From NCBI GenBank assembly GCA_023231475.1, contig JALJEE010000692.1, forward strand, positions 1-64,000: DNA of 64,000 bases. The letters run 5' to 3'. The notes below the pieces were generated by a model, which was not told the DNA's origin, did not search any database, and saw only the letters and a list, made by a program, of their open reading frames with translations. The stretch comes from Seison nebaliae (lineage: Eukaryota). The stretch's first letter is position 1, and each line of letters opens with the position of its first letter. A program made the translations under genes and the position numbers. This document shows positions 1 through 64,000 of this stretch, piece by piece.

Positions 1-518
1 TACTTTAAACAAATCAGTTATAATCGTATGCCATCTAAAAATGTCCTGTGAGGTTTCCTCTTTATTTTTTCTTGCTAGTCTTTCACATTTCTCATCGTTA
101 GTCTCATATAATCTTGTTCTTAAATTATTGCTTTTACGGTACGTTTTAAAAAGGTGATAGTCTCCGCTAATTATCTCCGCTCTGCTACTTTTAAGATTCC
201 CTCACTCAATAAATCTCCCACCGATTCATTTGGATTCTGTTTTTCGTCTGTATAACGTTTCTCCAAATTTTGGTAAATATTCTCCATAAAATTACACATA
301 TCCATCTTTTTACACTTCTATCCTTCGTGCATTAGTTTCATTAAAATGGTGCTAGATGTTATCATTCCAATAATTGCGTAAGTCATACATATTCCGATGA
401 AAGCAGGATTTGACATTCCAACTATAGTTTCATCGGATTGTTCAAATAGCTTCTTCACTCTCACTTCACCCTTCTTCTGATCAAACGTTAAAGTCGATAA
501 ATCAAGTTTTTGATTCAT
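1..518 (-). pseudogene. Degenerate coding-like remnant (in-frame stops and a frameshift), possibly transposon-derived
   Basis: The 66-aa ORF stops at TAG 318, but the frame continues (KCKKMDMCNFMENIYQNLEKRYTDEKQNPNESVGDLLSEG). A second frame is open to the window edge (LRTRLYETNDEKCERLARK). QNPNESVGD loosely recalls retrotransposon Gag; not established. Confidence 0.25.
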
Positions 519-1253
519 TATTTAAAAATTTTTACTTTGACATTAAATTAAAAACTAAAAGTGAAAAAACTTAAATGTCTTCATTTTGGAAATTTAACAT
601 TAATATCTAAATCAATGTTGAAGTATACAACATGTGAAAAAGCTTAGAGTCATTAGATAAAAAACAAATCTTTCTCGAAGAGTTTCGAAAACTCACAATG
701 TCAGTTTTCAACCAAGTCAAAAAGACAGTGCGCAGTACCATTTTCGGACAGTTCTCAGAACAAGTTTGATCACTTCATAAATTTTCATTAATTTTGGATG
801 GTAACGAAAGTTCTTTTTATTTAGAAAAACCAAAGATAGAAGATATATGATATTTTTATTGTTTTTCTTTCCTCGTAGGTTTCATATTCGTTTAATGTCC
901 ACAGGTAATTCTGATATACGGACTGGCAATGGAAGATAATGATGCTCGTTTGAATTTATTGTGAATATTATCGGGAGCGGCGGATGCCACCATTTTGGAA
1001 TCTAGGAGAAATCCAAGAACCGTAAGGTTTGGAGCAGGAGATAAACAGATATTCTTCACGACGGCCGTCGTACTGCATATACTTCTATTTTAAGTACTTT
1101 CAACTTCGTTAATGAAGTATCTAATTAGATACTTCTCTAATAACTTCAGGTAGCCGTGAAGGCAAATGAAAACTATGAGAGAATGATAGTGTCGAAAAAG
1201 TAATTTTATAATTTATCTGTTACAAGACTAAATTTGTAAAAGAATTTATTAGT

Positions 1254-4200
1254 TTATTTATTTTTCTCAGAAAAATGTTTGTCCAATTCAAGTAATTGTG
1301 TTTCCAAATTTTGTAAAAAATATCCTAGAACATTCCTTTCATATAAGGAAAGTGCGTTGCATTGCAACTTCGCCGTATTCTTAGAAGGTTGCAATCGAAT
1401 ACCTTGTCCAATACCCAATGCATTCCTTAAACTTGTCGTTTTAATTTTATGTAAAGAAAGCCACATAAAATAATTCTAACTTTAAACTCACATTATTTTT
1501 GTCTTCAACATTTATATATTTCTGTAATATCTTTTTCGTAATATCGACGATTAATTGCGCAACCGTATCATTTTTTTTGTCTGAATTTGGGGTAAGTGAC
1601 GAAACTGATAAGAATGAACTATCCGTTTTATTTAGTAAATATATATTGCTAGAAGAATTTAATTTTAATTAACTTTAATTTAAAGTAAAAGACAAACGTA
1701 GATTTGGATAATTTTTCTTTGATGTTCGTCTCGTCTACTTCGTTCGATTCTTCCGTTCCAGCATCATGATGAAAGAAATTTTGACAAAGAGGATTGTACC
1801 TTTGGAAGACATGATGAGAGATATTATGAAATGAATGATATTAACATATCTTTCCAAATATCTGAAATTTTACATGACAAATCTCTGTTATGTGATTCCA
1901 AAGATGACACCGTCCTCAATTTCCAATTAGGAATAACATTGTGTAATTCCTTTAATAAAAATAAAGAATTATAAATGTTGAGGAAACAGAAGATGAAACA
2001 TATTGATTCGCCAGTTCATATTCTCCATTCAACATTTTCATAATATTTGGCTGAACATCAAATCGTTCTGAGGTAAATAATGAAGGAAATTCACTCGAAT
2101 GTCCGGCTACTCCCACCTAAACAATATAAGAATAACATCATATAAGAATAAGGAAATTAAAAGAAACATCAAATTTAATTGGATCAATTTCTGGAAATGA
2201 ATTAAAAATTCCGATCAGTTTCTTCGATGCATTGAATTTCGGGGCAAGATCCACAATTAGAGGATTATCCTTCTTTCCAGTTGTTTCGTCATCAGTAACT
2301 TCGGATTTTCGAAATTGCTGGTCGATTTTTGACATTTGTGGATCATCGATTTTCACGGAATATTCTATAAAAACTGTATTGATCTCTTCTTTCTCGTATG
2401 TCATGGTTGCTGCTTCATAAGGTGCCGTTGTTGGTAAGAGGAAACCTTGTTCGGCATCTCGAACTTCATTTGGTATTCGTGTTGCTATATGATGCATATT
2501 CTCCCCATGTGATAATTCTTTAGCCTCAAAAGGAAAAGTGGGGAAAGTTTCATGAGTAATATTATGACTATGTTGCACCATCTCAAAAGCTTGGTTAATT
2601 TGAATTTGATTGATATTTTTCGAGTTTTTAGTTCGTCTTTGTTCGAGGAAATGATATACGTCTTTACTCAAAGTAGCAGACGCACTGTGTTGTTTTGGTT
2701 TTTGTAAATAATCTGCTAAATCTTCTTGAAATTTTTTGAAAGAGTTTATTAAGTTCTGTATTTTCAGTCTTATCAATACCTAAAAATTAAATTTTTAAAG
2801 AGTCTTAATTAGGAATCATGTCCAACTATTTTAACTGCTCGACGAAACCGTTCTAATACTTCAACTCTTCTTTTAAAATAATAATCTGTTTGTTCTATAT
2901 CAAAATATGGATTAATCATATTTTGTTCTATCTACAACAATTTGGATAATTAGAAAGAAGAAGTTAGATATTGTACTTGTGTATCATCAATAATCGGTTT
3001 CGAAAATGTATTATTTCTATCGTCAACGTTAATACTCTCACGTTTTTGTAACAACGAACTCCTACGATTGTCGTCAATTAAATCATCACCATATTGAATC
3101 TATAATCGGAAGAGAAATTTCAATAATCTTCTTTACACAAAACAACCAACAGATGCACTTGCATGTAATTTTGTTTCTAAAGTTTTCTGTTTTTTTACAT
3201 TTCTTAAAAATTCCATTTCCTTTAAAGATAAATTGTATAACATAAGAAAATGAAAAGAGACTGGTTGTTTCAGATCAGTAGCATTGTGAGCAAGTTTCTC
3301 ATAAGTTTTTGCATAATCCTTAAAATTAGCAACCATCAATTTCCGTGCATCTCCGATAATTGCTTTCTAGTAATTACGAACAAATTAAATTTTTCGAGAG
3401 ATAAATTAACTTCATTCATCAAATTCGGTAACGGACAATAGACTTGTTTACCCATTTCCTGAGTCCGTTTCAACGATTTCACTTTTTTCTTAAGTATTAT
3501 TAACTTCTGTTCTTTTTCTGTTATTTCCATATCGAATTTTCTAGTTTCTCGACTAAATTCCCACATCAATTAAATAAGACGAAGAAAAAGATGAAATTAA
3601 CTCCGTCTCATCTGGATAACAGCGTCCTGCCAACGTGCAATAAAATTCATCTTGAATTCGATCGCTAAACGTCAATTTGAAAACGAGTACACATGTCGAA
3701 AATGTTCTTGGATGATAACCGGTTCTTATAGTCAAACTATCACCTGGTTCGACAGTACCTAATCAATTCATCAATTAATATTATTTAATTCATATTTCAA
3801 ATAACCAGCTAGTGGACTGACAGATATATCGGCTGACGGTTGAATAATTGTAATAGAAAAATCATAATCATTTGGACAGGTTCTTTTAACTTTGAAATAT
3901 TTTACTGATCTAATTTAATGAGAAATAAATCAAGAAAGAATAATAAGTACGAACTCGTCACCTAATGCGGTGTGAGGGAATGTATATCTCTTAGGGATGT
4001 TATCGATTGATAAATGTGTTTGGGCGATGAGAGGTATAGCGAAATTTTTTTCTTCCTAATAACTTTCTATATTAAGCAATTAATCTAAATTAAAAGGGAA
4101 ACTTCGGTATGAATTAAAATTCGATCAGTATATCCTTCCCAAGACGTTGGTAAATATTTCACTTGAATACTTAATGTTGAACCTCGCCATAACAATCCAG

Positions 4201-4535
4201 TTTTTTTATAACTAATTTTAAATTTATCGCCAACCGGCTCTATGATATGGAAATGGGCAACAGCTGCTCCTGTGTTTCGAATTACAACATTCTGTACCAT
4301 CATCACATTCAATTTTTCGATATTAAAATATAGACTACTCGGTTCGGCATAAATTGGAAATGATTCATTGCTCTCTAAATTGAAGATTTCTTTCAATTTG
4401 TTATTATTAAATGTTATTCAATTATCGTTCAACAAAATATAAACTTGTTGATAATAAATGATTTGGAACGTTAAGTCTTTCTGGATCACCTACTAGAGGA
4501 TCACCTAATTTATAAGGTGGAAGTGAGACATCCAT
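1254..4535 (-). CDS. CFAP221: Cilia- and flagella-associated protein 221 (PCDP1)-like, about 15 short introns
   Basis: The spliced N-terminus MDVSLPPYKLGDPLVGDPERLNVPNHLLST-KIFNLESNESFPIYAEPSSLYF resembles the CFAP221 VPNHLLES motif, followed by an ASH/PapD-like region. A later RFRRAVKI-VLIRLK matches the IQ-like RFQQAARKVIIR. Exons join in frame across 42-55 nt introns (first intron 4390-4444). The 3' exons are less certain. Confidence 0.75.
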
Positions 4536-5048
4536 TTCAGATCATGAACTGAAGTGAAAATATTGAGCTAAATTAAAAGTGAAGTTGTGTTATTTTAATA
4601 ACTGATCTTCGTTCCCTTGGTAACTGGCAGTGAGCCACTAAATTAATTTTAAAAGTATTTTCAATCATGTTTTTCCTGATATTCCTTTCTTTCAATTGTT
4701 TTGGATGAATAATCGACAAAATAATAGAAGGAGAATATGAATGATCAAAGTCCAAAGCTCAATATTCATTGATAATGAACGAGAATACGCAAGAATGAAT
4801 ATATTTCTTCAAAATTCCCTCAAATTTTGAATTTATTTTAATTGATAATATGGAGTGACATTTCGGTGGAATGTTTAAAATATAATAGGAAAGATCATTC
4901 GATAATAATAAGTAAGACTACTAATATATGAGAAAAAATGTTTTGAGAATTTTGAGGATTCTTTATTTTTTCAAGAGCAAAAGATAATTTCCAAAGAAGA
5001 AAAACACATTTTTTAGGAAGAACATTAAGAAGGGAAATTTTTCAAATA

Positions 5049-8000
5049 ATGTTCACGGCAATTTTCAAGAACTATTGTAATTTGAGCACGCAGCATCCGT
5101 GGGAGATTATGATTGGCAGTTTGGCTATTACGCTTGGATTGATAACCACACTGTTTTTTGGTGATACAAGTCGAATCTGCAATTATAATTTAGAATGTGA
5201 ATCTGTTTATTTTCTTTTTGAGAAAAAAAATATTGAACAATTTTCATTGTGATTTTAGGATATGAAAATATCAGACACATTCATTCTGGCTATTGTCAAA
5301 TGTCTTCTTTTATCTTATATTTACATTCAGTTTCAACGACTAAAAAAAATTGGTTCAAAATATTTAATTGGTTCTTTTTTTTTTTGAAATTTTGTTTAAA
5401 TTTAATTTTTTATATTTTTGAAGGATTTGTCATTCTTTTCTCCTTAATGTCCAGTATCGTGTTCAGTGTAGCAATGATGTCGCTGGTAGATAGAGAATTG
5501 AAAGGAATTCAGTTTAGTGAAATTGTTCTCGTGAAAAATTTCATTGAATTCTTATTTTTAGAGAAGTTCTTCCATTCTTCGTATTAGTCATCGATCTAAC
5601 AGCTGCCTGTAAATTGACGTCGAGAGCTTTTGCTTGTCGATCTCAACATGAAATTCGACGATGTATTTCGAAACATTTAATGAGATATGGACCAACCGTT
5701 CTCTTCGATACAATGACAGCAATCTCTCTAATTGGCATTGGAACTTTGTCGGGAATTTATCATTTGGAAGTGATGTGTTGTTTTGGTTGTTTGACGGTGA
5801 TGGCGAATTATATTTCTTTCATGACATTTTTCCCCGCTTCACTCATTCTAATATTTGAAACTAATTTTTTCTTCGAATGGAAAAACAAGACTATGACAAA
5901 ACAAGAAATGAAAACGACAAATGTCGTATTCACAACATCATCATCGGAAGAAGAAGATTATGATGAGGAGAATAAGGAAAAATATTGTAAATTGGAAGTG
6001 AAGAAAGATGATAAGATGAATGAAGTCATCAAACGAATCAAATATATGTTAATTACAGTAACATCAATATTGTATTTATATAAGAATTTATTGTCGAATG
6101 TGAATATTAAAGAAGAGAACCATTCAAATTATAAAACGATTGAACCGAAAACATCTATTACTGTCTTTTATTTCACTCAATTACTTCATCCAAATGTCGA
6201 TCAATGTTTCGCTTATCTTTTCGGTTTATTTCTCATTTTTTCTTATATCTTCTTCGATGAACCTGCAACTAACAACAACAACAATAATAATAATAATGTA
6301 AATGAAACTAATTTAATTTTGGAAGAAAATAAATTGAAATTATCAAGGGATTCATCTGTCACCGAACCAATAATTGTTCGTGCTGAGAAATTCTTTAATG
6401 AAGCTTCCACTCAAACGGAAATTCTAACACGATCCATATTAAAAGTGAGTAGTTTCGCTTCGACAAGTGCTCAGAGTGAAGATGATGAAAAACCGAGAAA
6501 CCGAAACAAACCATGCTTCATAATCGGATCTGATTCAGAGGATCGTGATTCTCTTAATTCTGATGATGCTTGTTCCCGAACATTAACCTCCATCATTGAC
6601 GAACCGCTTAAACAAATGAGAACAACTAATTTAGAAGTTATACCAAATACCATAACAGAATTGACATCATCTCTTTTACATAAACCGGACGACATAAAAA
6701 AAGAGAAGAAAGAAGTGCCGAAACATATTGAAAATCGTGATTTTGAAACATGTTCGAAAATCTTTCGAGAACGGAATGGAATTCAATTATTATCAGATAA
6801 TGAAATTGTCATGTTGACGAAGCGTGGAGTAATTAGTGTTTATAAATTAGAGAAAGTGTTGGATGATAATGTAAGAGGTATATTAATTCGTCGTCTCTTA
6901 TTGGAAGAACAATTGCAACAAAATAATAAAACAGATAAAATTACTGAATTACCATATCTTCATTATGATTATTCTTTGGTACAAGGAGCATGTTGTGAAC
7001 AAGTTATTGGTTATACACCAATACCAGTAGGACTTGCTGGACCGATTAAAATTAATGGAAATATGTTCCATATTCCAATGGCAACAACAGAAGGTTGTCT
7101 CGTCGCATCAACCAATCGAGGTTGTCGTGCTATCTCACAAAACGGTATTGGAGCCACGGCAACGGTTTATAATGAAGGAATGACGAGAGCTCCAGTTCTT
7201 CAATTCGAATCGGCACATGATGCAGCATTGGCGAAACGATGGGCAAGTAAAGATGAGAATATTACACTAATGAAGAATGCATTCGATTCAACATCTCGTT
7301 TCGCTCGACTCCAAAATATTCAAACAACAATTGCTGGTCGTTTATTATATTTACGTTTGACAGCATCAACTGGAGATGCAATGGGAATGAATATGGTGAG
7401 TAAAGGTACAGAACAAGCATTGAATTGTATGAGATTAGAATTCCCTCAAGCCAGAGTTCTTTCTCTTTCTGGTAATTTTTGTACGGACAAGAAAGCTTCA
7501 GCAATCAATTGGATTAGTGGTCGTGGAAAGTCGGTAGTAGCTGAAGTGACAATACCGGAACATATTGTACGACAAACATTGAAAACATCAGTAGAATCAT
7601 TAGTCGAATTAAATTTAAGTAAAAATCTGATTGGAAGTGCAATGGCGTCCACAGGTGTTGGTGGCTTCAATGCTCATGCCGCTAACATCGTCACTGCTAT
7701 GTACATTGCTTGTGGTCAAGATCCTGCACAAAATATCAATTCAGCTAATTGTATTACTCTAATGGAACAGAATGACAATGGTGATCTTTATATGTCGTTT
7801 AGTATTTATTTTCTTTTAATTCTTTTCAATTATTTTCATTTCAAAGTTGTACAATGCCGTCAATTGAATGTGGAACGGTAGGTGGAGGTACAGTTCTCAA
7901 ACCACAACGTGCCTGTCTCGAAATGTTAGGTGTTGCTGGAGCGAATACCGAAGAAGCTGGTAAGAATGCTAAGACGTTTGCTGAAATCGTTTGTTCGGCT

Positions 8001-8153
8001 GTCATGGCTGGAGAGTTATCTCTTCTATCTGCCTTAACTACTGGCGATTTGGTGAAGTCGCATATGAAACACAATCGATCACGTGTCAATATGTTGGCAA
8101 TGGATCCATCCACAACAAAAAGTTGTGTTTCTATGATGAAACATACGAGATGA
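5049..8153 (+). CDS. HMGCR: 3-hydroxy-3-methylglutaryl-CoA reductase (class I, with sterol-sensing membrane domain), about 965 aa, 4 introns
   Basis: Motifs [65 protein letters not shown] and [11 protein letters not shown]. Introns 5205-5258, 5371-5423, 5512-5561 and 7797-7846 restore one frame of 2898 nt. Confidence 0.97.
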
Positions 8154-8545
8154 TCTTTAATCATTATATTTTTGAACATTTTCGTCGCGATCGCATCTGT
8201 ATAATATTTTTATTAACGAATGAAAATTTCGTTTCTAACAAACTTACCCAATTTTTTTCCCATATATCCATATGAGTATTTTTTTTTAAATTCCATTAAA
8301 TTTCCAATTCATTACCTAAATATTCTTTCATATTGTACAGCGATACGACATATCAATAGTATATTCGAATAAGAAAATATTTGATATATTTTACCTTTAT
8401 TTCGACTCATTTTTATTTTCCTAGCATTCTAAATGCAGAATAAACAAATAAAAGAAATTTATTATAATTTTCCGAAACAACATATTTTCAATTCAACTTT
8501 TAATTCAACGAAAGAAAATTAAGCTTCAAATCGATTATGTGATTA

Positions 8546-9310
8546 ATGTTTTTTTATTGCATATTATTGATTCTTTCGTTAATATCACTTATCAATTGTG
8601 CCATCAATGTTCCATGTCCATCAAAAACACCAATTCATTGCTTCTGTTTCATCAATGTTCTCCCCAATAATCAGACAATTTACAATGTCAATTGTGCGAA
8701 AAATAAATATAAATATGTTCCACCTTTAAATGAAGCTTTTCGTCACGTATTCATATTTCATCTCAATCTTGGGTCAAATCAAATTAGAAATATTTCCAAA
8801 AATACTTTCCATTCTGTTAGAGTTTCATATTAAAATTAATTATCGACATTCATTCAATTTTTACAGATGATCATTCATAAATTGAATTTATCGAAAAATA
8901 ATTTGGAGTATCTTCATCCACAAAGTTTTGTTGCTTTGCTCATGGTGAAAGATATCGATCTGACATCGAACCAAAAACTAACAACAATACCTAATGCGTT
9001 ACATGCCTTAACAAATCTAACGGTTATTCGCATTTCCGGTAAGATTAAATGTGGCTGCAAGAACTTAGGTTGGATGAAAACTATGAGGAATCTCCATCGA
9101 ATTATAGTGATGGATGAAGATAATTGTTCCAATTACTGTTCTGATATCCGTGCAAATATCACTACTACTCAATATTTGAGAAGTAAAGCTATTATGAGAT
9201 GTCCATCAACATTTAACTTTTTAAATAAATCTTCTCATCTTCACTTCTCATCATATATTTTTTATTCAATTCCATTTTTCTTCATTTTTCCATTTAATTC
9301 TCATGAATGA
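8546..9310 (+). CDS. Small leucine-rich-repeat cell-surface protein (signal peptide, LRRNT, LRRs, LRRCT, hydrophobic or GPI-like tail)
   Basis: Hydrophobic N-terminus, CPSKTPIHCFC cap, repeats LNLGSNQI, LNLSKNNL and IDLTSNQKL, IKCGCKNLGW LRRCT. One phase-0 intron ends at 8866 (donor 8816 or 8822, both GTT). Confidence 0.8.
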
Positions 9311-10210
9311 ATTATAGCGACATCAAATTTTACTTTTTTTGGTTACTACATTACTACATCAATTAAAGAAACGATAATACAAACTTAATTAACTGTTGGG
9401 ATTTTGAAAAATGTTTATTACAATTTTTTGATCATAATTTATAATAATAATAAGCAATATCTCTTGATAGATAATAAATTGATAACGATGGACAATTTGA
9501 AATTGCAATTTGTAACCGTATAAACTATAGGAGATGATAATGAAATGAACAAAAAAAGAGAATTTCTTGTAAAATAGAAGTGTTTCCTTAGAATATTGAT
9601 CCGGTGGAAAAAAATGGATCTGTATCGATGATCAAATGGACTAAAGTGGATAGGCAATCCATAAAAAAGTCAGAAAAATAATTTTGGGAAAAATAGATTA
9701 GTGGCAATTGTTGATTAAATTAACTTCATTTTACAGAATAAGATGTCGATTAGATAAGGATTAGGCGAACACTTTTTTCTTATCCTCTTTCTCCAAACTC
9801 TTCATCCAAATGCGACGATATATTTCGAACAAGATTGATGAATATATGATGATATAATCTTTACTCCGATATTTCGTTGAGATCCTTCTCCTCATCATGT
9901 CGTTTGGAGAGGGATAAATACATGAATTATATATTATGTAAAAAGAATAATAAAGTTTGCACCAATTCAATCGTTGATGGTAATAGAAGTTAGAAGATGA
10001 TATGGAAAAATTTTATAATTCATTGTCGTTGTCTCATTTTCCCCATCTCAAAAAAAGGTGAAAATCATTCATTATCATCTCGAATATCAGCAGTAGAAAA
10101 ATGAGAAATGATTATTCAATGGAAAATAATCGGAAAAACGGTTTAGTTCAATTTTCATTAAAGTTTCTTTTGCAATTCTTCTCCATTTTTGACAGAAAAG
10201 GAAAGAATCA

Positions 10211-10234
10211 GAGAGAGAGAGAGAGAAAGAGAGA
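10211..10234. repeat. (GA)n microsatellite
   Basis: gagagagagagagagaaagagaga, downstream of RhoA. A (TG)n run lies near 10515-10529. Confidence 0.8.
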
Positions 10235-10780
10235 GGGATAACTAGAAAGGAGTTCTTTCCAAGAAGGGTTATTATGAAAAACATTTAAAATTAACATGAT
10301 AAAAAAAACGGATTAGATAGATTGGATAGACATAAAATTTGAAATTGAATATTTCCATTTGATAGATATCAATAAAATGTCAATCGGAAAAGAAGGAAAA
10401 AATGTTAGAACTTTTTCAAAAAAAAAAGAGATAGAATGAAAATTTAACGGAAAAGAATAAAATCGAAAAAATAAATTGTATTTGTTTGTATGAGGGTGAA
10501 TGAATGTGTCTCTCTGTGTGTGTGTGTGTGGCTGTGACATGAAGTAAAGTGTATGATTGTACAAAGGATGAAATGATTAAATTAATTTCTTTTCTTGTTC
10601 ATATCAACTTGTGCATTCGATTTTGTATGTGCTTCTCAATGTTCTTTGAATGTGGGCGCGTTTTTACTTATGTCCAATCTCAATAAACTTATTGGAGAAT
10701 GACATCAAAATTTTAGATGATTTGGTAATTGTAGAAAATAGGACTAATGAAAATTTGACAATAATATGGAAGAAACGTAT

Positions 10781-11473
<693 letters not shown>

Positions 11474-11878
11474 TCAACCCAGAGATATGATAATGGTCGT
11501 TTGTTCGTTGACTGGAATTGGAATTCGTTGGAAACGGTTATTGATCAACACGATGAAATAATGAACTTCAAATTATTTATTTGAAATTCCAAAAATTTTC
11601 ATAAAATTTTGTTTATGAGAGATTAATGATATTATCAAATTATTCTGTTGTGTGATGGTGATGATATTTGATGACGATTATTATTATGATTATTATTTCT
11701 TTATCATTGACTGAAATGAGAATGATGATGAAATAGACGATTAATTATATGTAGACAATACACATATATACATCAATAAATGAATATTAAATATCTTCAC
11801 TTCGTCTTCTTTCCTCCCTCCTTCTCTCTCACATAAACTTCATGTAATCAAATGTTGATACGATAAATTATATTTCTG

Positions 11879-11898
11879 CTATATATATATATATATAT
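11879..11898. repeat. (TA)n microsatellite
   Basis: Run of about 9-10 TA units upstream of RhoA. Confidence 0.8.
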
Positions 11899-14105
11899 AA
11901 TTATATATATTCAACATGAGCCAATAGTATTAGATTAAACAGAATGATTGTGTAAATGATGATATGTAAATTATATAATAAGATGGAAAGTTTCAGAAAA
12001 TTTATAGAAAGGAAATTTTTTAGGGAAATTTAAGGAAGAAATTCCTCCATCTCTTTTGCAATTTCCCCCATAAAATTAATTGGATACATTCATCGGATAC
12101 GATCGACATCATCATGGCAATAATGCTCTAATATAAACGGAATTAACTAAAATCAAATTGCAAATGAAATTAAATGAAGGAAAAATGTATATTATTCCTA
12201 CCCTGAATGATTTTTCGAGATGATTATATAATAGGGGACCTATTCCGAAAAGATTCGGTTTGTTAACGATTGACATCGAATTCTCTCTTTTTTCCCACTC
12301 ACTGATATCCCACACTTTAACATGAAGTCGATGACAGATCATTTAATCGTAATGAACAAATTCCCTCAATTTTCCCACATCCTCTCCATCAAATGGAAGT
12401 TTTAAAAAAATGGAAAGAAAGTTCATAGTATGATGGTAGGACTAGACAAATAGGAATGATACACAATCATTTCCATGAGAATCCGGTTCGGAAAAATAAA
12501 GAGAAAGAGCGAGAAAGGGCAAATGAAATCGATTATGTAGTAGATCTTCATTGCGATCAATTGAGCAGAAATTTAAAATAATCTTCTTTGACCAATTCAC
12601 GGATGATGGTTTGCTAATAATGTTCTTGCAATTTCATGTAAGAAAGAAATATAAACAAAATCTTTCTTTACTCAAAAAAAAGGAAAAGGAAGAAGGACGA
12701 GTAGCATATTGAAAAAAAAAAGAATTATTTTCCTATTTATCATTCTACTGAAAAATTTAGGAAAGAAATTAAATTAATTTGGAATTATTAAATTCATATC
12801 AATTTACATTTGAAAGAAGGGGGAAAATAATGAAAATACTTTCCACCCAACACCAAACTGGGGGAGATTCGTTAAATATAAGAATAAATTATTAGAGGAA
12901 TAATAATTATTCATTTTCTTTTATACAACTGGAAAAATGAAGATTCTGTATTTCACATATACATGATTGATATACATACAGAAAAATACAGACACGCATA
13001 TACATTCGAGTACATGTAACGTAGTTCTCTGCATTTACATAACTACATAGTAATCGTGTATATCGAAACGTAGAATGATGTAACGGGATCAAGTAGTACT
13101 GGAGTGAAGTGATAAATGTTCATTCTTTCTAATCGTTGGACGATGAGAAGGACAGATAAACATAATTCGACTCTAATATTCTTGTATGTTCCAAAAAGAA
13201 GAAGAAGAGCCTGCACATTCAACACACATCAACATCAAATTGTCAATATATCTACAGTTAAATGTACAAAATACTAGATAGTTATTCAATGGAAGAATTT
13301 TAAATTTCCAACATCAATTCGGCCTTTGCTCTATTCACCACTACTTCGCAATCATCAACGTAAATGTTTTTCTAATTATTTTCTACATATATTCATGGAC
13401 ATGGACAGTCGACAGTTATATAACTGTTCGGAAATAGCATTCCCTTTCTTCAATAGAAAATCCTGAAATTCTCCAACTTGAAAATTTGGCTCAAACATAA
13501 TCGAAAAGTTTCGCCATCTTTCAAATTGTTTCGAGAAAGTCGCTTAATCGGACATTGATGGATGAGGCGCAACATTAGGATTGTGCAGTTACTTAGTGTT
13601 CGGGTATGGAATTCACCTCTCGTAGTTCATAAAACTTTTCACTGAACATCAAGTAGCTACATTCATTATCGTTTTTTTCTACTGCCGAATGAAAGTTCTT
13701 CTTTCTCTTCTTTTAATTCTTGTGCTCATATCAATTTAGCATTCTCTACTCTCTCAAACTATTCGTTGAAGCGTTCGACATACTAATGCAGTCGAAGTAG
13801 TTTGACATGTCATTAGAGTGGGAATGAATTATGCTTAATGCGTTTCTATATGATCCCAAATAAGTGGTAGTCCTTTCTATGTCGATTGTTGATTTATCTC
13901 TCCGTTTGATTGATGCGCAGAAGAGAAAAAGAAGAAGAAGAATAAGAAATTTATTCATTAATAACAATGATAAGGGTGGAAATATGCAATTGAATAGATA
14001 GATAAATGGAATAAATTATCAAACTTTCCTTTTAAGAAGAGCAAATTTTTCCGATGCTAATTTCCATGAGTAAATTCCAAAGAATAATAAATATTCGTAC
14101 AGACA

Positions 14106-14399
14106 TTATGTTTTGGATAATGAAATGGGAAGTGTATTTTGGAATTTTAATATTGAACAATCATATCCTCCATAATTCAATTTACAATAACATTCATTTT
14201 CCGCTCTTCCCGTCTTGCACTTCGACGTTCCATCTTTGTAGCAGAACATTCTTCTTCCACATGAAACATATGGAGAGGACGAATCGATGATCATCGACTC
14301 CAATACTGAATCTGGTGTAACATTCGTTGTTAGACGATATGACGACATCGTACCAATTAATAAGAGTAAAAGAATTGAGATATTTTGGGAAATTGCCAT
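14106..14399 (-). CDS. Small secreted protein with one EGF-like domain
   Basis: Signal peptide (ISILLLLLIGTMSS) and six Cys with EGF spacing: CGRRMFCYKDGTSKC...ECYCKLNYGGYDC. No TM segment seen. Confidence 0.65.
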   Translation of the reverse strand: MAISQNISILLLLLIGTMSSYRLTTNVTPDSVLESMIIDSSSPYVSCGRRMFCYKDGTSKCKTGRAENECYCKLNYGGYDCSILKFQNTLPISLSKT

Positions 14400-15124
14400 C
14401 GAAAATAATCTTCTGAATTGAAACTGAAGGAATTTTATTTCATTTCGTCGTCTCGTTTGTTTTCCTTCGAATATTTTCTTGTAGCGAGAAATAAATTGGG
14501 GGAAAAATGATTGATATGAATTAATTGATTGATCTCTCAGTCAACAAAAATCATTTCTTCAAATGATGAATCGATTGATATTGATGAACAAATGATATCT
14601 TCTTAATGTGAATAGTTATTGATTCTAGACTCTTTTCGGGCACGATAAGAAATTTTTTATACGAATCATTTATATTTATTCATTTAATAAATATATTATT
14701 TTATTTCTTGTGTCTGTAAAAATAATGATTAACACAAAGAAAAGATGATGGAATTTTCGGATTGATAAGTGAATGGAATTAAAAAATCATTCTCTATCTG
14801 TTTCCTTTTTTTTATCGGAGAGACGAATTAAAAATTATTGATTTTTTTTATTTACAAAATGAATGTTTGAAGAAATATTAGAAGATTTATTGTGATGGTG
14901 GTGGTGGTGGTGATGGTTGTTGTATATAGTATATTGTTGATATAAAATAAATTTGTTTGGATAAGAATAAAAGAAGAACTATTCTTCCATTTTTATTCAA
15001 TCAACTATCAAATCTGGGAAAGTAGAAAGATCATTACACCGGATTATTATTATTATTATTTTCCATGAGGAGCAATCAATAATATGTTGAGATCATAATT
15101 TTCCATTTAATTTAATAATACCAA

Positions 15125-18100
15125 TTAGTCGATTTGAGACTTTTGAGTAGTAGGAGCATTTGTGAAACTCTTTCCCTGAACAATACAATCGCTGCTGCTG
15201 ATGCTGCTGTTGGAAAGAGATTGACGAACATTTGGATTATCGGCAGTTACTGCGCCTACGTTCACACTGTCTACCACACTATTATCATGTCGATCAACAT
15301 TTAGTTGATTAGAGAATCTTCTTCTCATTCTTCTCACGTTGGCCATGGCTTGCGCAACAGCTTTATTTCTTTTCGACTCATTTCTTTCTCGATCGCCTCG
15401 TTCCTTCTCTTTAGGCAAATGCGGATTGGATTGTCTTACCAATTGTGCACGGATTACTTCGAATTGGGAATAAATTCTCGCCAATTCTCTCTAAAAATGG
15501 AACGTAAAATTTTAAAATTCAATTGAAAATATTAAACCAAAAATTCTTCTGGTTTCATATTTTTTACATTATTCTCTCCGTCCACATATCCGTTAACTTC
15601 ACCAAATAACTTTTCTGTAATTTCGTTGCCCATCTCACTGAATGATGTCATACGATGCTTGGCATCTTCTGACCAGCATTTCCTCACGATAAACCACATC
15701 TTCAAGAAAAGGTTAAATATTAGACTATTAATAAATGTGAACTTTTGATCCGAATAACAAACATAAAATTGAAGTTACCCGAAATTGGACATGAACAAAA
15801 TTGATGATTAAAGTAATATTCGGATGGATCGTTGATGTTACCAGAAAACTGAAAGAGATTAAACGTTTAAACATCACGAAAAATAATGATAACTTTGATA
15901 CAGCTACTATATTGGAAAAGAATACATCGATTATTAAGAGAATTTGAATATGACGTCGTTCATTGGGCCAAATTCTCTCTTGTGGTGCACTTCTCGTACA
16001 ATAAAGAAAGTAGAATCCAACAGCTTCCATTACCATCTCATCTGTTCAGAAAAATATTGCCAATGTATTGAAGGAAAATGAAAACTAGACAAAAATTAAC
16101 AGATATGAAGGACAATAGCCCAAGAACCCGTTCGACAAATAAAAAAATTGAATGCCGTTTTCCATTCGGTACCAAAATCCAAAAGAATTTTTGATCTTCT
16201 TGGCCAAGTTGTCCAAAATTTATCGTAATTCGGTGAATCATTTAACGGATGGAGATAAATGTCAATTGTAATTGCACTCCAAGCTGTCATATAACCGCAG
16301 ACGCCTAAGAGTATCACAGATAATGTTCGAATAATATCCTTATCTTTCAACCAGACACGATGTGCACGCCTTGATTGAAATTCAGAGATTAATCTTGAAA
16401 AATCATGCGAAATTAGAATAAAATTAGTTTAACAATAAATTAACTTGTACAATTTTAAGATGAATGTACCAAAAATTAAAGTAAAACCAATTTCACGTAA
16501 CCATGGTAACAGGAAGCAAATATAATCATTGGGATCGAAATGTCTCAAAATTAATTCGGTATAGAGGAATAGACATCCGAATAAAATTATTTCGAGCAAT
16601 GTCCACATAGAATTGCGGATGACGACATGTCGTCGAAACAGGAATACACAGAGGATTAATAGCAAATTTAATAATATACAAAATATTGTCCATATCAGCA
16701 ATGGTACAATTAGTGGTGGATGCATTCGGATTGGGTATTGTTGATTGATTTTCTCATTATAAATTACACAACTATTCTGCCATAATAATTCAGTTTGTTC
16801 ACCTGCTTCTAACGGCACATATTTCCTCAATAACTCTGATCGATGTTTGTCAAATATAATTTTATTGCAAACTTCACATTTGAAATTTGGAGAATTTTTA
16901 TGACAACTTGATAAATCATTAATTCCCGTAACACAGTCAAAGAAAACCTTTTCCAATCGTTCACCAAGATATTGTGTTCGAGTCACAATCGAATCATCTT
17001 TCAATAAAATACGACTCTTTGAGGAAGTGGAGGAGAATTTTTCATAATCAGCTTCTGCATTTTTTGCGTTGAGTGCAAAGAAACCTGGTCGGCACACACA
17101 ATTGTACCCGCCAAGTTTGAAGCCGAAACCCTTTTGAAAACGACAACTCATTGTCACATTATCACATTGATTGGTTTGATAAAAGAAATTACTACTATCA
17201 TTCGTACATTGATTTATGTCGATGTTCATTAAATCGATATCAATAATTATGACTCCCAATAATTGTATTTCTGAAGTGGAACTCGATTTTTTCCTGTAGA
17301 ACGGTATCACTGCGTTAGACATGAAATATCTTAATCGACTGCTCATTGTATCTTTTCTCAAGAAATTTTTATCGGTTTTTATTTCTCGATATTTCGATGA
17401 ACAAACTGTTTTTGGCAACGTCCAAATAATATTTGATGGTGATGTCTCAACAATAAAATCCCCAATAATATTTCTGCGATAACGACGACTTTGTTCGTAG
17501 ACTTGTTGCGTGACTAATGTGGGATACCAGGAGTCTTTATGAATAGCTGCCATCTTATCATTCATTATGATTTTCTTCTTCATCGTTCGTCTCTTTTGAT
17601 TGAGTAGTTGTTTGTTAGAGAAGATGAAAGATGAAAATTCACCGTCTTCACTTACTTCGACTAAGGCGGAACGACTTTCTGTTGGTAATCTTAATTGAAC
17701 ACGAATAATACTTTCACTACTTTGGAAGATGTTGGAAGCCATTGCTAATAGAGTTTCATTATTTACAGCAATCACTTTTGAGGAATATAACTGATAAATA
17801 TTATTGAGAATATTAGCAGCTTCTAATGCCGATGTTATCGTATCAGTGGAATGATCATATGGTTGTTTTGCATTATTTCTATCAAAATATTCAATAAGAA
17901 ATCGACGAAAATCTGTCGCGGAATTCTTGTCGAAATTTTCGAACAAACTCTTCTCATCATGACAGTTTCCTTTGTGATAGTTGTGTAATTCAGCGAATAA
18001 TGCTGGAAGTTTAATGTGGCGATCCACTGACGAAGTACCATTGAATATCAAGCTGTCGGCGGTCAATGAACCACATAACGAAATCAGACATTGAGATGTC

Positions 18101-18132
18101 AATATAAGAAATATTAAATATTTCGTGAACAT
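15125..18132 (-). CDS. GPR158/GPR179-like class C orphan GPCR, 5 introns
   Basis: Signal peptide, Cache-like ectodomain, DINQC...CRFQKGFGFKLGGYNCVCRPGF, and a 7TM region with LLEIILFG and PWLREIGFTLIFGTFILKLY. C-terminal PEEFL-RELARIYSQFE. Introns 16394-16444, 16042-16100, 15849-15893, 15700-15742 and 15491-15537. Confidence 0.88.
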
Positions 18133-21100
18133 TTTCAAAGAAGAAAAGGAATTGAAGTTTTTTTGGAAAATACTTTCTTAGATTATCCTTTAGTTTAGAT
18201 TGTAAATAGTTTCCAGTAGTTGATTTAGAGCGAAAGTAATATGATTCCGATGAATACGTAAGCTAATCTACTTTGTAATTACAGTTCCGTTCAATTTCCA
18301 TATTCCATATCATGAAGAAATTGCAGCAAATAAAGTGTTGCTGTCCTATTCAAAAAAGAATTCTGAAAGAAAAACATTTCGTATAAATAAAGAAAAGTTG
18401 TTGTTTCCGAAATAACGATGGTTGAAAATGATTTGTTTTCTTAAGAGTGCATAACAGACTAATTGACAATTGCTGCCAATCAATCTCGCCATTATATTTA
18501 TCAGTTTCATAGGAGTGTTGATAATATCGAAATAAACAGAAAAACAAGAAAAAAACTGTTGATGGATTGAAGCGTATTCGACTAATACAAAATAGATGGT
18601 GAATGGAAAAGTTGTTCAAAAATTGACAGTTACAATTTAACATTCGATAATAAATTTGGGTTGATAAACGGAAAATTTAACATATGTAAGTCTTCTAGTC
18701 ATTAGAGTGGGTAAGTTGTATTTATGTTTCGACGTAATATGACTGGGATTCTTCTAACGGTGAGCTATTAGCATATTATGAGAAGCTTACCAATAGAGAA
18801 ATAGTTCTACATTTACTTGTTAACGACGAGAGAATAGATAATGGAAAAATAATTAAAATATCATTATTACACTAGTTTTCGCCCATGAAACTTTTGTATA
18901 TTTCTTCTATTAACATCCAAAATTTATTGTTTAAAAGAATAGAATCAATCTTAGCTGTTTATTCAATTTCTATTTACCTTTGCTGCTTATTTTCCTTCTG
19001 CTTACTTTTACTTTCATTTCTGGCAGAGTTAGGTGGCAATATTCCTCTAGTTCTTCAAATAAATTTCAGGATTATTATTATTATTATTATTAATTGATAT
19101 GTAAATACTACCTCTACATAAATGTATGCACATTGTAAGTGTACATTCGTATGATAATACTTTCTGCACGTATGTTCTTGTCAGATCATATTGCATATGT
19201 TGTTGTTATTGTTATCGAATGAGAATGAATAGGTTTCTCTATAGAAAATGCATATATTTTTTTCCATTAAATGAATCTATCTGTAATTTTTACGATGAAA
19301 TTAGATAAAAAGAAGAGAATAAATTAAATATGAAATGTACATCAAATCTGCATCAAATGTGCATGAGAAGAAGATAAGCGAAATGAAATGGTTACATATG
19401 AAAATAATTCGGATATTAGTTGTTAACAATAAAAAGAATGAATATTCACACAATACAGAAGACGTTGTGCTTTTCCCTTTTTCCGTTTTGTTTTGATTAT
19501 TTGTTCTACCTTGGTCCTACCCAATTTTTTCCAGTCTTCTTAATGTGTAATTGAACCAAATAATCTTTATGTGAACTTAACTATCATTGAAAATGCATTA
19601 ACTAACAGTGTTTTCGAGCGGCAATTCTACCTTTCCACTTGCTTTTTTCCTGGTCAAGGATAAGCGTCTGCTTGAATATTCTTGGACATATCAATCAATC
19701 AATTGAAGTCGATATAGTAAATGGATTTACCTCCCGCAGCTATTTCATCCATCTTCTCCTAACTTCAGTTCGGTAACGACAATCAAATAAGAAAAATTCC
19801 AATTTAACTACGGTTTCTTTCTCACTTAATTGAGACAACGATTACTCATAATTCTAATAGAGCTAACACAAGTACGTATTAAGCTGGCTCGATATTCGAA
19901 GGATGATTGAATAAGTTGAAGTTAAAATGGATTTCATATGACTTTAACGACAATGCATCTAATTGACATTATATGAAAAGAAAAGAAAACAGAGATGGAA
20001 AGCATTTAATTAGAAAAATCTAAAACAGAAACGAATTGTTCTCACATCGGATTGACTGACTGAGGACAAAGCAATAATCTATTAATATTCATGATGACGT
20101 ATTTCGTCTTCTACTTTGTGCACATCGACCATTCCTTCATGACTATGAAACACACAAGCATAAGACAGCGACTTCTTTATACAAAGACGTTATCATATAT
20201 TCCCATATTTCTCAATACGTATAATAGCACAGAAGTTTTCTATTTCAATATGTATATGAATATATTATTCAGCAAAACCATATGGCCTCCTAATGTATTA
20301 ATATCTTTGGGAGGATAAATGAATATGAAACTTCTCATGCATCCTAATTCTTGTACAAATTGGGTAGCATAATTTCTTTATCATACAGATTTTATATTAA
20401 GCAATTAATTAGAGAATGTACCGTATCTAAATGCACCGATATCGATCAACAGAAAAATTATTTTAACATGGGAGAAAATATTGGAATGTAAGACTTTTAA
20501 GTTATTGGACCTTTGCATTTTTATGGATCATTGAAACTTTTGAAGCTAACTTGTAAGTTATTAAGTTATTGTAAGAAATAATTCGGATTTATTCCCAAAT
20601 AAATATTAAATATCCATGAATTGACACAAGTTCAATTGTTTAAAAGCTTTCCCACATATTTAAGAGAATTAGTAATAGACTTATTTCATCTCTTGTCAGT
20701 GATTAAAATTATGGATTAGTTAAAGATATGACTAACTAGACATAATATAGAGAATACTTAATATATAGAGATACTTAATATGCTGCTCCATGTATTGACA
20801 ATAGATTTTCAGAGAGCGATATTTATTATTTTTAAACTTCAATTTTAGTATTTCATTTCAGAAATATTGACCTTAACCAATTGAATCATAAACTAATTTT
20901 TTTATAAAGACATTCGATATCTATACCAGATATTATTTTTCAATTTAATTCCCAATTCGAAAACGACAGAATAAAATACTTTTGACGCACTTAATGTTGA
21001 AAGCAGATGAAAACTTTGTTCTCGATAAGTAACAACACGAATGACATAATGAATTAATAAAATCGGGAGAAGAATATCTCTAGAGTATATGGTATGGTTA

Positions 21101-24100
21101 TATGGGCGATAGGTAAATTTTATATAAAAGTAGAACACCAACGAGGATTGTCTGTTCTGTATAACGTTCTACATAATCCTGACATTCGAAATTGAGATGA
21201 GCCCATACAAATCAACGGATGTTTGATTTAAGGTCGCATTTTGCACAAGAGGAACAATGATGAACATCGTTAAATTTGGACATTTCCCTTGGAAAATTTA
21301 ATTTCGTACGTAGTCGGGAAACAATTAATTGTTAAAGTCGTTCAGTTTCATACGTCGCACCATATATCAAAAATCTTTCACTACTTGGAAGCTAGTTCCT
21401 AGGGCTTGGAGCATGATCTATGAATCCAAAATGATAAGGCTCACCATAGTTAAAAGAATAAGATCGTAAGATCGACTCTGTATCTTTTCAATTGCCGTCA
21501 CAGTTGTGACGGGCGAATTTATTTATTTTCTTGATCTTAAATAAACTTGAATACTTTCAAAATTTTTATGCAACTTTTCATACTGATTGGAATTAATTCG
21601 TTTCAAAATTCTGTTACATTTTCTGCTGTGTCAATTATATTTTTTTATCACATCGTCAATACAACAGCACTTGATGTCGATTTCCGTCTTTTTATGTGAT
21701 TCTTTATCATATTCGCTTTATAATCGTATTTAAGACGATTATGTCATTCCTTATGACAATTCAATTTTAATGTTTTGATAAAAAAAAATCAACATCATAA
21801 TCAAAGCAACGTTAAAGTAAACCTTGACAATCACCATCTTCTTTTTCATGAAATTTTCATACTTCATTTTTCTTCGAATAATAAGGATAAGGTCAAATCC
21901 GGAAAGACATAGGAAATAATTTTACAAGATGTCTTAACAATTAGTTTATTTGGGTAATTTCACTTGAAGAACTAATATAATCCGATAATTAAGAAGTCTA
22001 TACACTAGCTGCTACTGGAAATTTCTTATGTTGCAGAAGAACTAGAAAATACATAATTAGAAAATCAGGAGGATAATAATTTGTTTTCCAAATAATTCTT
22101 TCTAGAAATATTTTTTCATGACAAATAATAATGGAATAAAATACTTAAAAGAAATGTTGAAGCGAAAATATTATAGTCATTTATCATGAACATTCCTCAT
22201 TTTTCTTTACCGGAATCTCCTTCTGTCTAAGAAATAATGAATGATGGAAACATTTAATCATCAGAGAGAACTCAGATACGTCTCATTGTTACCTGATATG
22301 TTCTCTTCATACACATATTCGAAAGAAGTCACATAAATTAAATAGGACCATAATCCGTGCAAGACAAAGAATGAAATAGTTGTGAGACGCAACGACCATA
22401 AAATGACTTTCACCATTTTTTTGAGAATGCGACAAATAGTCACACAGTATAACCTCAGTGCAAAATGTTGTGCATTACATATTTATATCTATAATATGCT
22501 CAAGGTAATAAGGAAATGTTGTAAGGTGAGTATGCTTTTATTTAATACGTCGTAGTTCGGTTAGACAAATTTCCCCCCACAAACTATGTTGGTGTATTTG
22601 TCTTTCCAAATTTGATATGAATAAAGGACCTTTTTATAATAACAATCTCTCATCATTTATCTTAACTTTTATGAATAATTCTAACGAAATAGTTTTCCTT
22701 CTTAGAATCTTACGAAGTCCAAAATTAACGATTGTTAGGTGACATTGTAAGATATTTAAGAAATTGAGAGGAGAGTTTTCTCTCAATCCTCCTTAAGATT
22801 TCCACCATTAACAATAGTGAAGGTTTATGATTAACTTTATTGATTTGATACATATTGGTAACATTCTCATATCATCTAATAACAATCCAAGCAACTCGTA
22901 AAATTATGGCATACTTCTAAAAGTAGTTAGTTTTTAAAAAAAAACCAGAATAAAATATGGTACAGAATATAATTAAGACAATTAATGGACTTTAATCAAT
23001 GGACATGACCAAACGTATAATAAATAAAATACAAATTATATGATTAAGAAATGTATACCTAATCATTCAAATAAAAAAAATCTGACATGATAAATGAAGT
23101 ATATTCTTGTCTCCTATAGTATTAGTTTTAAAAAAAAAGTACAACATACCCTGTTGTCCTTCTGAGAAATTTCCAGCGCAAAAAAATAACAAATGAAAAT
23201 ATTAAACCATTAAGTGATGATTTTACGAATATTAAACAATCTTGAAATACAACAAAAAAAACTGAGTTTTGTCCATAAGAAGGATCTGTCCAGTTTTATT
23301 CATGCGACACTTTGCAGGTAGAAATGTGGAAAAAGGTGGAATTCTTCCATAAAAAATTATTTATTGACTTTTTGAACGACATTCTGCCATTACTCAGACT
23401 ACACTTTTACTCTTTGCCTATAAAATCTTGCAGGATGTGATCTTTAATAATAATAATGGGAACGAGTCGAATGATTATAAAAGAAGATAATTAAGAATAA
23501 TTCTTCTTCGTAATTCGGAGAATTTTCGGAGTTAAAAAAAGTAATTCACTATTTGGACGTGATAGAATAATAATTGAATTAATTCGTCTTAATCTGTCAA
23601 TTGCATTTCATCCCATTAGACATACTGGAAATCAATCCATAGAGTGAACATGATTCTTATGAAATATTCGAGAAGGAATTATAATTCTACTTTCATTTAA
23701 CTGTATATCCTCTTCCGAAATATGTAGTTCGATCGACCTTAAACCTAAAATTAATTTGAAAAATTAATCAAATTAATTTGCCGAGTGAATCGCGATAATT
23801 TTGATATTCTAAATTTTTTCGAATGTGAATTCACAAAAAATATTTGTGAATTCAATCAATTGAGTTCACCCGCAAGAATAAAAATTTTAGTGCATAATTC
23901 TATAGCACAATTTCTAAAATATTCTCATTAACCTTCCTCAACGACTACATAATAATGGATTATATATCTTCCATACATGCAATTATATCAATTATGCATA
24001 AAACTTTTTAATGGATCTTATGTCAACTGTATATAGACTGATGTCCATACTAATTGACAATTCATTCATCAATTTCAAATACATATTCATCGTTCGAATG

Positions 24101-25926
24101 AATACCTAAGAACGTTAAATAGTGAAGTCCGATGAATTGCGTTTAATAAGTCTTGCACAAATCTACGAATTTATACAAATCAAATATTATTGTATTTTTT
24201 AAAAGAATATAACTGTATTAGTCAAATTATTATAATCAATTCTTTCCTAATTCCCCTATTAGCATTTGTTAACAGAATTATTTAGAAATTTGCAGATATA
24301 GGAAAAAAAACTAATTTTTCCTCTCAATTATTTTCCATATGCATACTCCAAGCACAATGGCACACATATCTCCACATACATACACACACATATAGATACA
24401 GATATATTAACCATATCACTATGTTGAGGAGATTGCATATATGCATTTGTAATGGTACTAAGAGTGCATGCAATCCTTGTGCACAAATTTCTGTAGTTTA
24501 CTTTGATTAGAATAGAAGAAACTGTGAAGAATGAACGGAATGAAAAGTGTCAGGCATCGTATGAGTAGCATGCATATTCTGCTTAATTTTTCCTTTATGA
24601 TTTGTATGGAAAATCTTTCTTGTACTATATTTCGGGATGATAATTGATGATAGGAGGACAAGTTACTAATCATAGTTTCATACCACTAATTAAACTGATT
24701 AAACGGACAAGTGACTAATTCAAATATTTCAACCATTCCACTTATAAGGACAGTTCTTTCTCCGTATTTATATATCCAAAATTTAATATAATCTAAATTA
24801 AAGTAGTAATAAATTGGTGGAATTTGAAAAGAATTATACCGAATCATATAAAATTAATCTAATTATAATGCAAAATTGGGATAGGTTTTTTCGCCATTAG
24901 ATGGAACATATGGTTGAGAAGAAGCTTCCATTTAGCAACTATCCTTTCACCAAACATATATACATGAAGAATTTATCAAGAAATGTTGATTTGACAAATG
25001 TCAAATATTGGATGACTTATTATTGGATGTGATCGAATGAGGAAGTTTGTCTATCACGTTACTCCTCCAATTTGTTTACAAGGAACGGGAAGAAGATTTA
25101 ATTTAAACGACTTTCCTCTATAAATAATACTGTCGCCATTCGAATGGAATAATTCTCTTTAACATCCATCTACTAATATTGTTTTCTTTGTTTCCGTTCA
25201 ATAGTTCATTATCGTTATTAGATGACATTCTAATCATTGCGAATGAAACGAAAACAAAAAGATTTCGAAATAATCGGATAATACTGTAAGGCATCCTATC
25301 TTGTCTTAGAGAGATTGTCCCTACTGAAAACATCTATAATTGATAATGAAATGATTATTGCATATGTGTCGCATAAAATGTGTTTGTCGAATATTTAGAA
25401 GGAATGCTATTTATCATCATAATCATATGACTATGGTGATTAGATTAGAATTATATTCAGATATCGAATAATGATCGATCGCATGCGTTCTTACTGGTCA
25501 CATTCCAATATAATTCGAGAAGGAAATATCTTTATTCTTCTTTCGTTTTTTTTGATATGAATAGAAAAGATTCATCTCTCTCACAAATACTCTTTATTGG
25601 AAAGTACGGAAATATTTATAAGAATATTAATGACCTTCATCATGAAAAAAATTTCCTGTACGTCTTCCGCTCAACAACATCAGCGACGTCCAAAATAAAC
25701 ATTAATATAATGCAAATATTCGCTAATACTCCTCTTCTGTCTAACCCTTCTTAATTGGCTAATATTTATTGATGACAATGAATTCATTTGTTTTTAATAA
25801 AATTAATATATTTATTCTCAATTGCAACTGAAATATTTAAAATTAATTAAACAAGAAAACTATCTGATTGATGTTGTATGTTTGTTCATTCTCTGTTTTC
25901 AGTTGGGACAATTGACTCATTCAACA

Positions 25927-27544
25927 CTATCTCTTTTTTTCATTCTCATACGTTGTCATTTCCTTTGGAGGAGTCGCCTGCGGTTCATTGTGAATATAAT
26001 GTGAATTTATATTTTGAGATGACGTTGTCCGATTGGAAACGTTGATCGGATGATTTCGTTCTTGATGGTCGATCGATCTAGAAGATCTGATTCTTATAAA
26101 CTTTGAATCATTTTGTGTGCCCATTGGACAATATTGAGATGGTATGACTTGACTAGAATATTTATGGTTCATCTCTTCACTCGGCATCGTCATCAATGAT
26201 ACACCTTTAATCTTATTAAAATTTATTGCATATTCTTGCTCCATTCGACATCGACTATCTGCTGGAATCATTGTTACAGAAGTAGGATAAATGATTGGAG
26301 AGAGAGGAAATTCATTTCTATTTACTAAATAATTATCTTCAGCTGAAAAGATAAATAATTTCTACACATAGAAAAAAATATTCTAACCAGGTCCTGTATA
26401 CGTGCAACATGGCATGGTGTTTGGTGGTCGATATGGAAATCCATCATTTCTTACCATACACATCATCGGTGGATTGATCGTTGACGGATTGATGGGTCGA
26501 TAACAATTCGCTGTGGAGATCATGAGAGACATTTCACGTAAGTTCTGCGATGGATTTGAGTGTGCTGACACGCATTTTTTCTGAATTAATTTATTTATTG
26601 TATTCATATCGATCAATTGGAATATGGATCCTTTCACTTTAATTTGAGATTGGAATTTCTTCCCATAAAACGAATTGTCTGGTATTGTCAAATATGAAAT
26701 GGAATCATAATATGCTTTCTCTTCTCTTAATGCCAATAAGCTTTGAATGTCTAGAGAGTCGATAATTCTTCGTAGATGTAACAATGGTGGGACTAAATTC
26801 TTCACATCGAATATAGTTGGTGGAGGAATCGTCGATGTGATTTCCATAATTGTTGGCGTTAGTTTCCCTTCTATATTTCTTTTCAATAAGAATGAGAGTA
26901 ATGATTCGAAACATAATCTCTCTTCAAAATATTCAATCATTCTCAATAATCGACTGTCCATCGTTTCTTCTTGAATTAATTTATTGACGATCTGTAAATT
27001 CTGACGAGTTCTTTCAATTTGATTCGACATTTTACGATTATATTTCGAATTACGATAATATCGATTTGGATTCTGAATAGATTCTCCTGATTGTGGCAAG
27101 AAATTCCTCCTATAGAAATGTTTACCATTATTTCTATTTCCATTTATTTTTCGATGATTAGATTGATAATTTTCATGATCATCCGTTTTCATTTCAATTA
27201 GAATATTATTACATTCTTTTGGAACCGGTTTCTCTTCTTCTGACGATTCGACCTCAACAGAATCGATTGATGATGTATCTCTCGATTCTCCACTATTCGA
27301 ATGGATCTCGATAATTCTTCTATCATTCTTCTCATTCCATTTCAACGACAATTTATCCAATAAACGAACAAAATCATCAAAAACAATTTCAGTTTCTATT
27401 TCATCTTTCGATACACAAACTCTTTAATTTCCCATTTTAAATTTATTTAGAAGAAAAATGAAACTTTTCTCCGCCTTCAAACCATTGCTTGTGACGTTCA
27501 TAACATTTCTGTTCATTATTGTTCAACAGGAGTGGCGCTTCCAT
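25927..27544 (-). CDS. Uncharacterised protein, 3 exons, with low-complexity N/R- and P-rich regions
   Basis: ATG 27544 (MEAPLLLNNNEQKCYERHKQWFEGGEK) splices over a 43-nt GTT..AAG intron into the 325-aa ORF. A second GTTAGA..CAG intron joins the 114-aa ORF in frame. No family recognised. Confidence 0.65.
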
Positions 27545-27708
27545 CAAATGCCAACTAAAATTAAAATATAATATCTTCAATTTTTTTTGAAATTAAAATC
27601 TTCATTATAATATTTAACTGATTATTTAAAAAAAAAACTCAAATAAAAGTAGAAACATAAAAAGAAAAAATTATCGGGAAAATTCTCAAATAGACAATTT
27701 TGATAAAT

Positions 27709-28143
27709 TTAAATATCTGTCGATTGATAATAAAATTGACTCATATCTTGGATAAGTTGGAAGATTTCACCTCGTAAATGTAACAAATCACTCCGGACTT
27801 GGTCCGTGACATTTTTGTATCTTTTCTTTGATTCTTGTAACTGATTATCTAATGAATAGAAATCGAGTAGTGAATGATTCACTTGCAATTCAGAAATACA
27901 TTCTAAAAATGCTTCTGCCGATTGTGTCATCTGGTTGGCACGAATAATATATTCGAAATCATCCAATGGTTTGATGGATTGCAGAACGGTTTCTGAGGAA
28001 CCTTCATGTGGTTTCTGTCTCAAATTCCTCAGAATTTCACGATAATTACTTCGGATTCCTATGAGATTTGACTTGATTTTTTGGTGTAATTCTTTCTTTT
28101 GTTCGTCACTGAAAAATATGCGTGGCTGAACACGTTTATCCAT
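27709..28143 (-). CDS. MED22: Mediator of RNA polymerase II transcription subunit 22
   Basis: Single exon, 144 aa. IRSNYREIL, IRANQMTQSAEAFLECISELQ, LLDFYSLD and LRGEI..DMSQFYYQS align with the Med22 pattern MDNFTEII/RAANIVRAGESLMKLVSDLK/LNDF/LRDEI..ELEEEYYSS. Confidence 0.8.
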   Translation of the reverse strand: MDKRVQPRIFFSDEQKKELHQKIKSNLIGIRSNYREILRNLRQKPHEGSSETVLQSIKPLDDFEYIIRANQMTQSAEAFLECISELQVNHSLLDFYSLDNQLQESKKRYKNVTDQVRSDLLHLRGEIFQLIQDMSQFYYQSTDI

Positions 28144-28992
28144 TGCACAATCACTTTCAAATAATTGAATGGATTATTCTAAATATTTTTTTGATTCGTG
28201 CTCAATTAAGTTGAGGAAACTTTCAACAGTTATGTAATAAAAAGTTTAATTCATAAATAGAATGTATTTCACCTAAAGTAAGATTTTTTTACTAATCTGA
28301 AACTTCTAGAAAAGTTCCATATTCAATTTAAAGAAATAGAAAATCCTTCGAAAATATTTAAAATAGTCGCCCTAGAACCGTATGAGATTCAAAGCTTTAC
28401 TCACCCAAATACTACTTGAAATGAATACCTAATATTTTACCTATTGCCTTCCTTTTTTCTTTTTGCATAACAATATTCTCATAAAATATATCTATCATAT
28501 CATACTTACGACAACTAACTGAATAATATTAGAAGGAAGTTGATAAATGTCATTTAGAAAGACACGTCAAACACGTTTTTTAAGAGCGGAGTGATAATCC
28601 TAAGAATTTCGTTGTTCTATTTCCACTCTTATTTCTTTTAGTCAAACTGTCTTTTCCAATTCCTTTTTTCACTTGTCATATGGCAATTACAAAAAAAGAA
28701 TTTATGTAATTTTTAATGTTAAAAAAGAACACAAAAACTTATTGTTTGGCATGATTTTTAACTTTGGTAATTTCATACGAAAGTATTATTCCTCTCAATT
28801 TTCACATATGAGGAGAAGTGTGTGAAGACTTGGAGATTAATATTATACATATTTAAAATGAAAGCTCGACTAAATAGAGTTTTAGATGATTATTTGATGG
28901 TTAAATAATTTGTTTACATTTTCCAAACTATCAAGTTTATCGAAACACATTTATCAATATTTCCCATTCTACTCTATTTCTCACCATTAACG

Positions 28993-29899
28993 ATGGGATT
29001 GTTTTCAAAACCAGATCCAAAAGAACAAGTTCATTTTTTTTAAATTGAATTAATTCGATTACAATTTTGATAATCAATAGGTCAATGAATGGACGAAGAA
29101 GTTGAGGGCTGAAGGACGTAAATTAGATAGGGAGATTTGGGGTTTATTTTTCTCATTTCTGACCTGTTAAATCATTTTCATTTTAGGAATCCAACGTGAA
29201 GAAGCGAAAGTGACGAAGAGTTTGAAGGAAGCGGCAAAGAGGGGAGATAAAGATATTTGTAAAATTCTTGCTAAGGAAATTGTTCGGTTTGATATTACTT
29301 CTATTTCTCGTGGTTAATACTCGACTGTACTCTTCAGGAGTCACAAAGCAATCGCCAAATTATATTCGAGTAAAGCTCATATTAATTCAGTAATGAATCA
29401 AATGAGATTACAATTATGTTAATTTCTCTCCGATATCAAAATAATTTTCAATTGTTGGAATATAGCACAAATGAAAATGGCTGGAAATATGAAGCAATCT
29501 GCAGACGTTATGCAATCGATGCAACAATTAGTTAAAGTTGAAATTAAATTATTCAATTGAAATAATTTCATTTGATGTACCGTAAATAAATTATATTAGT
29601 TACCTACAATGCGTAAAGTAGCAACTGAATTATCGAAGGAAATGATGAAAGCAGGAATAATGGAAGAGATGATGGATGACACAATGGCAAGTGCGTTAGG
29701 TGATGACGAAGATTTGGAGATTGAAGCTGATGAAGAGGTCGACAAAATTCTCTATGAAGTCACTAAAGGCGAATTAGGGAAAGCACCGGATGCCGTTGCT
29801 GATACATTAGCAACGACGACCACAAAAGTGAAAGGAGGAAAAATTAATCAGAATGAGTTAGATGAAATGAATCGTCGTTTAGATATGTTGAAAGAATAG
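28993..29899 (+). CDS. CHMP3: ESCRT-III subunit CHMP3/Vps24, 215 aa, 5 introns
   Basis: MGLFSKPDPKEQ-VNEWTKKLRAEGRKLDREI, KILAKEIVRSHKAIAKLYSSKAHINSV, ELSKEMMKAGIMEEM, and a C-terminal MIM (EMNRRLDMLK). Introns 29029-29080, 29142-29186, 29287-29337, 29418-29465 and 29537-29599. Confidence 0.95.
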
Positions 29900-29953
29900 A
29901 AATTATTTATAGAAAATTTTATTTTTGCAACTCTCAACTCTCAACTCTCTTGT

Positions 29954-32900
29954 TCATATGGAATAAAAATATTTATCATTTTCCAATTTTATCTCCTTTT
30001 TCGTTTCCAACAAGATTTTCAAATGAAATAATAAACAACGCTTCAATTCTTCTTCCATTTTATCCTCTTCCTTCACTTTCACACAATGTTTAAATCGATT
30101 CATTGGAAATCCTTTTATTACATGTTTTTCGATCTCTTCCAACTTCATCGAACGATTATTAACTCTCATCACTCCTCGTAGATAACTCCATAACATCTAA
30201 ATACGATGAAAATGAGAAATTTAAACGAAAAAATTTAAATAAACCACAAGAAGATTACGATTCTCTTTGAAGTTGTTGATTGGTGGGAGGGTAGTTGAGG
30301 AAATTGTTTCCGTTTTTTCAGATGTTTCTTGTTGTTCGATTTGACTCTCTTCCATTTCGTCAATTGTAGTCACCTAATCCAGAAAATATTTTTGAAAAAT
30401 GATTTAATATAAATTGAAATAACTGTTTGTCTCATTCTTCTCAATTGATAATGATCATCATCTTTATGATAATTGAGAACGTTCTCAGCAATCCAGAAAT
30501 CTAGACCACATTTCACATTTCTTTTATTCAAATTGATATCTTCACATAATTCGGTGATTGTCCATGAAGCTAATTCGGAGAAGGAGAAAATGAAATAGAT
30601 GAAGAAATTAAAAAAACTTTTTATGGAGAATCGATGAATAATTGAAGCGTGGAATGGAGAAACTAGAAATGATCTAGAAATACCATCATCAAACACCAAT
30701 TCCATTTCAACTCGACTTAAATTATAGTTCCATAATAGAGTACGTCGCATAACTACTCTTTCATATTCTTCACTGAATTCTTTGAGAATATCATAAATTT
30801 CTGGTGGTAACATTTGTTTGTCGAGATTCGTATAATTCATCTTTTCCGTACTTATTTCACTATTAATCGGTTTGACATGATTTGGTCGTTCATTCTCATC
30901 GAATACGATATGATATGAATGCCAATGTTTCGTTGGGAGATAAGCAGAACAATCATCTTCAGCTACCTTGTCTAAATCAGGCCAAAAATGGCCGGAAAGT
31001 GCGAAGAATATTTCGAGCTTAAAATTTTTCGAAATTATTTCTTTCGGAAGATTCATCCATAAATTATCTAATAATCGTTGCGAATTAGCCAAATCGTCCA
31101 ACATCACCGAACAATTGAGCATATGAGTATCTCCAAATTTCTTCTTCAACTGTTTAAGAGCGAAGAATTCTTTTTCTAGAAATAACAAATTTTTTCTTTG
31201 AATTGACAAAGAATGAGAAGAGAACTTATTTCATCGTAAGTCAATTTGGAGAGAACTCTCGCTGCAAATTGTTTCTTATATTCATTCACGAATGTATTCT
31301 TATTATTGTAAATACTTATCAATATATTCACCAGATCTTTATTATTACAAATAATAATTCCTAAAACAATCAATTCAATTAAATTCAATAAAGAGAATAA
31401 CAAAATTATTTTACCTGTTTGTCCACAAATTGATGGAATTGACCAGTAATCCCATGGCAACGAAAAATCCTCATCAGCAACATATTCTAAATAATTCTTA
31501 TCGAGAAAATCGTGAGCATCTAATAAAATAAGAATTGAAATAATTTGAAAAGAAATAATGAACTTTTTTCACATTCCGTTATCGCTTCCAAAGTATGATC
31601 TTTTAATTTATGAGAGACAAGTGTATTTTCCGAATCTAATGATTCAATAATATCTGTCGAATCGACATTAATAAATTCGGATTTGTTAAAAAATAATGAC
31701 GAATGACTGGGCGATGATAATATTTCCACAATACACTGAACAGTATCAGAACGATGACGAAGATATCGCTTTATTCGACAATGAATTTCTGATAAAATTG
31801 ATCCATTTATATCAAGTGTTTGAAGGATTTGAGTCAATACGACATATAAACGAAGTATTTTTTGTGTGGGAATTCCAACATGGAGAAATGTCGTCTCCAA
31901 GGTGGCGATGGTATTTCTTAAGATTTGGAAATGATAATATAAAGTTGAGTCATTGAATTTGGATGATAAGATGGTATCGATTAATAAACTACTGTTTAAT
32001 TTGCGAACGTCTTGAACGAGATCGAGAGAACGAATTTCTCTTTTGAGAACAATTCGACTGATTTGTTGGAAGAAGACGAAGAAATATTGAACAAAATATC
32101 TGAATCGTAATTGATCGATATATCGATTACTATCGATACGTATACGATTCTCTTTCATTTTAGAATAACCAGCCGAATTCTTATTCACTTCACGTAAGAT
32201 TTCAATCAACTGAATCTCTTCAGTGAAATTGAAATTTGAAGATTTTGGAGAAGAGAATGTGAAGTTTTGGAGACAAGTGTCCATCATCAAATATTTCACT
32301 TGTAAATTATCTTCGACATAATAATAAATCATATTCTCCAATAAACTATATGAAAGATTATTTTTTCTTTCATCTAAATAAAGTTCTTTATACATCTTCG
32401 ACAACAAAGTTACATCATCGGGAGAGAAATCAATGATTTTCATTCTGATATTGATCGACGATAAATAAGTTTCATCAAATTCGTATAATTCATTTATAAA
32501 AAATTTCATCCAAAAGTTTTGAAGGATAGAAAATAAATTTAAAGTGGCTGCATCATCCGCTTTCAATAATTCATTTACCTTAGACAATTCATTCTTGTTC
32601 GTTAGAAAAAGATTTGAAATGTTTTCAAAAATCTTTTCAAAGAAATCCGAGAAAAAATCCCAAGAATATTTGCCAATTCGGAGAACGTTTAAATATTTCT
32701 TCGCAACATCCATAATATCTTTTCGTTTTTCATATATATTTACGTTTTCAAAATAAAATAATTCGAACCAAAACTTTTTTGAATATTTTACAAAAGGAGA
32801 ATCGTTTTCTGAATTGTCAGAATTGGCGATAATCTCTTGGAAGAATGTAGTGAAGATCGAGTTCTTGATTTCCAATTGTAATTGACTGTGATTATTGTTG

Positions 32901-33040
32901 TTCTTTTTCTTTATCAATTCCATGATTGACAACAAATGATCGATTTCAGAGAGCGAATGGGAGAATTCCTCATTATCGTTACAGGATGTTTGTGAAAGTC
33001 GAAGAATTTCATGTTGGAGAAAGTCGAACAATTTTTTCAT
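29954..33040 (-). CDS. ANAPC2: Anaphase-promoting complex subunit 2 (cullin-like), divergent, 6 introns
   Basis: YLRHRSDTVQCIV, DLVNILISIYNNKNTFVNEY, LKKKFGDTHMLNCSVMLDDLANSQR, LSGHFWP, RTLLW and the winged-helix LWSYLRG match APC2. Introns 31520-31563, 31361-31414, 31176-31225, 30570-30617, 30374-30423 and 30197-30244. Confidence 0.85.
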
Positions 33041-33202
33041 TCTCAAAATTTTAAAAATAATAGAAATGAAATGAAGCTTGAATTCAATTGCTGTTCTTTG
33101 ATATATTTGAATTAGAATTAATAGTAGAAAAATGAAGTTCACCGACTAAGCTAATCACATCATAAAACAATAAAAATTTTGTTCGGAGAAACTAATTAAA
33201 CA

Positions 33203-36200
33203 ATGCAACTCACAGGGTTAAGAAGATTTGGTGTGTTCAATGCCGCAGAATTAGTTCCTTTTGGTACAATTGCCTTCTATTCGATTGCTGGTATTGTCAT
33301 CACCGATTTTGCTGGTTAATCATTTGAATGTATGACAATTATTTTAATCCATTAAACTTAAAATAATCTTGATTTTAGGATCGACATCCGTTGTTTCCTT
33401 GTTAATCGCAGGAATAGTAACTGCATCGACAATCATCAGTTATCTTAGGCTTCAGGTAATGGCGGTCGGTTATCTCAATCTCCAACAAATAACACAAAGA
33501 GTGTACGGCGCATTTATCTCTTACACGACTACTTTCTTCTTTTTATTATGTTAAATTAATTTGATTTTTTTTGTTAACTAAATCTTTCTTGTAGTACTCG
33601 CAGTTGCTGTTGCCATTTTTGGACAAAGTATTAAATTCCATTATTATTATATGATGGACCTTCAGATTGACACTGCAGTTTCATGGCTTGGAATCATCTC
33701 ACTGAATTATGATTATCTTCCAGCTTTAATCATAATTCCATTGGCTCTTTTATCGAGGAGTGGCGATAAAATTGATAAAGGCTATGTAACAATAGGAAAT
33801 TCAGTGGCTTTGATCATATTCGCTTTATCAGTTCTTTTATATTCTTATTCGAGGAATGCGAAAACTATTCACCCGAATTTTACTGTTCAATATAGTGTCA
33901 ATTATATACTTAAGGGTTCCACATATGTATTGTTAGGATATATATCATATCCACTTTGCACGGCACTGTTGGATCCACGATATATGACAAATTTAGAGGC
34001 AAATTATAGTGTCAGTTGGTTGTACACAACAATCGTATACATATTTCCCATATTTATCATTATTCATACGTGTAACCTTCGACATTGTAAATGGTACGCC
34101 ATTCTGCCATCCACACTAAATTATTGCAATTATTATTTTCCTTATTTCTGGTCTTTAGTTCCCATCTTGGCGAATCTGGTGGTAATAATAATGTCTTTGC
34201 ATTTTGCTGGAGTTCTTAGTCACATGATGGTCATGGATGGTTTGTTAGTTAAAAACTATTTTGCTTCTAATCTCAATGCATGGTTACCAAGTATGATGAG
34301 TGTTCTTATTGGAGTCATCTCTTCCATACTCTCAACATTTCTTGATCCTGTAATATTGATGGAAGTTGCAGGTACAATTATTGTGGTAATTTATATAATT
34401 ATTTCATTCACTGGCATTCTATATCCGGCACTTATTCATACACCCTTATTATCATGTCCTTGTGTGTTTGGTGGAGAATCTGGACGGTTCTTATCAAATC
34501 AGAGATTGTACGAACTTTATTGTATTCTTAACAATCTTTATCTTACAGGAAAAGAGAATACTGTGCAGAAATTATTTGAACAAAAGAAAAATGATAAACA
34601 AAAGAACAAAGGAAAAATGACAAATAAAAAAAGTAAGAATAATAACGCTAATAGGAATTTCAATTGTGATACACAAATAGAAGATATCTCTAGTTCGGAA
34701 GAAGTTTCCAGTAGAAGAATGCTACCAAAATTGCAACAATTTAAAATTCATCGAATTCAATGTAAATGTGAAGATTATGTCGATGAAGATTCGAATGACA
34801 TTTGTAAGAAATGTACAAGTGATCTCCAATCGTTCATACAACGATATCAAAATAATCATGCATGGAATACTCCGAAAAAGAAAGATAAGAAGGATAGTGT
34901 TACCGTTCCAACTGACAAATTAAAAGTTAGTCAACCTGTCTCAAAATCTCGCGACGAATCCTCAAAATTTGAAGCGGATTTCACAAGTGCTCCTCTCATA
35001 TGTTGCTTTGGTACCAGACAAGTGATTTTCGTCTTTTTTCTATTACTTTATATCGTCTCCTTATTCACTTTCGTCAGATACGAATATTTAATTACTAATC
35101 CAATATCTAGATATGGATTGATGACACTTTTATGTATCTTAGCTACGACAAGTATGGGAATTGCAATAACATTTATTACTAGTCAATGTCCAACTAAAGG
35201 ACGAATTTATCACAATGCTTTATTTGGAGTTGTTACACCTCTATTTGCATTAAGTGCTAATATAATTCTTCTATCTCTTCAAACATGGGAAATGTTTATG
35301 ATTTTGAGCATCATCTTCGCATTTACTTCGTTGACATTCTTCTTTGTGTCTTTCACTTTCCCAAAATCAGATAATGGCCAAGATCCAAATATTCCTAAAA
35401 ATTTAGGGAAATCTGTCGAACATTTGTTAGATGATATAATGGATAAATATAAAGTGAAAAATAAACCAATACTTCAAAAGAAACCTAAATCCAAATTTTT
35501 GAAAAATAAATGTCCGGAAGATACATCGAAAACAAAAACCCTCGAAAAAGATAAGGATAAGAAAAAGCTGTCGGTTAAATCATTGAATAAACGTAAATCT
35601 TCAATTTTTGGAAGTGACACAACTGGTGGTGAATCATCATCTCTTATGTATCTTAAGCAAGTGATTAGTAAGGTTGAATTGGAAGAAACAACATCTGAAA
35701 ATATTGAAGAAGAATCTTTAGAATCAGAATCAGAATCAGAAGAAGTAGAAGAAGTAGAAGAAGTAGAAGAAGTAGAAGAAGAGGAAACGATAGTGAAGAA
35801 AAAACAAGAAAGAAAAAAACTGGCGTTGCGAATGCCGATTTATTCAGCGAAAGAAATGGTATCGAAAGAAAAAGATTTTAGGCAAAGAGAAAGAATACGA
35901 CCCGATCAAAGAAGTCATCGGTTTGTTTCACCTCTCATGGATATAGTTCAACAAAAACTGATAACAGATAGTGGTACTTCTGGTCCGTCTTCTAAAACCA
36001 GGAAAGTTCCAGTGCAACAAATTATTAAGCAAAAAGAACTACAAAATAAAAAGAAAATAGAACAAGAAACACAGAAACCAATGTCGATGTTGATGAAAGA
36101 ACTGAAATCGAATGAAGAAGCTCTCAATTCATTGGTATTAGAAAAGAAGTTACAAGAAGAAGATAAATATGCTATTGCTAGTTTAATACACGAACAAAAA

Positions 36201-38030
36201 GAGAAACAGGAAAAGCTGGTGATGGAATTGGATGCAACCATGAGGGATTCGACCATAAAAAATCGAGATACGTCCACAAATCAGGAAAGTCTCATTCAAC
36301 AAAAATCCATAGCAAGAGAAAGAACTTTGAAAATTCAAAAAGTGTTAAAAGATCAAGTAAATGAGCAACGGATATTGTTAAATCAAATGAAAGTGAAGAA
36401 GAAACAAAATGAGCGAAAATTAGCGAATGAATTGAGTGAGAAGAATAGATTATTAGAGTTAATAAAAAAAGCTGAAGCTGAAAATAAGACGATATTAAGG
36501 AAATCATTGAAAGAACAAGAAATGACTCATGCAAAGATGGTTCAGAAATATGAGGAGAAGAATGATCTTAGACAAAGCATATTAACGAATGAAAAACAAA
36601 ATCTTCAAGAAAAACTTGAGAAAATTGAAAATGAATTAGAGAAGCAGCGTGAATTGTTCGAGGAAGCTTTATTAACGAAACAGAATGAATTGTTAAATCA
36701 GCAATATAACATGTTAGAGTTCATGAAACAAAAAGGAATTAAACAGCCACCATCAGATACTTATAATTTAAGTGAATTGAAAAGTTATGAGAAATTTTCA
36801 ACCGAAAATGTTTCAGAGAAAATTGGCCCTTCAGTGAAAATGAAAAGTTTTGAAGAAGAACAAAATGCAAACGATGCTGATGACGAACTTAAAAAAATAA
36901 CCGATTCTAGTGCTATCGAAACTGATTCGTCTCAACCGCTGAATAACGAAATTAGAGAGGCACTTCGAAAAACATTAGCCAGTCAGGGGTCATTGAAAGA
37001 TTATGATGAAACAGGCAATTCTTATGCCGAAAAGTTTTTCGAACTTCAAGGAAAGGAAGATGATATATCGACTGAAAACGAATCAAGGAAATCTGTCATC
37101 AGTAAAATTGCTCAGTCTCAAAGTCGCACAGCGGTAAGTACAGTTAAGGATAAATCGGTAGAAGAAACTTTCATTAAAACGTTGAATGACTCCTCTTATT
37201 ACCATGGGTCCGATACGAATAATAATAGTGTCGAAAAAGTACCTAGTAAACACATCTCCAAATCAGTATCAGATGTAAGTATAATCAGTTCCACTACCCA
37301 TAGATTTGCAAATAAGAATGCTTCGAACGATTTAGGTGAATGTAAAAACCGAAACAACTATATAAATAATTCAAATCGAAAAGAATCATCAAAAAAATCA
37401 ATTAGACAAGACCATATTGCACAAGAAAGTCATACCACTTCGGAGAATCAAGTTTCAAGTGTTCAAGAATATGAAATAAGAAAAGATAAGACATTGCAAG
37501 AGGATTTATTGAAACAATATGAGTTCGGCTATGGTCATTCAATTATAAAAGACCATACTCCTCCTAATACGAATATTAGAAAAATGAAATCTATTTATTT
37601 AGATTCCCAGAGTAACGTAATTACTAAAACAGAATTCATGGAAAATAGAAGAAGGTCCAAGAGAAGGCGAAACAGGAAAAAACTGATATATGCAAATTCA
37701 AAGTCCGATGACTTGAATTCATCCGAATCATCCATAAGAAATGCTACCTCACAAATTCCTCAATCTATAAAGAACATTTTACGAGAAGGGAAACAATTAC
37801 AACATAAAAATTCACTTAATACAAATATGCCATTTAACAGTAATATGAAAGAATATAGAAAAGATATTCAATCTAGCAATAATGCTGCTTCCGACCAAAC
37901 AAGTTATATGTTAAAGTCATGTAGTTCGATAGATTCCGAAGCTAAACCCAACAGTCAATCTCCATATCATTCTCGTCACAAATTTCCAATATGCAACAAA
38001 AAATGGACAAATGAAGAAAAAGAACTGTGA
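33203..38030 (+). CDS. Highly divergent SLC7/cationic amino acid transporter (APC fold)-like protein with long coiled-coil/disordered C-terminal tail, paralog A
   Basis: Exons 33203-33314, 33379-33549 and 33595-38030. About 14 TM segments. FAGSTSVVSLLIAG resembles CAT AGPAVVISFLIA; YDYLPALIII..SG.K, MDGLL and TPLFALSANIILL (like the CAT C-terminal hairpin) also fit. The tail is K/E/Q-rich heptads. Confidence 0.7.
35721..35780 (+). repeat. Coding tandem repeats (GAATCA)x3 + (GAAGAAGTA)x4 encoding ESESES-EEVEEVEEVEEV
   Basis: Read directly from sequence. Confidence 0.9.
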
Positions 38031-38598
38031 GTATCGAAGTAGTTCTTGAAATGGACAAAAATTAGAAAAAATAAAATTTGTGAGAGGTGAATAGTTTCTT
38101 CAAAATTTTTATAAGTCTCATTTTTATAAATCACTCTCAGCACATCTGGCGCATTAATTTATTGCTTGGTCGTTATAACCTCCAAGAAGATGAGCTGATC
38201 TTATTGGTTTATTATCATAATTACTACCATAATTGGGAAAGTATACTTTCCTAATTTCCAAAAGAAAAAATATCCCACTTATCAACAAAAAGGAAATGTT
38301 TATCACATTCCTTGTCGTAACTTTACTGTAACTATCTTCATATAACTTAACCTGTAAGTTGTAAATTTACAACAAAAACATTATTTACTATAACTTGAAG
38401 AAGAAACATTTATTGATTATATAACATTATATAAAGAATATTTGATGATAATTACAATGAAAAATTTTCAGTTTTAAAAAAAGATTCATGTAAAACTATG
38501 ATGATATTAAATTCATTCAATAATGTAAAATTGTTCAAATAATACTTTAACATTTTATTGTAATTCTATTCATAAATATTATTCAAATTCTGAGTAAA

Positions 38599-40221
38599 TC
38601 AACAGAATGGCGGGGTAATAATTTCCCAATATTTTGTTGATAACAAACCGCAAATTGGACAAACTTTTGGACAACGCGTTTCGAATTTACAACCAAAGAG
38701 TATTTCCGTGTCAGGAACCTGATAAGTCGTAATATTCCATGGAATTAGTACATGTTCCGAACGAACAATAGGCTGATAATTGTGAATTTGTAACAGCTCT
38801 TCATATTCGAATAATAAACGTTTCTCCTCAAAAGTTAATTGATCCATAATTTCGTGATGGACTTCAGTTGTTGGTAATTTCAAGTTATCTCGACCGCAGG
38901 TAAAACATAACATATGACAACAACGAGATGGAATAACACAATGACTATTCCAACAGTCTAACATACAACCACATTGACGACACGACAATTCATAGTTCTT
39001 CTGAATCAAATTTAGTGTTAAATAATCTAACTGAGATGGCTTTCTATCTCGAATATCACTATCTGATAAACCATAAAATTGACGACTATCCCGTCTTTCT
39101 AGTGAAGGCAAATCGGTTAAAATTTTACTATAACTTTCGTTGATAGTTTGACGAGAGGATAAATTTGAGGATAGAGTATTCGTCTGAGATTCCCGTTTAA
39201 TAAAGAAACCACGAGGACCATCATCACAATAGTCATCTTTACCATTAACATATGATGCAATTAATTTTGGATCATCACTGGTAAGAGGATAGTTGACTTC
39301 TTCAATCAAATTCTTCATAGATGACGGATGTATCGGTTCGACCAATGAAGGCTTTATGTCTGAAGCATCAGATGAATTATTTGTTGGAATATAAGTAGAA
39401 TTATCATCTTTAACATCCCACACAGAAGATGAATCTTCATTTTCATCAATATTCTGATCACCTTCTGATTTATTTAAAAGTTCTTTCGACGTCGATTTAC
39501 TTTCCATTTGATAATGAAGTTCTTTTTCTTCTCCGTGAGTTAATTTCCGATCTAATAGAATTGGAGTGATAGGTGTCAAATTATTTCCACCAAATTCAGT
39601 TAACGATTCATAAACTTCAAGAGAATTTCTCTTCACACCATTTTGCTCATGACTACTTTCACAACGTTCTATGAATTGATTTGGGACGACCAATGACGTT
39701 ATGTGTTCACCACTAAACTCCACCGGTACTATTTTACAACGATTTAACGGGACATCAATTGAAGCTGAAACTGACGACGAAGCATTTGAATGTTTCCTCC
39801 TCGCACTAGGATGACTTTGACCGATTTTCGTTGACTGACTAATAATACCATGAACGATATTTCCAATGTAAGATAATGAGTGAGGTAAACTCATCGAACT
39901 ATCATCATTTCCTTCTTTTTCCTCGTTGTGATAGAGAATAATCTTGTACGTAACCGAACGATAAAGAGAACGCGATAATTTGTATATGACAAACCAAAAG
40001 AGTATATTAAATATTAAAGATATTCCCCACACCCATGTACTGCATTTTGCGATCAATTCTTCAGTACAGTTTCGGTTCCATACACTACTTGGAATTATCG
40101 AATTTATTAATGCATAGTGGCAATGAGTCTGTGAAGGAGTGTGAGTTAAAATCACTTCGATAACCAATTCTTCAAGCCATACCACCACGAAACGCATAGG
40201 AAACTGGATAATTGTTTCCAT
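38599..40221 (-). CDS. Intronless 540-aa protein with N-terminal TM segment and C-terminal split RING-like zinc finger
   Basis: TM WVWGISLIFNILFWFVIY, a Ser-rich disordered middle, then CRQC...CCHMLCFTC...(about 75 aa)...CPIC. Confidence 0.7.
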   Translation of the reverse strand: METIIQFPMRFVVVWLEELVIEVILTHTPSQTHCHYALINSIIPSSVWNRNCTEELIAKCSTWVWGISLIFNILFWFVIYKLSRSLYRSVTYKIILYHNEEKEGNDDSSMSLPHSLSYIGNIVHGIISQSTKIGQSHPSARRKHSNASSSVSASIDVPLNRCKIVPVEFSGEHITSLVVPNQFIERCESSHEQNGVKRNSLEVYESLTEFGGNNLTPITPILLDRKLTHGEEKELHYQMESKSTSKELLNKSEGDQNIDENEDSSSVWDVKDDNSTYIPTNNSSDASDIKPSLVEPIHPSSMKNLIEEVNYPLTSDDPKLIASYVNGKDDYCDDGPRGFFIKRESQTNTLSSNLSSRQTINESYSKILTDLPSLERRDSRQFYGLSDSDIRDRKPSQLDYLTLNLIQKNYELSCRQCGCMLDCWNSHCVIPSRCCHMLCFTCGRDNLKLPTTEVHHEIMDQLTFEEKRLLFEYEELLQIHNYQPIVRSEHVLIPWNITTYQVPDTEILFGCKFETRCPKVCPICGLLSTKYWEIITPPFC

Positions 40222-40483
40222 TTGTTTTATGGAAGTTAAAGAAAAATCGAATTTCCAATGACTAAACAGTAATGAAATTTGTAAGAACTTCTTTCCAATT
40301 TGTATACAAATTTCATTGGCGCAGTTTTATTGTATAAATTTTTAATGTTTATTATTACTGACAATAAATAAAAATCATAATTAAATGTGGACGATCGTTC
40401 GTTTATTATGAAAAAAAAATGCTTTAGGTAGAAAAGTGCGGTTTCGAATAATGGCAAGAATGTCAAGGATCTGAGAAGGACAT

Positions 40484-40587
40484 GTCAAAACATGGACAAA
40501 ACACTTATAATAAATATAATTTTTGAACATATGAATATATTTTACACAGTTTGACTATTATTATAAGCACTTTGTCCGTGTTTTGAC
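40484..40587. mobile_element. MITE-like element, 104 bp, with about 29-bp imperfect terminal inverted repeats
   Basis: Left end gtcaaaacatggacaaaacacttataataa versus reverse complement of right end gtcaaaacacggacaaagtgcttataataa. No clear TSD. Confidence 0.5.
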
Positions 40588-40835
40588 GAGTCTCATTTTT
40601 AGACTACGTGTCCCAGCTCTCCAAAAATTGGCAATATAAAGAAAAAAACTAAAAATTATGGAACGAAATTTCCATTTCTTTAAATTTTCAATTTTAATAT
40701 ATGTTTAATTTCCGTTGTTATTGTGTATTATTGTCTACTTACAGTTATGCATCATTATAACGTTCCCTTGTTAAACCGTTTATCTTTATACAGAAAAATA
40801 ATTCTCAAATTTTAATTTAATACTTATTACCAAAT

Positions 40836-43800
40836 TTAATAATCATCGTTTAAATTTCTGTGTATGATATCTTCTGCAAAACTTGCAGATGATGTTGGTT
40901 GTTGTAGACTATCCAACTCATCTATTGGATTATTGGCGTTATATTCCACTAAACTATCATTTGAGTAATTGCTCTTAGGAAAAACTTGTTCGATATAATA
41001 CCCGGATTTATTTTCATTAAACGGTCTTGCCGTAAAAGTTGATCTTTTACGAGAAGGACGAGTATGTTTTTCGTTGTCCATCATGTTTTTTAACGATAAT
41101 TTATGAATACTACCAGATTGTGCACTTTTAATTGGAAAGTCATTAGAAAAATCTGATTCATTTTTCTTGCTTTTCGGGTATGATGGACGGTTGGCATGGG
41201 GAAAATTATTAGCTACAAAATTAAATTGAGTCGATTGTCCTTGACTGCTAACCATTGATGATGATTGATCATTTTTAGTATCATTTTGGAATGATCCATT
41301 ATTCAGAGGAACATGTCGGTTTTGATTATCAAATGACTGGATATTGCTTGATGAATATTTTCCTTCGTTTCGAGATGGAGCATTCATAAAATCTAAGTCT
41401 GATAATGTCTTGGATGTGTCTTGACTAAAATTCGGATCGTTTTTATTTGAATGATATGAAGATACGTTGTGTAAAGTACTTGCTGAATTCTCGAAATGAA
41501 CAGGAGAGTTTTCGAAATTTTTACTTAAACTTTTTTTTATAGCGTACTTATTATCGGTAGTGTGGTGAGTTAAACTCTTGGATATTTCGTACTTTTTTAA
41601 AGAATTTCGAGGAATTCTTATTGTCTTTCGTCGTGGATGTCCATCAAAGTTGGATTTCCGAGAATTATCATAAATTTCATAGAATTTTTCATAATTCATA
41701 TAACCGTCATAATGTTTTATATGATCCATTAGTCTTGCTGTTAATGTCGCTTCAATTTTTTCTTGAATTTCGGCTGCAAGAACTTCTTCAATTGATTCGT
41801 CTGGAATTGTTAGTTCTTCAGCGTATCTTGGTAATAGTTGAGTTCGAGCTTTTCGTGAATATCCATTTGATGTGTCATATCTTCCATTTAGTTTGGTATT
41901 ATAAATAGTTTCTATGGATTTATTTGAATTTTCAGAACTTCTTTGAATAGAACGTTCGTTCGTCATCTGACCATCTTCGTTCAAATAATCATCTTTTATA
42001 GATTTCAAGTTCGGTCTTTTTTTAGAATAAAAATTTGAATTAGACGACTCAGGATTAGTTTTTTGTCCACTTACATATGTCAACAACTTCTCTTGTTTTT
42101 CCAGAAGTTCATTCTGTTTTCGGATAAGTGTTTCCTCATACAACGATCGCTGTTTTTCTAATTCTTTTTCAACTTTTATCAATTTCTCTTCCATTGCTAA
42201 TTTGTCATTTGTTAATGATCTTTTATTATTCGTTTGATATTCTGATTGAATATAATTGGTAGTAGTACTTTCGGTTTGCTGTGTCTTCTCCGTTCCGTAT
42301 TGACTACGCATTAATTTCAATTCTCGTTCCTTCTCATATAATTCCGTTGTTAATTCTTCTTCTTTCAATTTCATTTTCGTTTTCATATAACTTAACACTG
42401 TTTTCTGTTCTCGTTCTTGTTGATCTAATAATTTCTTTAATTGAATTATCTTTTTACCTCCAGATTCTCTTTTCAAATATTCCAATTTATCTAAATCTCC
42501 TTCTTCCATTTTATAATCATTCTCCGATTGTAATTGTTTGATAAGAACATATTGTTGATCTTTTTGTTCACTGATCAAATCACCGATGATATATCTATCT
42601 TTTTCTTGTAGCTCCTTCACCATTATCAATTTATTCAAAGCCTTTTCATTCGATTGAATACTTTTCAATTTCTTACTGATTTTCTTTTTTAAAGAGTTTC
42701 GTGTCGCACTTATAACATTCGTATAATGTGGAGTTATATATGGAACTACATTAACTTTACCTACATTTTCAGTTTGTATACTAACAACTTCGTTCGATTG
42801 ATGTGTAATAACATCCGGTATCGAATATTTCAATTCTAATTCAGATTTGATACTTTCTTTTTGAACTTCGATTTCGGAAAATTGTCGAGTTCTCCTCTGA
42901 TATGAACTAACATTATAATCGGCAGATTCTCCACCAGCTACCTCAGACATAGTGTTGAACGATTTACTTGTCTTATTAGGAATTTTCGGTTTCTCTATGA
43001 TCGATTCTTTCTTTGGTTTTTTCAATTTTTCTGGTGACTTAATTTGTTGTCGAGATACTCTTTTAAATACTTCGGACATTAATCTACCAATTTCTTCAAT
43101 TAAATTATTCGAATGATCTCCCCAATAATCATTGTTCTCTAATAATAAATCGGCATTTATCTCTTGAATGAAGGGAGCAGTTAACATCAAATATGAGATA
43201 ATAGTTGAGCCGAATAATATTGGAAGAATTAGTAGGAGTTCTGCACTCAGAAAAGCGAGAAGCATCATTTGAAATGTTAAAGCGAACATCGGTGTTATGA
43301 TAACAAACATTGGATTTATAAGAATAATATTTGCTGTTGAACATTGATTTGTAATGAATGGGAGAGTGCAACAAATACAAATCAATCCCAATACGGCTAT
43401 AAATGCTACCATACCATATTTTGTTGTAATATCGTATAATAAATAACCGTATCTAAAAGCGAGGAATACGGTAACAGAATATGTCAAAAGGAAAAATAGA
43501 AGAAGAATTTGTCTCCCACCAAAATGACATTTAAGTTGAGGCATTGAATAATCACTTGAATCCGAAGAAAAATTATGTTGATTAACGTTACCAAATGTCT
43601 TATATTTATTCTTATTCCTCCAATGATTATTCTGATAACGTTGACAAAATAATCGAAAATCATTCGTACATTTGCAACATATCGCCTCAGAATTCTCTAT
43701 CATATTATCTTTGCAATTACATTCTGTTCTATAAATATTATAATTATCATTTCTGTTTGTTTCACTTTTCTCTTCGTCTGTAACAATATTTTTCAAAATG

Positions 43801-45384
43801 TTATTATTATTATCATTTTTCTTCGAATATTCATTGTTGGAATTCTTCTTATTATTCTCAGTTTTCACCTGATTATTTTCATTCTTTTTCTGATTATCTT
43901 TAATCTTTACCTGATTACTGTCACTTTTCAACTGATTACTGGAAACTTTATTCTTCGACATTCCATCTGAAGTATCGGCTATAAAACTAGTAGAAGTATC
44001 TGATGTATTTGTCGCGTTAACACTTTTTAAATTCTTTAATTTCACATAGAGTTGATGTAATTTTGCATTCGTCATATTTTCCTTATTATTCTCTTCGTAA
44101 ATGCACGGACACTTCAAATTTGGATTGTTCATGAGTGAAGGGAACATGATTGCCGTAAAAGTGATGATTATATAAACGATTAAAATAATTAAACTTGCTG
44201 TTTCCATTAATACTTTCGGATTGATGAATGTCCCTAACAGTGCCGATACAATTGCCATAAGCGCGACCACAGGACTAGGTAGATACCATCGATCATTGAA
44301 ATCGAAAAAGATACTGGATAATAACCCTTCAACAATCAACAATTGACCAAGAAGATTCACCCAATGTAAAGTGACCAAAATGATAATCATATTCATCACA
44401 ATAGGTAACACACACCAAACGTATGGGAACTGATGGAGAGGAAAATTGAGGGTGGATGGTAAGAGTGCATACCAAATACAATGTTTAATTCTCTGACTGT
44501 AAATGATGGACAAGACAGGTAGAACATATGTCATTAAAGTGAAAATATATGAGACAATATAATTCCATTCTAGTTGTGTTGTTTGATAACGATTGAGGAG
44601 AACTAAGAATAATGGACAAGAAGCGAATGCGAATAAAAGATATAATGCACCACGAAGTACACCAAAATAGCTGTGTGATAAAGTCTCTTCTAAATGCGGA
44701 TCAATTTTCTTACGTGTCATTCTTAATAAATGTATTGAGAATGATAATAATAAAATTGAATTGCACAATGAGAGCAATGTTCGATTTATTCTTGATCCTA
44801 AATTCGATACGAGAGCTAAAGGAATAATGAATATTGCAGGTGTCGTATCGAATTCTTTCAGTATAATCTCACCACCTTTTAACATTTCACTCAATTGAAC
44901 ACCTTGTGCATAATAACTGTGATATGAAATACTCTGACCGAATATCGATACAACCACAGACAAAACTAAATTTTAGATAGAAGTTTATTCCTTCAAACAT
45001 TTAAAATTCAAACATAACAATAGCAGAAACGTACCTGAAAACGCCATAAAAGGACCATAAATTCTTCGAAGAATTTGTTGGAGGTTATAATAACCGGCAA
45101 CCATCATTTTCAAATGGAGATATGTTACACATGACGAAACTGTAACAATTCCACTTATCAATATGGATACCCATGTGAGAGGACCTTACAATAACAATTA
45201 CAAAAATCAGAAGAAACAAAAATTCACCATAATATTGCGTGATGAGCACACCCATCACCGAGTAAAAAGCAACAGTGCCAAATGGAATGAAATCGGCCGA
45301 TCTGAACATATTTCGAAAGATTCTTTTGGAGTTCAATTCGTATCCAATTGAATACTTTCGATTTGGTGAAACAACCGTTTCCAT
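40836..45384 (-). CDS. Highly divergent SLC7/CAT-like protein with coiled-coil tail, paralog B (inverted relative to A)
   Basis: Introns 45185-45227 and 44966-45013 are at the same positions and phases as in paralog A, and the middle exon has the same length (171 nt). Shared motifs PFGT.AFYS, YNLQQI, FGQSI, HC.WYA.LPSTLN, QRYQNNH and NE.ALN.L. FGVLRGALYLLFAF resembles CAT TM6. The start could be ATG 45435. Confidence 0.7.
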
Positions 45385-45600
45385 ATTCTCATTTTTTATA
45401 TTTGAATTCGTCGATTTCAAATAATAAATTTTCATCAAACAAAAAATATTTGATTATAAGCGTCTATTTATTTTTAGGAATTTAAGTTAATGCTTATTTC
45501 TTATTTCTCAAAAAGTTTCATACTTTAATTTTCAATCGTGATGACACTATTTAACATATTACGATGACGACATTGATCTTATTCTATTATTAAATTATTA

Positions 45601-45890
45601 TTGTCTATTTTTCCACGGCAAGATGAAGTGCTTTTTCACTCTTCTCTTACTCTTTTTGATAGCTCAATTTCTCCGTTTCAACTGATATCTCTTTTATCCG
45701 AACTTCCGTCAAACACATTTATTCCTTTTTGTCGCTTCACTCGTCATCCTATCAGAAATTTCTCTTCCATTGTCCATTTAAAACGTAATGCAACACGCTC
45801 TTTCCTCAATTATCGATCTATATGTTCATCTTCAAATCGCATTGCCCTTCTAAAATCTCGTAAAGTTTTTCGGAGAGCGGCTAGAAAGTG
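45601..45890 (+). mobile_element. Possible LINE ORF2 linker fragment
   Basis: Composition resembles the LINE remnant at 47840-48825. HLKRNATRSFLNYRSICSSSNRIALLKSRKVFRRAARK looks like the basic region between endonuclease and RT. Weak. Confidence 0.3.
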
Positions 45891-45904
45891 CGTTAGAGGC
45901 CATT

Positions 45905-47436
45905 TCAAAAAAGCGATTGATCCAGCGTGTTTCTGTTACAATCCTTCGAACATTTGGAAGTTATTCAATAATTATTGATTTATGATCTTATGAAACATAT
46001 GAACGATTCTTTAAAATTCCCAATTTCTCGAAAAATTATATACCACAATTCTGTTGTCTGAAGTGTCGAAAAATATTTTCTCAATCTGCTGATGAAATAA
46101 GAAAAGTAAATCATAGAATCTGGCGTGAACAGAAAAATCATTTAGATGATTGTTACTTTTGTTCATTCAACACTAATGATTGGAAGAAAAAGAACTTCAG
46201 TTATCCTGATGTTGAATCTGCCGGATGGAAGACTTGTGACGAAAACAATGAAGATAATATCCAGGTGAGGATAATGGAAGAAGATTTAGATGAGCACAAT
46301 CCTCAAGATCATGAGTTTGAAGAAGAAATCATGTCCCAAGAGATTTCTGTAAATGCTTTTGACCCAGCAGATTTCGACGACTTCGTGAGGGACATCGGTT
46401 TAACCAAGAACAATTCAGAAATTCTAGAATTGCGGTTAAAAACAAGAGGTTTCTTGCAACCAGAAGTCCGAATCTGCTCAGCCAGAAAGAGACATTCCGA
46501 ATTCTCCACATATTTCCATACCGAAAATAATCTAACGTATTGTTCAAATATTCCTAGTTTATTCTCAGCACTCAACGTAAAATATGATTCATGTGAATAG
46601 CGATTCTTCATCGATGGTAGTTCTAATTCGTTAAAAGGAGTTTTGCTCCAAATTGGCAACGAAAAACCTTCAATTCCCATCGCATATTCTACAATAATGA
46701 AAGAAAATTATGCTTCTATGAAATTTCTTTTAGAAAAAGTCAATTATAAACTACACAAATTTAAGATTTGTGGTGATTTGAAGATTTTAACTATTGGTCG
46801 TGGAATGCAAGGGGGTTATTCAAAATATCCTGACAATCTATGACAAAAATGAAGAACAACTTTTGAGATTGGAAAATTCAATGTTCAAAATGAACCTCTC
46901 ATTGATATTAGCGATATAATTCTTCCGACTTTGCACATCAAAATTGGATTAAAGGGGATTCAATTTCAAGGGGATTAGCCAAACAATTCATCAAGGCACT
47001 AGGAGAAGAAAGCAAATGTTTCATCTTTCTGAAAAATTTCTTTCCGAAATTATCGTACCAGAAAATAAGAAATAGCATTCTTACAGGTCCCCAAATTAAT
47101 AAACTGAGAAACAATGAAAATTTTTTAGAAACAATGACATTACCGGAAAAAAATGCATGGGATAAATTAACAAATGTATTAACTAAGTTCCTCAGTAGAA
47201 GAATAGATATGGGTGAAAATGAATGCGACGAAATGATTGAAGCATTCCATAAAATTGGTTGCAGAATGTCAATCAAAATGCATTACAGTCATAAAGATTT
47301 TTTCAGAAAAAATCTGTGCAGTGTTTCCGAAGAACATGGAGAACGTTTTCACCAAGACATGAAAATACTGGAAACAAGATATTTTAAGAAAGATTTTCAG
47401 AATATGTTGGGTGACTACATATGGTCTAACGTATAA
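45905..47436 (+). mobile_element. Decayed DDE DNA transposase, probably CMC superfamily (Chapaev3-like)
   Basis: Motifs across stops and frameshifts: DPACFCY, IWREQKNHLDDCYFC, RFFIDGSSNSLKGVLL, ICGDLK..GMQGGYSKYP, LHIKIG and VSEEHGERFHQD. The subfamily is assigned from memory of motifs. Termini are not clearly resolved. Confidence 0.75.
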
Positions 47437-47839
47437 ATGTAAGGTAAGAGAAAGCACCCAAAAACATATAAGAAGCAGCAGCACTAATAGAACATTTTAA
47501 TATAATATTTTCACTTTTTCTTTCTCTAAATTTTTTCATCTTAAAAAATAAATTTAAAAATTGAAAAAAATTAAATTAGATACATTTTTTATTTTCATGC
47601 AGAAAAGACATATTTTGCATTTCTATGTCTCAAAGTTATAGGTCATCTTGAAGAGAATTTTACAATCTTTCCAACGGCGTCTTCCATATGCTCTTACACT
47701 GTTTAGAAAAATTTATTTTAGCTATTTAAAATTTTAAAAAATCTCAATTTTTGGATTTTTTGAATTTTTTTGACCTTAAATTAAAAATAGACAACCTTGT
47801 TATAAACTTGTTCGCAGTATAAACACTGTTATAAAAATC

Positions 47840-48825
47840 AATTCAGCAGTACGTCAAGGAAGTATTCTTGGACTTTGGTTATTCGGTCTCGTTATTGATG
47901 GTGTTCTCCGTTAACTGAATCTCGACAATCTTATTGTTATAGGAAACACGTCGTTGCCTCACGAAGCCGCATATGCCGATGACATTGTGATTCTACATCG
48001 TTCTCGCCACGGATTGAAACGTTTTTTTCAATTAATCTCACAATGATATTCTGATTGTCAGATCTTCTCATGGTAAGAGGGATTTCCATCAATTCATTGA
48101 AGAGCTTTTTGTTATCAACGGGGAATCGCTCGTTTTCGAACTTTCTTCTCCCTTCGCATTTCTCGGTTCTTCGATCAACATTCATTCACTTTCGTCAACC
48201 ACTATGGATCTTGTTCGTAACAAATTCTGTCGTAAATTCTTTTCTTTCGCAGCAAAATCGAAATTTATTCCGTTAAAAATTCGTCTATCTATTCTCATGA
48301 GTCTAGTGCTACCACTTTACTCTCTTGAGAGTATATTTTTTTCCTCCCATCGTTCATTTCTGTCAATGGATCGGGCTTACAATCGACTCAATTGGAGGAT
48401 AGTTTGCTGTTTCCATAGATGCAATCGTTCGCTACTTTTCGCCAATGTCGGTCTACTGCCATTTCCAATTCTCTTTTGTCGTCGAATCCTCTCTCTTATG
48501 GGCAAAACTTCCGACACTGAATTCCACCCATCATATATTTCGAACACATACTACTTTCGTTCTCCAACTCCATCTTTTCTCACACTATCCGTTATTATGG
48601 ATTACCTCACAATATTCATCTCGATGACTTTAAACAATTCATTTCGTCATACGATCCGATATCATCTTTCCCAATAGACCGAGTATCTCTTGCGGAGTTA
48701 CAACTCTTAATTGATGTCGGAGACGATATTAAATTATTTTTTCTTCTTTATCCAGGCGGGAATTTTAATAAATAAGTAATAATAATAATAAAAAAAAATG
48801 TTAAATTCAAAAATTTATTTTTTAT
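47840..48825 (+). mobile_element. Non-LTR retrotransposon (LINE) 3' remnant, copy 1
   Basis: RT motif remnant SAVRQGSILGLWLFGLVID (QG box) at about 47845-47900, post-RT KIRLSILMSLVLPLYSLES, ending in AATAAA followed by a (TAA)n/A-rich tail at about 48768-48798. Confidence 0.75.
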
Positions 48826-48862
48826 CTATCTAATTCTAAGGAATCTAATCATCAAATAATTC

Positions 48863-51800
48863 TCATTCGACATCAATTTGTTTTAAACTTTCAAATTTTT
48901 CCGTTCTCGTAGTTTCTCTGACTGGATTTTCTTCTATCTCTTTTTCAATTGTTATCTAAAGGGGAAAACAATTTCTAATCGTATTTAATTGGAAAAGAGA
49001 AAGATAGTAACATTATGTAGATATTTGGCGATTCTTAAATGGAATTTGAGGAGTAAAATATTATCTAAAAAATATGAAAAACAAATAAAGAAAATGAATA
49101 TAAAAAAACTTTTTCTATTAATTCTTTTGATTCGATCACAGGCAAATTTGAGGAAACCATCTGAGAGATTATATAAATAATAATCTAATTCTTCAGAAGA
49201 TAATTCTTCCAAACTTTGAATGATCGTCGTCGGTTCTACATTGACCATCAATAAACTACCGAAAATTTCTTGAAAGTTTCCGAAAAATTTTTTTCGATTC
49301 TCATCTACATAAATGACGAATTGTTTCAGTTTATGATGTGAAGATGATGTTATCAAAGCATCTTTTCCAAAGATCAAATATAAATCTGTTATTATTCTCT
49401 TCACAATTTGCATCAATTCACTTTCATCATTCGACTCCCAAAGATTAAGGGGAATATCATCGATTTCTGAAATAATTTCCCCCAAATCAATTTCATATTT
49501 AATTTCTCTTTCCAACGAACATTCACAAATTTCCAGTAATTCTTCCGAACAATTTTCTTTAATCATTTTCACATTCAATATATTTGATAATTGTCGATGA
49601 AATAAATAACGATCTAATCGTTCTACTACTTTACATCCAATTTGAAGTAGAAAATGTTTAATATGTGTGACATTTTCCGATTGGAAGCATCCTTTCATCA
49701 ATTTCATGAAATACAATATTAAAATAGATAATTTATAATCAATTATCAATTTTTCAAATAGAGTTCGAACTTTCGACACTTCAATTTCACCATTTCCCAT
49801 ACATTGAATTAAAACGGTCAATAAAAAATTGATGGTTGTTCGTTGTATTCGTATTGAATGAAATTCTTCACAATTCAATAAATTATTCAAACAAGAAAAA
49901 GTTATTTCGAATTTCTTCGTATTTTTTTCATTGTTCATCTGATTTAAATCGTTATTTGCTTCTAGAAATAATTTCGATAAGTTCATCAAATAATTATCGA
50001 TCGATTTTAATACAAGATCTCGGACAATTGTTGATACAAATGATGAATTGATCTGTTCAAAAATGATTAATGATTCCGATTCGTCAGAAGAAGATAATTT
50101 GGATAATATAAATTGAATGAAATCGGGAAAACTGTTAAAATTGTTTTGATTGAGAAATTTGGGAATTAAAAAATTGTCGTCGATTTCTCTAAAACAATTG
50201 ATGTCATCTATTTGGGGTGGATTTGATTCATAACGATCAATACCTGATTGAATTTCATTTAAAATGTCAGAAAATTCATATGGAAAATTATCGATATTAT
50301 GAGATGGTAATTCAAAAAGTTTAAATGTTGATTTGGAAGTGGAAACTTCTAATGAATCGTTAAACATCATCCAATTATTTGTACTTAGAGATTTCTCCAC
50401 AAAATTCCTTCCTCTTAATTGTTCGTCGATTAAGCGAAGAATTGCGAATATTGGTTTCTGTAATGTGAACGATCCTTGATGGAGTAATTCATCAAGCAAC
50501 TTCAAGAACTCTCGAATACTAAAAGGCAATTCACTATTCATGTCTATGAGACAACATTTGTCCAATCCCACTTCCTTAACAAATTCCACCATTAACTCCA
50601 AAACGATCAATTGTTTGCCCAATCTTTCATTTTTGAAATTGAAAAAAAAGTGACTAAAAACTTTCCATTTAACATGAGAAGGTCCAATCTTCAAAAGGAT
50701 ACTTTTCGTTTGTTCGGTAACGGTGGGAGTTATTTCGATCGCTCTCAAAAGAAATGGGACAATTGAATCAATTTCGTGATCAGTTAATTGTTCTAAATTC
50801 AATTCATGAAAATCCAGTAATTTCGACAAGAAATTGAGACAATTCAAATATTTTTCTTCATTCTTCACTTCAATACATTCTAAAGAAATAACTTTGAAAA
50901 TGACATCGGTACAAGAAGCGAGTAATTGAATATTCTTTTGTCTTTTCTTCACATCAGATTCCGTTTTAATTTCTCTTAATATGAAAATATTCAGTTTACT
51001 AATACCACAATTAACTCCTTGGGACCAGGAAAAATGTCGATTGAGAATATTTCCAAACACTAAATTCAATTGTTCTTTCAAATATGTTAAATGATTATCG
51101 GTTGGATGATGGAAATCCCATTTCATAACACCTTTCAATCTTTCACATTTATCTGTTAATTTAATTAATTCATCAGTTCCAATTGTATTTCTTTCGTTTT
51201 TCACTCGATTTAATTCTTTCAACTGTTTCTCGATTTCAAATACATCATCATCCAATTCGTTTGATATTAATGATAACGTGGGAAGTTGAGAAACATTTGC
51301 GAATGATTTTTCTTTCGTATCATATGTATCTCCTTCTCCAATTTCATCTTCTTCCAATTTAAATGATTTCTCCTTCTTTTTTAATGCACAACCATAATAA
51401 TCATTATTGTCATCATTATAATGACGAACAATTATCGTTTTCCTTCCATTATGTTTCAAAGGAGTATTATGATTCGATAAATTATTCTCTCTGAATTTTT
51501 GAGAAGTTTCCATACACATCATTGGACTGAATTCCACTTTCTTTCTTTGGGAAATTTGAACAATTTTCTTTTGGGAAATTTGAACAATTTTCTTTTGAGA
51601 ATTTTGAACAATTTTCTTTTGAGAATTTTGAATAACTTTTTTTTGAGAATTTTGAACATTTTTTTTTTGAGAATTTTGAACATTCTTTTTTTGAGATTGT
51701 TGAATGACTTTTTTTTGAGATTGTTGAATGACTTTTTTTTGGGAATTTGGAATAATTTTATTTTTCATACTTAATTCAACAATATCTTCATTCTCAGATA

Positions 51801-52620
51801 AATTGAGTGTGTTTATTCTCCTTTTTGGTGTATCAATTATAATACGAGGAATTCTTCCTTGTCGTTCAATTATTTTCTCTTGTAGTTGCTGTTGTAACTG
51901 CTTCTTCTGATCGTCAAACATAGAAATAACTGCATTCGGATTGATTTGATGGAGAACCGCAGCAAAATCGATTCCTGCAGAACGAACATTCGGATACTTT
52001 CCTTCCACAGAAAATTTGCAGAAATCGATAAGTATCGTAATATCCAATGAAATTGAATCGAATTTATCGAGGTAATGAGCAAACCACTTGACAATTTCAA
52101 AAAGAATTCTTGGATTTTTATGTTCTTTCACTTGACAAATGATATCTTTTGAGATCGTAGAGAATCCAACCGTTTGACAAATGACTTCCAATAAATCTTT
52201 AACCACTTCACTTACTTTGTTATTTCCAATCTTTCCGAGAACTTCATATGTCAACCATCGACCGTATGATAATGTTAATTTGTTCCATTCTCTTAAACGA
52301 GTCAATAAGAGGACAGTTATTTCCAATCTCTTCTTTAAAACGTTTATATTGTTATCTTTGAAACCAGGATCGACCGTAATAAATCCCAAAATATATTTGA
52401 GAGGGAAATCCTGAAAATTTTTTTCTTCATATTCTCTCAATAATTTCAGAATGACATTCTCCAGAGATTCGACAGCAGATAATCTCAATTGATATTTGGA
52501 ATTAGAAAAGTTATCAAACATTTTCTTCGGTAGTAATTCAATAGCTTTTTCTATTATCTCCGGTTCTGTCATCAATCTGTCTCGCGTCCATTTCTGAACT
52601 TTATTATGTTTCTTGAACAT
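48863..52620 (-). CDS. Divergent, N-terminally truncated XMAP215/CKAP5 (ch-TOG)-like TOG/HEAT protein
   Basis: IEKAIELLP..F..SKYQLRLSAVE, PGFKDNNINVLKKRLE, HKNPRILFEIVKW and PNVRSAGI match TOG3. MKWDFHHPTDNHLTYLKEQL matches the pre-TOG5 KWNFTTPRDEYIEQLKTQM. One 3.5-kb exon plus two small 3' exons with GTT introns; the exact 3' end is uncertain. Confidence 0.75.
51541..51744 (-). repeat. 24-bp coding minisatellite, about 8.5 copies, encoding SQKK[VNI][IV]Q[QNI]
   Basis: SQKKVIQQ x2, SQKKNVQN x2, SQKKVIQN, SQKKIVQN, SQKKIVQI x2 and SQRK in the TOG protein linker. Confidence 0.95.
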
Positions 52621-53186
52621 TTCTTTAGTGGATTTATGGAAATAGTAGAAATAATTGGAATGGGATATGACACTGATGGGAAAAACAAATATAATTGATA
52701 TTATGTGGCTGGTTAGTTATAAAAGTGATGAAATTAGAAGAAATTTTATTATTAAGAACTTTTTAAATGAACGACATTTGTAAAAGATATAATATATCAA
52801 ATTGGGAGGAAGAAAGAGAAAAAAAACAGTTTTCACCTTCCTCTGCGTTATAGACATCTTCTAATGTAAAAACTACAGAATGATCTGATTTGTCTCTTCG
52901 TTCTTCCCAACTTGCCATCCACGATATATCAATTTGTCCCATAAAATATTAAAATTCCGCCAATCCATTAATTGGCACTGAACAATTCTAATAAAACAGA
53001 TTTCATTTTTGAACTATTGAAAATCTTGGCCCTACAATTTATAGATTCGACATTCCACTTTTCACATTTGTTCACATTGTACATGTTATGTTTCGGTCGG
53101 TGGTATTATAATAATTTCTAAGTGATTCATTGATTTGTTTTCGAGGATCTTAAATTATTTTTTTATTTGATTTAAATTGTGAAGAA

Positions 53187-54044
53187 ATGTATAATCAATT
53201 GTTCAATGATTTTCCATTTGTTCAACATTCCTTCGAAACTAGTTCATCAGACGAAGAACAAGATAATAAAATGAACAAAACTATTGAATGTGTGCCAACA
53301 ACTACAGCGACACCCAAACGAAATGTTGATATATTGTTGGAACCAAATATCTTTATTGGAGCAATTGCAGGATAATTCATTCGTTATTAAAATGATCTGT
53401 TGTGGAATTATGAACAATTGCTATTATTTGATGATGGAAAATGGAATTTGTGATATCGTAGTAAGGAAATAGATTTTAAAGATTACCATTTGGTCAAACA
53501 ATCGATATATCGACAGATGATAACTGCTTTGGAAGCCATTCATAATTTGCATATTGTTCATTGTGTTATTAAATTACAAAATTTTGTTGTAGGAAGAAAC
53601 AATCGACTTCTCCTCATCAATTTTGGAGATGCGAAAATCGGAAAAAGAGTCGAGGAAAAATATGTCTGGGAGAATAATGGTCAAGTTGGAACATTTGAGT
53701 TTATGGCACCGGAAATTTACCATCAATTCGATCCACCAACTGTTTACACACCTGCAGTAGATATTTGGGCTTCAGGTATCGTTCTTTACATATTGACATA
53801 TGCACAAGTTCCGTTTAATGAAGGGAATAATCGATTGAAAACATTCGAAAAGTTGTCGGAAGGACGTTTACCACTTCCAGATATGTTACCTCAAAATCTC
53901 CCTGATGAACCATTTTATGACAACATTGTCAATGTCATACGATGCGCTTGTTGCCCGTTACCTGAATACAGATTATCAGCCAATGATCTTCTCAAATCGA
54001 ATTATTTAGTTAATGCTCCTGTATTTTGTCCTCTTCAATTTTGA
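53187..54044 (+). pseudogene. Mps1/TTK-like Ser/Thr kinase pseudogene (or dead kinase)
   Basis: NQISLLEQLQ..VIKM..YYLMMENGICD, IYRQMITALEAIHNLHIVH, QVGTFEFMAPE and DIWASGIVLYILTY..PF follow the TTK pattern. The catalytic HxD reads HCV and DFG reads NFG, there is no Gly-loop/VAIK, and the sequence is split over three frames with a stop near 53470. Confidence 0.7.
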
Positions 54045-54228
54045 GAGCATCATATTCTTCATTATATCATTTCTTCTTTAAATTCTACTCATTTTTTATT
54101 CGTTATAATCTCTTTTATTTTCTGCAACAATCAACATCTGTAAATCTCTAATTGGATGATTTTGATTATTTATTATATGATAATAAAAAAGACATGGAAA
54201 AAAAATTTTTTTTTTTTCAATTTTTGAC

Positions 54229-55532
54229 ATGTCTCATATTCAAAATAATAATGACAACGAAGAAGAGAAGGTGGACGATAGAGGTCTGGATCATGATTCA
54301 CCTACAATTGACAGCTCACAGACAATGATTGACGCTCTCAAGACTTTGGAAACCGGGTCAACCTCGGAGTCCAGCAACAAGAAGAACGTGAAACGTAGAA
54401 GAACGAAATCGACGATCCCAAGGAGCAATAGCCATGGCAGTACCGATAACTAATGTTAACGTAACTGGGTCTCCGGCAATAACCCAAACAACCAACGAGG
54501 CAATTGGTGAAACGAATTAGCAACGAACAAATCATGGCACCATTGCAGGCAACTGTCTCCTCATTTACGTATCTGAACGATTTCTCGAGTAAGTCTCTAT
54601 CGATCTTGGAAGAGATCGCGTCTTCATTAAAGACCGTCATCGCCAATCAAATGAAAATCTAATTATTTGAAGGACTCATCAACCAATGATAGAACTGCTG
54701 TTTCTTACCGGTCGAGTCTCGGTCGCATTTCGACTCTACACAACATGTCACCACGTATCACAAACAAAGAGAAGATCGTCAGTTCTCGACAAGACAAGAC
54801 GATGGTGTCTGCGAATCTGGCGAACATTCTATCGACTTATCTAACCAAATCTGCTCCCAAAAAACGTAAACGATCTTCCGTTACGGTGAAAACGAAAAAC
54901 CATGTGGTTGTCGAAGACCTACCCCATCATTCTGACATAATAACAATCATTCTTCCTCGCATTCTTTTTCGAAAGAGGATTCTCCTCCATATCGTATCAT
55001 CTATTTTCTTTCTTTTAACACACATGGCTCCACGAATCTTAGATCCTGCGTGCCTTTTTTCTCCGACCACTTCACTCTCTTGAGAGTATAGTTTTTTGCT
55101 CACATCGTTCATTTCTGTCAATGGGTCGGGCTTACAACCGGCTCATTAGGAGGATAATTTGCTGTTTCCATAGATGCAATCGTTCGCTACTTTTCGCCAC
55201 TGTCGGGCTACTTCCATTTCCAATTCTCTTTTGTTGTCGAGTCCTCTCTCTTATGGGCAAAACTTCCGACAACGAATTCCACTCATCATATATTTCGAAC
55301 ACATACTACTTTCGTTCTAACTCCATCTTTTCTGGATTATCTCACAATATTCATCTCGATGACTTTAAACAATCGATGTCAGATGCCAATAGATCGAGTA
55401 TCTCTTGCAGAGTTACAACACTTAATCGATGTCGGATACGATAAAAAATTCTTCTTTATCCCGGGGGAATTTTAATAAATAAGTAATAATAATAATAAAA
55501 AAAATTGTTAAATTCAAAGATTTATTTTTATG
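54229..55532 (+). mobile_element. Internally deleted LINE, copy 2 (ORF1-like 5' part + endonuclease start + 3' end)
   Basis: GC-richer broken ORFs at 54229-55000 and an APE-like FLSFNTHG at about 55005-55028. 55067-55532 then aligns closely with 48312-48825, including the same AATAAATAAG(TAA)n tail. Confidence 0.7.
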
Positions 55533-56019
55533 TCAATTTTACTTACAATCAAATTATTTTTGTCGCTTCTTACAAAGAAAGCCGTTTCTTTTGTCCTAGA
55601 TATAGGGATGTATTCAGTGTATCATAAATTTGCAATAAAAATTGTTTGTTTCAGATTTTTAAGCTGGTATTGAAATTAATTAATCGAAGGTTTCTTGCTA
55701 ATATCATGAAACTACAATAGTTAAGAATGATCATTGTAATATAATAGCATTGTTAGTAAAATCAATGTTAAGGACCGTACCTAAAAATAATTTTCAAGGA
55801 ATAATTAATTATATCAACTTTATATTAAGCAAAATTGATTGATAATTAATACAAAAGTCAAATAAAACCAAGAATAAAAACATATGTATAAAGTTAATTT
55901 AGAATTTATGAATGACTATTTCCAAATTCATTTGTCAAATATTTAATAGAAGAAAAGGCGAAAAAGATTAATTAAAAGTTATAAGAAATTTCTTAAGGAA
56001 AAATTGATTGATGAGATGA

Positions 56020-56763
56020 TTATCTTTTTTCATTCTTCAGATATCTTGGTGACCATTCGATATGTATGATCAGATTCTTCACACGGAAATTACTATAAAC
56101 GCTAATGGCTTTTTCTGCATCCTCTTTGGTACGAAAAGTGACGAAACCATATCCTCGACCAATTTTTGTAACACGATCTTGAACAACATAAGCACTTGAA
56201 GGACCTGAATCGAAGATGGATCGATCGAAAATATTCTTTAATTCCTCTTTTGTCATATCGAGAGGAATATTTGTTACTTTAATCGTATTTTCTGTTGTCT
56301 GATTTTTCGTTGAATTACCTGGCGCCATGTCACGATGAGCGACTTTACTGGGAACATAAACATCGCTACCACGCTTCTCATCTGTCTCGTCTTCTGGCAT
56401 TGCCAATGTACATTGTTTTGTGTAATGATTATCATTACAAATTCGACATCTAATTTTCTCCGGTTGACTGGAAACTGGTACATCTTGTTTTAGTGGAACG
56501 TGCGTCATTTCCATATTAACATCTTCGGTAGCAGAAACTTTTCCTGCCGTTTCCGTTTTTTTTGCATCACCAAATTTAGGCCATTTTCTCCTGTCAGCAA
56601 TCGGCTTCACGACAAGTTCTTTCGTCCGTTTTATAACTGTCGTCAATTTTAACTTCCGACTGTCTTTAACAATCTTTGCTGTTCGAATATACGTGTCTGT
56701 CTTATCATCATAAGTCTCTTTGACCAATGATGGATCTTTCAAAAATTCCGTCCAATCAACCAT
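56020..56763 (-). CDS. EIF3G: Eukaryotic translation initiation factor 3 subunit G, intronless
   Basis: IADRRKWPKFGDA, zinc knuckle CRICNDNHYTKQC, YVPS, and an RRM with TIKVTNIP and RGYGFVTF..EDAEKAI..LIIHIEWS. Confidence 0.9.
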   Translation of the reverse strand: MVDWTEFLKDPSLVKETYDDKTDTYIRTAKIVKDSRKLKLTTVIKRTKELVVKPIADRRKWPKFGDAKKTETAGKVSATEDVNMEMTHVPLKQDVPVSSQPEKIRCRICNDNHYTKQCTLAMPEDETDEKRGSDVYVPSKVAHRDMAPGNSTKNQTTENTIKVTNIPLDMTKEELKNIFDRSIFDSGPSSAYVVQDRVTKIGRGYGFVTFRTKEDAEKAISVYSNFRVKNLIIHIEWSPRYLKNEKR

Positions 56764-56925
56764 TTTATACTTTTGTTGTTAAAGAATTAAATAAATGAAA
56801 TGCTAAAACTTTAAAATAAAGTGGTAATAAAAGGTCGTTTGAAAATATAATTTTGTTTCTTTTTTTGTTAGAATAGATTTTTAGGGAATTAGAAAGTTGT
56901 TTTGCATTCGTCGATACATTTGTGC

Positions 56926-57572
56926 TTAACGACTATCAGTTGATGTAGCTTCAAAATTTGAGGGATGTTTCGAGTCTCGCACTAATACAGTGCAAATAAT
57001 TGCGGCGAATAACAATGTGAAAATTGCCATAACAAGCAGAGGAACATCGATCACATGTTTTCTCCGATCGGCCATTATCAATACTGATTTGCGAATGACG
57101 GGAAGTGGTTTAGCTCGTGCATCTGGAAATCGACCATAATCTAAATTGAACAATTCATTTATTGTACTATGTCTCTGGTATCGACAAAGAGGAGGTCGTG
57201 CAGTATTGCAATAATATTGTACGACTATTTCTTTTTTGCTACGAATAATTGGACATTTACTAATTCCACATTCACGTCCTGAAAAATTGTGAGATATTCG
57301 TTTAGTAATGATAATGAATTCTAACTAAATTCTGTATTGATAATGCCACCTTTAGTGATACATTCTACTGAACTAATTAATTTTCATAATATCAATTAAA
57401 CAATAACAATTAACGTTTGAAGGTTTAATTTGAAATTCAAGAAATCTAAACATTCCGTCGCTACTTGTCCATAAACATAAGTATCAAATTCTAAATAAGT
57501 TATCTCCTTTCCCGTCGTCATAACAACACAAATTACTATGAGAAAATAGAAAACTTTTTCATTTTTTCTCAT
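56926..57572 (-). CDS. Small single-pass membrane protein with Cys-rich ectodomain, 2-3 introns
   Basis: ATG 57572 MRKNEKVFYFLIVICVVMTTG (signal). Exons join in frame across GTTAAT..TAG and GTTAGA..CAG introns, with about 6 ectodomain Cys and TM VPLLVMAIFTLLFAAIICTVLV. Confidence 0.55.
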
Positions 57573-58286
57573 TTTCTGTTCATTACAATTTCTTACTCTA
57601 TTTCATATGAGAGATTAAATATATTTTAATTAACTAAAATTCAAATCAGAAACGTATATGGGATTTTTTGTATTAATTAATCATTCATGATTTCAATGAT
57701 GAGAATTGATAAATTTTATTTTTGAAAAAGAAAACGAAAAAAGTTTTATGTCTTCTTCAAGAGAAAGTTTTTATACCAAAAAAATGATTGAGGTAATTGT
57801 ATATAATACATAAATATTCACAAAATAACAAAAGGTTAAAAATGAAATTGAAAAAAAATGTCAAAAAATCGAAAGAACAAAATTGTGTGAAAAGGTGAGG
57901 AAGAGGTGAAATATGGGAATGAAATTATATTTTCTTTAAATATTCTAAAATCAGAAATATAATTGGAGATCAGTAGAAATTTATATTTTTCTGGATTTTT
58001 TTTATAACTTAAACTATTTATCGGAACCGATTTTATTCATTTAAAATCGCACAACGACATGGAATTTTTTTAGGTACTATTTTATTCAATTTGGTGTTTC
58101 ATTCAATTTGAAAAGTCGAAGGAGAAGTGACGGAAAACGATGATGAATAAAGTTGATCTACGTGCTGCTTTTGTATGGTTGTCGATGAATTGGAACAATT
58201 GGATAATTCTTCTTGATATTTCTTGTAAATATTAAACGTCGTAATGTGTATGTTAAGTGTTGACGGAAGCTTTTGATAATATATAA

Positions 58287-59952
58287 CTAGAAATTCATTA
58301 AAAGTCTTCTTATCGTCAATATGACCAATAGAAAGGTTATCATATGTGTCAAAGATATTGATGATATTCCATCACCACTATTAATAATTCGACTTCCTCT
58401 TAAATAATTTTTCGAAGCATCATCTTCCATGAAATTTTTCCGTTCTCCATCTAAAAGATATCGAAAAGTTAAATTAGTTATTTATTTTAGTTATTATACT
58501 AAATAAAGACCTTGTGTAAATATCGTAATAATTTCTTCCAATGTCGATACATCATTGGTAATACTGATTTTAATATCACGTGCTTCGTTCAATTTTTTTA
58601 TAGTTAAAATAGCTTTATATCGATCATTCTCTAAATTCTATTAGAAAATACAAAGTATATACAAAGTAAATTAGACTAAATGATAAAATTAAAAATTTAA
58701 CTTGTAGCACGGTAGAATATTCATTTCTAGCATCATTGGCATTTAATAATATGTCATCAATATTCCATTGAATTATCGGTTTAGTATTGCTCTCAAATAT
58801 ACATTCCACGGGCAAATCTTCACTACCCTTTGTGGCCCAAACAGGATCGCATTTCACAACTTTAGGGGAACCTTATTAGAAGTTATTATGAAAATAGAGA
58901 AAATGAACTACGAACTTAATACTTGAATTAATCTTGAGGAGCTGATATACGTCTCTCCATCTACTGAAGCACGACATGTCATTATCTTGTTGTGATATGA
59001 TCGATCAGCGATAAATGTTTCTGGTTTCGATTTGATGACTTTGGTAAAAAGTTGAATGTGTAAAGGTCCTTGTCCCTCCGTCACAAAATTTTCAAATCCA
59101 TTATTAAAATATTTCATGACATCAGTATTGCCGATGGTCATTCTGAAGGAGATAAATTGAAATTTCAATGAACATTTCAATAGTTGAATTCTAACTGGAA
59201 TTGTGGACGAGGATAAACATCTCGGACAGAACAATTCGTTTTCATTTCTTTTCCTTCTATTAATTTCACGACGGTGTTTGTGGCGTTCGTTTCGATAAAT
59301 TGATTTTCAAACGTCAATTCAACTGATTGAATTGGAACTGATAAAATAGAAAGAAAATTATGCTTGATTTTGTTTTAAAAAAAGTTTCACACAAACTTAT
59401 TACAACAATCAATTTTTTTTGTCGAGAATTTTCATCACCACCGAAAATTTCACAAGCATACCATCCAGCATCCTCAGCTCGAACATCTGTTAATTAAGAA
59501 GAATTCAATTTAATTAATAAGTGAAATTCAAAAACTTTTTATTATCAGTATTTGATTGAACGCTTTTTCATAAAACTCTTCTCTTATATCAAATCTTCCG
59601 GTACTTTCGAAAGGCTCGAGAATTTTCTTCCCCCGATTAATATCAGTCACTTCTTCAGCTATTAATGAAATAATTTAATATAAAGAATTGATAATAATAA
59701 AAGAGTTTAACCTTTATTTCCTGGAAAATATTTTCTCCAAACTAATGCTTTGCCAAATTCTGGATTCTCATAAATACATTCCAATTCAGTTTCATCACCT
59801 TGACTCAATAGAACTTTATCACCACCAGGTCGAACTATCAATGTATTTGCTGTAACACCGGCCATAGGTGGAATAAATTCAGCATTCTCAACATCATCGG
59901 ACAATGTTGTGGCAACGGTGCAGAATAAGATGAAGAATGAAAGAAAATTCAT
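58287..59952 (-). CDS. Immunoglobulin-superfamily cell-surface protein (about 3 Ig domains, GPI-type tail; lachesin/DIP/IgLON-like architecture), 7 introns
   Basis: Signal peptide, QGDETELECIY..ALVWRK, NVRAEDAGWYACE, NCSVRDVYPRPQF, IMTCRAS, PVECIFESNTKPIIQW, and a hydrophobic C-terminus before TAG 58287. All exons join in frame across short introns. Confidence 0.8.
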
Positions 59953-62900
59953 CTGGAAGGAATGAAGTTGACGAAATAATAATAGTTCGTGAATGAAATG
60001 TAGAAATAGTAAATGATGATGATGATTGAAACGTACAGAAGTTAGTTAGCAATAACAAATAGAAACGAAAAGAAGGTCATCGAATAGGATAGAAAATAAA
60101 AACGAAAAAAGAACACAAAGAAATATCGTAAAGTAAAATACCAATAAAGAAATCGATATTGATTCTCGTCGACGTTATATAGTTTAGGACGAAAGTAATC
60201 GAAAGAATGTCATTTCATGTCAATGATGATTGAATTGTGGAGGGATGAATACATAGGAAAAGAATGGTTACATGTTCATAAAATAATCAAGTTCAACCAA
60301 ATACACAGAAAGTCGGGTTAGCTGGCATAAAAAAAGAAAAGCGAATTTTAATTAGGAGTGAAGGTCCTAACTACCACGACTACCTCATATATTCTCCAAC
60401 TTGCGTAATATTAACAAGTATTTTAGTTTTATGTTTTGATAAAAAGACATCTGAAAAAATGAATGAAAAATTGATTGGAAGATATAAAGGAGATTTTATG
60501 GTCTTTTCATTTATTGAACACAATTGACATAGATGGCAATGTTATGTAAATGGATAATATATGCTAAGCGATGATATCATATTATGGATGGTAGAATTGA
60601 TTCATCGTGTTTTTATAGATGATTCCGATAAACATTAATAGAGGAAGATAAATTCATGAATGAGAATTTGAATAGAAGAGATTCAATTCGAATAGAATAG
60701 GAAGAGCAGAGAGATCGAATGGAAAAAGGAAGGAAAGTTATTTGATTGAATGGGTGATGAGATGAGAGAGTAAAGGTGAAGTTGAGTAACGTGTAAATGG
60801 AATATCAGACTGAATCTACTTAATCTGTAGCGGAAGTAAATCACATTAATTAACTAATTTTGTAGTTATTCTTCTATTTGATAGACATGGAAATTACCTA
60901 CGTTTCGTCAAGTATTAAGGTTGCTTTCGGTAAGCAGCTCAAAATGACTTTCCGTATATGTAAATATTATTTGGAAGGGAGGAGAGGTAGGAGATTGGTG
61001 AACACGGATGAATACATCCAATCAACAAGTTAATCTTCTAAATAAATATGAGGAATTTAAATTCATTTCATTGAAATCCTGAAATATTTCATGAGATTAA
61101 CTTATTACGGAATTGGGAATAATATCGATGTGAAGGAGTCGAATATTCTCTTACAAACATTTGAGAATTGACTATATAGTCGACGAATTTAATCGTTGTT
61201 GGGAACTCTTTATTAGAAAAAAATAATTATCGTTTCGAAGAAGAAGAAACGAAGATCAACAACTGGGAATGGAATGCGGTTTGACATCATCACAACTTCT
61301 GAAACTAAACTTGTCATCGCAATGATTAAAATCGAATTAAACACAAGTCAGTTTCGTCTTACTGATGTTATCATACTTCGACATCTCTCCAAAAAGTTTG
61401 CTGTCGATTGTTTCTTCTGTAATTGATTTTGATGAGAACATTTCTAAACAATAAGTAGAAAAAGAATGAAAAGAAAGCATTCCTCCATTCCTTTCCGAAT
61501 ATATTCCACCACAAACGTCAATTGTGAGAAAGAAGGAAGACGCGAGAAACTAACGTAAAAATTATAATGATTATGTTCTTGTTGTTTGGTGAATAATAGC
61601 GTCACATCTACATAATCATCGGACGCACCGCTTTTACTCATCATCGATGTCACATGGGAATTTGAACAAGAATAATAATAAAAAGTAGAAAAAGAAACAT
61701 GAAAGTTTAGGATGTACTAAGAAAATTCTTTTGAAAGAAAATTATTTATCTCCGTTTTTTCTTCTGTAATCAATTCCATTTCATTTCCATCAGATTGACG
61801 TCTCCAATTTCAAGAAAATTGAATAGGTGTAATGACTGGAAATCATTTCATTAAAACAATCATTCGAGGTGGTTTATAAATTTGATAATGATTTTCGTTC
61901 GTTCAAACATCAATTTACAAAGCGAGTGAAAGAATAATGGAATTATTGAAGAATGCAAGAAAAGTGAAATCGAATGTTGTTATTATGAGAAGAAAAGGAA
62001 ATAAACTTTCTTTCTATTTGTTTTCGCATGAAGTTTCTAATTAGCGGAAATGAGTAGGAATAGTATTATTACAAATTCTACATTCGACTTAAACAAATAA
62101 ATAAATAATTTTTGCTTTTGATATCTTCATGCTCTTTTTTTATCTTCAATCCATTTCCTTTCTTATCCTTACTCTTTTTATTATTTAAATATGATTCGAT
62201 TTCAGTTACTGAAATTACTTTAACGAAATTCCTCTTCAATTATCGAAGGTTCGAAAGAAAATGTAAAAAAGAAATTCCTTCTTCATTTCATTGACTGGTA
62301 GGATGATGGAGAGGAAGAATGATGGATGAATAATAATCGGTAATTGTTCTTATGAGAAATTCGACATTTCATTCCGGAATGATTGGTAATGATTCGTATT
62401 GATTACAAATTAATCTGGAAGAACCTTGACCCAATCGAGAAGATAGAAGAAAGTGGCTACTATTTAGACGTAGAAACAGCTCGATTTGAACTGATTACTG
62501 TTAGTGATTGGTGATGATATTGAGAGGGAATGTCATTTAGAATGAGACTTCCGGGTCAATGATTTATCTTTTCTTTTTTGAAATTTGTTATTCAACCAAA
62601 AAAATCTTTATTTCCATCATCTTGTTTGAAGATGAGAATTTTCTTCGATTACATTTCATGGTTTCGATATGATGAGGAATGATAAGAAAATGAATATCTC
62701 TAATATCTGGAAGAAAACATATTGTAGGTCTTCCACATTCTGTTATGACGGGAATTAAGGAAACGGTTTGGGAGTAACGTATGTCATTCTTTGTCGTTGA
62801 TTCTTTCCAAAAACATCGACTCCATTTGCTGTAAGAAAGTGTATGGTATTTGAATGGTATTACTTATTGGAATAAGATAGAATGCTTACTATGTATGTGC

Positions 62901-64000
62901 ACAATATTAGCAGGAACGATTATTTCATCATTAATATTATTTAAATGAGTTATGGAAGAGAATAAAAGAAAGTAGAACAGAATGACACTTCCGTTCTTCA
63001 GTCTGATGTCTTCCCTCAAATATTTCTCCTAGTAACTTTCCCGTACAGCTCTACCACACTGATGATTCAATCAATATATTATGTCATTGCGAGAAAGAAA
63101 TGTGCAAAGGAAGTTGTAGTATTGAAAGAAATCAATGCTTGATGAAAGTTGATGGAAATAAATTGGAGAAAGATTCATTAATTTCCATTTCCTTCTCCTC
63201 ATTCACATAAATAATAAATAGAATATTCTTCTATTGCTTCTAAATAAAATTATTGAATGGCACAATTTAGCTGATATTGGATGACAGATAATGAATAACC
63301 GCAAGAATAAAACCAGTTCAATTCGTACTATCAATATAGATGAAAAAGTTGAACGAAGTAAATTTACACTTCCTTCTTCGGTCTCCTCTACATCTCAACG
63401 AAAAATGGATGATAGAATTCCTCCTAATGATAATGCATTTCTTATAAATATTAGCAATTTCATTTGCATACTATTTACTTTCAATATCGCGTCTTGGTCA
63501 ATCAAAAACCAGTTCATCGTTTTTCCAATTTGAGGTAGATCAATATATTGCATTTCCATCACCATTCCATACTAATATTATTTATTGAGAAAAGTAAACC
63601 GGAGATTTAATATTAGATAATTCTCCCATAAATTCAATTAAGGACAATGAACGAGTGAGATTCGGTATGAAAAAAGTGAATTAATCAATTTGTAAAGTAT
63701 TTCAATAGAAAACAGAAATAATGAAAGAAAATAGTGTACCATTATTTGTTTGTCTAAGGAACAACTGGACAATGGTCATTTCTATAAAATAGATGACATT
63801 ATCATGAAACGATCGATTGATAAGAATATAAAGTGAAAGAGATTATTATAGTATGAAGAATAAATGTATGACTATAAATTATGACAAATTAAAAAAAAAG
63901 TGGTAAAATTCTAGAATCTAGATGTTAATTCATTTTGGGAGGTGCTTCCCAATAACTTTTGTTTCATGTCGGAACTTCCGAGTTCTCTCATAGTCGCTGT

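What the first reader, a model, noticed from the sequence alone, without database searches (positions are those of the whole stretch)
1254..59952. Shifted 5' splice-site code: about 90% of introns start GTT, not GTA/GTG, and mostly lack +5G
Seen: manual reconstruction gives about 50 GTT donors out of about 56 introns. The exceptions are GTA at 31414, GTA near 2975, GTG at 45227, GTC near 58510, and two uncertain. All 16 junctions fixed by protein conservation are GTT: RhoA GTTTAT, GTTAGT; HMGCR GTTTAT, GTTCTT, GTTTAG, GTTTAG; CHMP3 GTTCAT, GTTTAT, GTTTGA, GTTAAT, GTTGAA; GPR158 GTTAAT, GTTAAT, GTTATC, GTTCAC, GTTTAA. Position +5 is most often A. Known: the U2-type consensus is GTRAGT, with +3/+4 pairing to the U1 5' end (ACUUAC) and +5G pairing to U1 and the U6 ACAGAGA box. 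Inference: a fixed +3U exceeds AT bias, which would favour A equally, and points to an altered U1 or U6 or a protein-based donor recognition mode. Caveat: GTT donors are enriched in short introns of some invertebrates such as nematodes, but not to near-fixation as far as I know.
Basis: partly seen in the sequence, partly recalled or inferred. Interest (0 to 1): 0.9.

Follow-up and report, generated by a model that had tools for sequence, protein, structure and literature searches.

The report
Animal with GTT-starting introns
In this DNA from Seison nebaliae, a small rotifer relative that lives on crustaceans, about nine in ten of the introns reconstructed from the sequence begin GTT instead of the usual GTA or GTG, which likely means that the RNA that reads intron starts has changed to match, as reported for the amoeba Entamoeba.

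Summary
The window is Seison nebaliae. Of 53 curated introns (42-64 nt), 48 start GTT (95% CI 79-97%), against 35-62% T in the backgrounds. All 15 junctions anchored on non-Seison homologues are GTT. A self-training gene model reaches 90% GTT from a flat and from a GTRAGT start, and spike-in controls recover the truth. No RNA confirms the junctions. Refinements: +5G is weakened (13/53) but still 3.7-fold enriched; +4 and +6 are at background; +6G is 2/53, so this is not the one-base-shifted GTTAAGT code. C is under-used at +3, pointing to an A partner rather than U6 G44. Best reading (inferred, 0.45): U1 carries A opposite +3, as in Entamoeba. U1 and U6 could not be read. A published BUSCO table scores METTL16 missing in Seison alone of 25 syndermatans, but it also misses eIF3g, which this window encodes. 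Ten paper searches found no report for Seison or another animal; other rotifers could not be checked. This scan noted GTT donors before in protists (Bonamia, foraminifers).

The parts
1254..4535 (-). Protein with CFAP65/HYDIN-type Ig domains (deposited model SNEBB_007113), 15 introns; donors at 4444, 4102, 3954, 3805, 3601, 3410, 3150, 2826, 2167, 1999, 1845, 1697, 1480 are GTT; 3261 GTC; 2976 GTA
   Evidence: 14 of the 15 donor positions also called by the self-trained model (it prefers the GTT at 2835 to 2826)
2932..2976 (-). exception intron, CAA|GTACAA, 45 nt
5049..8153 (+). HMG-CoA reductase, 4 introns (5205-5258, 5371-5423, 5512-5561, 7797-7846), all GTT
   Evidence: donor-blind scoring against 50 non-Seison homologues
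8546..9310 (+). leucine-rich-repeat gene, intron 8816-8866 GTTAGA
10781..11470 (-). RhoA, introns 11314-11265 (GTTTAT) and 11078-11018 (GTTAGT)
15125..18132 (-). GPR158-like receptor (SNEBB_007117), 5 introns with donors at 16444, 16100, 15893, 15742, 15537, all GTT
   Evidence: first four fixed by non-Seison homologues
25927..27560 (-). gene without a Pfam match (start approximate), introns 27464-27422 and 26387-26343, both GTT
28993..29899 (+). CHMP3/Vps24 (SNEBB_007119), 5 introns (29029, 29142, 29287, 29418, 29537), all GTT; three lie at positions shared with CHMP3 genes of other eukaryotes
29954..33040 (-). ANAPC2-like gene, 6 introns; 31563, 31225, 30617, 30423, 30244 GTT; 31414 GTA
31361..31414 (-). 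exception intron, CAG|GTAAAA, 54 nt, in frame and without a stop; set by hand, not called by the gene model, so the least certain
33203..38030 (+). membrane-protein paralogue 1, introns 33315-33378 and 33550-33594, both GTT
40836..45380 (-). membrane-protein paralogue 2 (start approximate), same two intron positions: 45227-45185 ATG|GTGAAT (exception) and 45013-44966 GTTTGA; an in-frame CAG|GTACGT 21 nt upstream of 45013 is exonic by paralogue alignment
48836..52626 (-). long-ORF gene without a firm Pfam match (ends approximate), introns 49109-49065 and 49011-48956, both GTT
58100..59952 (-). secreted or membrane protein with Ig-like exons (label by inspection; no Pfam match on single exons; 3' end open), 7 introns counted: 59711, 59535, 59396, 59195, 58915, 58701 GTT; 58510 AAG|GTCTTT

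Best explanation
Of 53 introns reconstructed in this Seison nebaliae DNA, 48 begin GTT, with a donor profile of (A)(A/G)|GTT-N-R, and the likely cause is a U1 snRNA whose 5' end carries an A opposite intron position +3, so that U+3 would form a Watson-Crick pair in the ordinary register. Shown: ordinary short GT-AG introns, unrelated to each other in sequence, some at ancient positions, with near-fixed +3T, neutral +4, weakened +5G and enriched -2A. Inferred: the changed base is in U1 (the same kind of change as one of the two in Entamoeba U1). Inferred more weakly: the neutral +4 reflects loss of U6 m6A (METTL16), and introns of 42-64 nt are defined across the intron, so little further donor information is needed; the few non-GTT donors would survive through exon-side pairing.
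For: 48 of 53 GTT; A almost excluded at +3 (p=6e-9), although A is the best partner of a canonical U1 (U1 5' end from PMC9311317). C is under-used (2 of 50 pyrimidines against 19.5% expected, p=0.0035), so the partner is more likely A than G; best-fitting partner at +3 is A (+0.83 H-bond over background; G +0.17). Canonical-register traces remain: -2A 31 of 53 (p=0.002-0.004), +5G enriched 3.65x. Non-GTT donors have -1G in 3 of 5 against 9 of 48 (p=0.07). A canonical-looking in-frame CAG|GTACGT is passed over for TAT|GTTTGA (paralogue alignment). Precedent: in Entamoeba the +3U/+4U donors go with a U1 changed to ACAAAC, whereas lineages with only +4 changes keep the standard U1 (bioRxiv 10.1101/2022.06.08.495308). 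METTL16 BUSCO is 'Missing' in Seison alone of 25 syndermatans (PMC12256650 supplement).
Against: No Seison U1 or U6 sequence was seen. A one-base U1 change does not by itself explain why -1G (12 of 53, not above coding background) and +4A (21 of 53, p=0.3) are lost. H-bond counts do not separate canonical, shifted and bulged registers (z 2.6-5.3 for all three). An A at U6 position 44 would give the same +3 pattern. The METTL16 call is weak: 356 of 954 BUSCOs are missing in Seison, 76 in Seison alone, and eIF3g is scored missing although 56023-56778 encodes it. METTL16 loss predicts +4U (PMC11732430), which is not enriched (21 of 53 against 49%). Coding exons show no robust avoidance of GTT-type cryptic donors.
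Confidence: 0.45

Rival explanations
1. The selector is U6: with an unmethylated or altered ACAGAGA box, U+3 pairs with G44 (wobble) or with a substituted A44, and U1 pairing is relaxed. A box change would also make METTL16 dispensable.
For: +3 faces U6 G44 and normally interacts weakly (PMC11732430 section 9); 50 of 53 donors could pair with G44; METTL16 scored missing only in Seison; U1-type signals -1G and +4A are absent, and -2A/-1A fit U5 loop pairing.
Against: An unchanged G44 should accept C at least as well as U, but C is under-used (p=0.0035); the wobble is open to all eukaryotes without fixing +3U (inference); Entamoeba kept the standard U6 box; +5 still prefers G, as an unchanged C42 would.
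Confidence: 0.2
2. A canonical U1 reads the donors in the +1 shifted or +2-bulged register, so that U+3 pairs with U1 A7 (Roca and Krainer type).
For: +3U 48 of 53, +5 purine 38 of 53 (p=3e-6) and -1A 27 of 53 fit the shifted partners; such registers exist in human (PMC9311317).
Against: The shift puts U1 C4 opposite +6, yet +6G is 2 of 53, at or below background; +4 purine is not enriched (24 of 53); G is enriched at +5, its unshifted place.
Confidence: 0.15
3. Recognition rests on protein (a diverged U1-C, LUC7, TIA-1/Nam8-type U-binder or PRP8) and on intron definition, with little U1 pairing.
For: Donors hold little information beyond GTT (0.56 bit at +3, 0.44 at +5, at most 0.1 elsewhere); the 5' part of the introns is U-rich (62%); introns are 42-64 nt; TIA-1/Nam8 bind U-rich tracts after donors.
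Against: The U signal peaks at one position and drops to background at +4 and below it at +5, unlike a U-tract binder; no Seison U1 protein could be examined.
Confidence: 0.15
4. Artefact of AT bias, of reconstruction, or of a burst of one intron-generating element.
For: No RNA junction was seen; the genome is about 31% GC; one window only.
Against: Donor-blind homology 15 of 15; convergence from a canonical start; four spike-ins recovered; the same aligner gave GTT in 5 of 60 GT donors at other eukaryotic CHMP3 loci; introns share no sequence, no junction can slide; 3 of 5 CHMP3 introns lie at shared positions.
Confidence: 0.05

Closest known systems
Entamoeba GUUUGU(U) donors with co-evolved U1 (ACAAAC); bioRxiv 10.1101/2022.06.08.495308 (passages and section 22 read)
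   Same: Near-fixed U at +3 in GT-AG introns of an AT-rich genome.
   Different: Entamoeba is an intron-poor amoeba with a rigid hexamer (88-90% GUUUGU). Seison is an intron-rich animal with free +4, weak +5G and 29 different hexamers among 53 donors; its U1 is unread.
Shifted and bulged U1 registers at atypical human donors (Roca and Krainer 2009; paper not held; seen as a reference and one sentence in PMC9311317; the GUUAAGU pattern is recalled)
   Same: GUU start, purine at +5, A at -1.
   Different: Needs G at +6 and purine at +4, which are absent here; rare in human, dominant here.
+4A to +4U switches linked to loss of METTL16 and SNRNP27K in Saccharomycotina (PMC10581693, search listing only; as summarised in PMC11732430, passages and section 9)
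   Same: Lineage-wide change of donor preference; METTL16 scored missing in Seison.
   Different: The change is at +3, not +4; +4U is not enriched; SNRNP27K is scored complete.
Standard U2-type (major spliceosome) introns, consensus CAG|GUAAGU
   Same: GT-AG ends, YAG/AAG acceptors, -2A, residual +5G, shared intron positions.
   Different: +3 purine in 3 of 53, no +4A or -1G enrichment.

Membership tests
U2-type spliceosomal introns | GT...AG ends whose removal restores conserved reading frames | tested here: met
   15 of 15 homology-anchored junctions
U2-type spliceosomal introns | donor consensus GTRAGT | tested here: not met
   +3 purine in 3 of 53
U2-type spliceosomal introns | major-spliceosome proteins present | tested here: inconclusive
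   BUSCO rows: Prp6, Prp3, Prp31, U2A', Sm D1/D2/G, SNRNP27K, SLU7 complete; U5-40K and METTL16 missing; U1-specific proteins are not among the rows found
U2-type spliceosomal introns | spliced out in RNA | not testable with these tools
   see Tried and rejected
Entamoeba-type recoded donor with co-evolved U1 | near-fixed +3U | tested here: met
   48 of 53
Entamoeba-type recoded donor with co-evolved U1 | fixed +4U, +5G, +6U | tested here: not met
   GTTTGT in 2 of 53; +4T 21, +5G 13, +6T 31
Entamoeba-type recoded donor with co-evolved U1 | U1 5' end complementary to the new donor | not testable with these tools
   no genome held; no snRNA in the window
+1 shifted-register donors | U at +3 and purine at +5 | tested here: met
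   48 of 53 and 38 of 53
+1 shifted-register donors | G at +6 and purine at +4 | tested here: not met
   2 of 53 and 24 of 53, both background
METTL16-loss (+4U) donor class | +4U preference | tested here: not met
   21 of 53 against 49% background
METTL16-loss (+4U) donor class | METTL16 gene absent | tested here: inconclusive
   BUSCO 'Missing', but the same table has a false 'Missing' for eIF3g
U12-type introns | RTATCCTT donor (recalled) | tested here: not met
   none among the 53 donors
Introner (element-derived) introns | introns alike in sequence, target-site duplication, new positions | tested here: not met
   best pairwise score 32 against 34.6 for shuffles; exon ends in AG in 3 of 53; 3 of 5 CHMP3 positions shared

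The most novel reading that the evidence does not exclude
Seison nebaliae is an animal whose major spliceosome has been recoded genome-wide: an snRNA base opposite intron position +3 (U1 position 6, U6 position 44, or both) has become A, old introns have converted from GTR to GTT, and U6 m6A/METTL16 has been lost, in an intron-rich genome.
Probability: 0.45. Interest if true: 0.9.

Novelty: new variant of a known kind. Interest (0 to 1): 0.78.

Why it matters
The donor consensus is among the most conserved signals of animal genes, and changed donors with changed snRNAs are reported from amoebozoans. An intron-rich animal with near-fixed +3U shows that a donor code can be rewritten across many existing introns. 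Because only +3 is fixed, the case separates the pulls of U1, U6 and proteins better than Entamoeba does, and reading two short RNA genes from a public assembly would decide among them. In practice, gene finders with a GTRAGT prior would mis-call this genome: the canonical start found 31 introns where the trained model finds 57, which may bear on published gene-loss counts.

Tried and rejected
Whole genome: none held, so no genome-wide logo and no snRNA or splicing-factor search. RNA: no RNA holder listed; laying X1, X2, X6 and X7 on 1-20000 showed DNA-like contigs with no intron-sized joints, and nothing from X6 and X7; this is no evidence either way. Rfam on the window: 0 matches at E<=1. 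Second haplotype: a low-depth (about 4-5x), diverged CHMP3 contig in X2 and X3 aligns 9 nt into the intron at 29537 and implies an intron of about 43 nt at that place, but 4 of its 11 differences are not listed, so +3 cannot be read. Avoidance of cryptic donors in 22 kb of exons: one hand-picked motif looked depleted (11 against 22), but the systematic test with within-gene codon shuffles was null (z between -1.0 and +0.3); rejected as support. Branch-point motifs: no enrichment over shuffles. Register H-bond test: not discriminating. Metagenome scan with CHMP3: 48 loci, 22 run through the spliced aligner, none identifiable as a rotifer and many close relatives of each other, so no syndermatan outgroup. 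Rows left out of the count of 53: transposon-like stretches 45500-48800 and 54050-55600, model introns of low posterior or over 700 nt, the model intron 45094-45035 (exonic by paralogue alignment) and the 548-nt intron of the fused model SNEBB_007114. Paper searches found no description of Seison donors or of near-fixed GTT donors in an animal; subscription papers are not searched, including any annotation paper behind the SNEBB models. Supplements of PMC8351084 gave no hit for intron, splic, snRNA, ncRNA or Rfam; the PMC12256650 supplement is cut when stored; supplements of the Entamoeba preprint were not seen. PMC11347168 and PMC11347140 (passages) and PMC10125929 (passages and supplement rows) held nothing on this.
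Full report
Organism. The HMG-CoA reductase frame at 5548-7878 is 100% identical to a protein named SNEBB_007114 [Seison nebaliae]; CHMP3, the GPR158-like receptor and the Ig-domain protein match SNEBB_007119, _007117 and _007113. S. nebaliae is a seisonid (Rotifera, Pararotatoria) with a genome of about 44-46 Mb, 32% GC and compact genes (PMC8351084, passages). No whole genome is held and the window has no Rfam match.

Test 1, donors fixed by homology. Profiles were built from non-Seison proteins only (105 CHMP3, 50 HMGCR, 96 GPR158-like). At each junction every in-frame GT/GC..AG pair nearby was scored. The best pair was GTT at 5 of 5 CHMP3 and 4 of 4 HMGCR junctions, with margins of 4.6-38 bits, and at 4 of 5 GPR158 junctions, the fifth being unresolved. 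Both RhoA junctions follow from PDB alignments. An independent spliced aligner with no donor preference recovered the same five CHMP3 introns; on 22 of 48 metagenome CHMP3 loci it gave GTT in 5 of 60 GT donors, plus 5 GC calls, though many of these loci are related. L008, at 26% GC, has GTG, GTA and GTA.

Test 2, self-training gene model. A two-strand model that knows only GT/GC and AG gave +3T 0.65 before training and 0.73 with acceptor and length learned but donors kept flat. With donors learned it converged to +3T 0.90 over about 57 introns from a flat start and from a canonical GTRAGT start (recalled frequencies), with the same likelihood. When +3 of 54 confident donors was overwritten with canonical or background draws, four runs recovered the planted frequencies to within 0.06.

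Test 3, curated set. The 53 introns comprise 15 anchored by homology, 17 from deposited models and 21 from the model, frame and paralogue comparison. GTT is 15 of 15, 15 of 17 and 18 of 21; overall 48 of 53, 95% CI 79-97%. How the deposited models were made was not seen, so they are not independent proof. Lengths are 42-64 nt, median 49. No junction can slide, the introns are no more alike than shuffles, and three CHMP3 introns lie at positions shared with other eukaryotes. Old introns have therefore changed their donors; this is not one element's burst.

Profile. -2: A 31 of 53. -1: A 27, G 12, T 11, C 3. +3: T 48. +4: A 21, T 21, C 8, G 3 (background). +5: A 25, G 13, T 9, C 6 (G 3.65x, A 1.45x, T 0.35x of intron interior). 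+6: T 31, G 2 (background). Acceptors are TAG 32, AAG 13, CAG 8, with no branch-point motif above shuffles. The five exceptions have -1G in 3 cases against 9 of 48 (p=0.07). In the paralogue pair at 33203-38030 and 40836-45380 one shared intron is GTT in one copy and GTG in the other, and an in-frame CAG|GTACGT is passed over for TAT|GTTTGA.

Mechanism (inferred). +3 faces U1 position 6 and later U6 G44. A canonical U1 favours A or G there, yet A is nearly excluded (p=6e-9). An unchanged G44 would accept C, yet C is under-used (p=0.0035). The best-fitting partner is A. Three arrangements supply an A: a changed U1 position 6, a changed U6 position 44, or U1 A7 in a shifted register. The shift predicts +6G and +4R, both absent. 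The U1 change has a precedent: Entamoeba GUUUGU donors go with U1 ACAAAC and a standard U6 box (bioRxiv 10.1101/2022.06.08.495308; passages and section 22). I put U1 at 0.45, U6 at 0.2, the shift at 0.15, protein recognition at 0.15 and artefact at 0.05. Against a simple reading, -1G and +4A are lost as well, and pairing counts do not separate the registers.

METTL16. In the BUSCO sheet of PMC12256650 (supplement rows) METTL16 is missing in Seison alone of 25 species; SNRNP27K is complete. This fits the loss of +4A, but METTL16 loss predicts +4U (PMC11732430, passages and section 9), which is not enriched. The table also calls eIF3g missing although the window encodes it (Pfam eIF3g and RRM). 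It is a lead only.

Novelty. Ten searches found no description of Seison donors or of near-fixed GTT in an animal; the library omits subscription papers. From recall, GTT is a sizeable minority in short introns of some AT-rich invertebrates; no rotifer or acanthocephalan DNA could be examined, so Seison may be the extreme of a lineage trend. Earlier notes of this scan, unchecked here, report GTT(T) donors in Bonamia and GTTAAGT-type donors in foraminifers, none in this genome, and the word searches returned none for an animal. Verdict: a real, apparently undescribed recoding of the major-intron donor in an animal; a new variant of a known kind; mechanism open and cheaply testable. Interest 0.78.

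Noticed in passing
window 56023-56778 (-): Single-exon eIF3g (Pfam eIF3g 4e-14 and RRM), although PMC12256650 lists eIF3 subunit G as absent in Seison and acanthocephalans: at least one published gene loss is a false negative.
   Followed up: yes
window 8127-8674 (+): Deposited model SNEBB_007114 fuses HMG-CoA reductase to the downstream leucine-rich-repeat gene through a 548-nt intron, although the reductase frame has its own stop at 8151 and the LRR gene its own ATG and hydrophobic leader at 8546; likely an annotation error.
   Followed up: partly
window 33203-38030 (+) and 40836-45380 (-): Convergent pair of diverged paralogues: multi-pass membrane N-terminal half, long charged tail, two shared intron positions, no firm Pfam match.
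   Followed up: partly
window 45986-47433 (+): Broken transposase-like frames (Cys/His motif, stops and frameshifts; family recalled only, no Pfam match).
   Followed up: no
window 47940-48790 and 54930-55520: Two related, decayed copies of a reverse-transcriptase-like 3' end (label by inspection) with the same AATAAT-rich tail; a kinase-like frame with upstream stops lies between them at 53154-54008.
   Followed up: no
window 27712-28173 (-) and 29954-33040 (-): Med22 (single exon) and an ANAPC2-like gene.
   Followed up: partly
window 15140-15220, 18224-18358, 19141-19253, 29464-29694: Runs X1-X3 hold low-depth (about 3-5x) diverged contigs that match short coding and non-coding pieces: a second, more GC-rich haplotype; two lineages are described for this species. 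The non-coding matches may be conserved regulatory elements.
   Followed up: partly
window 51485-51764: Tandem repeat of about 24 nt inside the long ORF at 48988-52716, open in two further minus-strand frames.
   Followed up: no
acceptors of the 53 introns: AAG acceptors are 13 of 53, more than CAG (8), and no branch-point motif stands out.
   Followed up: partly
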